From Moniliella sp. 'wahieum' (Eukaryota): a stretch of 64,000 bases of DNA. Under the pieces are notes generated by a model. The model was given only the letters and a program-made list of their open reading frames with translations. It was not told the origin of the DNA and made no database searches. Location of the stretch: contig RSEE01000063.1 in assembly GCA_003971905.1 (NCBI GenBank), positions 248,001 to 312,000 of the forward strand, read 5' to 3'. The position numbers and the translations under genes were made by a program. Positions 1 through 64,000 of the stretch are shown one piece after another; position 1 is the stretch's first letter, and each line of letters begins with the position of its first letter.

Positions 1-322
1 GCTGCAGAGTGGGGCAGGAAATGAAAGCGTGCAATGGAATGGGGAGAGAGGGCTCATATACATAGGTCGTGCATGAGCCTGTTCGTCAGCAAGGGAACGC
101 TGTTTTCTTCTACTTGTTAAGGCCGCGCCCTGCACCCTCCACCTTATCCATCTCTTCAAACATGGGTATTATCTTAAGACATCAGGTAGCGCGACATGCT
201 CGGGGGCAAATATGCCCTACAGACCAGGAGGCCGTCGATTCATTTTTCCAGTGTCAAGCGGTGAGCCTTTTAGCGCATCAGGCCTCAGGCCGCTCCGCCA
301 TTCGTTGGGGTGGTGACCCATC

Positions 323-1453
323 TCAGAGCCGCTTGATGATCTCCGTAAATGCACGAGTGCCCAGCGAGCGCCCAGGTCCCCTGTGCGTTGGCTTGAGCAA
401 TTGCCTTGAAGACAGCCGCCTCGATCTTGTCGGCCTTGTCAACAGGCTCATGTGGCGCAGCATCATGATCGACGACAGCAGCAGTGCGGTGGGTTGGCCT
501 TGTCCATCCCCGCAATGTCCGGGCTGAACCATGCACGGCCTCGAAGATGCTGGCGTCATAGCCAATGTTACCCGACGGGGTCAGGCCCAGGCCACGATCA
601 GACCGGCGCACATGTCGGACAAGATGTACCATACAAGTTGGGCATCACCATCACCCGGTCCGAGTAGGGTGCCGGGTCCTGCACGATCCGCAAGCAGGCG
701 CGGTCCAGCAGATCCTCGTCGTACGCAATGTCTGGGTACTCCTTGGCGACGGCGCGGCAGGCGTGCAGGAACATGCCGTCCGACATGCGCATAATGTTGG
801 CCTTGTGCACCGCCGTCACGCGCTTGCGCCCGCTCTGCTGCGCGTGGTGGAACGCGTACCGAGCAACCCGCTCGGACGCCTCGAGAGTGATCAGCTTGAT
901 CGACTGGACCACCCCATCGACAATCTCGTGCTCAATGCCCGAGTACTCGCCCTCGGTGTTCTCGCGGATGAGGACAGTGTTGACATTGTCGTAGGCCGTC
1001 TTGAAGCCCTCGATCGAGCGACAGGGACGCACGTTGGCGTACAGCTTGAACGTCGACGCAGCGTCAGGTTGAGAGAAACGTGGCCCTTGCCCACTGGGTG
1101 GCAAGGGGACCCTTGAGGGCAACCGTGTTCTGACGAATGCTCTTGACCGCATCAGCAGGGATGGTGACTTGCCCTGCTCGTTGATGTAAGGGGTAACCTC
1201 AACCTCCTCCCACTTGATGGGCACGCCGGCAGCGTGGTAAATGTTCTTGACGGCGTCAGCGACCGGGGCCAATGCCGTCACCAGGGATGAGGGTGACGAG
1301 GTACTTGCCGTCGGCCTCGGGCTTCTTGGCGTACGCGGTGATGCCGCCGGCGGGGGTCTGGAGGCCGCGGCTGAGGGCAGGGATGGCGGCGCGAGCCACG
1401 GGACGGAGGGAGGCGGCACGCACGCCGGCGCGAAGGGTGGGGAGGGCAAGCAT
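323..1453 (-). CDS. IDH2: NAD-dependent isocitrate dehydrogenase, catalytic-type subunit (mitochondrial), with several apparent indel errors
   Basis: Stitched ORFs: presequence MLALPTLRAGVRAASLRP (ATG 1453), [66 protein letters not shown], ending FTEIIKRL* at 323. Confidence 0.93.
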
Positions 1454-2028
1454 GGGCAACGAGATGGAGCGGTGGTGGAGCGGCGCGGGAACCGACGGGA
1501 GGAAAAATGGCAGCAATCCTTAGGCCTTGGGCCTTAGTCTGCTGCGCTCGATCGAACCGCGTGCGGCAGCAGCAGGCAGTGCGGATGCAGCACTGGCGCC
1601 GTGCCGGGCGCGGGGGAGCCACACTCGCCATGCGCCTGTGTCGTCACATTTCATTTCAATTCACTTCATGCTTCCTTCGCGTTGTCCTTTGCGTTCCATG
1701 GGCCCCGTGTCATTCGGCCTGACGAGCCACCCACACGCTGACGAAGCATCCCCACCGGGTGGTCCCGCGCCTAGCGTCCATCCCCCGGTTTGGCGGGCGC
1801 ATGGCGGATGGCCCGCGGCCGCCCCACCCGGTCATGCCCGTAGCTGACGTAGCAGCAGAAGGGAGAAGCAAAGAATGCCAGAATGTCCAAAACAAAAAGA
1901 AACAAAAAGAAAACTCGAAATCGCAAGAAAACTCACTCAACCAGAACGAAAACAGCGTCGAGCTAAGCAGACTTCGCGTCGCCCTACCCTCTCTGATCCC
2001 ATCTCCTTCCACCCACCACTCATTTCCC

Positions 2029-3261
2029 ATGGCCCTCCCTCGCAGCCTTGGTCTTGCCCACACGCTCCGTGCCGCGGCTGTGCCGCGTCTCGCCACGCGT
2101 GCCATGTCTACCCTGAGCATGGAAGGCGCCCCTCCCCTCCCCAAGAAGTACGGCGGTGTATCCGTCGTCACCCTGCCCTGGTGATGGCATTGGGAAGGAG
2201 GTGACCCATCGGTCAAACAGGTCTTCGAGTCGATCAGCGTTCCCGTCGAGTGGGAAGAGTTTGATGTCTCCGGCGAGACGCGCGGCAGCGAGGCCCTGTT
2301 CCAGGACGCAATGCAGTCTCTCCAGCAGCGCAACAAGGTCGGCCTGAAGGGTACGTCACCCCCCCCCCCCTCTCCCTTTCTCCTTGTATCCCCCTCCCCC
2401 CCTGCTTCCCCCGCTCTCTGCCAGCGCGAAAACGATCTGACATTACTCGTACCCAGGTATCTTCTACACCCCCATCGAGGCTGGCAGTCACAACTCGTGG
2501 AACGTGGCCATGCGCCAACAGCTCGACATTTACGCCTCAATGGTCCTTTGCAAGACCCTTCCGGGCCACGCTACGCGTCACCCCAACGTGGACTTTGTCA
2601 TCATTCGTGAAACACTGAGGGCGAATACTCGGGTCTGGAGCACCAGTCCTACCCTGGAGTGGTCGAGTCGCTCAAGGTATCGACTCGGGCCAAGGCCGAG
2701 CGGATTGCGCGGTTTGCGTTTGACTTTGCCGTGCGCAACGGGCGCAAAAGGTGACGTGTGTGCACAAGGCCAACATTATGAAGCTGGGTGACGGTCTCTT
2801 CCTCCGCACGTTTAACGAGGTGGCGAAGGAGTACTCTCACGCCGGGATCGAGCACAACGCGATGATTGTCGACAACACCTCCATGCAGCTGGTCAGCAAC
2901 CCGCAGCAGTTCGACGTGGTGGTCACGCCCAACTTGTACGGCAACATTGTGTCCAACATTGGTGCTGCGCTGGTGGGTGGGCCGGGTGTGATCCCCGGCG
3001 CGAACATTGGTCGGGAGTATGCGCTGTACGAGCCTGGCTGCCGCCATGTGGCCAAGGACATTGAGGGACGGGCAAGGCGAACCCGACGCGATGCTGCTTT
3101 CGTCGACGATGATGCTGCGGCACCTGGGGCTCAACGAGCACGCCAACGCGATTGCCAACTCGCTGTACAACGTCATCGCGGAGAAGCGGATTGGCACGCC
3201 GGACATTGGCGGCACGGCGACGACGCAGGAGTTCACCGACGCGGTGATCAAGAACTTGTGA
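2029..3261 (+). CDS. IDH1: NAD-dependent isocitrate dehydrogenase, regulatory-type subunit (mitochondrial); intron 2351-2456; indel errors
   Basis: Presequence [121 protein letters not shown]. Intron is GTACGT...CTGAC...CAG. Confidence 0.94.
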
Positions 3262-3672
3262 GTATGCGGGAGAACATAAAGCCAAAGATGTGGTGCCCCT
3301 GTGCTGGGCGAGCGGAAGAGGGCTGGGTTGGGGATTCGATCTTAGATGTGGATAGCCGGAGTGTGGGCGGCGCAGCCGTGCTGAGCTGAGGCGCTGCGGC
3401 GGCCAGGAACAGAGAGAGAGAGAGCGAGGGCAGGGGCTGGATTGAAACATTGGCGCTGATCGGTGATCGATGCAGGGAGCCAAGCAGCTCTTACTCGCGC
3501 CCACACTGGCGCCGTGGCAGGCCGCCGCCGGGCGGGCCGGCGAGCCTGCGCTTGGCAGCCGCAACTGCCACCAACACCCACCTGCGCTTGCCACCCCCAC
3601 CCCCACCACCTCAACGCCCTCCGCCCCCTGCCCCCTGCCCCCGGGCGCCCCCAGCCCCCCCCCTCCCCCCCA

Positions 3673-5815
3673 ATGCGTCCTTTCGGCGCACCCGCCCGCC
3701 GGCTCGCCCGCCGACGACGACGACGCGTGCCGCTGCTGCCTCTCGGCACCCCCCTCCCCCCGCTGCGCCGGCTCCCGACCCGCGCTTCACGCTCGACGAC
3801 GACGACGTCTTTGGGCCGGACTCAAGCCCACATAACAACAGCCATGCCATTCACGACTACGATGTCGAGGCACATGCCGACGCCATGCCCTTGCTCGGCG
3901 ACACCCATGCTTCCGCCTCTGTCGCCACCCCCTCGGGATCGCAGCACGCTTATCCGCCTCTTCGCCACGAGCAAGGAGGCGAAGAGCCATCGAAGCTGTT
4001 CCCGCCCCTACCTCCTTCCTACTACGACGCGATGCGTCCTGTCGAAAAGAAGGGCTTTGCTGCGTCCTTTGCCGAGTTCCGCCGCCGCCGCGAGTTTCGA
4101 GAACATATGAGCGGCATGCCCCAGTACGTGCCCGACTGGATCCGAGACGCCGGGGCCGCCGTCAAGCTCAAGACGTACCGCCTCTACCACCTCCTTACCC
4201 CGCACTCGCGCATCGCCCACATGAGCTACCTCGTAGCCGGCCTTTGGCTGCTTGTCGTCTTCACTGGCCCTGTGTTCGAGGCCACGTCGGACCCCCGCAT
4301 GTCGGACGACCCGTGGGCTGGGCAGGATCGCCCGTCAATCGTCGCCCGCCCACTCCCTTCATGGGAGACGGCCTGGTCCAGAAGAACGCCAGCTGGGCTC
4401 ATAAGGGATGCGTAACCGAAGCCGATGCTTCCTCTTGGGCTTGGTTCACCTGGTGCCACGCCCTCACCGAGTTCTACCTTCCCCTCACTGGCGATGACGT
4501 CACGGGGCACGTCTACTTCCTCCCGACCCACCACCGCCTTTGCCCCCCCTCCCGGGCTCGCATGCCCGGCGTGATGAGGAGTCCGAGCGGATGCGCCGCC
4601 GCCCTCTTCGTCGCCTCCATCCGCTTCGCCTCCAGCGGCCTCCGAACGCGACGACCGTGGCTCCTGCATGGCACTCTGCGCATCGTCGAGTACGTTCCGG
4701 ACCCTAGTTACCCAGAGCACAAATCGGCAGCCCGGGTCAGTGTGAAAGCCAAGTACCTGATGGCCGCTGAGAGTACTTTCTACGTCCACCGTCGTGCACC
4801 TGGCCCGGAATGGCGACCAAGGAATTGGGATCTACACCCGTCCCCCACCCTGTTAGTCCAGCAAGACCGCCCGCGGACAAGGTCACCGCTCTCCCCTCAT
4901 GTTCGATGTGACGGTGCGTGTGCCCAAGGCTTCCGCCATGCGCGGAATCAACGTCACCACCTCCAGCATGGATTATCCTGTTTGATACGCTCACCAGTGT
5001 TTCTCCCTCTTGGCGACGGTCCGAGCTCACACCCGCCGTGCGTGCCAACGAACCGATACTCCGACTGACCCGTATGTCGACAAGCTCACGATCAGCACAG
5101 GTGCTGGCTTTGTTGGCATCGGGAGCAAGTTGGGGCGGCCTTTAGTCGTGTCGGACCGGGTCGACCTGTCCTCCGACCAAAACACGGTTGCCCTCGCCGG
5201 CGTGGTCGAAGCAAAGAATGGGTTCACACTTTCTGCCAACCAGGGAGATTCCGTTTCCTCCCTGGTGCCCAAGCTTCCTCTTCAACCCAGGGAAAACTCC
5301 TGACCCAAACTGAGATTATCCTCATGCCCGAAGCCAAGGTTGTCGCGCCTACCATTGTGGCCGAGGCTCGAGCGTTCCAAGTCCACCATCATGGCAAGGA
5401 ACCGGGTAGTTGGAACCCATCCAAGTCCCTCTCGCTCCAGGCGAAGAGCAACCTCGAGGCGCACATTCGTATTCCCTCTTCTTCGGGGGTGGACATCTCT
5501 GCCTCGACGCACGCTGGCATATGGATTTCCTACTGGAGGACGTGGCGTTTGGCACGCCCGTTCGGCCAACGTTTCCTGCGACAAGGCATGCGGGGTTTCC
5601 CTTGGTCCGACCTACGTCGGTTCGGTGTTCCTCCGCGGTCCTTCCGGAGGCGGCGAGGGCAGCGCACCTACGTATTTCGATCCCCTTCCCAGCGCAACCA
5701 AATCCAAGGGCAAAGGCAAACCGTTCTTGAACTTCCTCGCCCAGCTACCGAGAGGAAGATCGACCCGGCCCCGTTGCCGGCCCGTCCCCACCATGGGCCC
5801 CCACGCCCGCTTTGA
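3673..5815 (+). CDS. Hypothetical single-pass membrane protein (boundaries approximate, several frameshifts)
   Basis: Chained coding-like ORFs 3450-4415, 4244-5068, 5010-5303 and 5324-5815: low-complexity N-terminus, hydrophobic segment SYLVAGLWLLVVFTGPVF, then a beta-rich-looking region (KLTISTGAGFVGIG...). Family not recognised. Confidence 0.5.
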
Positions 5816-7076
5816 GTGGCGCAGTGGATCGTCTCCTATGGCGCCCAGCCGGGAACGGGGACGCTGGCCAGCTCCAAGCTCAGACCAATGGGTCGTCGAT
5901 TTTCGTCGCGGGACGGTCGGAGGCGCGTGCGGTCCTGCTCTGATTGCCTTTTGGCGCCCCAGGCTAAGGCTTCAACTTGAAGCTTGAGGCGCGGACGTTG
6001 TTTCGTTCGTTTTATCATGGCGGAATAGGAGGTGCCTCCCACTCGACTCGGATCGGGTGCATCGTCATTCCTATCTGTCCAACATTGTATTCTCATCTGC
6101 TTTCTCTTCTTCTCATGGATCGCTGTGCATGTAGGACGGTGACGTGTGCGATCGGGAGGCTCGGACGCTCAGGGCTGGTATGATATATGACGACGGCAAT
6201 AGTTTGTAACTGAGACCTGCGGAGCCTGAGCTTGTATGCGCTTCTCAATGTGATGATGGCCACTGAAGGGGTGGGGGGTAGTATGTATAATGACATGGAT
6301 GCCATGGCGTATAGCATGTCGATGACCATGTGTCCCCTTCACGTCGTCGGGTGCTGGCACGCATTTTATTGTCTGTTCTGGATCTGCCTTTTCAGATCTC
6401 ACCACCACACCCCTATGTATGTTCTTTTCCTTTCACTCGAATTTCGCTTGATGACTATTTGGATTCTGGTCTGAAAGGCTGGATTCCTACCGTATTCCTA
6501 CTAGGTACTCCAGCGTAGACATTCGGGTATCTCGACGACCAAGTCGGTCTGCGTTGCTCCCGTTCGCTGCGAGAACCAAAGTGGACAAATGAGCACAAGC
6601 GTGGCTCCATCTCCCCTATGGGTAAGATCGTTGAGGTCGTTGCGGGCAGCGACAACAAAGCAGATAGCGCCGGCTGCACTACATCTAACCAGTAACACTA
6701 TGTACCTGGATAGGGATATAGCAATCAAGATCACAACGAGCTGGCCAACTGTGGACACGAGCAAGCTGGAGCCCCCAGCAAGAGGGCGCGTAACTGGGTA
6801 CGCACAGTAGTGTAGTGTATACAACTCGCAACTCACATACCAGACAAAGACTGTTGACAAAGCAGGAGCACAGTAGTGGGATGCCCGCGATAGGGGAGAG
6901 GGGGATGGGGAGGGGGGGCGGGGGGCATCTGTGCCCCTCTTCAGGAGCAAGGTTCGGATCCAAAGCACCGGGTAGACCGGGTAACATCAAGAGTATAATA
7001 CGGAGTGGTGTGGTGAGCCTTCACCTGTTGTGGGAGGCGAAGAGAAACAGGGGAAGGGGAAGGCTGCGGAAGCAGG

Positions 7077-7912
7077 TCAGCAGTTGCATCCCTGGGACCG
7101 GGTGCGAGAAGCATTAAGATCGACCTGATTTGCGTTGCCTTGTCCTGAATTGGACGCTGCCGCATTTTGGCGAGCACGCTGCGCCAGAATCTGGTCGATT
7201 GGGATCTTCTTGGCCAACTCGGTAAACACATCCTCCACACCCCCCGGTCTTGGCTGACGTCTCGAAAAAGAGAAGCCCCGCCTCCTTGGCGTACGCTTCG
7301 GCCTCCTCCCGTGGAACGGCACGCTTGACAACGGGTGTCTCCGTGTCGGCTGCCTCGGCATCTGGGGTACCCGACGAAGCTTCGGCAGTGCTGGCATCAG
7401 GAGTGAGGAGGTCAATCTTGTTGCCTACCAGGGCGATGATGATGTCGGGATTGGCTTGGCGCTGCAGTTCCTTGACCCACGACTTGGCCTTGTCGTATGA
7501 GGCGGCCTTGAGAACATCATAGACCACAATGCTGGCCTGGGCATTGCGGTAGTACATCGGTGCGAGGGAGTGGAAGCGCTCCTGGCCGGCAGTGTCCCAA
7601 ATCTCAAACTTGATGATCTTGTCTTCCAAGCGGCACTTTTGCTGCGATCCAGCACACAAACAAGAGGAGAGGGGGGGGAGGTTAGCCGATGCTCGCTCCA
7701 CATGTGAGGCCATGACAGGAAGAAACATACGGTCAAGAAGCGGCGCCAATGGTAGGCTCCTTGTTCTCTTGAAAGTCGTCCGACACAAAGCGAAGCACGA
7801 TGGAGGACTTGCCAACAGCGGCTTCGCCCAGGAGAACGAGCTTGGTCTGGAAGGGCTTTGCGGGGCTGGAGCCGGGCTGGGCAGAGGCAGGAGCGGGGGC
7901 TGCGGCAGACAT
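7077..7912 (-). CDS. VPS21: Rab5-family GTPase (Vps21/Ypt51-like); intron 7642-7730; one indel near 7240
   Basis: [54 protein letters not shown] and a C-terminal CNC prenylation motif. Confidence 0.93.
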
Positions 7913-8671
7913 GGCAGGCGCAATGTCGAGAGCGGGGGGCGCGGGCAGCCGAGCGAAACAAGGTGGTGGTGGGTGGGTCGACGTTCGAGCCAGGCAGGCC
8001 GTGGGGCGGCCGAGACGCCGCAGATGCGCAGGCTTTTTGTGGCTGCGGCCTGCGCCGCACCAGCGCCTCGGCGGAGGGACACTGGTCCTGTGCGGGCGCT
8101 GTGACGTAACGCTAGGCTCACTAGTCATTAGCGCTTAGCCCCCGCCACTGACGACGGGCGGCCGCCGCACCTGTGCTGTCTTCTGCCAGCCCCTGCCCCC
8201 TGCAGGCCGTCACGTGCGCCTGTGCCTCCGCTGCCATCAGGCCACGGACGCTGAGGCGCTGAGCTATCAGACCTCAGGCTCCCAGCTGGACAAAAGGAGG
8301 GGGGCGTCCTGACCCCTCGATACCTCGCCTCACAACGACAAGTAGCGCATCGAGCGTCTTGTCAACTGTCATTCAGAGTGTCTAGTCCAAGCTGTATCGC
8401 ACCCCGGCTCAAGGGTAGTCGATAGTGACCGGTGACCCCCCCACTGTGTGCAGAAAACCCAGAGTTAAACTGACCTTGACTAGCTCGGGGTATCGAGGAG
8501 CCCTTAGAGGTAGAGCTCGACAGAGCACCGGGAAACAAGGCGAATCTACCATCCCTTCTGTCCCAGTTGTGGGTCGCAACCGCCAACGATCAAGCAGAGT
8601 GGGGGGGGCACAAATCAAGCAGCCATGTGGGGCGATAAAGGGGGTGGGGCGTAGGGAAGCAGGCAGAGGTC

Positions 8672-9664
8672 TTATAGCGACTCTTCCTCGGCCAGTAATC
8701 GTTCCGCCTCCAACGCCGCGATGCAACCCGACCCGGCCGAGGTGATGGCCTGGCGGTACACCTTATCCTGCACGTCGCCAGCAGCGAATACACCCTTGAC
8801 CGACGTTTGAGCTGTGCCTGGCACCGTTTTGATGTACCCATCCTCGTCCAAGTCCAGCTGACCTTTGAAGAGCGCGGTAGCAGGAACGTGGCCGATGGCA
8901 TAAAATAGGCCATTGGCAGCCAACGACTTGCTCTCACTCGTCTTGTTGTTCCGGATAGTGACCGACTGGAGCAACTTGCCATCCCCACATGCCTCGGTAG
9001 CCGATGTATTGAAGAGGACGGTGACCTTGGGGTGCTTCAGCAGGCGATCTGCCATGATCCGCGATGCCCGTAGCTCGCCACGCCGGACCAAGACATAAAC
9101 GTGGGACGCATACTTGGTCAGGTAGGTAGCTTCCTCCGCTGCCGAGTCGCCGCCCCCAATGACGACCAACGGTTTGTTGCGGAAGATAGGCACAGCTCCA
9201 TCGCACACAGCACACGCTGAGATGCCCGACTGCCAATAGGTTTCCTCCCCGGGAAGGTTCATCCTCCGGGCCGATGCTCCCGTTGCAATAATAATTGAAT
9301 CGGCAGTCTCATGGGCATTCGCATCCGCTTCCCGCCCCTCGCGCCAGAGCTTGAAGGGCCGCACCGACAAATCTACCTTGGCAATCGTCTCCGTCACAAT
9401 CTCCGTCCCAAAACGCACGGATTGTGCACGTAACTTGTCCATCAGCGCTGAGCCGCCGACACCATCGGGAAAGCCTGGAAAATTCTCCACATCGGTGGTG
9501 GTGGTGAGCTGACCGCCAGCGGCAAAGCCATTGGCCAAGAAACCCTCAAACAGCGTAGGCTTCAGCTCGGCCCGGGCCAAGTAGATTGCAGCGGTGTGGC
9601 CGGCGGGTCCAGAGCCAATGACGACCACCTTGTGGTGTGTACGTTGGGTGGGGGCTGGAGGCAT
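8672..9664 (-). CDS. TRR1: Thioredoxin reductase (low-molecular-weight type); probable N-terminal extension from ATG 9876
   Basis: Intact 330-aa ORF with [31 protein letters not shown], the active site CAVC (SACAVCDG), [10 protein letters not shown] and [19 protein letters not shown]. Confidence 0.97.
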
Positions 9665-9865
9665 GGTGGAGGGGGAGTAGGGGCATCAGTAGGGGTAAAG
9701 GTGGGAACGTTGGCATTGAAAGAACCCAGGCCGAGGGCGGCAGCGAGCGGGGCTGGTGGCACAGGGCGCGAGGCAGGCCGGCGGTAGGAGGAAGAAAAGG
9801 AGCGGTGGGACGGTGCACGCAGAGGGATCAGGCGGCGGATGGAGTTGGCAGGCGGAGGGCTGCGA

Positions 9866-12640
9866 AGGAGGAGCATGGCCAAGGGGAGGCACGATGGAAA
9901 TAGACAGCGGCTGCAAAAGTGCTTGCAAACCGAAGCTCCGACGGCTGAAGGCACGACGGCTGGAGGGAAGGCCATTAGGTAATACACCGGGGTTAAGCGG
10001 CTGGACGCTAAGCCAACGTTTGATCAGTTAAAGTGGCTCCAACTTGTTTGCCGTGGGATATTGGCGGGACAGACGTAAAAACCGAACCCATTGCCATGCA
10101 CACCTCGACCGGCTAGTCCACATCTGCCCCACCATCTGCTCGCGTCCTCATTGTATCCGCTGCAGTTGGTTCAGATGGGAAGCGGCGAAGGTAGGTACGG
10201 GAAACTTGTCGAGCCGCCCACCGCCTCCATATCACTGACTCCATCTCTCGATCATCCCATTATGGCAGCTCCCACACAATTTCTTGTCTGACTACCATTC
10301 CCGTTATTCTCTCTGTCATTAGCCTCTACAGATGCACACCCAATATCGAAGCTCGGAAGACAGGTCATATTGAACGCGCGGATGGAGACCCCGAAAAAGA
10401 CCAAGGGGAAGAGAAAAAGGAGGTAGTGCCAAACGCTTAAGCAGTAGGGCCCACGTGTTTAGCGTTCGAGTCGCCCCCATTCACGTTCCAATTGCGAGCA
10501 GGGGGCCGCAGCACACCAAGGTTGTTGTTGCGCGTGTGAATGGAAAGCTGCTCGAGAGACATCTCGAGCTGCTGGAGCTTGTGTTGTAAGGTGGGCATGG
10601 TAGCCGATCCCACTGGGATGGGATCGGCGCGCGGGAAACCACGAGGAAGCTTGCGGTTGTGCCGGACCAGCACATTATTCAGGCGGGCCACACAGCACCC
10701 TGGCGGGCCACCACGTCCGGGCGGCGAGCCAGAGCAGCAAAAAGAGGTTTGGCATCCGTTTCGTACGCCATCTGTCGCTCCTGGTTCCTTTGCGCCTCAA
10801 TACGCTCTTGCTTTTTTTTCCGCTCCATCATATCCTTGATCGTGGCGCGACGCTCGTTCAACGTGCGAGAACGAATGTGATTCTTCTTCTTCTCCATATA
10901 AAGCGCATGCAGAATCGCCTGCCGGTGGTCCTTCGAGTCGAACTTGCCCCACGGAAGAGCCACCGCACGCTCCCGCGGCTCCTGACCTGGCACCCTCGTC
11001 GGCTCGCTGTCGTACGACGCGTGGCGATGCAGGCCTCCGTCCTGGTAGTTGGACATAATGTGTTCCTAAGAGCTGATATGACAACTGTTAGCAGCAGCCC
11101 AGACGGAGATGCTGGTGATCAACCCCAGGGACCTCACAGGCGCAGAGAACGTACGTGGGGAGAGGAGGGCTGGGGCGTGTATGCAGCAGCAGGCTGGAGT
11201 GTAGGAAGTTCGCCAAGCAAGGCAATCGGCTTGGAGGAGGGGATGTGGGGGTAGAAAAAAGGAAGGAGGGAGGAGCTCCCGGCGCGCTATTTATCCTTTT
11301 CGGGCGCACATGCCGGCTGTTAGGTTGGACTGGGTATACAGAATGAGACCGCGCGGTGGGAATTGTGAGACGGGACGCGTCCAGAGCTGGCACAGCACGG
11401 CGTCGCTGTACTCTGGAGCGGGTCGTTGGAGCTACGCGAGGCTGTTTTGTCCTGCGGGGTCGGGCGGGTGGTGAGCGCCGGGGCCAGAGGCAGTTGTGCT
11501 CTCGGTTGCGCTGTTGTAGGTGAGTATACGCTGCAGTTTTTTGTCAGACTGGGCGTAGCAACGGTGACCAGGCAGAGGGAGAGGGTGGCGATGGCTGGGG
11601 GATCAGGCTTAGTACACAGTGGAGCAAATATCGCTGGAGTGTCCCCGTGGGTGCGGGCAGCTGCGCGCTGTTGTGGCCGTCACGAAACGGGACGAGGAAA
11701 GCCAGTATTAATGACTAGCAGCTGGGGCCCCGCACCCACGCTTTCTTTTGTTGGCACAGGCGGGGGGACAGTGTACCATGTACCCGCACACCATGCATGA
11801 TCTCTTTCATCCCGAGACGCAACAGACAGCACCCCTCACTGTGGCTACTAGTAGGATATGGTGCGGGCATCATACATCCCTTTGGGCCACTTGATGTCGA
11901 TGAGGTGAAGGGCGTGTATACACATGACTGGGTATCTGGCTTCAACTTCAAGCTCCAGCGCCAGTCTCCCGCTTGCCCCCATTTGCGCATCACAGCTATA
12001 CCATAGCTGAATTGACCACACCTTGACCACAAAAAACAGGCAGTCTAGGTCGAACAGTGTAGGTTCCAAACAGAGATCAGAGGCAGGGTCTCTATACTCA
12101 TATAGAGAAGACACTTGCACCGTGCAGGGACGGATGGACGCGGTTCAATACGCATTTTGGCATATAGTGAGTTGGTGAACAACATGAACAGTGTAGTGCC
12201 TCCAGGTGGGAGCCATCGATCATCTTCGATAGATGATTCCACAGGAACATGTGATTGACTGCGCCAACAGCTACAATCCCCCGCCCATCATGGCCACAGC
12301 TACTAATCCATCAGCGCAGCATCTCCATCCGTTTCAGCTATGAGGGCCTCTATTACCCTATAATCCTGTGCGTTCTATATATATGTCGTGTTTCATCCAG
12401 GGGTTGTATATTGCGCAATTGACTGTTGTGCACAACTACAGGATCTGTGGTAGAGCACACCTGCTTCGTCCTGGTGCTACATGCTCTCTACGTGACCATT
12501 GCGGATCCGTCCTGGCAGGGTCCTGACGGGGCCGTCCCGTTGCCAAAATAGAAGGCTCTGTTGACTACTGCGTACTGGTACTGATCGAGCTGATCCGAGT
12601 ACACTCGATCATAATATGGCGCTTGTGATCTCCGGAGCGG
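9866..12640. repeat. Left arm of a ~2.75 kb inverted segmental duplication (partner 19536-22272)
   Basis: Reverse complement matches 19536-22272 along its length. About 12120-12436 vs 19719-20040 reads as identical by eye, and the ORF track shows paired near-identical ORFs (MESSIEDDRW..., MSNY...). Confidence 0.95.
10437..11056 (-). CDS. Orphan basic/charged protein of ~206 aa, copy A (one frameshift near 10690)
   Basis: ORF 10679-11056 (MSNYQDGGLHRHASYD...) continues into 10437-10691 (ARLNNVLVRHN...HVGPTA*). It is retained in the second repeat arm and has a TATA-like ATAAATA upstream (~11288-11294). Confidence 0.6.
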
Positions 12641-13826
12641 GCATAACAAAAGGATCATCGATCTGCTCGGTCATGGAGATCAAGATGGCCACAATCGAAT
12701 TACCCGGATCGGTGCTGGAGCAAGGGGGGGCAAAGCATCGGCTTGGTGATCCCATCTGCAGAGTCATATATAGCGGTGCCGGGAATGTGTTCTCGAGTGG
12801 CACGACTGCAGCTAGAGGGCATGGTACCAGTAATCGAGATGAATCATCTGCAGGCAGCCTATGATGCCGACGCGGACCGCGTCAATGCAGGCGGTTTGGT
12901 TGTGGCTGCAGATGCGCATAGGATAATCGGTCCATAATATGCCAAACTCGACAAGCACTTATTTCGTATAGGTATTTGGCCTGTGCTGTAGACCCTCCCC
13001 GTCCCTCACATCTGCTGCCGCCGTGAAAGAGAAGGAACAATTGGTCTGACGGGGCGACTGTTTCCCATAAGCCTGTGGCACTCACCGTAGGAAAGAGACG
13101 ATACCACTGATGTTGCGACCGTCGCAAGCGTCAAAGTTGAGGCCAACGTGCAGAAGGAGCGGGTTCCAGATCTGGTTGGGGGCCAGGCTCATCACCGAGT
13201 AGCCGTGCATGTTCCAAGCCGCCTGCTGATGTTATTGCTTTTGGATGATAGTGAGCCGATGAACCGACACAGAAGGCGAACCGCGTAGCACATGTCAGGG
13301 CAGGTGCCGGTGATGCGAACCAACCAAAAGGAACCCGAAGACGACACGAGGTATGCTCTGCTGGGGAATTTTCAAGGTCTCCTCGTCGGCTGATCGGGGG
13401 CACGAGAATAAAAAGAGGTCGGGGGGTGGATCAGGACACGATGCAGGTGGGACTTGGGTACACCGAGAACTTGCGCACGATCGAATCGATGAAGGAACTG
13501 CAGCTCATACTGTGGATCATAGTGTACCCTCCGTTGGGTGTGGGGGTGTAGAGGGCGCTCCGAAAAGTCTCACTAAGCGTCCCAAGGCAACAGGCAATGG
13601 TCCGCGCCACAATGGTTAAACTGGAATTCACCTAACACTGAGGGAGGACTGAACGTTCAAGTTGAACGTTTACAAACTGTCGGCTGGCTTGCCTCGCAAT
13701 CACGTGACGTGTTCTGGCTGTCCTGGCCTGCTCGTGGTTGGTAATACGTAAGCCGCAGTTCGATCCCGCCTGCTCCGGCGCAAGAAACCAAGCGCCAGCG
13801 CTGAACCACCCACCACCACTGTCGAC

Positions 13827-14657
13827 ATGCGTCCGCTCCTGGCCCTCGTGTCCCTGGCCTGCGCTCTGCCTGCTCTCGCTAGCGGTGCCATTCTTGCCTA
13901 TCCCGGGACACGCCGCGGCCTTCCCTCCCCACCCACTGCGCTTCAAGTGGAGGCGCGGGAAATGGCCCAGAGCCTGGCAAGCATGTCCGGCGCATGCACC
14001 GACGCGTTCTTGCTACTTGAGTTTGACGAGGTATGCTTCTCTCCCTTTTTGCTACTTCAATAGTGAAGTGCGCACCGTGGCTGATAGTTTCCCAGTTTAC
14101 TGCACACACGCTTGCTGCCCGCCCGGCGAGCGACCCTGTAAGCAACAGGTCCTTGCTGCCCCTGAGGGTGGGCCGCATACACTACCGGCACCAGTCCGCT
14201 AAGCGATGAGCTGGCTCGCGCTCTGGACCTCAAGTGCGGTTCGATTTCGTGGGCTTCCGTTGACGTGGCCGATGTCCAGGCCATGGGGGGTCTCGGGGCT
14301 CTGGCTCCCACCAAGCACATTCGTCTGCAAGCCGACTTGACGCAAGATTCGCCAGCACTGGCCCAGATCATGGAGGAGTTTACCAACCTTTACGACGATG
14401 GAACTGTGCTTTTGTCTGAGCGCCAGCCCGTGGCGCGGATGTCCAAGCGCTCCATCCCAACAGCTGCCAAGGCGCCAGGAACGTTCATTTCGCAGTACCA
14501 GTTCTTCACTTCGGACCTGCTCTTGGCTGTGGGCGTGGTATTGACGCTTTTCGTGCCTCTGGTTTGGGTCTTTATCAAACTGCTCTCTGATATCCAGACG
14601 CCCGATCGTCTGGGGGAGAAGTCAGCTTTGACCCAAATGGCTAAGAAGGCACAGTAA
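13827..14657 (+). CDS. Secretory-pathway type I membrane protein, Voa1/Big1/Ac45-like; intron from ~14031
   Basis: Signal peptide MRPLLALVSLACALPALA. The C-terminal YQFFTSDLLLAVGVVLTLFVPLVWVFIKLLSDIQTPDR resembles the Big1/Ac45-Voa1 TM signature. GTATGC donor at 14031. Confidence 0.7.
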
Positions 14658-15461
14658 AGACATAAACCCGTACGTGCGGGGGATTGGATGCGGTTGAGTC
14701 CATATCTCCTGGGGTGCTGGTTTCCCAGCTATGGAGCTGGCAGCATTTGAAACGAGGGAGAGGGGGTACATGCCGTTGCAACGCAGGTACTGGGGGGAGA
14801 CGTGATTACAGTGCAGCTCGTATAGGGGACTGCAGGAACTGCAGGAGATGATGCTATGATTTAACCCCACTTGTCACTTTCGTCCCCACTCGACGGGAGC
14901 AGTATTAGTAGCATCTTCGATGCATTTGCTGGACCAACGAATCAGAGAAGTGGCCATGGCGCCTGTAGCCGGTAGGCCGGAGGAGAGGCTGGGGATGTGA
15001 TGCTTGGGTTGGGCGTAGTAGCGACATTAGGGGCAGCTGCCCGATGCGTTTGCGGCTTGGGCGGACACGCTTGTGTGGTGCCGACGGGGCCAGCGGAGAT
15101 GGGCGGGGGACGGGTGGCGGCTGGGGCAGAGTAATGCCAGTGACGGCCACTTGTCAGGCCAGGCGGCATGTGGCGTGGAGCGGCTGACAGGCGCTGGGCG
15201 CTGACATAAGAATGTGGCTTGGGGCTACGTAACGCGGGAGGCGCCCCTTGCGGCCGTCGCAGACCAGCAGACCCTGGCAGCCGGTCAGGCGGTACGAGTA
15301 AGGCCAGTTAGGCCAGGTTGCGCCACCAGCCCCCCGCGCCTTCTCTCCTGCCCGCCTGGCCTGATGCGCCCCGCCTCCCCCCGCCGCTTCTCTCCCCGCA
15401 TCCACCACCACCTCCGCCTGCGCCCGCCCCCCCTGCTCGCCCCAGCAGCGTGGGAGGCATC

Positions 15462-18400
15462 ATGTCGCTCGACGGGCCGCTGGCCTCCGCCTCTCCCGTG
15501 GCTGCCCTGCCCTTCCATCCCCTCCGCTCCCTCCTCGTCACCCTCGTCCGCAACGCCCAGGCTGTCACCACCGACCCCGCTACCTGGACGGGCGTCACCG
15601 ACTCCCCCCTCTCCCACAGGGCAAGGACCAGGCTGCGGCCCTTGCCTCCTACTTCTCCGCCACCCCGATTGCTGCCATCTACTCATCCGACCTCGCGCGC
15701 GCCTCCCATGTCGTAGATGCCATCACCGCACACGCGGCACACGCCACCCCGTGCCCATCGTCCTTACCGCCACCTTGCGCGAGCAGAACTTTGGTGCTGC
15801 TGAGGGCAAGGCCTGGTCCCTGGACGACGCGCCCGGTGGACAGGGACACTCCCCCAGCTGCACATCGCTTGGCCAAGTTTCCTCGAGGCGAGTCGCTGGA
15901 GGAAGTCAACGCTCGCATGGCCACTGCCGTCCGGCGTTACATTTTGCCCCGAGTCGAGTCGTTGCGCAAAGAGCCACCATCAGCGCACTATGCCAGTGCT
16001 CAGTCCCTGTCCGGAAACCACATCCCGCGCGACGTGGTCCACATTGTCATCGTTTCTCATGGCATTGCCCTGGCTGAGCTAATGCGCGTCTTGCTCAGCC
16101 TTCATGATGCTGCGCCTCCAGGTATGGCTTCCCCCTGGCCAGACCCTCGTCTGAGCTACACACAGAATGCCACCCATCACACCGGCTGGGCCCGCGTTGA
16201 GATTGCAGTCCCGGCCCGAATGCCCCAGGCGTTCCCACCCCCCCCATCGCAAGAGGCTCTGCAGGACATGGCCGCTGCTGCCGCCCAAACGGCCCAGATG
16301 AACGCCCAAGGCGCGATCTTTGGACGGACTGATATGGCCAACCCATCAGCTGGGCGCCACATTTTTGTCCGCGTTCTGGAGCAGGACAATACCGACCACC
16401 TCGCTGGGTTAGAGTTGCCCCACATGGGCGATCATCCTCTGACGACGATATTAGGCGGCGGGCTTCCCCAGTTCCCTTCGGGGGATGGTTGCTCTTACGG
16501 ATACCAGTCAGCTTCCATCAGGCTACAATGGCATCGTCCCCTTTCCGCCTCATTCACAACCCAGTGCAGTTTTGCCCTCTCGCCTTTCCCTCCAAAACAA
16601 TCCCACATTGATGGGACTGAACAGTTACCGCACTGCTGGGAACAATGCCTATGATGTACGCCTCCTCGCTCGCGAATTGGGAGATGTCTCATCAACTGTG
16701 GGTGATGGGAGTGTTTTGGTGGCGACACTTTGAGCAGCAGTTATGGCGGCCGCCCCAGCTTCAGCCCGGATACGCCGTCACGGATTGCATCTCCTTCCCT
16801 CGTAAACAGCTCGATATCCCGAGGAATGACCCCTTTACCCAGCCTTGCATCTCCTCGGACCGGACCGCGCAGTTCAACCTCGACTCCTCTTCCGTCGCTT
16901 GTTTCTCCATCATCAACCGGGTACGCCTCTAACAGCTGGAGAGCGGTGAGCTCCAAAGTGCTCCCGCTTTTTGCAGGGAATGGGACTCGGATGGTGTTGG
17001 ACGAGGTGAACAACCAAGTCTGCCTTCATTTTCGCCGCCTTGCCGAACGAAGGCCTGCCCGGGCTTTGGAAACCTTTATCGGTGAGGTGACGGCCTTGGT
17101 AACCGAGGGCGTCGGGATGCTGAATGCGCGCCTAACGGCACTTCAGGGTTTGGCTCTTCTTACTGCCATGGCCCAAGTCTGGACGGAGTACTGGCAGCAA
17201 GTTGTGCCCTATGTCGAGGCAGTCTTTGTGTCGATTTATTCCGAGCCCGCCTTTGCCCGACTCGTGGCGAACAGCAAAACCAATATTCTGCGCGTACATG
17301 GGGGAGCTGACGTTCTCACTGAACGTACCCAGCGCGAGAATATGGAGGGAGACACCCCCCATACCCTCCCCCCCCTTCGGTGCGATCCAGCCCAAGCTAG
17401 AGTTGAATGTGCGCCATTTGTGTCTCCAAGCGTTTCGGGACGAAGTGGTGTTGCCACGGGCTGAGCAGTTTGATGTGCCTTTTTGCGTACATGCGAGAGT
17501 CTTTCGCTAGTGCTACTGTGGCAACACAGGCGAACCCATTTCGTTTGGACCGCGGGAAAAATCCATCGACGCCGCGCGCTTCGACGCCTCGCCCTGACGA
17601 TTCAGCAGCGCAGAGACGAGCGCAGCTTCTGCAGATGATTGGACTCTGCTCCTCTCTTCTCACTGCCGATGCGCACCAAAAGGCGATCCGGGCGTTGCGC
17701 TCCGTTCTGCTCCAGGGTGCACATCCTTCCACTATGGCCGTCACGAGAACTGTGCCAGCAGGAAACGGCTCCAGTCAACCGCACTGCTCGGTAGATCTAC
17801 CGCGTCTCCTTCGCCCCGTCCCCCCGATCTGCTGGGACGCCTACTCTGGCAGGTCTAGGTTTCAGCAACCCTTCAGGCGAATTGGCGCCAGCCTCAACGA
17901 GGCCAAGAGTACGGTAGATTCCCGTGCCCGCTCGACCTCCAATTCTACGGCTGCTACTGGGTGGAGCACGGGATCCAAGCCCCCGATTTCCGTACCACCA
18001 ACACAGGAACCACAGTGGACACCTCGCCAATTCCCTCGCTGATGACTTGGACTGGGCCTGGGTTGATGTCGGGGACGAGCGTCAAGTTACAAACAGCAGC
18101 GGACGCCGCAGCTACAGCCACTGCAGCCCTCTCGTCTGGGACTGGGTGCCAGACGCCAACACCCACCCACACTCTTCTTCCTCCCTCCCCTGCCCTCTCG
18201 CGGGGCATGATGGGTTCTGGTTCGGTGCGGGGTTCTGGGCGAAAGAGCTTAGGACCCTCGACTACAACGAGTAGCAGCAGGCATGTGTCGCAAGGCTCGG
18301 ACCTGACCCCGGTCCAGTCTGGTCTGCCCCGCTGCCTGGCCTGGCCTGCAAGACCGTGCCTACTCGCTCGCCGCCGCTGCGCCGGCCCCATTTGTCGACT

Positions 18401-18736
18401 GCGTTGCACCACTCCATTTCGCATGCACTTGCGCATCCTGCCGGCACTCTTGGGCACCCTCATTCCCCTTCCCTCTCGCACTCGCATGATTCCCCCTCGC
18501 ATTCCCTCTCCCATTCCCATTCCCAGTCGCACTCGCATTCGCACTCGCACTCGCATTCTCATTCGTCCTCTCACTCCCCCATTCCCATTCTCACTCGCGT
18601 TCCCTCTCCCACCTTGTCCATATCCCCCTGCCCCTCTCTGGGCGGCACGCGGACCCGGATCGAGGTGTGGACGGCACAGACACTACCCGCTAAGAAGAGC
18701 GGGGGGACGCTGGGCTCTCGATCTTCTGGACGCTGA
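15462..18736 (+). CDS. Histidine-phosphatase (PGM-like) domain followed by an HbrB (Bit61/PRR5-like) domain and Ser/His-rich tail; multiple indels
   Basis: VTLVRNAQ...DSPLS, IYSSDLARA, LREQNFGAAEG, GESLEEV and IVIVSHG form a PGM fold. Then WRAVSSKVLPLF...LDEVN...VWTEYWQQVVPYVEAVF, LNVRHLCLQAFRDEVVLP and QLLQM fit HbrB. An (HS)n tail ends at ~18736. No obvious intergenic gap between the domains. Confidence 0.7.
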
Positions 18737-19143
18737 TGATGGCTTGCATGCCCAGCCGTGTTGCCTTGCATCGATGTACATTACTTACGACCATGCTACC
18801 TACCTTGCCTACGTTTGCCTTGCCCCGCATATGTATTAGCGCCCCCTCTGGGATCTGAATCTGGATAGTGCTTGGTTCCTTTCTGGAGGCAGCACTCAAG
18901 TACCTCACCTGGATTCTTCACTGGTGGAGTCTGATCGTGACCGACTGTGTGCGAGCACGGACCACGTGCTGCTAGGGATTAATGATCGATTAATGGTTAA
19001 TCGGGGTAATTAGCTCATGGCCATCTTAACCAATGAGCGATAACCGAGATGACGAGGAGACCACAGGGCCGTAGGCCCGGTCAGCTGGGGCTTTTCGTCC
19101 CAGATTGGTGCTGCGTCGCCACCGTCGCCACCGTTCCGCCGGT

Positions 19144-19285
19144 CCACACGCGCTACCTCGGGTATGGGAACGGATGGCGGGCACCAGAGGGTCCTGATCT
19201 CCTGGCGATTCCCCTGGTTCCTTAAGCGGGGCTGGCGCTACCAAGCAGCACATGCAAGCTGAACGGGGGTCGGTTTAGGCGTAGC
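19144..19285 (+). repeat. Diverged ~140-bp dispersed repeat, copy 1 (partner 53734-53875)
   Basis: ccacacgcgctacctcgggtatgggaacggatggcg...gagggtcctgatctcctggcgattcccctggttcctt aligns with ccacacgcgcttcctagggtacgggaacggatggcg...gagggtcctgatatcctggcgaccccctggttcctt. Confidence 0.8.
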
Positions 19286-19535
19286 TGTCAGCGCCATCAT
19301 GCATGCAGCTGATCACGCATCACGCATCGCGCTGTTCTATCCGACTCTCTCTCTATGTTCTGCCCCTAACGGGCTCCTCTCTTGGAATAGATCCATCACC
19401 TCCCTCTGTCTTCTTCTTTCCGTAGGCTTTTGTCCTCGCATTTAACAGTAGCGTTTTAATTCTTTGTCCCAGGCTTAAGCCCTCTCAATGATGTGGATGC
19501 AGTATAGATATCCCTTGAAGACAAACTCCGTTTAG

Positions 19536-22272
19536 GCTCGCCCAGGCGATCACAAGCTCCATATTATGATCGAGTGTACTCGCATCAGGTCGATCAGTAC
19601 CAGTACGCAGTACTGAACAGAGCATTTTCTTCGCAACGGGACGCGGCTCCAGCAGGACCCTGCCTGGACGGATCCGGAATGGTCACGTAGCGTGCATGAA
19701 GCACCAGAACGAATGTCGTTGTGCACAACAGTCAATTGCGCAATATACAACCCCTGGATGAAACACGACATATATATAGAACGCACAGGATTATAGGGTA
19801 ATAGAGGCCCTCATAGCTGAAACGGATGGAGATGCTGCGCTGATGGATTAGTAGCTGTGGCCATGATGGGCGGGGGATTGTAGCTGTTGGCGCAGTCAAT
19901 CACATGTTCCTGTGGAATCATCTATCGAAGATGATCGATGGCTCCCACCTGGAGGCACTACACTGTTCATGTTGTTCACCAACTCACTATATGCCAAAAT
20001 GCGTATTGAACCGCGTCCATCCGTCCCTGCACGGTGCAAGTGTCTTCTCTATATGATTATAGAGACCCTGCCTCTGATCTCTGTTTGGAACCTACACTGT
20101 TCGACCTAGACTGCCTGTTTTTTGTGGTCAAGGTGTGGTCAATTCAGCTATGGTATAGCTGTGATGCGCAAATGGGGGCCAGCGGGGACTGGCGCTGGAG
20201 CTTGAGTTGAAGCCTGATACGCAGTCATGTGTATATACGCCCTTCGCCTCATCGACATCAAGTGGCCCAAAGGGATGTATGGTGCCCGCACCATATCCTA
20301 CTAGTAGCCATGAGTGGTGCTGTCTGTTGCGTCTCGGGATAAAAGAGATCATGCATGGTGTGCGGGTGCATGGTACAGTGCGGGTGCATGGTACAGTGCC
20401 CCCCCGCCTGCCAACATAAAAGAAAGCGTGGGTGCGGGGCCCCAGCTGCTAGTCATTACTGGCTTTCCTCGTCCCGTTTCGTGACGGCCACAACAGCGCG
20501 CAGCTGCCACCGCCCCACGGGGACACTCCACCGATATTTGCTCCACTGTGTACTAAGCCTGATCCCCAGCCATCGCCACCCTCCCCCTCTGCCTGGCCAC
20601 CGTTGCTACGCCCAGTCTCACAAAAGCGTATACTATTCACCTACAACGGCGCAACCACAAGAGCACAACTGCCTCTGGCCCCGGCGCTCACCACCCGCCG
20701 GACCCCGCAGGACAACAGCCTCGGGTAGTTCCAACAACCGGCCCCAGAACACAGCGACACCGTGCTGTGCCAGCACTGGACGCGTCCCGTCTCACAATTC
20801 CCAGCGCGGTCTCATTCTGTGTCCAGTCTCCAACCCAACAGCCGGCACGCGCCCGAAAAGGATAAATAGCGCGCCGAGAGCTCCTCCCTCCTTCCTTTTT
20901 TCTACCCCCACATCCCTCCTCCTCCAAGCCGATTGCCTTGCTTGGCGAACTTCCTACACTCCAGCCTGCTGCTGCATACACGCCCCAGCCCTCCTCTCCC
21001 CACGTACGTTCTCTGCGCCTGTGAGGTCCCTGGGGTTGATCACCAGCATCTTCGTCTGGACTGCTGCTAACAGTTGTCATATCAGCTCTTAGGAACACAT
21101 TATGTCCAACTACCATCAGGACGGAGGCCTGCATCGCCACGCGTCGTACGACAGCGAGCCGACGATGGTGCCAGATCAAGAGCCGCGGGAGCGTGCGGCG
21201 GCTCTTCCGTGGGGCAAGTTCGACTCGAAGGACCACCGGCAGGCGATTCTGCATGCGCTTTATATGGAGAAGAAGAAGAATCACATTCGTTCCCGCACGT
21301 TGAACGAGCGTCGCGCCACGATCAAGGATATGATGGAGCGGAAAAAAAGCAAGAGCGTATTGAGGCGCAAAGGAACCAGGAGCGACAGATGGCGTACGAA
21401 ACGGATGCCAAACCTCTTTTTGCTGCTCTGGCTCGCCGCCCGGACGTGGAGGCCCGACAGGGTGCTGTGGTGGCCCGCTTGAACAATGCGCTGGTCCGGC
21501 ACAACCGCAAGTTGCCTCGTGGTTTCCTGCGCGCCGATCCCATCCCAGTGGGATCGGCTACCATGCCCACCTTACAAAACAAGCTCCAGCAGCTTGAGAT
21601 GTCCTCAAGCAGCTTTCCATTCACACGCGCAACAACAACCTTGGTGTGCTACCGCCCCCTGCTCGCAATTGGAACGCCAATGGGGGCGACTCGAATGCTA
21701 AGCACTTGGGCCCTACTGCTTAAGCGTTTGGCACTACTCTTTTTTTCTCCTCTCTTTTTGGTCTTTTTCGGGGTCTCTCCATCCGCGCGTTCAATATGAC
21801 TTGTCTTCCGAGCTTCGATATTGGGTGTGCATCTGTAGAGGCTAATGACAGAGAGAGGAACGGGAATGGTAGTCAGACAAGAAATTGTGTGTTGGGAGCT
21901 GCCATAATGGGATGATCGAGAGATGGAACCAGTGAAGATGAAGACGGTGGACGGTTCGACAGGTTTCCCGTACTTACCTCCGCCCCGCCTTCCACCTGAT
22001 AACTGCAGCGAAGGCATTGATAGCGTGAGTCAATGGTGGGGCCGATGTGGGTTAGCCGTTCGAGGTGTGCATGGCGATGGGTTGGGTTTTTACGTCTATG
22101 CCGTCAGTCATCCACGGCCATGTCGGAGCCACCTTTAACTGATCAAACGTTGGTTCAGCATCCAACCGCTTAACCCCTGTGTTAGTATTACCTCATGGCC
22201 TTTCCTCCTGCCATCATGTGTAGCCGCTGTCTAGTAGCTCCATATCGTGCCTCCTTTGCCCATGCTCCTCCT
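19536..22272. repeat. Right arm of the ~2.75 kb inverted segmental duplication (partner 9866-12640)
   Basis: Reverse-complement match to the left arm. It carries an 18-bp tandem duplication (gtgcgggtgcatggtaca x2, ~20360-20397) that is absent from the left arm. Confidence 0.95.
21102..21723 (+). CDS. Orphan protein, copy B (frameshifts in the A-run at ~21345 and downstream)
   Basis: MSNYHQDGGLHRHASYDSEPT... paralog of 10437-11056; stop TAA at 21721-21723. Confidence 0.55.
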
Positions 22273-22781
22273 CCACCACAGTCAGATGAAGAGACTTATC
22301 TGAACTCGATCTGAACCCGTCTCGAGGTTGGCAGGTGAGTCCGGGTCGGCGCTGTGGCTGATCCGCACGAAGACATCAAAATGTATTCTGCGTTTTGTGT
22401 ATCACGGCAGTCTCTCCCATCATCCACACTACTCTGAAGTCTGTGAACTCGACGAAAACTGCCCGGACGCAGTGAGCACAATTGTGACACCATGTCATGA
22501 CCACGCGCCGCAGGTTGGAATGACCTGATGGTCAAGGAGCCCCCCCCCCCAGGTACGAGAGCTGGGGGCGGGAGCGGGACCGACGTCCACGGGGGCTCAT
22601 CGAGGAGGACTTTCAAAGTTCACGCTGGGGCAGCACGCTGGCCACTGGTTTGCCCCATAGATAGAGGCGGAACCAAATTGGGGCGGAAGGCTTAATTAGT
22701 AGGCGCCCAGGCATTGCGGGCAGGCCACCTGTTCACGACGGTGGCGCCGACAAACAGCAACCCCACCAGCTCATCGCCACC

Positions 22782-23355
22782 ATGCCAGCACCCGTCGATG
22801 TCACGTCGGCCCGCGAACTTGACAGCCTGCTTGCCTCGGCCGGGAACAAGCTGACAGTGATTGACTTCCATGCGTCGTGTATGTGCCCTGCTGCGATGTG
22901 GCCGACACCGACAGTGTACTGACAGGAACCCCCGTTGCGATCCTCGTCTCCTCCTCCCCAGGGTGCGGTCCCTGCCACGCCATTGCCCCTGTCTTTGCAC
23001 GTCTGGCGCAAGCCAACTCGGGCCTGTTCCTGCGTGTAGATACGGACCAGGTCCCGGATCTGGCTCAGCGCTACAGCGTCACCGCCATGCCCACCTTTGT
23101 CTTCATCAAGAACAAGGCTGTTGTGGACACGCTGCGCGGAGCGGACGCCGCTGGTCTGCAGAGGCTCATCGCCAAGCACGCCACGCCCACCTCTTTTTCT
23201 GGCAGTGGGCATACGCTTTCAGGTACTTCTTCTTCGGCTGCTGGAAGGGGGCGCGCGACACCCATCACCCCAGACTTTTCCTCCTGGTTGAGTTCCGTCC
23301 ATGCCTTCCCCTCTTCCTCTTGGTTGTGTACGGCCTGTACGTGATCAACATGTGA
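22782..23355 (+). CDS. Thioredoxin with SHP-box-like motif and probable C-terminal membrane anchor; intron 22879-22961
   Basis: VIDFHAS-W|CGPC after splicing, YSVTAMPTFVFIKN, LRGAD, FSGSGHTL. A hydrophobic end LFLLVVYGLYVINM* lies in the adjacent frame. Confidence 0.85.
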
Positions 23356-24336
23356 CGATGGTGTGTGGCGCATTGTCTCCCGCAACTGTTTGCATTGTAT
23401 TCTCATTTGACTCTTTTCACGACCACTCTTTTGGCTTGCCTTGGTAGAACTGAGGACCACACCTCCATGGCCTCTACGCAGCCCGTCTGAGAATGTGAAT
23501 GCTGCCTAACCTCTCAGCGCCAGGGACTCGTCTTGTGGGTTCGATGGATACCTTGCAAATCCCAACATTCTCCTCCCAAACTCAGCTGCGTGCCACGTTG
23601 AAGCGATCTTTGCCAGTTTTGCGTTCTTGTTCCCATGATCTGCATGATCAACGCTCCGCCTCATCCTGGCTGCGGCTGAGTGCCATATCTCAGCATCCCA
23701 GATTCGAAAATATCTGCGTTTTGAATGCAGAGCCCACCATTACCACAAGTCAAGGAAGGTTCTGAGCTGCAGTCAACTCTCTTTAGTTAGTGGGGATGAC
23801 CCTATCCTCTCCCGCTTCCCCTGTGATTATGAATGCAGAGCCAGTCTGTCGCCGCAGGCCTTTCCGGGATAGTTCAGTACCAAAAGCTCTTCGATAGAAG
23901 TAAGCCGGAGAACTTCACTTCACCTCTCTCCGCTCCTCGCTGTCTCCCCCAACGAACAATCGACGAAGACGCCATTGAGCATAAGATATCTTCGCTGCTC
24001 GCTGTGCTGACTATGCCCTCAACGTTCAACAAACGTTGAACGTGTTGAACGCCGCCCGGCTATCTAGGTTTACTGGTTACCCACGAAGGGAGGGGAGCGG
24101 GAGAGCCGCGCTTGCCGTGCAGCAGAGCGAATGCCAACCCTTCAATCCTCCACTGAATGTGGGGCCATACCCCTGCACCGCCCTAAGTACTGCCACATCA
24201 CTCCGAAAGCCTCTTCCACCCTTACTGCCTCGTGAGTTCTCTTCCTAACCTGTGCTCTGACTCCGCTATGTTGTGGATGCAGTATCATGAGGTGCGAATT
24301 GACCAAAAATTATACAGGGTACAATGAAAAAGCGCC

Positions 24337-25545
24337 TCACAAGTTGGCCACAAACGACACACCCTTGGAGATGTTGCCGGCCAGATCAGTGACGGCCTGC
24401 TTAATCAGACCGCTCTCGTACTCCGACACCTTGCCCAACGAGTGGATCTTCTCCACACCGTTGGGGCCCAGGGATCGGAACACTAAAGAACTGAGTCTCG
24501 GTGCCAATGACCTCCTGCACCGCCTTGGCGCCCGTAGGCTCCGAAGCCAAGTCCACAAACGAGTACTCCACCTTGGTGGTCTTACCCGCCGCTGCGTCCA
24601 GCACAGCCAGAGCAAAGCGCGCCCCGGCGTAGGCCATCGACAGCGTTGCACTACCCCCACCGTTCTTGGCCTTGACCACTTCGTCACCGCCAAACTGGAT
24701 GCGGTTCGTCAGAGCCTCAATCTTGGCTTGGTCGACCGACTGGAAATGATGCGGCGTTAGCGTGCTGCAAGCAGAGGGAAAGGAAGAGGGGAACGTACAA
24801 TGCTGGGTGTCGTCTGGCTGAGGAGGGGGACGATGGTCAGGCCCGAGTGGCCACCAATGACCGGCACTGAGTAGCTGCTGGCCTCCTGAGGCTTCCCTGC
24901 CGCCTCCGAGACAAAGGTGCTGGCGCGCACCACGTCGAGAGTAGTGACACCAAAGAGGCGTTTGGGGTCGTACACGCCCTTCTTCTTGAGCGTCTCGGCA
25001 AACACGGGGACAGTCGAGTTGACCGGGTTGGAGATGACCAGGACAAACGCCTTGGGCGCCGCAGTGGCAATGCCCTCGGCAATGCCCGCGCAAATCTTGG
25101 CATTCACATTGAACAGATCGTCACGAGTCATGCCCGGCTTGCGCGGCACGCCGGCAGGAATCACGACGATGTCAGCCCCCTTGAGCGCGGCAAGCAGCCC
25201 ATCGTTCTCAGGCAAAAAGCCCTGCACAGTAGAGGCCGTGTCAATGTGCGACAAGTCGGCAGCGACGCCAGGTGCGTTAACCACGTCGTACAGCGACAAC
25301 TCGGTGATGGCGCTCGAGTTCTTCAGCAACAGCGAGAGCGGCTGACCTGCGCGTCCATCATGCCACGTCAGTATTCCATCTTGTTACCAGCAGGGAGGGA
25401 GGGGGGTTAGGCATGAGGCAGAGATGCCCGGCACGTACCGATTCCGCCAGCGGCACCACTAGATGGGAGGCGAAGACACAGTCAGGCTTGGGTCCAGGCA
25501 GTCGGGCGCAGGGGGGAGCACGTACATAACGACAGCCTTGACCAT
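24337..25545 (-). CDS. MDH: NAD malate dehydrogenase without a mitochondrial presequence; several introns
   Basis: [97 protein letters not shown], ending [12 protein letters not shown]. Confidence 0.95.
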
Positions 25546-27347
25546 GGTGGGAGAGTAGAGGTGTGGGGGAGGCGGGGACGGTGGTGGACGCGGGTGGGGG
25601 TGGGGGGGTGGGGGCGAAGAGACACCCTGCGGACGGGTGGGCGTTGTATTTATGCGCGTCGGCAGCTGGCTGGGCCTGAGCCACTGCTGGCCCCCATCCG
25701 GGCCGACCGGGTGGCTGGCGTGGACGGGGCCGAACCCTACTGCGTGCGCGGGATAACGGCGCTGGGCGGTGACGCGGCAAGGCGACGTGGGAGGCAGCGT
25801 GTGTGCCGCCCGAGGCCCGTGCACACCCACACCCGCAGCGCAGGCGCAGCACCGCGGGACTGTCCGCACCTGCGCCCAACGCACACGCCCCACGCCTCCC
25901 CGCCGGCACCGCGCGACGATGATGTGTGGCCGCTGATCAATCCGTCGTGGCTGCCATCCTTCCGCCCCAGCGAGCGGCTCCAGCCCCGTTGTCCCTCGGT
26001 TTAAGGCCGCAGCACCCCAGCCCTTTGCGGCTCCGCCCTGCCTCGCCCGCCCGCCTGCGCCTCGCCTCCGTCCCCCCTCAAGCTCCACACTACAAATCAT
26101 CACCTGCTCCTCCTAACCCCCTCCAACCCTTCCTAACCCCTACACCCACTGTCACTACCACCACCGTCCATCTTCGTGCCCCGGCCATCCGCATTCGTCT
26201 CCTGCGCTCGTTCCGCCGCCCCAGACCGGGCACGCACAACCTCGTCGGGCCCGTCCGGAACGGCATGGCGGGGCAACCCGGGATGCGGCGGCCCGGGCGG
26301 CCCGGGCCCAGCGGCCTGAGCTCCGCCCGCACTGGGCCACTCTTTGCTTTTCACATGTCACACCGCACCAATCTATGGCTGATGCATTGCTGACTACGCG
26401 GACGCTCGGGTCCAGTCTTGGCCTCCCCCGGAACCCATCTTCCTCTCCCCCCGCGACCCACAAAGCCTTGCCGATCCACTGCATCCCGCGTCCGCCCGCC
26501 CGTCGTGTCCGGTCGTGCGCGCTACCCGGGCGCGGCTGCACTCCAGCCCGGACCCCCGGCGCTCCCGGGACGCGACTGTCCGAGGCCTGGTGCTTTCACC
26601 AAAAAGTGGCACGTCACCGTCACATTTATATGTTGCCCACATGACTATCTGCATGACCCGCCTGAGTATAACGATGCCACTCCCCGCGTCATTCCATCTT
26701 ACTGCGTTGGTCACGATTGTGTCTTCTCGCTGCAGGTCCTGCATCTGCCGCACCAGTTCAAGCCACAGGCGGTTTACTTGTTGCGATGCGATAGGCTACA
26801 TGGGCGTCAGCACATTTGGCATTTGGAATAGGGAGTGCACGAGTGCACCTCAAACTGAGGCCTGCGGGCCTCAGAGCCTTAGGCGGCTCAGACCTCTTGT
26901 GGCTCGTGCAGTGCGGAAAGAATATATGCAGGGCGTGGTTCCGAGAAGAGAGGCACAGGAGAAAAGCCATGAGCGCGAGATCTGGCAAGGGACTGACCGG
27001 TGGATTGTGACACGTGTTGAGCGGCACGTGATTAATGATCAACTGAAGTTGAAATGATCTGGAATTGAAACGGAAGACGGAGAACCGATAACACGATAGC
27101 GCTATTGGTCGTTCTTAAAGCTTAATCCTTGTTCGGCTTGAACGTCTTGAACGTTCAACCATTCACATGCCACACGTCACGTGCGTTCCACTGATGACAT
27201 CATGCATGATCATGCCCACTCCGAGTCACGTATGCAGCCTTTACTTGGTCCAGCCACCTCGAGGCCCAGTCCTCGCCCGCGCGAATAAACGAGGAGCTGT
27301 CGCCGCCTGTTAGTGTACCCCTCGGTATCGCTCACCCCCCCTCGCCT

Positions 27348-28332
27348 ATGCCCAAGACTGTGTATCTCTGCCGCCACGGCCAGGCTGAGCATGTACGTGT
27401 TTTGTCTCATCCCCCCCCATCTCACTGTTGCGGCGCTTTTTGTTTTTGACACCCCTATCCATCGGGCTTGGGTGGTGTGGCTGCGCTTCCTGCGCAACCC
27501 AGCTCGCCGCGCTCGTCTCCATCTATGTCATTTTCCCCAGAACGTAGCCAATGACTTGTCCATTTTCGACCCTCCTCTCACCAAACTCGGTGAGATGCAA
27601 TGTGATCGCGTAGCCAACGACCCGAAAGCCGACCGTGTGCGCCGTCACATCCAGCTCATCGCCAGCAGCCCGCTCAAGCGCACACTTCAAACCACCCTCC
27701 TCGCGTGGCCTCAGCCCATTGCGCGTCTTGGTGGCCCTCAATCCCTCTACGTCGTCCTCCCCCAGCTACAAGAATGTGGATCCCAGCCATGCGACACGGG
27801 CTCCTCCCGCTCCCTCCTCGACGCCGACCCGGACCTTCCGCCGCTCGACCTAAGTCACTTGACACCAGGGTGGAACGAGAAGGAGGGCCTGTACGCTGTG
27901 GACCGGTCGGCGTTCGAAGCTCGTGCGGCCTCGGTACGGGCATGGATCAAGACCCGCCCTGAGGACACCTTCCTCCTTGTCAGCCACTTCAACTTTCTCA
28001 ACATCCTCACCAACACCAAGACCGGCTGGGCCAATACCGAAGTCCAGGAATGGCAACTCGATCCGGCCTCCCCGCTCCCTGATCCGCCACTCACCTTTGT
28101 CAGCCGAATCACCAGAGATGGCTCGTTTGTCGGTACCGCTCGTGACCCTGCGCTTGTCGCGCCCCAGCCGCCACCCGCCCTGCCTTCCACGGCCCTGACG
28201 GACTTGGTGCCGCCCGTGGACTCGTTTGGCTTGGACAAGAAACACAACCTTGATTTGGTTCTAGAGGACTCGCTGGTCGCGGTAGAGGGGAGGATAAACG
28301 CGCCCACCATCGGAGTCGAGGTGCAGGAGTAG
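27348..28332 (+). CDS. Histidine phosphatase / phosphoglycerate mutase family protein; intron 27393-27540
   Basis: MPKTVYLCRHGQAEH|NVAND after splicing, DPPLTKLG, SSPLKRTLQT, LQECGSQPCDTGS, LVSH, WANTE. Confidence 0.88.
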
Positions 28333-30604
28333 ACTGCATGACGTTGATACTCACTCGGTGGTAGTGGAGAAGCACACGAAGAAAGTGCATCTCTCCCACT
28401 TTGGCTGATTCCACCCTTTTTCGCCCACCCTTCTGCCTCGGGTTGCCCTTAACATCCTCTGCCCCATCTGGGTGCCCTGGCTCTTGGGCCGCATCACTCG
28501 GGGTTGGAAACGACGGATTTCTCAATATCCGATTCAGCTGCTTCGCCTGTTGACCTCCTGGAGAAATGAGGGCAAGGCGCCAGTACTGTGAGTCAAGTGG
28601 ATCGTGTTGTCCGTAGGCGGTGGGCCTCCTGTCCTCCTGTCCTCCTGTCCTCCTTTCTGGAGACTAGGATGCACGCGCCTCGCTACCCCATGTGCTCACC
28701 GTTGCACTTCAACTGAAAGTTCGCCTCGTGTGCATCGGCTTCCACACGGCCGAGATGTCCCACCCTTGTGTCCGGGCTGTGGCATTACCTTCATTTCACC
28801 AAGTGCCTCGTCACCAGCACTGGTGCAGTGCTTGGTTCTTCGGCTTCCTATAGGGTAGTCCCTGCTGCCACAATCTATTTGTGTCAATCGTGTCTTCATC
28901 TAATGGTCTGCTTTGAAGCTTGAAGCTTGAAGCTTCATAGAGATCTTTTTGATTCAGTCACCAGTCACCAGAGAGGACGGAACCCCCTGCGAGCTCGTGA
29001 TGCATAACGTCATGTCTCCTAGAAATTCTATCGGACAGCAAAGCTGTGAATGCGGTGGTGGTTCAACGACAGGTGGGACTAGGCCCAGGAGAGAAAAGAA
29101 CGAGAGAGAGGGATCGTGAAGTCGGGCACAAGACCAGTCTGGGGCCCGATCGAGCTTCAACGTTCAACAGCTGGTTCGGCGCATCCATATGCTTCCACCG
29201 AAACATGTATCCTCCGAGCATCGATCATCGATCATCACATGCACCACATGTCACATGTCACATGCGTCACCCCAACCGTCGTCTCTCCGGCCCGGGCCAC
29301 ACCAGTGCCACACCAGCCTGCCACACACTCGCCACTCAGAAGCGCTCAGAACTCGGAACTACCCACTCGGCACAGCCATGGTGAATTGTCACCACGTCAC
29401 CCTGTCACCACGCTGACACCACATCCCACATGTCCAACTGGTCACGCGGTCACGTGCCACCTGTCACAGGTGTCCTGTGCGTCACATGTCACATGTCTCG
29501 GTCTCTTACGCTTACTGAGTAATAACCACCTACTGAAGAGACTGGAGGTACTAGGTACTAGGCACTGAGGACACTGGCGATACTGCGTACTGACTAGGGA
29601 ATAGTGACTGCCCTCAGGAGTTAGTCACTACTGTCACGAGCCGTGCTGCTCAGCCTGAGCGCTGCTCACGCTGCACGACGTCCAATGTGCTACAGCACCC
29701 ACACCGACAGGGGACCCATGGCGCGTGACGTGACGGAGGAAAGGTACAATTTCGGATAAGGTCCCGAGACCGGGCCCCGGGTACATGGTACATGGCGCAT
29801 GATGCATGAGATCATGAGATCTGAGATCTGAGATCGTAGATCGAGAGACGAATGAGATTCATGATGCATGGATGCATGAAAGGAGAGACGGGACCACGCA
29901 GGGATGTGGTGTTGCATAGCCTGTGTGTGGGAGAAGCCAACGTTGAACGTCGATCAATTTGATCGAACTAGGTCAAGTTGAATATTGAATCAAGTTCCAA
30001 GCTCTCCCAGGCTCTCCCAAGTATCCCATTCCCACCCTGAGCACCCAGGAACAAGACATGGGCGGAAAGGGGGGGGAGACAGCGAGCAACGAGGCGCAGG
30101 GCTGCCAGTGGGAAGTCAAGGAGGGCGACATCTGAGAGAGGAAACAAGAAGGTCGTGGGACGGGAACGAGAATATGAAATGGGAACAGGAACCAAGGAAG
30201 GAATCAAAGCAGGAATCGAATGAGCTCAAAGGGAGCGATATGAGTAGGGGTTCTGAGGATCCACTCAGAGGCCATCTTGGTTGCGCTGCTCAGGTTAGGA
30301 GTAGAGCGCGGGACGAGGATTTCAAGGGCCAGGAGGGCAGAACTGGTGTGCTGAAAGAGAGAGAAAGAAAACAAGAGGTGGCGCCAGGACGGTGGCGAGG
30401 GAAAGGGGTCACCCAACAATTTCTCGTTGTGTTGGGCGCCGGAAGGTCAAAGCGGACAATCAATATAGGACGAGAAGAAGAAAGGTCGGAACCCACTGGT
30501 ACAAGAAACAGAGTGAATACCAGTGGAATGCGACGGCATCGTAAAACTGTAGGCCGGCCCTGTGCTGGCGCAGGTCCGATTGGGATAGAAAAGGGTAGGC
30601 CCTA

Positions 30605-31594
30605 TTACCCGCTCCGGGTCGAGTGGGACGGATTGGCCGAGTCGAGGAAGGCTGGGTGGTGCAGGCCGCCACGGCGGGATGCACGTCGCGGGGCTCGGGA
30701 AATGGTACGGATCGGCACTGTTCCCGATCCCGAGGAGCTGGACGTTCCAGAGGACTGGGAAGCTTTTCCTGCAGCAAGCTGATGGCCAGAGATGCGTTTA
30801 CGATGCACCGACGATTGGCACGTTGCGCCAATACCAAGGCGAACGCACCGTGCACATGGTCGTGCATCGTCACAGCCTTTGGAAGAGCGTTGGCAAGATA
30901 AGCAGGCGTTACGCACTTGCTTGCGTTTCTTGCGCACCTGCGGCTTGGCACCGTCGCGATTCCCTTCCACGGGGAGGAGGAGGAGCCGATGGGATCGTTG
31001 GGATGACTGGGAACAGGCTGGGTGGACGGTACGAGAGCAGAAGGGGAAGGGGGCGGCGGCTCAGTAGTTCCTTCTTTTCCGCTGCGCTTCTCTGACATCT
31101 CTCCAGCTCCTCCGGCTTGCCAGTACGGAAAAATAGACGAATCCTCCTTCAACCAGTGCAGCATCTTCTGGTTGCGGATCAGGCGCACCGAGCCCCCCAA
31201 AGGATGATGTTCCAATTCCCTTCGCGCATGGGGCTGCCGAGAAAAAGAATTAGAGCCCGTCAGCTCGGAAGGGTCCATGGGGCTGGTACAATCCAAGGGT
31301 GTGGACCCAGCGGCCGTGCCAGGGATGGAAGCACGGTAGGCGATCGAAGGTTGACTGAGGATTGGAGCAGAGGCCAGCGCCGGGGACGATAGCCGGCCCC
31401 GATTCTCCAGCCAGCGAGCTTGGCTTGGCTCCCACGGAATGGAACGATAAGGGGGAGCGGGAGGGTCGCCTGAGAAAGGGAGGGGATGGCCCGGCGGGCG
31501 GAGAGAGATGTGTTGAGGAAGTGTGCCGGGGAAAGGGGTCGTTGATGTGGATAGAAGGCTGGAAGAAACGGGAGCTGGTCGAATTGGCGCTCAT
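30605..31594 (-). CDS. Zn(II)2Cys6 transcription factor (Rds2/Ert1/Gsm1-like cluster spacing); boundaries uncertain
   Basis: KRKQVRNACLSCQRSSKGCDDARPCARCVRLGIGATC zinc cluster at ~30805-30925. Upstream frameshifted ORFs with a candidate ATG at 31594. Confidence 0.75.
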
Positions 31595-32157
31595 GCCCGA
31601 ACACAAACTGAGACGGTAGGGCTCAACATGGATTTCCCATGCCGGGTCGAGTGAGGTGCGGGTCTGCAGAAACGGAGGGGCAAGGGGGAGACGGGGATGG
31701 GCCGGGGGACTGGAGGAGGGCAACGACGGTGGGGGCTTGGAAAAGGTTGCAAGGTGCCTGGGATACCCCTGAAGGTGGCCCGTTTGTCCACTACAGCCTG
31801 CTCTGTGCCGGGGGAGATGTGCATGGCAGGGCCCAGCCGGTAGAGGCGGCGTGTCGAGGTGCGGAGAGGGAGATGGTGATGACGGGGGTGGGGATGCTGC
31901 TGCGGCAGAGGCAGGTGGCGGTGGCGGGTGGGTGTGAAGCCTACCGACGTGCCGGAGGCGTGCGGAGGATGCGACCCAAGGAACGGGGACGGTGGATGGT
32001 GCGGAACACGCACGCCACAGGCGGCTGCTCAACCGTGCAACCGAACGTTCAACCCAACCTCAGCCTCGGCCGCACCTCAGCCTGAGGCCTGAAGCTCAGG
32101 CGAGAGCTGCTGGGAGCGGTGCCGCAACTATGTACATCCTCGGCGCCATCTTCGCTG

Positions 32158-32210
32158 CCAGAGCCAGAAGCCTCCAGAGCCAGAAGCCTCCACAGCCAGA
32201 AGCCGCCAGA
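32158..32210 (+). repeat. 16-bp tandem repeat (ccagagccagaagcct) x~3
   Basis: ccagagccagaagcctccagagccagaagcctccacagccagaagccg read directly. Confidence 0.7.
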
Positions 32211-34546
32211 GCAGCCAGGGCAGCCAGAGCCTGCCCACTGCGCCACCCGCCCTCTCCGATGCAGGCACACACCGGATGTCTCACAGCGCATAGCACCTGC
32301 GCCGATCGGAGACGACCCATTCAGAACCGGGGAGCCGCGCGGCACAGCGGCACTGCTGAGCATTAGGACGGTGCCTACGCCGTTGCCCTGTTGCATGCTG
32401 CAGTTACAGTGGTTGTCCCTTCGGCCTTAAGAGCCTAAGCTTAACGCGCGAACGCCGAACGTCACCCGTCATGCGTCACCCGTCAAGCTATCGTTACAAC
32501 TACGTACGTTCACCGTTAGAAAGTTTACCGCTTCAGAGCGGTAGCCGGTAATATAACCGGTAGCCAGTACAGTTGGTAGCCAGTAACCATAAGAAACTAG
32601 TTTCGGCCAGTATAAATAGAACCGGTAACTAGTAACTGGTAACCGGTAACCGGTAATCGACCGGTTATGCCTTGCGCCTTATTGGGTAACTGGATGCTTG
32701 GCACTTGGACGTGCGCTGCCACCTTCGCATGAGCCGCTGCCTCATGCGGCCTGCGGGTGCTCGGGTGCGGATGGCCGATGATCTATCCATGATCAATGAT
32801 GTATGATGCAATGGCCTGCGATGCCAGGCGCACTCGGTCACTCTGTGGGTCGGTGATCATATATCACCATGTCCTTGTCACATGTCACCTTTCAGATCTC
32901 AGATCTGAATCTCACATCTCCACAGGTCACAAGTCACAACCACATCACATGCATCATACGAGGTACTGAGGTTCTGAGTACTCTAACTCCGTGCTGACTA
33001 TACAACTGTCCATTATTAGGTCAACCACGTGCCGCTCTTGCGTTCCTGATTGGTCCGACCAGCCTGACGAAACTAGATCCTGACCGCCAGACTTTTGGCG
33101 TATATGTATGACCAATTTCTCTCGTTACGCCGTACGCGTTTTATTCTGCGGTATACGCGCTACGCACTGCGTTTGTGCTCCGAGGTAGCACAGACAGGCT
33201 GTATCATTATGACTGTGGCCAGTGTAACTATATAGCAAAGAGTATCCCCCCCTGAAAGCTTCAAGGTCGTGATTGTTGGTGTGGTGCGGCTAGGACATAC
33301 CCCGACGTGATGACCGGTGGTTAACGTTCAACGTTCTCGTGTGGATAATGCGCATCTGTATTTGATCGTGATCTTGCTACAGTTGTGTGCTTCCCATACG
33401 GCGTATGCTTCTGTGCCTGTGCCATTGAAGACAGATGCGCCTGGAAGTACGAAGGCCTGACACAGAAGAAAAGAGGCAAAAGCGTGTGTGTATTTTTGCT
33501 GTTTCGCCAGACGAGAGAGTGGGCACTTCCGTTCCCGGATCTATCCCTATTCTTTCCACAAAACCACACTCACATGTGACAATCGAGATCCCCGGTCCCT
33601 TTTCCCCCTGAGTGTGGCAATTGTGCGGGTACGCGGTAAAACAGCGGTATTCAGCACTGGTGGGTAACACACATACATATTTGACAGAGCTGTTGGTACT
33701 TTATCGGTTCTCCGTACTTCATTATACCAAAAGGTGTAAGCCGCGCGCCATAGACTCTCTTGGCCCGACTCAGGATCAGGAACGGATACATGCACACATT
33801 CCCACTGTGGCATCGCACAGGTTATACAATGTATAGTGTTGGTGCGCAGCTGTCATTATATGACGTGAGATGCACGACGCATGAGATGCATCCGTGTATC
33901 TGGCCTGGGTAGATCCCGAGAGAGTATAATATAGACTGTGTCCATGAGAAGCCCAGCGCAAGCTCGTTAGCGCGGTGTGCCTGAGCACAACGTGATAGAT
34001 ACGAAAAGTTCTTCTGATTCGGCGCGTGTCTCCGGTGGGTGCGGTCGGTACGCGCCAATAACATGCAAAAGGTTGAATAAACCCCACAGCCTATAGGACA
34101 GCAAGACGGACCGGGCGAGGTGGAATATCACACGTAACCGTCACGCGTCGCCTGTCACATGTCACATGCCACATGTCACAGTGATTGCTGATCAAAGACA
34201 ATATCTCTTGCTGCCTGCGACCGTCACACATGTGTGCATCCTGCGTACCACCACACGACGAACCAGCGAAGGGCAGCGATCGCAAGCCGAAATTTGATCC
34301 CTGATTGTACTTGAAGAGCTTGAAGCCGGTATATGCTACAGTGACCAGGAGTGCTATAGTGATTAGTGACAGTGACTAGCTTGACTAGCTGATTCGGAGA
34401 CCCAACAACTCGGTTCCGATAATCGGTGCTGGGCAGTGGCGCGGCAGTGGCGTGTGACGGTCAGGTGGCTGGGGAACAAACGGACGTGAGAAATATTGGC
34501 TCGTTGCACACCAATGGAAATACTGAGATGCCGTGGGGGCTTCCCA

Positions 34547-34757
34547 TGTTGACCACCAGTGGTCTAGAGCCCATCGGCCTTCAGTGACACGTGGCCCGAT
34601 CCACACAGTGCACCGGGGCAGTGAGTTCCGACCCTTCCACGGGTTTCCACTGGCCTCCAGGCCAGGAGCCTATCAAGGCCCATAGCTCTAGCTCTCCTTA
34701 GCTCTTGAATGCCATCTCCATCGACCATCGCCAGCATCGCTAGCTAGGCCTGTGACA
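34547..34757 (+). repeat. 5' LTR (211 bp)
   Basis: tgttgaccacc...gcctgtgaca; no differences from the 3' LTR seen by eye. Confidence 0.95.
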
Positions 34758-34903
34758 GAGTACAATCTGAAGCACCCCACTGGCGCAAAGGATCAATACT
34801 CAGCACCACCATCGGCGCCCACCGTCACCACCACCACCCCAACGCCACCATCGGCACCACACACCAACCAATTCAAAAAAAAACAAAGGAAAAATCAGCC
34901 ACC

Positions 34904-36136
34904 ATGCCCCCCGAACTGGAAGAAAACACCCCTCCTCCCGAAGTCTCTGTCATCGAAGAGGCGCAGGACATCGACGAACCGACCACCACCCCTGTCTCCG
35001 ACCCGACCTGGCAACAGGCCCTCACCGACGTCAGAGACAACCTCCTCGCAAGCACCCGCGCGTTCAAGCCCACCAGCGCTGACAATCTCCGCTCCACATG
35101 CCGCTCGTTCGCTACGGATGCACACACGGCGGCGTATGGACCGAAGAGCAAGAAAACACCGGGCGGAAAGGAAAATTGGATCTACACGCTCACCCTCGCG
35201 TTGGAGAAATATGTATTGGCCGTTGAATTCACGAAGCCGCAAAACACCCGTGAGGCCCTTGCATCCGCGAGTGAGGACATGGCCGAGCTTCGCCACGCTG
35301 AGAAACGCGCGTCAAAAGAGATCGAGCGTACCAACGCGACGCGCAAGGACGCCTTCCGCGACCCCACCGAATATGTGCTCTGGGAGCCCTCCATCCTCAA
35401 CATCCTGGACCGCATCCACCCCGCCGCGAAGGACATCGTTCGCTCCGGTCCATCGTCACCACACTACGACTCGTCCCTCGATCTACGCCTCCAGAACCTT
35501 CTGTGGTCCCACCTCCCGAACGACGTTCAATCTGCCATTATTGCACAGGACAACGTTGACACGTCAGCTGACTTGCTCCGTGCCCTGCGAAACAAATACG
35601 GTACGGTCGACTGCAAGACGTATCATGAATTGTCCAGTCGCTTTCACCACTGCTACCAAAACCGGCGCAGCGGGAGCGCGTTCCTATCTGAAATGGGGAC
35701 GCTCCGCAACCGGATCAGCGCAACCACACCGATGTCGGACGAGCAATTCCGCCGTATCCTCGTCGGGGCCCTCCGCGACCCTGGTGACCGTCGCCGCCTA
35801 GAGCACATGACTCTGGCGGAGACAATGCAAGACGTGGAGAGAATCCCAGCGGACCCAGAGTACAGAATTCCGTACCGGGGCCGTCACCCCCGGACCGCCA
35901 ACTCGGGCGCTGGCAAACACGACAGCGCGGGATCCCAGCAGCATAGCGGGGGTCCTCCTGCCGGTGCATCTCCCCGTAGCGGGGGTGCTCTTGCGAGAAA
36001 GCCGTCCGGCCACACCGGGGTTCCTTCGAACAACAAATGGCACCGCAACAGCTCCGCGCGAGCGCACATTGCCACCGAAGACGACGTCTCCGAAGGGGAG
36101 ACCCTGTCTGTGGACCTTGCCCTATCTGACAAATAG
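34904..36136 (+). CDS. gag: Retrotransposon Gag
   Basis: 410-aa ORF just after the LTR, with copia-gag-like TSADLLRALRNKYG; ends in TAG in frame with the protease. Confidence 0.85.
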   Translation: MPPELEENTPPPEVSVIEEAQDIDEPTTTPVSDPTWQQALTDVRDNLLASTRAFKPTSADNLRSTCRSFATDAHTAAYGPKSKKTPGGKENWIYTLTLALEKYVLAVEFTKPQNTREALASASEDMAELRHAEKRASKEIERTNATRKDAFRDPTEYVLWEPSILNILDRIHPAAKDIVRSGPSSPHYDSSLDLRLQNLLWSHLPNDVQSAIIAQDNVDTSADLLRALRNKYGTVDCKTYHELSSRFHHCYQNRRSGSAFLSEMGTLRNRISATTPMSDEQFRRILVGALRDPGDRRRLEHMTLAETMQDVERIPADPEYRIPYRGRHPRTANSGAGKHDSAGSQQHSGGPPAGASPRSGGALARKPSGHTGVPSNNKWHRNSSARAHIATEDDVSEGETLSVDLALSDK

Positions 36137-39100
36137 GAACTCGCGGGCAACCAGGACATCCAGTCTCGTCACGACTCGGGCGCGGATCCTAGCATCTGGA
36201 AGGATCTCAGGGTATTCAAAACCCTCAAGCCCAGCAACCGCTCAATCGAAATCGCTGATGGAAAACATATTAAAGCCAGTGGACGCGGAACATGTAGCAT
36301 CGGTATCAAGTGTACCGACGGCAAATGTATCCATGTAGACCTACCCGGCAGTCTATACGTCCCCGGCATAGCAAGCAATCTCACGAGCGTAGCGCAAATA
36401 AGTGACGCAGGCCACGCATCCTGGTTCGCCCCCCACCGAAAAGGTATCTGGTTAAATGACAAGCATGGCAAATATCACCAAATCGCGGATTCCTCATACA
36501 AGCTGAACATCGTCCCGAAACCGACACCCACAAACGAACACGCGGCCAAAGCTGCCGTCGCCACCCAACACACACGCAGCCAACACCATCGAGCACGTCA
36601 TGTACGTTCACCAACAGTACAACCACGCCGCGCTAGACCTACTCCACGACACTAACCGCCAACGCGCGAGCGAGCCTCCGCGTCAGCCCTGCCCAAATCC
36701 GACGCATCCGCCCCTTCTGGCATTGTCCCACCTGCACAAAAGCTCTGGCCAAAGCGCCCAGCCACCCTTCGCGCCACGGCCGCCGCATTTCGGAACGTCC
36801 TTTCGAAGTACTGCACGCCGACGTAGTCGACCTCCCTCGCATCACTGGCATGGGACATGGATACGCCCTGGTCGCGGTTGATGACTGGAGCCGTTACACC
36901 TTCGCTGTTCCCCTAAAGACGAAAGGACAAGCCACGGCGGAGCTGAAAAAACTCATCACCCGCGAGCAACGCATCGGAAAGGACCGTCTGCTTCGCATCT
37001 TGAAGACAGACAATGCCCCCGAGCTCACCAGCGCACTCCGTCCGTTCCTTGAATCCGAAGGTATCACGACGGAAACCACCATACCAGGCCAAAGTCAATC
37101 AAATGGGGTGGCCGAGCGAGCCATCCAGGCAATCACCACACGCGCGCGCCAACTCATCATCGCCTCGGGCCTCCCGACATCAAACTGGTGGCAGGATGCC
37201 TTGCTGGCAGGGTGCTGGACGCACAACCTCATGCCACCGACATCTCCACGCCAGGGCACACAATCTCGGGCTGAGCTGTACAAGGGGTCACCCCCACCGC
37301 TGCCAATGCACGCCTTCGGATCCTTGGCGTACCTTCACCTGGCCCAGGACCAACGTGACCATAAGCTCAGTCCGCGGGCTGTCGAAGCCATGCTCGTCGG
37401 GTACGACGCAGGTCGAGGTACAAAGGGTTGGCGCTGGGCTGTGTACGACCCGTCCATGGGCACGTTCCGATCCCAATGGGCAAAACCATACAAGTGGACC
37501 CAGCGCCAATACCACGAGGTTTTCCCCGACCGCTTTCCGCCTGACGTATCTCGCTTCCCCGCTCAACCCCTGCCTGACAGAACTATGACTGACACTGAAA
37601 CCAAAAAGGGAGAAGAAAAAATGAACAAAATTGAAGTTGCAAATCCCAACACACCACCGAGAATCAACACTGATACTGACGCGACCATCGCAAGACAAAA
37701 CGACACCCATCCAACCACCCCCACCACCAGACGGTACCCCCCCGGACCCACCAGCGCCGTTTTGACCTTGACTGGGCACAGCTCCCCGTAGCGGACGACC
37801 CTCATGATGGTGACTTCCACGCACACGCTGCCGCGCTGCCTCCGGTTCCCCTCCCTGACGGTAGTCGTAGTCCTGCGATCGGCCTACGCTTCCCACTGCC
37901 CGACACTGCCCTGCCCGCGTACAGCGACGGTCTCCATCCGCCTGAATACAAGGCGATGATCGCCCTTAGCGAGCCAGGGCCGCACGAGCGCATCCAGCTC
38001 ACCAAGGACGGAGTACCTGTTGCACCCAAGACAATGAAGGGCCTCCAATCACACCCCCTCATTCGAACCAGTGCTGGAGGCGATGCGCACGGAAATCGAC
38101 ACCCTAGCCCGCTACGGCACATTCGAAGTCGTCACGCCCCCTCCAGACGCGCAGCTGCTGATTGGTCTATGGCGCATCAACACCAAAACGGACGCGGACG
38201 GAAATTTCCTACGCTACCGAGCCCGTCTCGTTGCCGGGGGCCACCAGCAGGATGCTGACACATGGGGACAAACATTCGCCCCTGCCGTGCGCACTCCTGC
38301 CATCCTCAGCCTTATCGCCCTTGCTGGAAAGTTCGGCCTCCACCTCTTCACTGCTGATGTGCACTCTGCCTATTTGAACGCTCCCCTCACGGAAAAAGTG
38401 TACCTCCGCCCACCCCCATTCTTTCCCGAGGAAAAAGGCAAGGTCTGGCGTCTCCGGAAAAGCCTATATGGCCTCCACCAATCCGGCGCAAACTGGGCGG
38501 TATTCATCCGTGACTTGCTCCGCGGAGACATGGGTTTTGTACAATCTCTGGCTGAGCCGTGCTTGTTCATCCGACCCCGTAAAGGCGACACGGTCCTCCT
38601 TGCCGTGCACACCGACGATCTTCTCATCGCCTGCACGTCTCACGCACGCTACGATTCCTTCCTCACTGAGATCAACACCCATATCGAGGTGCGGGGAAAC
38701 GGCCCCCTACACTACCATCTTGGCTGCCAGTACGACACCATAAACGGGAAACTGTACCTTAGCCAGCCAAAATTCATTGAGGAATCCATTGCCAAACATG
38801 AGGTTCCGCCACCCCTGGTTATGGGCCTCCCCCACCCCAGCAAGATGATCCCCGCGCGCACCGACCCCGAACCGCCCGCACTGCCCGCCGAGAGACGCGA
38901 CTATCAAGCCAAAGTAGGATCTGGGCTGTGGGCTGCCCGCATGTGCCGCCCTGATGCGCTGTTCGGCATCTCAGCTCTAAGCCGAGCAACTGCCGATCCC
39001 TCCAAGGCCCACCGCGCTGCGGCAACAAACTTCCTCCGCTACCTCTACGGTACCAAGGGCTACGGTCTCCGACTAACACCCGAGCCTAACGCACCCGCTC

Positions 39101-39615
39101 TCGCGCTATACACGGATGCCGACCTGGCTGGAGACCCTGACCAATGGCGTTCCACGTCGGGATGCCTGCTTTTCGTCTACGGGGTTCCAGTGTCCTGGAG
39201 GAGCGTGCGTCAACCCAAGAGCGTCACCAACACTGCTGCGGCCGAATATACGGCGGGATATGAGGGCCTCATTGATGCGAACTACGTTAAAAACATCTTA
39301 CTGGAGCTCGGTGCCATCACCTCAGACGAGCCCATACACTGGTACTGCGACAACATGGCGGCACTTGCCTTGGCCGAAAAAGTGGGCAGCACGGGCAAAC
39401 TACGTGAGCTGAACATCCGGTACCACAACGTACGCCAGCATGTCGACTCGGGCGAAGTCAAAATCGCGCACATTGCTGGAAACGAGAACCCGGCCGACAT
39501 CCTCACCAAACCAGCCACTAAGGTCTCACTCCTGGCCAACTTGCCTCGCCTCAAGCTTGAGGACGTTACAACCTTCCATCGTACCACTGAGACCTCTGGC
39601 CAGCGGGGGTGTTGA
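36137..39615 (+). CDS. pol: Retrotransposon Pol (protease, integrase, RT, RNase H) with a few frameshifts
   Basis: PR: DSGA at 36173-36184, IEIADG, LYVPGIASNLTSV. IN: HQQYNH, CPTC, VDDWSRY, KTDNAPE, SNGVAER. RT: RYRARLVAGG, DVHSAYLNA, LRKSLYGLHQS, HTDDLL. RNase H: YTDAD, CDN, ENPADILTK. Confidence 0.93.
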
Positions 39616-39820
39616 CCACCAGTGGTCTAGAGCCCATCGGCCTTCAGTGACACGTGGCCCGATCCACACAGTGCACCGGGGCAGTGAGTTCCGACCCTTC
39701 CACGGGTTTCCACTGGCCTCCAGGCCAGGAGCCTATCAAGGCCCATAGCTCTAGCTCTCCTTAGCTCTTGAATGCCATCTCCATCGACCATCGCCAGCAT
39801 CGCTAGCTAGGCCTGTGACA
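39610..39820 (+). repeat. 3' LTR (211 bp)
   Basis: Matches the 5' LTR; preceded by a short G-rich tract and followed by the TSD TCCCA. Confidence 0.95.
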
Positions 39821-40514
39821 TCCCATCTGTACCTTCGGTATGTTCCGTTTGTGGGGGCTATGCACAAGCATGCACGGGCCAGTCAGGCTAGTCAGGCTCC
39901 TGACAACGTTTTGGACCAGGCCCCGAGCGTCGTAACATCATCGCAGCCGTGTCATCATGTTATGCACGTGACGCCGTCACAAGAAACATACAACAGGGAC
40001 CAATGCTCTCACATGTGACACGTCCATTCGGGCGTGTAGCTGGGCGTATCCTGCTGTAGCAAGCGAACCACACAGTATAGCTCTGGGGGGGCGCCCTGAG
40101 GCGCCCCACTGGCGCCACCATGTGCCTCTCGCCTGTTAATCGAGCTTTCAACGTTCAACGTTCAACGTTTCAAACAGTTTGGTTCGACCGGGAACCACAG
40201 ATCGAGATCGCATATGGAGTCAGTCATATGTCACGTGCCACATGTCCAAAGCATGCACACCGCGCAACCCTATCCCAATTGTGCATTAGCTAAGGTGCTG
40301 GGGCAGCCAAACCCTAACAACAAAAATGCAGATCCAGCGGAGCGCTGTTTGGCATCGCTCATCAATCTCGCCATGCCACCTATTTTATTGCGCCAACCCT
40401 ATCGTAACCCTATAGCCCCTGCCCGCACCATCGGAAGCCGTGGCGCTGGCATGCCCGATCGCACTCGCTCTGCCTGCTAGCTTGCCAACCGCCACTCGAT
40501 TATCTTCGCCCAGA

Positions 40515-41052
40515 AGTGCGTATCCTTGCCTGTCTTCTCCGTGGGGGAAGGGGGGTGCCATCTCCTTCAATGTGTGAAGGGTTCCCCCCCTGCTTCTATG
40601 GCACCCGGAAGTCGGCTGCATTCTTTAAGGCGCCGGATTCTCCTACCCCTTCTGGTTCCCTTTCCAACGGGGTATGTACTGACTGTTTGGCAGTGACGAC
40701 CAAGCGTAGGAACGGTGGCCGCAACAAGCACGGCCGTGGCCATGTCAACTTTGTGCGCTGCTCGAACTGCTCGCGCGCCGTTCCCAAGGACAAGGCGATC
40801 AAGCGCTTCACTGTCCGGAACGTGGTGGAGGCCGCTGCTGTGCGTGACATGAGTGAGGCGTCGGTGTACGCTGAGTACACCCTTCCCAAGCTGTACAACA
40901 AGGTCCACTACTGCGTCTCTTGTGCCATCCACTCGAAGACGGTGCGCGTCCGTTCGCGTGTTGACCGCCGCAATCGTGCCCCTCCCGTTCGCGTGCGCTT
41001 CAACAAGGACGGCAAGAAGGTCAACCCTGCTGTGGCTCGCGCCTCGGCCTAA
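40515..41052 (+). CDS. RPS26: 40S ribosomal protein S26 (eS26); start codon split by intron 40516-40693
   Basis: A|GTGCGT...TACTGAC...CAG|TG splices to ATG-ACG-ACC-AAG, giving [18 protein letters not shown]...[17 protein letters not shown]...[10 protein letters not shown]. Confidence 0.96.
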
Positions 41053-42289
41053 GACTGTCTTACCCGATTGCGTCAGTTGATCTATGGCATGCCATGCATC
41101 CGTCCACTGGTCTGTTTCCAGTGGCTGAAAAGGGGCGGCTCGCATACGCTCGCCATTCGATGCCCCCTCCCCACCGATATTCCCACGCCGATTGGCTTGG
41201 GTGGTGTGCGATGCATTTTAAACCTATGACGTTTCCATGCCTACATAAAACGGATATTCTTTTGGTAGCGCGCCTGGATCAGACAGGGACGCATTCTAAC
41301 AAAACGACGAAGATGATAGATGAAGGGTTGATTGGTGCATTCCGAAGTCGGACGTTGGCAGATTAGAGCCATTCGCCATTCGCCCTAGACTAAGGAACTT
41401 CTGATCTGCCGGAATCGTGGTACGATGGTGTAATTGCCAAAATGCACCACGTCAGTTCTAACCCCCCCATATTCCCTCCCGTCACGTTCTCCTCTCTCCC
41501 CTCCCCTCATATCTGACTGGTACAGTGTAATGAGTCAAGGAAGAGGTCGACTGCCGCTCGCCTATAAGGACGAAAGAAATGGTCATCCCCGACGTCTGCT
41601 GTCCCGTATGTAGCCCGGACCAACAATGCAATGAGCGCGTCATCTGGCAAGTTCGAGTAGAAGTTTACACACTGAATTGGTCCTCATCCCCGTTTGAGTC
41701 CTGAAGGTTCACTGAAACATGTCTTCTTTGCCGAGAGAGGGGCAGTTTTGGGGGTTGGGCGGGAGCGTCTAAGGGCTGCTGTATCGTAACAACGGCGAAA
41801 GGGGCAGATGGCTCCTGATACACGCCTCCTGTCCAACCGGGGGGAGCTTCCTCGGAAGGCAGTGGTGAGCGGAGGAAGAGACGGCAGGCTATCTCCTTTA
41901 TTTCTCAACTCTCGACTGTGTGTGCTCCTAACTGTGGAGACTGATGCGAACTCCAGCGCTAAGTCTTCGACTTCCACAGGCGAGAACAGGAGGAAGGTGC
42001 CCACCAGGGCGGGAACCGAGGAGTCAATTTGGATGACATAGCATGGATGGACCCGTAACTACCTTGTGATGTTGATGTTGGCGATTGCCAGGGGGGAAGA
42101 ATGGAGTTGGTCATGGGAGCCGTAAGAGTTGGATACTAGAGGCTGTGGGGAGGCACGCGTCGCGTATATAATGGCCGGGATGAAATTTTCAATGTAACCC
42201 GCACCAAAAATGTGACGAAATCCATTGTGGTGTGTCCATGTTTTTTCCTCGGGCTCTCGCTCATCTCCACCGCCACTTCAACGCTAGCG

Positions 42290-42719
42290 ATGTCCTGTAC
42301 GTCTCTAACCCGCTCAGTTGGCTCAGAGAGGACTGCTGACACTCTCCGTAGCAGCCTTTGCGAACGACGGGACTTTTCTCGAGCAATTCCTCAAGCGAAA
42401 AGCCCCCCTGCCTTCACCCCCACCAAAACCTGAGGCCAACGAAGCTCCGCACCAACCCCTAGCTGCGGCTTTGGAAGCTGCGTCATCGGGAGCTGCGGCG
42501 CTTGGGATTAAGGGGCCAGGGGTGAACCAGGATGGTCTTTCGCGTTGGGTTGCGACTCAACGCCGTGTGGAGCATCGCTCCGGCGGCGTCGTCCCAACAG
42601 GTGGTACAGTGTCCGAGCTTGAAGCCCGCGATGCCCGTGACCAATACCTTCTCCAGCTTCGCGCGGCTGAGCGGGGACAGCTCTCAGACGCTCACTCGAC
42701 CCATGCTCTGACCAAGTGA
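42290..42719 (+). CDS. TRIR/C19orf43-like small protein; intron 42297-42351
   Basis: Spliced N-terminus MSSAFANDGTFLEQFLKRK fits the FANDGSFLE motif. C-terminus DARDQYLLQLRAAERGQLSDAHSTHALTK resembles the TRIR C-terminal motif. Confidence 0.72.
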
Positions 42720-44418
42720 TTCCATTATGCCCAAATCCCGTCCGCACGAATCCAACCTCCCACTTTCTGATGAACCAATGGGCAGCGCAGTTGAGTACAT
42801 ACATGTAATGTCCCGCATGCATGTTTTAACACCCGCAACCGCCCTTCCCCCAAGATCCAGTCCCTTCGACCACCGATCATGATGACGTGTTGGTCATGGG
42901 CCTCGATCGTATTGAGGGCAGCTCGGCATACATGAGTCTCCCCCCTTCCGCCTCACTACGCTTTCTGTACAACCCGCGTTACTGATTAATGGTTGCCCAG
43001 CCGAAAGCACTCACTGCTCAGCTTGCTTGTTGGGCCTTGCTAAATCAATTGCGTTGGCGACCAACGCACCTCTCAGATATCAAATCTCACATCCCACGCC
43101 CGCGTTCCTCCCGCTTTGGTTTCCGCTCCTTCCGCATATCCAGGGTTGCCGGCCAGTTTTGGTTGGTTCTGCGTTCCATCTTGTCCTCCCTGGATCCTCT
43201 TCTCCTGTGGAGGGACGCCTCGTGGCGATCTAAAGCCAGAAAAACCCAAGTTATTGGGAGGGGAACCCATGGAGAAGTAAAGTACATGGAATGGCGATGG
43301 TGGTGAACGTTGAACGTTAAGCCTTGAACACTTTGAGGCCGATGTCTAAGCTCTAAGCCGCATGTGGTCTCGAGCCCCAGGACACACCTGGAAGAGGCAG
43401 GGGTTAGAACAAGGGGTTGAATACACCACAAGTAGGCTTCGGAGGTCAATGAGGGATGAGAAAGAAATGTGCTGAGGTTCCCCTGTACGGTCCTCAAGTT
43501 GATCGATGGCGTTCGCAGGTTGCGAAACCCCTGCTTGCTCCACCTCCCTTTCCTGTCTCCTGTCTCCTTCCCTTCAGATCCTTCAACGGTTGCTTGAAGA
43601 CTTATAGCTTAGCGCTTTTTGTCTTCATGCCTTTTTGTCTGTCGAGCATCAACAGGCCAAGGAGAACCGGATAGCATGCCGAGGACTACTGGAACCATTT
43701 CTCAGGCCCTCACATGCTCACAGCGCTCAGTGAGCAGGCCCCTGAGCCTCAGGCCTCAGGCCGTGTCCTGTCACATGTCACATGTCAGTCCTCAAGGCCT
43801 CAGGGCCTCAGGCTTAGATAGGTAGGATGTAAGGCAGGATTCTGGTCGCTCTTGGAGAGCTCGAAGCTTGAGGTGCACCTTGGCAATTATCGTTTACAGT
43901 GGATCCACCGAGACCCTGTCGAACCAGACGAGTGTCCGATAGCTTTTCATACGCGGCGCTGTCTGTGATGGACGCAGGGTGCGGGTTGCACAGCAAGGAG
44001 GCGCTGGTGCTGTCGACGAACATTCGAGGAGTTCGGTGTAACGTGGCGAGCAAAGCGAGCGAGTCGCCCCAAGTGCTATTCCTTATCTATGCACAACGTC
44101 CTCAGCATATCATAGGCACCATGCATCATGCACATCATGCATCATGCAACATCCAAGCCCACAAACTGGCTTGCCTCCTTATTGTGGACGCTCCAACGCC
44201 TTCCTCGGCCTCAGGCCTCACCGGTCAGCGGAGGGGGGTCAAGCTTCAAGGGCTGGTCAAGGCCTATAACACAGTAGGGAGTGCCCCTGTGTATTGCAAA
44301 TCGTTGGAGGCATGTACGATTGAGACATATGACGATGAATCCGTTAGCGGTGGCGTCATGCATTGGCCAACTGAGTGGGTTCTTGCACAGATAGTAGTCT
44401 CCTATATGTGGCAGATTG

Positions 44419-44426
44419 TATAAAAG
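44419..44426 (+). promoter_or_regulatory. TATA box
   Basis: TATAAAAG about 75 bp upstream of the ATG at 44495. Confidence 0.55.
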
Positions 44427-44494
44427 GGAGTCCTCTCTCAGTATGTTTATTCTCCATCGTTCCCCCCCCATCTTGATCCTACGGCATCGTCATC

Positions 44495-44831
44495 ATGTCC
44501 GAAGTACGTGCACTCTCTGACACCGTCCGTTCTAATGTGTAGTGAGCAATCTGCGGTCATTGCAGATATGCTCGAGAGCATTGTACAAAAGTGCTAACCA
44601 TTCCCTTGTTCTATATAGCAGCAGCAACAGCCTCAGGGCAACCAGCAGAGCCAGCAGGGCCAACAGGGTCAACAGGGTGGATTCACCAACAACTACGTTG
44701 ACAAGGCCGTCGAGTACGGCGAGCAGCAGGTCCTTGGTCACGACCTGAGCCAGAATCAGACCCAGGAGATCAGCAACGGCATCGAGACGGGCATCAAGTC
44801 CCTCACGGGCCAGAGCCTGCCTGGTCTCTAA
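44495..44831 (+). CDS. Small (73 aa) Gln/Gly-rich hydrophilic protein; intron 44504-44618
   Basis: ATG TCC GAA|GTACGT...GCTAAC...TAG|CAG gives MSEQQQQPQGNQQSQQGQQGQQGGFTNNYVDKAVEYGEQQVLGHDLSQNQTQEISNGIETGIKSLTGQSLPGL*, with strong C/G third-position bias. Not in the ORF track. Confidence 0.8.
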
Positions 44832-47800
44832 TATATTGTTGGCATGGTGATTTGGAAACTCTTTTCTCTTGCGCGTGGCTTGTCCACTGTATCGCAATCA
44901 TGCTCAACTATACATCTTTTGTGCCTGCCTATAATGAAAGCACTGTGGGGAAGGGCCCTTTTGTATATAGTAGCTTGGGTTGATCCACCTGTGTATTCGC
45001 TGGTACATGTGTGATACTTGCTCATGTGGCGTACGGCCTTAACACCTCTGGACCATCGAAAGTAAGGGACACAATTCCACTGTGTTGGAGCAAGCGAAAT
45101 GCGGCAAGGCCGCCAAGTGCCATTCAAGAGCTGTTCTTCTCCCCTTTGTCATGACGATGAGCGGGTACTAAATGCCACCAACACGACCAATAACAGGTTT
45201 TTTAAGTACTGCAAACTAACCTTTACTCGGGATGAGTTTCATTGGAGAGGAACAAAGTTCCTTTTTGTCCCTGCTTTTGAGTTCTCTAAAGCTATGACTA
45301 ATTCAAACATATGGAGATCTGTTCTATACAAAAGACAACGTAGTGGAGATGAGATGAGATGCTTCATTTTTCATCCAACACCGTGAAGAACACCACAACC
45401 AATCGGTGTAAGTGTTTACTATAGCTAATAGCTCTCCATGAAGTTGGAAGACAGAATGGCTTCTCATTGTTCTCTGTGTTTAGCAAAAACAGGGGAGTAT
45501 GCATGTCCCACGGGCGCGGGCTGCGGCACATCGACTAGTTCTGGCCTAGGACAGCAGAACACCAACGGCGTCTATAAAGACATTGATGTTGTTCTTCCTG
45601 AGGGCTGAAAGTCAACCTTCTGGTCGGTTTTGGACTTTTGTTGACTGATCCGGTTCCTAGCGGAGCGTGGGAACTGTGTTCCCAGTTTTCCGTCTATATT
45701 CCTTGCTGCGGCCCATGAGCATGGTCGCTAAAAACCCCCCTTTCTCCGTTGCATTGTCTCTTCTTTATCTCGATCCATTGTGAATGGCCCTTGAACTCTA
45801 TTTTGTTCTCTTTCACCCTCCTGATAGTGGATGGTTATCTTTCGTCTACAATCTTCGTCCACACATTGCCGTATCAACAGTTTTTTGGTCCAAAACTACC
45901 CTTGACCCGAATGGTACAACTCCCTTAGCCCCTCCTACTTTATCGGTCCCAGACCAACAGCTTCCAGCGACCGACTTTCAGTGGTATTCCACAGTTTCCC
46001 CTCTCGGCCGGGCAGACAATGCTGCCGCACTCCGGCATCTTCTCTATCGCTTTTTCGCACGGATTAACTCTGTGATCCCAAGAGAGTTGAATTTTTTTGT
46101 CCGTGACCGGAGAACCTATCCAAAATTCTGCCCTTTTATACCTGCATCATCTTCCCATTCACGCAGCCTTTAATCATAGAACAACACAGACAAAATGCGC
46201 GCTAATCTTACCTCTGATGTGCACGTATTTTACGCGACAAGCACGCCGACGCCCTGAGGAGGCGGTCTCACCTGGCTGCTTTTGTTGATCGACGGGCTTG
46301 AGGGCCAATCTTCATCTCTACGCACGCCATGCGACTTGATGCTCTTTCCCGAGTTGACTGAAGTGACCCCAGACTCAAGGTTTTGGACGTGGTCGATCGG
46401 GCTCCAGACTGGTTTATTAGTGCATGACTCCATGATTCTTCTCCTTATTTTCCTTGCTGGATCTAGTTCCACTTCCTGTCTTTGAACCACCATCTCATTC
46501 AGCTCTTCAATAGCAGACCAGGGGAGAACATCTGCTCATCCGCGATCATGCGTCTGAGTGTGGTCCATTCTCTCGAAGGGAAATCGCTCGCATCAATATA
46601 TGGGCCGGGTACCAGTCCTAGTATGTCCGGCCATGACAAGGATGACCAATTTCATGGTCTATTCCTCGTCCCCACATATTGCGAGGTATTCAGTCGAGTT
46701 GCCAATCGCCCTCTCGAGAGGCAAAAAGTTGGCCCTTCTTTCCGAATCCATCGGTATTGTCGTCTGAGCACAGAGTGTGTGTTGAGAATTACACTGCGAA
46801 ACTATTCTGCTCAGCGCGAAGCAAACACTTGGCCTGATTTGGATACAGCTACACACTGTTGCCACTGCCACAATCGGGGGAGGATGAGGCGAAAAAAGAG
46901 GGAGGAAAGAGTTTTGAAACCAGATATGGTAGAGGGAATGTAGTAATCGTTCGTGGAGAAGAACGAAGAGGATGGGGCTTTTGGGGCAAAGCAAAAGAGA
47001 ACAAGGAAAGAGCGCAGAGACGCTCGATACAATTGATAGCATTACGCTTCCCACTTTTGTTTAAGCGTGAAGCTACATCAGCTGATCGAGAGTACCAAGT
47101 TAGCATAGTGGCCGGGTGCCGGTGAGCCGACGGGTTTTCCGCACAGCCACACGTTAGGACATGAGTGAGGCCTATAATATAAGGCTTTGGCCACTCGCCT
47201 TAGGTCTAAAGGCTTGGACCTTTAAGATCTCATTGAAGTACCCACAGGCACCTACTACACACAGATCCAGTCACGAGTGAAGATGGGTTGGCGGTCCCGG
47301 CTGAGCTTGCGCGCTCCTCTCGCCTTCCTCACTCTGACCCAAGCCTGGTCAAAGAATGAGCAATGACAATGCCGTCTCCTCCTTGTTGGAGAGTGGACAA
47401 TGAAGAACCCACCTAGCCCACAGAGTCCGTTCCTAGCCTTAACCACGCGGTGACCCACGCGACCATCCCCGCGGCCATCAGCCTTGCATGTCCACGCGGC
47501 AATAGTCGTCTTCTGCGCAAGTGGAACTGTGGCCACATTCGTGCCACGAATTGTCGGCATCGTTGCGACGATAGTTGTCCCGTGCCCGTTACCTTACCTT
47601 TGTAGGTTGCCTGTGCGACAAAACCGTCCCCTTTTGTTCTCTTCCCTGCCCCCGTTCTTCCTCCATTGCGTTGGTTCCCTTCTGGTCCGTTTTGTCTGTA
47701 AATAATGGTTCGTGGTTTCCCCCACGGCCGATTGTCTTCTTCCCTTCCTGTCATCAATTCACCTAGTACAGGCAACCTCGTCTCCCCTTAGCCGCCGCCT

Positions 47801-49733
47801 CTCTATCCGCCCTCTTCGTCTCTCAGCTCTTCAGCCAAGACCCAGTCAAGTCGCGTTGGTCCTCTTCTAGCCACGTCGAGGCGGCCCCAAGCAAAAGTCC
47901 GCGCTTTGACAGTGTTTGTCCTCCGGTGCCAATCCCCGTCCCTGAGCCCCGAAGGCTTCAGACACGTTACTATAATACTGCCCTAGTCGGTGTATACTTC
48001 CGCAGCCTTCATTGTTGCCACGCCTGCAGCCACCCCTGCTATACGCTGTGAGCTATACTCCTTTTGCCCCTATATATATACAGCTCCGCTCGGGCGTACC
48101 AGCCTGCCCAAGCACGAAATTACCGTGAGTCGCCCCCCTTTAATTGGACTTCTAAGGGATCGTACCCCCTAAGGCCTAAGGCCTAGTACAACGGGCGTGC
48201 CAGGCGGCCCCCCTGGCGGTTCCCGTCCCTGAAGAGGCCTCTGAGGCTCTCAGGCCTGACAACTCCCTACGGCCTCTATGGCCTTGGCCCCGTCACGTGT
48301 CACGCTTCACGCGTTCGGACTCTCCGGCTCCGACCCTGAGCACATGTATGTGCACCGCTAGTGTTGACAACTGTCAGCATGTCAGCCTCAGGTCCTCATC
48401 AAGGCTGCAGGCCTGAGGCCTCAGGGCCACAGGGCGGTAGACACGTGATGCATGATGCATGATGCCTTTCCTGAGGTCTATGCCTGACGCCAATCGATTT
48501 TCGATACGGATCGATGATCGATGATCATCGATCACGTACACAGCGTCACGCGACGGGGATACTAAAAACGTATCCCTTGGTCTTCCGAAGTCACTAATGA
48601 GTACGAGTACTGAGTACTGAGTCAGGTGCCACTTAAGTACTAAGCACTAAGCAAGCGCTAAGCCTTAACATGTAACAGGACCTAGAGACAAGACGCACAG
48701 CCCCGTCGGATTCGCACAGCGCCGAACTCGCCCCGTATCCACATAGTATTATTGTTTTTTTGTATCGGACCTCGAGTCCGCCGCGGCGGGGAATTTGACG
48801 ATCTTCAAGGGTCCCAATTAAATGAGGCCCAGAACAGGGCCCAACGCGACGCCCAAGTGGCCCACGGCTGCACTGGACTTGTACTTACCCCAGTCTGAGG
48901 CCCTGGCATACTGTGGCCGGCGGACAATGGGATAATTTGTACTTAGTCACCCCAAGCTCTGAAAAATCGGTGTTGCCGTCATTTAATATTTATGTGTGGT
49001 GCACGAGGGCTGAACCTCAGAGGGCGCGCTGAGGCGCTGAGAGCTCAGCTTGAGCTCTCAGCCTGAGCCAGCTACAATAAACTAGTCCATTTATTAGTCA
49101 ACATCATCGCCCACGCGAGCTCACGCTCGACCATATGGTTGCAGTTGGGAACGCCTATACCGCCCTTGTCAAGCAACAAGCAAACAGATAAATGTTATGG
49201 GTGCAGCATTTTCTTTGTCCCTGCAGTGCGTGTGTTGCAAGGCTCAGCGCTCACGAACGCTATGAATGCAACAATAGTAGTCAATATGTAGTGGTGGGCG
49301 CTGGCCGTGCGCTTCGCCAGCTTTTCACCCAACAGGCTTGAAGCTTGAGGTCCTTGGAGAGTGAGGGGCCCGAGGCCCTGAGGCCAGCTTAAGCTCAGTA
49401 AAGGGAAATGCAAACGGGGTGGGGTGGGGGATACCACATGACATTCCCCTAGCTCGTGAGTTGGATCGTGTAGGGACCATTCTCTTAGTACATGGGCGCG
49501 TGTTCGACAAGCACATGGAGCAGGATCAGATCGGGATCAGAAAGGCCGGGGCCGGGGTCAGCTAGACACGCGAACTGCTGCTAGCTCAGCGCGGAGTAGA
49601 GTGTTTTGGTCCCAGATCCCAGACCGCCAAGTGAAGTAGAGGGGAGTTAAGTTTTAAGATGTCGATTGATACTAATCCCCCACAGCACAGCTCCGAGGAA
49701 AAGTCTAAGGCGCGAAAGAAAGGATGGAGCGTG

Positions 49734-51571
49734 TCATTGAGTGTGCGAGATATCCAAGTGTGAATGAGGGGAAAACGCGGGCCATAGTGTAGTAGCAAGT
49801 GAGGTAGAAGGGGGAGCAGGGAAATAGATAGGATCCAAAGCGACTAGACTGACAACTGTGGGATTCCAAAGATCCAAACAGCCAAACGACGGATACAGTT
49901 GATCCCATCTCATAGAATATGCCCAGAAAAGCGCGTGTCCAGGTCGCTGGGCCAGGCCGCGCCTCGGGAACAAGAGGGACGAAGGCCGTAGGGGGGCTGC
50001 GAAGCTGGCCTCGCCAAAGGAGGCGTGAAGCGGTAGGACCAGCTCCGGCGTTGGCAGAGTGGGTGGCACAAGCGGGCTGCTGGCGGTGGAGGCAGGGGCA
50101 AACGGGGTGTAGGCCGGTTGGGATCCGGGCCAGGAGAACGTCGCCGACAACGCCTGCTCCGATGAACCAGGGCCGATCGGGGGTGGCGCAGTGAGCGCGG
50201 GGGAAGCGGCGAGAGCGCTACCAGAGCGGGGGACGCACGTGTCCCCCTCTTGACGGTGATGGCGATTCAGTGCATCGAGACGGGCAAACATTTTCCCACA
50301 GAACTCGCACGTATGGGGACGAATATGAGATGCTACAAAGGGGCATGTCAGTTATCTGCGAAAAAAAGATAGGCAAGGGAAAGGAAGGCGTACCAGTTTC
50401 TCATGCCGCCGTTTATCATGAGCTCGAGCAAATGACCGCTCACAGTATCGACAGGAGTACGGACGTTCGTCCGTGTGCGAACGAAGATGGCCACGCAAGT
50501 TGAGAGCCCGGGTGAAAGAGCTCTCACAACCGGGGACGGGGCACTTAAAAGGCGCCGCCCTTTCGGCGCGATACTGAGGCTGCCTTGGTCTTGGCCGTTG
50601 TCACTTGGAGATTGTGGATGGGCTGTCAGACAAGCTCAGTTCCGCCAATCCGGCCTCCGACGCGGACAGGTGCGAGACGAGGCTGGGTGCGGAGGCTCCA
50701 TGGGCGGACTGCGGGGGGACAAGACGCTCGGTGTGTGACTCGCGGGGGAGTCTGATTCACTTTCGGGTCGGGACTGCTCCGAGCCTGATGTCGTGCTTAC
50801 GGGGGAACGGGGAGCTGGGGCGGGCAGTGAAGTGGTAAGGCCATGAAGGGAGATGCCCTTGGACTTAGCCCAGACCGGTCCGAAGTGTGCTGGGGCTGCG
50901 GCGGTGGGCCCTGGTTTCCAAACGGTAGGGATGAGAGCGGCGGGAGCCAGTTGCATTCGAGGGGCGAGACAACACAGGGGAAACGGTATTTCCTTCAGGG
51001 CCAAACCGGACGAGAGCATCTACACTGCTGCGGTGGTGTTTGGCAATGTGGGAGGGAGGAGACGGCTGCGCGGAATGGGGGAGCGGCTGGGTGGTAAATA
51101 CAGGCGGGCCCCCAGCCAGGACGAGTGGAGGCATGCAGGCACCCGAGGGTCAAAGCTGAAGGTCAGGCGGTCGAGACCGAGAGAGGCGCAAGGCACAGAA
51201 GTTTTGTGTGGCCTTTGAACCGCGAAACCCGGCTGGAGGGCGAACGGGGGAAATATCGGATGGCGCAATAGCCACATCAGATGCCACAAGCGGGGTAGTG
51301 ACAGTCAGACCATTAGCGAAGGCGCTTGGGGCATTTGCGGGTGGGAACGGGGCGTTCTTGTCGAGGCCGAGAACTGTTTGAATTGCACATAAGAGTCTTG
51401 ACGGCGAGGGTCGAACGAAGCTAAGGCTTGAGGGCGCTCGAGCTCGACAGGGTCGAGCGCAGAGGGGAGAGAGGAGAGGATGGGGAGGCATAGCAAGGCT
51501 TCCAGGCTGTGCTGCGGCCGCTTCTGTAGAGTCACATCCAGCGGTGGGAAGGGCTGGGAAAGGGTGGTCAT
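49734..51571 (-). CDS. CRZ1: Crz1-like C2H2 zinc-finger transcription factor; intron 50333-50393; indels; ends approximate
   Basis: Minus-strand reading gives VTTAKTKAASVSRRK..KCPVPGCER..FTRALNLRGHLRSHTDERPYSCRYCERSFARAHDKRRHEKL|H..RPHTCEFCGKMFARLDALNRHHRQEG, the three-finger Crz1 pattern. Ser/Pro-rich N-terminus from ATG 51571. Confidence 0.82.
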
Positions 51572-51618
51572 AACGGTCCTGGAGCGTGGATCGTGATGAG
51601 ACCAGAGCAGCGGGCACA

Positions 51619-51657
51619 GCGGTGGTAGCGGTAGCGGCGGCGGCGGCGGCGGCGGCA
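51619..51657. repeat. (GCG)n microsatellite in the presumed 5' UTR of the Crz1-like gene
   Basis: gcggtggtagcggtagcggcggcggcggcggcggcggcag. Confidence 0.7.
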
Positions 51658-53733
51658 GTGCGGTGGGAGCTGCCGCGCTGCTTGGCACACTGGAGGGCGG
51701 GTTGGGGAGCGTGGCGCGGGGAGCATGGGAGGGGAGGGGAGGGGAGGAGATGGAAGGAACTGGGAGGCGGGTGTGTTGGATTGAGTTAACGCGGACGCAG
51801 GGTGTCGATGGGGCCGACGGGCAATGGCGATGGCAATGGCGATGGCGATGGCGAGGCGATGGGGGCCCTTCGTGCGGCCAGGGTTTGCGCTGGCGTGGGC
51901 ACTGTGCCGCATTCATTCGACTCGCATCGGCCCTGGCGTGGCCCCACGGGCCAGGGAGCACGGGGCAGTTTAAACCCGTGCTGCTGCTGCTGCCCCCGCG
52001 CCACACCACACTGCGTCCGGTGTGCGCTCCGTGCGCGGGTGCGGGACGAGTGGTGTGCTGCGCGCTGCTGCCAGCACGGGGCCTGCGCCCGCGCCGATGA
52101 GCACGGATACTCAGATCTCAGACTCAGATCTCAGACGAAGTGCTTCGGGGTACGCGGCCGGCAAGCTTTCGGAATGGCGGTGCCTTGTCGTCCGAAGCGA
52201 GTGCCCGTGCTGGCGAGGGGCGCTTCGCCTTGAAAAGACCCACGACGGGCAGTCTGTCTGCGTCCGCTCCGGCTGTGTCGGCTGGTGGCTGCGGCGGGTT
52301 GAGCGTTACGCGTTACGAGCGTTGCATATTGAATGTACATGGAACGTACGTTGAACGTGAAATTGTGACATGCACAGGTGACAAAAGGCACTTGCCCCAG
52401 AGGCTCAGGCTGAGCGCAGGTGCCCTGATCGATGATCGATAACCGAAAACCCCTACGAGGCGTCCGCGCCAGTGTGGCTCGCGCTCAGCGCTAAGGCTCA
52501 GCGCCCAACCAGCAGTCATGGGATCATGAGATCGATTAAGGAACCTAGCTTCGAAAGCACCACAACGACGACAACTGAGTACACCTGAGTATACTGAGTA
52601 CACTGAGTACTTGGTGACTACCGGTAGTGATGCATGATGGATGATCGATGGTCAATATTCAATCAGCGTCAGCGCTGAGGCTTAGCCTGAGGGCCTGAGG
52701 CCTGAGGAGGGAAGTACAAAACCAACGGGGCAAATATGCACGTGGCCTGCAAGGCTGCAAGCCTAGCTGGGCTGAGCGCTGAGACGCCGCAACGTTAGGA
52801 TCTAGCTTTCACACGCATTTCACATCCATTCAATATTCATTGAGTTCCTAGCTACTCGTTACTAGCTTTACATTGAAATCTTACCAGTTCTCGATTATCC
52901 TGAGCGGCCTGAGCGCTGAGCCTGGGATTCTGAGATCTGAGATTGCATCACATTCACATGCTTAGCCAATGTCCAGTCGATCACAGCCACTATCACATGC
53001 ATGTCACATGCATGCCACATGCATCCAAAACACGTCCGTCAGCGCCTCAGACCTGTCGCCTAGCTGCAGGAGGCAAGATCGGAGATCTGATCTGAGAGGG
53101 GGTTGTATAGGGTTTTCTTGCTCGGACCGCAAGCTCTTAGATTCTCAAGCTTCAAGCCTCCAGTTGACCCGTTGACCGGTAACCGGTAACGGTAACAGGT
53201 AATTGTAACGGGTAACCAGATGGCCAGTCCTAGTCACCTAGTTACTAGTCACTCATCATGCATCATGCATCATGGATCATGTGCTCCAGCATTTTCGGGT
53301 CGGGCGAATGTGTTGGTGAGTGTCACAGTCTTCATTGTAATCGAGTTATGACAATCATGTCCGCGCTTTCTTTCCTAGTTCGTCACGCGTCAGGCCTGAG
53401 CCTGAGCGCTGAGCCTCAGGCTCAGGGCACCTTCTTCTCTCTGCCAATTAACAAATTAATTGTCTCCCTAAGTATTTCTCTTTTGCTAACACCGTGGGCG
53501 TTCTTTTCTTACACCACACACACTTCAGCGATTAATTGGTATCGATGTTCTTATACGCAAATTTGTGGTCCGACGGTTGCATATATGGAAGCAGGTTTTT
53601 CCCCCTGGTTTTGACGACGCGAGGATACTACGGCACCAAGACGGCGAACAAGTTGTTTGCGCATTGGAAGGAGTGGCTACTAAGTCTCAGTGGAAATGGT
53701 TCCTCGTCGGATGTCAACCACGTTCCTCCGTGA

Positions 53734-53875
53734 CCACACGCGCTTCCTAGGGTACGGGAACGGATGGCGTGAGCCGGAGGGTCCTGATATCCTGGCGACC
53801 CCCCTGGTTCCTTGACCCTGCTGGTGGCGCCCCAAGTAACCCCCGCAAGATGAACGGTTAGGTTTAGACGTAGTG
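53734..53875 (+). repeat. Diverged ~140-bp dispersed repeat, copy 2 (partner 19144-19285)
   Basis: Direct alignment to 19144-19285. Confidence 0.8.
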
Positions 53876-55749
53876 TTCCCCTGTCCCAGCCTTAAGCTCT
53901 GCCAATGAAATGGAAGCAGCGATGGAAGCACAGATGATTCCGAGAATCAAAATGTGTTGAAGAAATCGGGCCATACCAGCCCCACCACCTCAGGATCAGA
54001 TCTCAGACGGAGAATTAGTTGCAACAGAGCCGCCATCAGACATGGTGTCCAGGCGAAGTGGTGCCGGAGGGAGCCGCGAATGGTCAAGCTTCAAAAAATT
54101 GACATCTGAAGGAAGGAACTGGGGATACAACAAAGAAGGGAGGGGCTCACTGTGGGCAGGGGGTGCGCAGCTTCCGAGTCAAACCTGCGGCTGGATATAA
54201 GCGAGTGTCACCAATGAACTTAAGGGGCCGTGCTGGGGAATCCTATAGCGCTCCCCTCTCTCATCGTGCGATCTCATCAAAAGTATACTCTCCACGATAT
54301 ATACAGGCCCTGTCATCGACTTCATCACCTCGATCAACATCGTTCTGTTGGGGCCCGTAGTCCCGTACGTAGGCCAAAGTGCTTTATCACCATTTCTCCT
54401 ATTGTGACCTCCGAAGAGTCCGCGTGTATATTCGGCGTGTTCGAACCCTTGTCTCTCTTCCATCACCAGGTGTGGCAGAAGGCCCTCAACGTTCAACGTT
54501 CAACGTTCAACCACCTTCGTATTAGCTCCACATGATGGGATTTCCAGCGGTTCTCCACCCAAAATCTGGGTTCCTCCGAATCTCGTGTTCAAAGGTTTAA
54601 CTTCAGACGTGAGTGGCTTTGGGAATGCACAACGTTGCTCTAGGGCATAGAAGACACAGCCCTGCTTTGTCTATAGAGACTTTTCTTCTTTAGCCGCGGT
54701 ACAACTGATGCACAGTAGCTAGTATGCATAATGCCGTATAGATCACTAGCCCTACCCTCTTGTGGCTCTGAGATCTGAGATTTGTGATGAGTGACCACAT
54801 TCTAACGCATGGAACACGTGGCGCTCTGCTGCTATACGGAAATCATGTAATCATTTCACAAAAATTGGGGGTAGAGATACAGTGACTGTTACAACAGCGT
54901 GTGATTCGTCCCATCGATTATACAAGAGGGCTCGGCATTGGTATACTACGGGTGACCGGTCACCATAAGGATGGACCAAGTGCTATGTGCTTGCTGGATT
55001 TTGGGGCCAGAGTAGAGCAGCGAGAAGTGGAAGGTGCGGGAAAGGGGAGCCGGAAAAAAACGAGACAAATACAACCAAATTGGCAAGAGACACAATAATC
55101 AGGGGTGTTTGTGGGACCAGCGCTTCGCGGGCTTTCGCCCCACGTTGCGCCCCTCGTCCGTGACATGTGACATGTAAGTCTGTGCCACTCGTTCTATAGC
55201 TATGCTGTGCTCAGCCTGGGACCGTGGGATCCACACTTCATAAGTTTAGAGCTTAGCTCTGGGACTCTATGTTTACACATTCACTGGTCACGGTTACAGG
55301 TACACAGCAACGCGTGCTCCTCTGTATACCGGCATATAATAATAGGAAAGGGTTATAATTAGGATTTTAGTGATTCATGCGTTACTAGTATAATTGCGAT
55401 TAAGTGAGAACGTTGAGCGAATGCGGTGCACGCAACGGAGACAGCCGCCCTTCTTTTAACGGTTAAACGTTTTAAACGCTAAAGCGGTACATTTATACGT
55501 GGGGGAGGGCGGGGTCGAGAAAACACCATGACATGTGGCAGCCTTTCATACCACGGAGGTCCATGGCCTCTCAGATCTCAACGACGATCGATATCCTCAG
55601 TGCGTCGCCGCGAAGGGAGACGCAATCGGTCTTAGTAGTGACGGGTGACGCGCAATGGTACATACAATACGCGTCCATGTTCAACGACGTTTTCTCAACC
55701 TTTTCTCAATCTCCTGAAGAAAACCTGGGAACCTGCGCATTAGGCCTGG

Positions 55750-57560
55750 GCCCCTAAGTGCCTGAGTCTCAGGCCCGAGGGCGTCTTCTTCAGCCCTTTC
55801 AGCCTTTATGCACTTTATGAGCTTCAGAGCGCTCAGCCCTTTCAAGCTTCAGGCTTATTCATTAATCATTCTTCAATCAAAAAGCTTCACTAGTCACTAC
55901 GTCACTAGTCACTATAGCCACTAGCTTCAGTAGCATCAATATGCATCATCAATCAACGTAATAGCGGGTTATGCATGGTTATGCTTATAATTATGCACCA
56001 CGCGGTGCAGTCTGTGCACATGCAGCACATCCTCCTTCTCTGGAGTCCTCATGCACTCATGTATATACTCAGTAATACTCAGTCTGAGTGCTATTACTAA
56101 GTACTAATAATAATCGATCAATCAAAATGGGTCTCTATTCTCACTTAATTTTTGTTTTACCAATCTCTTCGTGTGCCTTAAAACGTTAAGTCATGATGTG
56201 CATGATGCATGAAGAAAAGACCGCGCGCTACCCCTGCTTCCCCTCGTCAAGGAGAGTCCGGCTCTTCCGGTTACTTCGTCACCAAAATACTCTTGACAAG
56301 TCAGTGACTAGTAACGGATGACCGGTGACCAGAGGACGCTAGTAAAGCTTCGCTGGAAGCTGGAAGCTCGAGGAGCTTGAAGCTTGAGGGCCTGAGGCTA
56401 GCTTGAACCTATAATAGCTTGAAGTTTGAAGTCGCTGGTACTATATTGTTCGCTTCAGCTGTCACATGTCACTCATGTCACATGCAATGTCACACGTCAC
56501 ATCACACCTAACAAGTACTAAATACTAATTATTGAGCTGAAGGCGCGGGCCTGCTTGGTGGGAATGCAGGGTCTAAGAAGACGGCCTAAGAATGACTTGC
56601 CCCGGGAGAATACCCTTGTGTCAGATTTATTTGTACGCATAGGCGCAGAGGCTCAGCCCTCGCGCTCATGCCCACGATCACGTCGATCACATCGATCACA
56701 TGCACATACCATGCAGATGTATCATGCATCACGCGTCACGCGTCACGCCTCATACTGAGGTCTCAGATCCTCCTGAGGCTCCCGGTCACCGGTCACCGGT
56801 CACCGTGACCTGACCGCCTGACCGGTCAGATCTCAGAACGCAGAACTCAGATCTCAGACTGAGTGGTTTCCTCGTGTTGAACGTTCGTTGAACGTTGAGG
56901 AGGTTGAACGTTGACGCGCTTACGAATGGGCTCCACTTGCTCCACTCCTTCCCCACAACATCGCTCCCTAAGGCCTTAGCCTAAGGCCTAATCCTTGCCT
57001 GGAGTCGCTTAGCGGTAAAAGTACCTCAAGCTTCAAGCTTCAAGCTTCATATAGTTCAAACGTTCACACCTCAATAATAAGCTTCAAGCTTCAACCTCGT
57101 TCTAGAGGCTTCCGTTCCAAAACGTTGTCCTGTGTGTTGGGACACTAGCGCAGTAGTGTGTCAGCGGCATAGTCGGACTCTGGCGCTCACAACCACTTCC
57201 ACACGACAGCTAGCTCTCTTCTAGTTCCGCCCGGGCGGAAGTCTGGAAGTCCGACTTGCCTCCTTCTCGAAGCTTCGGTAGTCGTAGCTCAGTCTTCCCT
57301 CGCTTCCACTATCGCCTCCTCCTCTTCCTCTCCGCTATTCTCTCCGCTATTTTCTCTGCTATCGATCACCAGCAATCAATATTATTCAACGTTCAACGTT
57401 CAACGTTCAACCCCTATCGCCTATTTGACCTCCAGTTCTTCTTGATTGCCGTTCCGCTTGGCATCAGGATCCCGTCACATCACTTGTTTTCTGTCTCATG
57501 CTGATACAGGTTAAGCTTCATGCAGCTTTTCAGGCTTCAAAAAGCTTCGAGCTTCAAGGA
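55750..57560. repeat. Densest cluster of 7-bp-period palindromic micro-arrays
   Basis: (ACGCGTC)n 56730-56748, (ACCGGTC)n 56782-56804, (AAGCTTC)n 57026-57049, (AACGTTC)n 57385-57411, (ACATGTC)n ~56460, (ACTAGTC)n ~55888. Confidence 0.85.
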
Positions 57561-59888
57561 AATCATAAGAACTATAGAAGCCGGTAAGTGCTGAGCGCTG
57601 GGACAGAGTGAGCTTGGCCGCTGCTCAGCGCTCATTAACATTTCACATTGCTCTGTTGCTGAGGCTTAGGGCCCGTTCGCGAAGCATTTTCTTACGATTT
57701 TGGCAGCCAAGTTAGGGCTTAGTGCTCAGGATTAGCGCTCAAACAACCCGGCGAGCGGAAAAGAATGATTGAGGATCGAGATGATCGATCATACGCTGAG
57801 TTGTATACACGGCGGGTAAGATGCATAACGCATGACACGCATCATGTATGACGCATGGCGTGATCAAAAGACTCTCCAGAGAAGGTATGAAAGCGGGATA
57901 ATGGACGGGAACGAGAGAGGTGAACAAGTGTCATACCGGATTTTGTCATGACGGAGTAGAATACGGGAAGGGAGCACAACAAAAAAGGGGGGATTAGACA
58001 TATGGGGAAAGCGGCCATGAGCCAAAGTTGAGAAGGAAGTTGCGCCCAACAGGGGATGAAAATACCAGGAAAGAGTAGCACCACACGCCTTTTGTGTCAG
58101 AGGACAGACACAGCGAGAGGCATGTAAAAGGAAGAGACACCTGTTTAAGGACCACACAGTGAATGGAACCCAGAGAGCGAATTATCTTTCCTCGGTCGCA
58201 CCTCACAGCTAGTATAGGGTCCACCCATAACACAACAAGACTAGAGAAACGATCAACTTCTTTTGCTTCTGTCACTGTGGCTGTACAGGAAGGCGATGGA
58301 TGTATCCATAAATAGGGTCAGTGAAGAACAAGGCTCAGAATGTGGGGATTTGGGATCTGTTGGACGGCAGAAAAGTCGGCCCTGCTAAAAGTGAATAATG
58401 GTGGGGAGCCACGGAAAAGAGGAATGCTAGGGAAGTGTGATGATAAAAGGTGCGAATGCTTGTTTTCGTACTATGGTAATACGTAAGAGTGGGACGGAAA
58501 GGGGAGCAAGAAGGAGAGATATGTATATGACATGCCGTGTATCCGTGATAGTTGGAAAGCTTTTGCCACTTGTGGAGAAATTGCTTTATTGGCAGTGGGC
58601 AGTCAGTCTATATGACCTACAAGAAGGCCCGATATTCTTTCCGTGGTGATGGACACTAAAATACAGGACACTCTTATGACAAAAAGCTTTTACACAAGCA
58701 TATTAGGGAGAATAACGGTAGGCTTTTCCTGACGTAGACATTTTGTTGTTGGGGAGTATATAGCCAGGGCCCTACGAGTCTTCCAAGGAGGAGATGAGGC
58801 CGGAAAAAAGCCAGCAGACCAAAGGGCACAGAATGGACTGGAAGAATCAAGAGCGATAAGAGAAAAAGGGGCCTGGGAGAAGAGCTAAGAGCGTCGAGCA
58901 TGGTCCATCTATTTGTTTTATATCAGCCTCAGTGTCTAGTGCGAAACACAACATATTCACAGCCATAGAGCCCCAAACATGGGCCCATGAGAAATGAGAC
59001 GGTCCAGTAAGATCTTTCCAACAATGATGAACTTTTCCCAGTGGCCTTAATCGTGTAGCATCCTCTAACAAGCTGTCTTATTGGCAAAGAGGGGGGGAAA
59101 CGATTCTTGTGCATGCATTCGTGGTTTACTATAGTGGTGTCTTTGTCGCCATCCACCGCCGGCATGAGAAAATGATGATGCCTGTTCTGTAACAGTCCGG
59201 GCTAAACGAGGGAGACCAAGGTCCTGTCAGAGGTAGGGGGAAAGGCAAGATCGTTCGTGGGAGGAAACAGAAGGCATCAGGCAGAGAACAGAAGCAACAG
59301 GGAAGGGAAGAGCAAGAGACACAGGATGCAGAATTCGAAATTGGAGCGAGCTTAGTCATTCGGTGACAATGCCTGTTCTCTGCCCGTAATCAACAGATGT
59401 AGACGTCTCCTTCTGTGCACCACACCTTTCGGAACGCAAGAACATTTTGGTCCTTTTTCTCTCCCATCAGTCCCTCATGTTGTGATCCGTCTCGATCCCA
59501 GATCATCCAAACGCTTCTGTTCCCACCACAATTCCTAGTCCGAGAGGGTCATCTGTATATGTTTTCCTTTCCTTCCACGCCAGGATTCCTCGTCATCCCT
59601 CATAAACCCGGTTCAGTTGATGTGATTATCCTGGATAAAGCGTACACACTTTCGTGTACTCCCTTTTGTAGTGCTCCAAACTATGCGAGTGGCCGCGTGA
59701 GCAAGTACAACCCCCTAGGAAAGGGGAAAATGCTCAATATAAGTATAATTGGCGAGATATGATTGTCCTTCCTACCCCGTGGATGCACACCTCCCCCCGA
59801 TCTGTCAGAACTCAATCAATACGAAAGAAGGCGCCAATATCACCTCTTCAAAGAGCATCTCTTCCAACTCTCACCAACTATAACTACT

Positions 59889-60473
59889 ATGACACTTGAA
59901 ACCCATGATCAGCAGAGACGGCGAAGCCTCTTGTCTGAGAACGATACTGCCACATCAGGAAGAGCCGCTGAAAAGAGAGGATGTGCCCCATCAAAGTTGG
60001 ACATATACTTCGCCCCAGATAGCGCGTCTTTTGTTCCGAGATCCACAACATCCCCCCACCATGCTCGTTCCCCACTCAGGTCTTCAGAGCCTGAAGTGTT
60101 TCCTCTTCTCGGGTCAAAAAGTCTTGTGATCCCACATCCTGCGGCCACTTTTCGTAGGCTTTTGCGGAAGAGAACCCGCGGCGCCTGGATTTCGGCCGTT
60201 GCGCGAGAGAGGGGTGATGCCCAACATCTCCTTTTCCCAGCAAGAATGATGATGTTGCCCAAGGACGGGGCCACCCCACTAAAGGTGCCCCGTTATCCAC
60301 CTCACCCACTAGACTCTGCTTGTCATGGACGGGCTCCGGACTGGAGTCCAACCTATCGTTCAGGGGTGCGTTTTCCCTGGGAGGAGGACAGGCCACTGAC
60401 GGTTGATCATCGAGCCCGAACACTACTGGCAGATCCGAACGGAGATAGAGACGAGGTGAGGCCTCCTAGTTGA
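59889..60473 (+). CDS. Possible orphan ORF
   Basis: Open frame 59763-60473 (first ATG 59889) in an otherwise ORF-poor region; no recognisable motif. Confidence 0.25.
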   Translation: MTLETHDQQRRRSLLSENDTATSGRAAEKRGCAPSKLDIYFAPDSASFVPRSTTSPHHARSPLRSSEPEVFPLLGSKSLVIPHPAATFRRLLRKRTRGAWISAVARERGDAQHLLFPARMMMLPKDGATPLKVPRYPPHPLDSACHGRAPDWSPTYRSGVRFPWEEDRPLTVDHRARTLLADPNGDRDEVRPPS

Positions 60474-63048
60474 GGCGTCGGCTCGAGTGGCAAAAGGTTG
60501 CGTATGCACCGGAACGAAAAGGACTATTCGCATGCCTGTAGTATATGGTCCTGAAAGTGTGGTTGTGGCCAAGGAAGGTTATTGACACAGGAAAAGACAG
60601 GGTAAGACAGGTCCGGTCTAACAGAACAGCTCACAACTCTTGGAGAATCGCCCCATGATCCGTACAGAGGAGACTGAAAGCAGGAGATCCACGGCAATGG
60701 ATGCCGGGTCGAAAAGATACGGAGAAAGATCAAGATGTGGTCGTTTTATCAACTGCCACATTGAAACCCTAAGAGTAACAAAGGCGTTGCCTGGGGGTCA
60801 CAACGATGGATTATCCAAAAATGTCGCACAAAGGACGAAAGACGAGAAGAGGAAAAGGCCAAGTGTGGATGAAAAAGACGAAGTAGACGAAAGAAAAGAC
60901 GAATAAGACTAAATGGTCCTCTAGGGGGAAAGGAACAAGGATCAAGGGTCACATGGGTCATATGCAGGCAGGATCTAATATAAGGAATACAATAGATAAC
61001 ACAACGAATAAAAGAGGGAAAGGAATTGGGATAAGTGCCTCCCGGAAGAATAACAGACCATCAGGAGGGAAATGTTCTCCCGCACTCAGCTGGCAGGAAC
61101 GGAAGAACAGTCAAAACTAGAAATGCTCAAGGTAAAGGGCAGGTTCTCCTCTCCTCATCAGCTATATAAATGCAAAAGGCATGATGCATGATGCAAGAGG
61201 CCCGTGAGGCCTGAGGGGAGAACTTCTCACGATGTAAAGGAGACGCTTAGATGAGGAACCTGACCTCCAGATCCGGAGGCTCAATTTCGAGCTCACTTGC
61301 GTCCAAGACCAAAGACCAAATAATTGAAGTAGGATAAAACTGGCAGGGACTCAGAAGCTATGCACTACGGACCACCTCTGCTCGGCCATCCGAAAGGGAG
61401 AGATCAAGCTGGTTGCATATAGATCCATGGGAACATGCTCCGTTAGCATAACCGAGTTCATATGTTGATGAGACCTGGAGTCCGGATGGTCCTCGAGGGT
61501 GATGCAATCGCACTGTTGGTGGTGGTGGTGTCTAAGCCAACCAGCAACGCCTACTGAGGAACATCATGCAGCGAGTCGCCACCAGGGGCTAAGCTGCGGA
61601 GAACAAGGAAAAACAGGAGAGAAAAACAACGGAACTCCTAGGCCTGAGGAGGAACTGAAAGGACATTGGCCAAAGCACGAGCCACCCGGTGGCTCAACAT
61701 ATGTTTGTTCAACGTTCAGACAAGCCAGCCTACTTTGCTGTCTTGGAAGCCTGGAGATGTAGACCTATAAAAACCCACATGCAAGGGAGACAAAAAAGGG
61801 GGAGGATGAGCTCGGTCAGCCCGCGTAACTTATTACACACCGGTACATATTAGTAGGCAGGCGTCAAGAATGAGGACTTCTGATGAACTTTTGCGGATGA
61901 ACTTTTGCGCATGTTGAGCCCCATAGAACCGACAAAAGATATACTAGCAATGCACTGTGGTTGTACTTAATCGATGCTCCGGTAGAAGTAGTTCTGGAGA
62001 TAGGTACAGAGCCTATGCGAAGGGTAGAGGGTCTTAAAGCACACTATCGCGACGTAGAGGAGCGACCGGGCGGATAAAAGACAGGTGATGCCTACCACGC
62101 AGGACGGTTATTGTTGCGACGGTGACTGCCTTCATCGATCGCGGAGCACTCCCGGCCTCATTAGCCCGATGCTCCGCGGACTCGGAGGACTGCTGATGCG
62201 CGCGTACCCGCGTAAGCCAACGACTAGTAGCCTTCTCCTGTAGCCTTGTCCTGCTTCCTACCATCAAGCCTATTATCTCTCGCCCGCAATCGATCGCCTA
62301 CGCTACTGACCTATAAACGCTTCAGCATCCATTGCGGTCTCCATAGTCGAGTTGACGAGGACGTCGCTACACGGTGCGGAGCGTCTCGCCCCAACACAAA
62401 GGCAATATGGCAGTCGTTTGAAGGCCTTAGACCTCAGACTAAGGCCTTAGGCCCCTTGGCCTTAAACCCGTTTTTATTACTGCTGCTGTTTTTCCGGGCA
62501 GGTTACCAGTTACTAGTTACCAGTTACCCCGGTCACCGGTCAGTCACCCCATTCCTATGTCGGCGAGTTAGTAGACCGATAGCACTCTTGGCACAAAAGT
62601 TTATTCAACGTCAGATTAATACACTAACCCAACTACCTTATGACGTCTTTCGATGATCTTGACGATCGATGATCGGGCATATAGGATTCCCTGCTCAGGC
62701 ACTCAGGCGCTCAGGCCTCCGGCCTGAAATCGGGAGTGGCTTGGATTAGCGCTTAGCTGATTTCAACTACGGAGGTAAGGCCAGCAATCCCCAGGTTAAT
62801 TCCTGATTATGCGCGTTGGCGTGTCTTTTACGCCCGTAGTTGGTGCATTGTTCCAACAGGCCCTCAGCAACATTCGAGATGCCGAGCCCGTCCGAGCGCA
62901 TTGAGCCGCTGAACCACTCGGCCCACGAATGCCTTGCTGTAGTTGCTGGTGATACTGGTGATACGTCTGGGTATAAAGCAAACGCACCCAGACTCTCGGG
63001 TAGGCGCAGTGATTCTGCCCACCGTCTCCTTTCGTTTCTTCCATCATC

Positions 63049-64000
63049 ATGGCTCCTCCGACTATTCCTGCTACGCGCAAGTCGTGGTACTTTGTCAAGT
63101 ACGCCGATGGCCCGCTCAACCCATCCGAGTCCTTTCAGCTACGGGAAGAGCCCATCCCAGAGTTGAAAGAGGATGACGTTCTGATCCAGGTCAACTACTT
63201 GGCTACCGAACCATCGATGCGAGGCTCGATGCGCTCTACCGAGTCCTACCGTCCTCCTGCCCCGCTCAATGAGGTCTTCGGGCACTGGGTACCGGAACGG
63301 TGATTGCTTCTCGCTTTGATGGCTTGCGGTTGGCACCAGTGTCTATGGCTTCTTGGGTCTTACTACCCACGTGGTCTTCAATGGACCAGCAGCTCTGGCA
63401 TCGGGGAAAACTGGGTTTGGGCTGCACAAGGTGCCGACCCATCCCACCAAGAACGGCAGTATCCTTGACCCTAGGGAGTTTATGACCGCTTTTGGACCCC
63501 CCGGTTGGGCTGCTACGTTGGCCTGCTCCACCCGTTGGTCGGAGCTCTCGGCCAGTTCCGCGACACCAAACTGGAGGACGAAGTGGTGCTCGTGACTGGC
63601 GCGGGCGGCGCAACGGGCAACTACGTGATCCAAATCGCCAAGGCCAAGGGTGTCAAGAAGGTGGTGGGATTGCCTCGAGCCGGAAGCGCGAGGCAGTGCT
63701 TGCTTCCGGTGCTGATGCCTTTGTCGCCTACGACGAGCCAGACTTCCAAAGCAAGCTCTTCGAAGCCACCGAGCGCAAGGGTACAGTGTACGTATCCCTC
63801 CATTCGCTTGGGTTTGCTTGTGAGTTTGGGTTAAGTACTAACTTTCAATGGGGGATAGGCTGTTTGAAAATGTCGGGGTAAGGTGTTCCAAACCGCGCTG
63901 TTGGCACTCGAGGAAAACCGGGGCCGTGTGGCCCTTTGTGGGCTGGTGAGCTCCTATGACGGCATTGGAGCTGATGATGGTGTCGCTGCCAGTCTTGCAT
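63049..64000 (+). CDS. NADP-dependent oxidoreductase (MDR superfamily, PTGR/alkenal-reductase-like), truncated at the window end; indels; intron from ~63791
   Basis: FQLREEPIPELKEDDVLIQVNYLATEPSMRGSM, VLVTGAGGATGNYVIQIAKAKGVKKVVG, GADAFVAYD, FENVG, GRVALCGLVSSYD. Confidence 0.88.

Follow-up and report, generated by a model that had tools for sequence, protein, structure and literature searches.

Non-coding DNA in this basidiomycete-like fungus is pervaded by units in which a T-N-A trinucleotide is joined to a 4-bp palindrome, commonly repeated head to tail with a period of 7 nt. The pattern is real, far above chance and stronger than first noted, and it looks like the scar of a very precise DNA cut-and-repair process. 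All of the evidence comes from one window – the whole 64-kb stretch analyzed – of one assembly, and we found no description of a T-N-A/palindrome 7-nt syndrome in the searchable literature.

Excess and placement of T-N-A palindrome units

In the window, T-N-A joined to a 4-bp palindrome forms 93 perfect runs with a 7-nt period and a length of 12 nt or more, against 0.67 expected in its array-rich part. The pattern is exclusive to T-N-A, with the C-n-G, A-n-T and G-n-C classes giving only two such runs each. The first-pass annotation had proposed counting hexamer-N-hexamer dimers against Markov-shuffled controls. Across palindrome classes and spacers of 0–4 nt, the A..T class with a 1-nt spacer gave 31 dimers, whereas 100 order-5 shuffles averaged 0.32 and never exceeded 2; each remaining combination gave at most two. 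A..T hexamer palindromes (262 observed, 95 expected) and odd T-n-A heptamer palindromes (263 observed, 101 expected) are both in excess and overlap jointly 105 times (~2.8 expected), with other palindrome classes at 0.8–1.1 times expectation. One-mismatch derivative units add 46 runs, where chance would give ~7.

Consistent with the 7-bp period described earlier, a period of 7 gives 27 perfect tandem arrays with a length of 2p+3 nt or more, compared with six for period 6 and two for period 8. Perfect period-7 runs that reach 14 nt or more number 60; in 38 the unit is a palindromic hexamer plus one base, and the hexamer begins with A and ends with T in all 38, as had been claimed. At least 12 of the 16 A-N4-T hexamers were said to occur; 15 do, AAATTT alone being missing. 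Every named example that we checked was located at its given position, and AGCGCT-G and AATATT-C/G are present as 12–13-nt runs. Because the arrays comprise 15 cores, have flanks unrelated to one another and, in 11 of 35 chains, join unlike cores without a change of phase, one ancestral motif, transcription factor site or repeat family is inadequate to explain them; what they share, as the annotation recognized, is symmetry plus a fixed T-N-A rather than one sequence.

The arrays occupy patches of non-coding DNA between 28.9 and 62.7 kb, with one isolated case outside that range. The catalogue below also gives the retrotransposon.

278..291: (TCA.GGCC)x2, isolated, in the gene-dense part, outside the range first noted
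28913..28935: (TGA.AGCT)x3, AAGCTT-G
29219..29264: neighboring ATCGAT-C (29219–29236) and ACATGT-C (29245–29264)
29481..29497: (TCA.CATG)x2
29800..29846: mixed chain TGA.TGCA TGA.GATC, then (TGA.GATC)x3 (AGATCT-G, 29815–29835) and degenerate units
32620..32660: T-A-A anchored chain TAA.CTAG, (TAA.CCGG)x2 (ACCGGT-A, 32638–32656), TAA.TCGA
32857..32939: degenerate period-7 tract with TCA.TATA, TCA.CATG, (TCA.GATC)x2
34153..34180: (TCA.CATG) array, immediately upstream of the copia insertion
34547..39820, + strand: young Ty1/copia LTR retrotransposon with identical 211-bp LTRs, TG..CA ends and target-site duplication TCCCA
40147..40169: (TCA.ACGT)x3, AACGTT-C, ~0.5 kb upstream of the RPS26 coding region
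43304..43318: (TGA.ACGT)x2
43746..43787: (TCA.GGCC)x2, then (TCA.CATG)x2
44116..44224: (TCA.TGCA) array and chain TCA.GGCC TCA.CCGG
48168..48185: (TAA.GGCC)x2, AGGCCT-A
48446..48465: (TGA.TGCA) array, ATGCAT-G
48509..48532: TGA.TCGA units, then TCA.TCGA; N in both orientations
48598..48653: (TGA.GTAC) array (AGTACT-G, 48605–48622), TAA.GTAC and derivatives
52110..52136: two TCA.GATC 13-mers
52426..52440: (TGA.TCGA)x2
52628..52943: patch of single 12–13-mers with cores TGCA, ATAT, GGCC, GCGC, GATC
53145..53416: patch with TCA.AGCT, TGA/TAA.CCGG, (TCA.TGCA)x2, TCA.CGCG TCA.GGCC, TGA.GCGC
54486..54511: (TCA.ACGT)x3.7, AACGTT-C
54767..54781: (TGA.GATC)x2
55160..55175: (TGA.CATG)x2
55842..55914: TCA.AGCT, TCA.TTAA, (TCA.CTAG) array with one 8-nt unit (ACTAGT-C, 55887–55914)
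56199..56502: TGA.TGCA, TGA.CCGG, TGA.AGCT, degenerate (TCA.CATG) tract
56722..56918: densest patch, with TCA.TGCA (TCA.CGCG)x2 (ACGCGT-C, 56729–56748), (TCA.CCGG)x2, TGA.CCGG TCA.GATC..., (TGA.ACGT) units, TGA.CGCG
56967..57094: TAA/TTA.GGCC units, (TCA.AGCT)x3 TCA.TATA, (TCA.AGCT)x2
57385..57411: (TCA.ACGT)x3.9, AACGTT-C, longest perfect array (27 nt)
61179..61216: (TGA.TGCA)x2 and a TGA.GGCC 12-mer
62501..62542: TTA.CTAG 13-mer and (TCA.CCGG)x2

TNA-palindrome-TNA units reach 3.27/kb in 28801–34546 plus 39821–64000 versus 0.38/kb in 1–28800, the gene-dense part, and the copia retrotransposon contains no such unit with the same N on both sides – in agreement with the scarcity claimed for coding sequences and the retrotransposon. 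Arrays end at the borders of genes and of the retrotransposon, are grouped in ~1-kb patches adjoining genes, and also occupy an extensive stretch with few ORFs that lies upstream of a C2H2 zinc-finger gene.

We compared the window with 413 kb of unrelated environmental DNA carrying the same (TCAACGT)3 seed. Units with cores other than ACGT occur there at 0.044/kb, ~65-fold rarer than the 2.8/kb of the window, and only one of 121 loci holds a second palindromic heptamer array. The (TCAACGT)n array itself is present in an estimated ~1800 stored metagenome stretches, and 128 unrelated examples have boundaries in all phases. The pattern is restricted to this genome's non-coding DNA, and the best reading is that the T-N-A syndrome is lineage-specific.

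A 12-nt minimal element

At its minimum the element spans 12 nt, TNAxy·y'x'·TNAxy, with a 5-nt direct repeat that encloses exactly two inverted nucleotides. Between TNAxy repeats, the two nucleotides are y'x' (xy in reverse complement) in 120 of 146 cases and the complement of the opposite flank in only two, which lends specific support to the hairpin-opening, P-nucleotide-like idea of the first-pass annotation. At spacers of 0, 1, 3 and 4 nt, TNAxy repeats number 9, 12, 32 and 32. Among all 159 cases of a 5-nt repeat with a 2-nt inverted filler, 120 have T-n-A (53 TCA, 52 TGA, 8 TTA and 7 TAA). T-S-A thus greatly exceeds T-W-A, the middle base being C or G ~7 times more commonly than A or T. 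That base is copied directly rather than inverted (82 TCA..TCA versus 14 TCA..TGA); it is C in 42 arrays versus G in 26, and between 53 and 57.5 kb C units outnumber G units by 30 to 8.

Single-core runs extend to the left and right of the bare unit by (0,2) in 10 cases, (2,0) in nine, (1,2) in eight, (2,1) in four, (3,0) in six and (0,3) in two. Symmetric phases give two (0,0) and no (1,1) or (2,2), so that the bare TNA-core-TNA form without an extra xy occurs twice versus 19 twelve-mers and 20 thirteen-mers. Each of these 39 runs of 12–13 nt fits TNAxy·y'x'·TNAxy in one orientation or the other, and in 62 of 105 terminal elements the first hexamer comes after a T and the same N. A T-N-A with a palindrome but no second T-N-A is not enriched (118 versus 102). 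We counted 65 single units (5.6 expected), 26 doubles (0.44 expected), seven triples and one quadruple, a roughly geometric decay of copy number; long arrays start and stop in every phase. This grammar excludes a single repeat family, and likewise symmetric 5- or 7-bp target duplications.

The folds predicted for eight arrays consist of 5-bp stems with T-N-A triloops at -1.8 to -7.6 kcal/mol, with z below -2 in only one. Because these hairpins are weak and C..G and G..C palindromes, which would pair more strongly, are lacking (two runs each), the structural chromatin signal suggested earlier finds no support.

A proposed break and fold-back at T-S-A, and its rivals

The arrays may be mutational scars rather than functional sites. 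We give roughly even credence to a model in which T-S-A sites undergo a nick or break peculiar to the lineage, fold-back repair then inserts 7 nt, and slippage follows. The process would target T-N-A trinucleotides, mainly TCA and TGA, in non-coding DNA, and one event would convert 5'-TNAxy-3' to 5'-TNAxy·y'x'·TNAxy-3' – 5 nt copied directly and 2 nt copied in inverted, P-nucleotide-like form. Since the product has two T-N-A sites, events could recur at either side; use of the upstream or downstream dinucleotide would give in-phase neighbors with differing palindromic cores, and ordinary replication slippage would later expand, contract and mutate the units. In the geometry we favor, after a nick or 5-nt staggered break immediately 5' of the T, a 5-nt strand would be displaced and fold back so that its 5'-terminal T meets the A two bases off; 2-nt fill-in would copy xy, and the strand would be ligated. 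We infer that the 12-mer arose from TNAxy by insertion and that the process was initiated through cleavage at T-N-A by a nuclease, transposase or topoisomerase-like activity with sequence specificity.

Several observations stand against this model. Fold-back alone predicts that C-N-G, G-N-C and A-N-T should serve equally, yet these are lacking; a symmetric transposase should have a symmetric target, but TNAxy is asymmetric. The inequality of C and G at the middle base is not expected of a strand-symmetric process, and palindromes lacking the second T-N-A are not in excess. The window offers no enzyme or transposon candidate: Pfam scans of 16 and of 143 of its ORFs detected copia pol only and no transposase fragment, and no intact DNA transposon, inverted-terminal-repeat element or DDE transposase was found in the 64 kb.

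Hairpin-assisted slippage with no specific enzyme is an unlikely explanation on its own. Any 7-nt duplication would arise, and self-complementary units, once slipped, would fold into hairpins around a T-N-A triloop and so expand and persist as arrays. Consistent with this are the predicted stems and triloops, the geometric fall in copy number, the all-phase boundaries of long arrays here and of the 128 unrelated arrays, and a ~3-fold enrichment of non-palindromic period-7 runs (in the array-rich part 87 runs, of 171 in total, fall outside the class, where ~25 period-7 runs of any kind are expected by chance). However, the weakness of the predicted hairpins argues against slippage driven by hairpins alone, and the classes with C..G or G..C closure, though more stable, give only two runs each against 93. 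Tandem duplication of 7 nt predicts runs of at least 14 nt, whereas the commonest state is 12–13 nt with fixed boundaries. The (1,1) and (2,2) phases are never seen in short runs; zero (1,1) in 19 twelve-mers has a probability of ~(2/3)^19 = 5e-4, by simple arithmetic on the extension counts that assumes three equally likely phases. Single units are already 12-fold enriched, and environmental DNA carries the same array without such a syndrome. It is quite unlikely that the units are excision footprints of T-N-A-duplicating cut-and-paste transposons (PIF/Harbinger or Tourist type) that left both 3-bp duplications plus 2 nt of each inverted terminal repeat, like Tc1/mariner TA-CA|TG-TA. TNA + xy·y'x' + TNA formally fits, the same N on both sides suits a duplicated target, and one source gives PIF/Pong/mPing a 3-bp T-N-A target with a free middle base, though it also reports mPing-type excision as precise (PMC4561436). 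Fifteen cores would demand ~15 families with distinct termini, of which no element was found in the window, and transposon ends do not explain the extra xy after the second T-N-A, which is the rule; the rarity of the bare form speaks against the simple footprints proposed earlier. The middle base is mostly C or G, but T-W-A is the usual Harbinger target.

Functional cis-elements kept by selection – arrays of binding sites or DNA structures in promoters and large regulatory regions – are very unlikely. The patches do lie beside genes, one array ~0.5 kb upstream of RPS26 and others upstream of the C2H2 zinc-finger gene, and TGA/TCA presumably resembles a bZIP half-site. Yet no protein could read 'any 4-bp palindrome', the 15 cores are interchangeable, and the units are short, frequently degenerate and decaying through point mutation, with a 7-bp spacing out of step with the helical repeat and weak predicted cruciform or hairpin potential. 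Although the evidence rests on a single assembly, an assembly or sequencing artefact is highly improbable: arrays of 12–27 nt are diverse, lie within unique sequence in non-coding DNA only and stop at gene and retrotransposon borders, and we know of no platform error that produces T-N-A + palindrome units. Of the earlier interpretation, the symmetry rule is supported and the P-nucleotide-like idea gains support; simple T-N-A footprints do not fit, and a chromatin signal finds no support.

Likeness to known systems

Heptanucleotide microsatellites such as the environmental (TCAACGT)n share perfect head-to-tail 7-nt units of variable copy number, but there the array stands alone (a second type at 1 of 121 loci), whereas the window has dozens of units with one grammar and one 12-mer. 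Quasi-palindrome correction by template switching generates short inverted repeats, or makes existing ones perfect, when a few nucleotides are copied from the wrong strand; unlike the arrays, it has no fixed anchor trinucleotide, fixed 7-nt product or direct 5-nt repeat.

Two sources describe flank hairpins formed by hAT, Transib, RAG and MULE transposases, and Ac/Ds footprints that are palindromic copies of flanking DNA (PMC5499845, PMC4561436). As portrayed there, hAT, Transib/RAG and MULE footprints resemble the arrays in combining a direct target duplication with inverted flank nucleotides at the junction. Transib/RAG, with blunt flank hairpins, make 5-bp duplications (PMC1131882), and basidiomycete hAT lineages 5-, 6- and 7-bp duplications (PMC12730594). 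Known hairpin-opening repair, however, leaves P nucleotides of variable length from both flanks, whereas the arrays almost always have 2 nt from one flank (120 versus 2). The arrays also differ in their asymmetric 5-mer with T-N-A at one end, in the lack of an element and in the same-site recurrence that would build them; the targets given for Transib are CASTG and CAWTG rather than T-N-A (PMC1131882).

According to PMC4561436, PIF/Pong/mPing duplicate T-N-A (TTA, TAA, TCA and TGA all work) through a 3-nt staggered cut, and mariner/Stowaway footprints retain both duplications plus element-end nucleotides. PIF/Harbinger and Tc1/mariner thus resemble the arrays in a T-N-A with free middle base repeated directly around a 4-nt palindrome, that is, duplication plus 2+2 terminal nucleotides; the arrays differ in their 5-nt repeat as a rule, 15 cores and C/G middle base, and in that mPing excision is reported as precise. 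'Ab initio' synthesis by a nickase and a strand-displacing polymerase takes place in the test tube with bacterial enzymes and yields long polymers, and a counterpart in a fungal nucleus would be purely by analogy. Here a site-specific nick, with synthesis by fold-back or strand displacement, gives rise to repeated short palindromes with the nickase site inside them (PMC10520511, section 4.7) – a constant site within variable palindromes, comparable to T-S-A.

Sequence context of the palindromic arrays

We analyzed tandem arrays in which a T-N-A anchor alternates with a 4-bp palindromic core at a period of 7 nt – equivalently, A-N4-T hexamers with a 1-nt spacer. The window is eukaryotic DNA, with a G+C content of 49-64%, and comprises a gene-dense part (1-28800), a copia element and an array-rich part (28801-34546 and 39821-64000). 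The annotated features are listed below.

Annotated features of the window
8672-9685, minus strand: thioredoxin reductase
first 28.8 kb: isocitrate/isopropylmalate dehydrogenase fragment
first 28.8 kb: Ras-family GTPase
15365-16654 and 27289-28332, same strand, ~12 kb apart: two histidine-phosphatase (His_Phos_1) genes
34547-39820: Ty1/copia LTR retrotransposon with rve and RVT_2 domains and TG..CA ends
~40.4-41.05 kb: RPS26
~49.7-50.6 kb, minus strand: C2H2 zinc-finger gene
63.0 kb: oxidoreductase N-terminal domain

The thioredoxin reductase is 78-80% identical to proteins of the basidiomycetes Naganishia, Tilletia, Malassezia and Tulasnella and 88% identical to one other record, which marks the source as a basidiomycete-like fungus. 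The two His_Phos_1 genes may be paralogues. The copia retrotransposon is apparently young and looks intact: its two 211-bp LTRs are 100% identical, it is flanked by a 5-bp target-site duplication (TCCCA), and its polyprotein has a 98% identical counterpart in one public assembly record.

The stretches at 41000-49700 and 52100-62800, which flank the C2H2 zinc-finger gene, are unusually long, free of Pfam-matching ORFs and 0.47-0.55 in G+C. Most arrays lie within them, though 45-47.9 kb and 58-61 kb are almost array-free. At 32158-32230, a 16-nt tandem repeat, CCAGAGCCAGAAGCCT, is present in 3.4 copies and overlaps a 9-nt repeat; it bears no relation to the heptamer grammar. Across the window, nothing matched Rfam at gathering score and no tRNA was found, which rules out a known structured RNA or a tRNA-derived repeat as the identity of the arrays.

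Prevalence and exclusivity of the period-7 arrays

The first-pass annotation had reported tandem A....T palindromes with a 7-bp period, and every one of its example arrays lies where it had been placed. The periodicity it described dominates: perfect arrays long enough to span two periods plus 3 nt (17 nt or more for period 7) number 27 at period 7, whereas period 6 yields 6 and period 8 yields 2. The lag-7 match rate is raised to 0.315 at 28.8-34.6 kb and 0.290 at 39.9-64 kb, while the first 28.8 kb and the copia interior carry a lag-3 coding signal only. Non-palindromic period-7 runs in the gene-dense part are due to C- and G-rich low-complexity tracts (CCCCCT/AGGGGG-type) at 3591-3712, 6892-7063 and 25563-25614.

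The palindromic hexamers in these runs begin with A and end with T. Perfect period-7 runs spanning 14 nt or more number 60; in 38 of them the unit is a palindromic hexamer followed by a single further base, and the hexamer is A....T every time. Dimers of the form A....T hexamer-N-hexamer number 31, compared with 0.32 (maximum 2) in order-5 Markov shuffles, and when palindrome classes were crossed with spacers of 0-4 nt, every cell besides A..T with a 1-nt spacer held at most two dimers. The earlier estimate that at least a dozen of the 16 A-N4-T hexamers occur proved conservative, as 15 are used.

T-n-A runs of at least 12 nt number 93 in the window, of which 84 fall in the array-rich part (chance expectation there, 0.67), 9 in the first 28.8 kb and none in the copia element, bearing out the reported scarcity in coding sequences and the young retrotransposon. 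The C-n-G, A-n-T and G-n-C classes each contribute 2 such runs in the window. The T-n-A class, which holds 64 of the possible units, accounts for 84 of the 171 period-7 runs of the array-rich part. Units cover ~4% of the window's non-coding part (1328 of 29,926 nt), and more if degenerate derivatives are included; derivatives with one mismatch are likewise enriched.

Only two palindrome classes are enriched: A..T hexamers (262 vs 95 expected) and T-n-A heptamers (263 vs 101). The two overlap in 105 cases (~2.8 expected), and isolated ones reach merely 1.3-1.4 times expectation. The palindrome excess thus sits almost wholly where hexamer and heptamer palindromes overlap. The evidence comes from a single 64-kb window of one assembly; within it the pattern is real, overwhelming in statistical terms and sharply delimited.

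The array (TCAACGT)n, at three or more copies, is widespread in the environment: an estimated ~1800 JGI metagenome stretches contain it, in most cases by itself, and the G+C of their contigs ranges from 38 to 69%. We used 121 of these (TCAACGT)3 loci (413 kb) for comparison. A second palindromic heptamer array was present at 1 of the 121 loci, and units with non-ACGT cores occurred at 0.044 per kb, versus 2.8 per kb here. This rarity implies that the many-palindrome syndrome is not general to DNA carrying such an array. In homology searches between these loci and the window, the array alone matched.

Boundaries and grammar of the elementary unit

Chain lengths fall off geometrically: 65 units stand alone (5.6 expected), 26 chains have two units, 7 have three and 1 has four. 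Such a distribution is compatible with copy number changing in whole-unit steps, as in slippage. A T-N-A plus palindrome that lacks the closing second T-N-A is not enriched (118 vs 102). Rather than the 10-mer TNA-core-TNA, the shortest state to be enriched is a 12-mer, TNAxy·y'x'·TNAxy, whose boundaries are fixed; x' and y' denote the complements of x and y. Of the runs that measure exactly 12 nt, 10 begin at the T, 9 begin 2 nt before it, as the mirror image, and 5 use the remaining five phases; all 39 runs of 12-13 nt can be oriented as TNAxy·y'x'·TNAxy. Unrelated (TCAACGT)n arrays have uniform boundary phases, with all phases used, but they are no control for the 12-mer rule because all are at least 21 nt long.

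Extension of period-7 runs beyond TNA-core-TNA (L, nt to the left; R, nt to the right)
(L,R) and number of runs
(0,2): 10
(2,0): 9
(1,2): 8
(2,1): 4
(3,0): 6
(0,3): 2
Bare or symmetric forms
(0,0): 2
(1,1): 0
(2,2): 0

Where two copies of TNAxy are separated by 2 nt, the filler is y'x' in 120 of 146 instances and the complement of the opposite flank in 2. TNAxy repeats with other spacers number 9 (0 nt), 12 (1 nt), 32 (3 nt) and 32 (4 nt), and at filler lengths of 1, 3 and 4 nt palindromes are seldom seen. With the fifteen other anchor classes, defined by a fixed first and third base, a palindromic 2-nt filler occurs 0-10 times. Together, the 12-mer boundaries and filler counts indicate that the elementary pattern is a 5-nt direct repeat with exactly 2 inverted nt, anchored at T-N-A.

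In the array-rich sequence (29.9 kb), we counted 82 TCA-N4-TCA pairs, versus 5-26 at other spacings, and the corresponding same-anchor pairs number 47 for TGA, 21 for TAA and 14 for TTA. Palindromic 4-nt cores lie within 55 of 82 TCA, 29 of 47 TGA, 10 of 21 TAA and 4 of 14 TTA pairs. Inverted arrangements are scarce (TCA..TGA 14, TGA..TCA 12), implying that the middle base is repeated directly. That base is C or G about 7 times as often as A or T. Its orientation is shared by neighbouring arrays in 40 of 67 pairs, close to independence by our own arithmetic. At 53-57.5 kb it is locally biased towards one strand, TCA-type units numbering 30 and TGA-type units 8, which a strand-symmetric process does not predict; elsewhere the types are mixed.

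Candidate origins of the arrays

Several familiar sources of repeated DNA can be set against these features. Copies of a single dispersed repeat or MITE family should resemble each other outside the short motif, for example in common flanks or terminal inverted repeats; the arrays are not one family, their flanks being unrelated, and a repeat search of 28.8-64 kb returned nothing beyond the copia LTR pair and array-level matches. The annotation's view that the shared rule is symmetry rather than one transcription-factor site stands: a site array needs a constant recognition sequence, and here T-N-A alone is constant while the 4-nt core takes 15 forms. Ordinary microsatellite slippage with an unconstrained unit is ruled out by the 84 of 171 runs in one 64-unit class. 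Slippage alone fails as well, since duplicating 7 nt in tandem produces a run of 14 nt or longer and the mode here is 12-13 nt with a fixed phase; taking three phases as equally likely, finding none of 19 twelve-mers at (1,1) has p ~5e-4 (our calculation). Hairpin stability is not the driver either, as eight arrays fold weakly (-1.8 to -7.6 kcal/mol, z below -2 in 1 of 8) and the stronger G/C-closed classes are missing.

The boundary counts also discriminate among break-and-repair schemes. A PIF/Harbinger or Tc1/mariner-type excision footprint consists of two target-duplication copies around element-terminal nucleotides, with nothing else repeated. This form, a 3-bp duplication plus a 4-nt footprint, is rare ((0,0) = 2, versus 39 runs with the extra xy, which is the rule), and the 15 cores also exclude it; no such element, transposase, other DNA transposon or candidate enzyme was found in the 64-kb window. 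A 7-bp duplication of a palindromic target, y'x'TNAxy, predicts (2,2) runs, and a symmetric 5-bp duplication, x'TNAx, with 1+1 P-nucleotides predicts (1,1) runs and would permit only 4 cores; neither run type occurs. By reasoning, hAT-type offset hairpins would centre palindromes on A-n-T instead of T-n-A, and a flap or fold-back of variable flap length predicts periods 5, 9 and 11, whose 5-nt-repeat/filler classes are unenriched.

The '5 direct + 2 inverted' signature is of the type left when a staggered break or target duplication goes together with copying of the flank through a hairpin or fold-back, as known from hAT, Transib/RAG and MULE excision and from V(D)J coding joints (PMC5499845, PMC4561436, PMC1131882). 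Basidiomycetes carry RAG-like CMCT elements as well as hAT lineages whose duplications measure 5, 6 or 7 bp (PMC12730594). The hairpin-opening, P-nucleotide-like origin put forward in the first-pass annotation is partly supported. The arrays share with hAT, Transib and MULE footprints an inverted flank copy between two target duplications, whereas those footprints would have a symmetric target and could have P-nucleotides from both flanks in variable length, and the arrays show neither opposite-flank fillers (bar the 2 of 146) nor symmetric extensions. No described element fits the three features of an exact 2-nt filler, one-sidedness and an asymmetric T-N-A within the repeated 5-mer. Consistent with the earlier remark that no named element accounts for the pattern, a search of open-licence papers and bioRxiv returned no published description or named counterpart, even for literal array strings. 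Fusarium mitochondria have palindromic microsatellites of the form (A)n-(T)n, which are of a different kind (PMC7218506).

We file the arrays with templated or hairpin-type insertion scars and microsatellite birth. We read them as mutational scars of a break and fold-back process at T-S-A (TCA or TGA), a reading that we hold to be about as likely as not. In such a process TNAxy would become TNAxy·y'x'·TNAxy. In one proposed geometry, a nick or 5-nt stagger would form directly 5' of the T, the terminal T of the displaced strand would fold back onto the A two bases on, xy would be copied by 2-nt fill-in, and the strand would be ligated. This geometry should yield the 12-mer in a single pass and would explain the T/A complementarity and why 5 = 3 + 2. 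Section 4.7 of PMC10520511 describes an in vitro analogue, in which a nickase and a strand-displacing polymerase generate short repeated palindromes containing the nickase site. The product would be open to further rounds, with slippage and point mutation acting on units afterwards. Differing cores adjoin in phase in 11 of 35 chains, as expected if each T-N-A could spawn a unit from its upstream or downstream dinucleotide.

The fold-back geometry leaves the disuse of C-N-G, G-N-C and A-N-T unexplained, which leads us to propose that a sequence-specific enzyme starts the event. A tentative and rather unlikely form of this idea is a 'heptamer writer' endogenous to this fungus or its lineage, a dedicated enzyme (nicking, transposase-derived or topoisomerase-like) that would cut at T-S-A and, by a fixed fold-back, insert exactly 7 nt (5 direct + 2 inverted). 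If it exists, such an enzyme, acting again and again, would create a measurable fraction of the intergenic DNA from scratch; this would be a novel class of templated insertion mutagenesis and likewise a novel birth route for non-coding DNA and microsatellites.

Should the grammar hold genome-wide, it would be a clean mutational signature that is easy to read, pairing a single trinucleotide anchor with a single exact product of 7 nt, and would point to a DNA-processing activity so far undescribed in fungi. It would also offer a concrete, testable case of microsatellite-like DNA and short palindromes being born rather than merely expanded, and illustrate the de novo writing of intergenic DNA. 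At ~4% coverage, such a process could shape promoter regions and supply hypervariable markers, and could give rise to palindromes resembling restriction sites and to stop codons in every frame. If limited to a few regions, the grammar would still mark an unusual local repeat landscape of relevance to annotators.

Beside perfect palindromic arrays, we observed a degenerate tract at 29388-29470 made of GTCACC/GTCACG-type 7-8-nt units with TCA anchors and non-palindromic cores. These units may be decayed or aberrant products of the array-making process.
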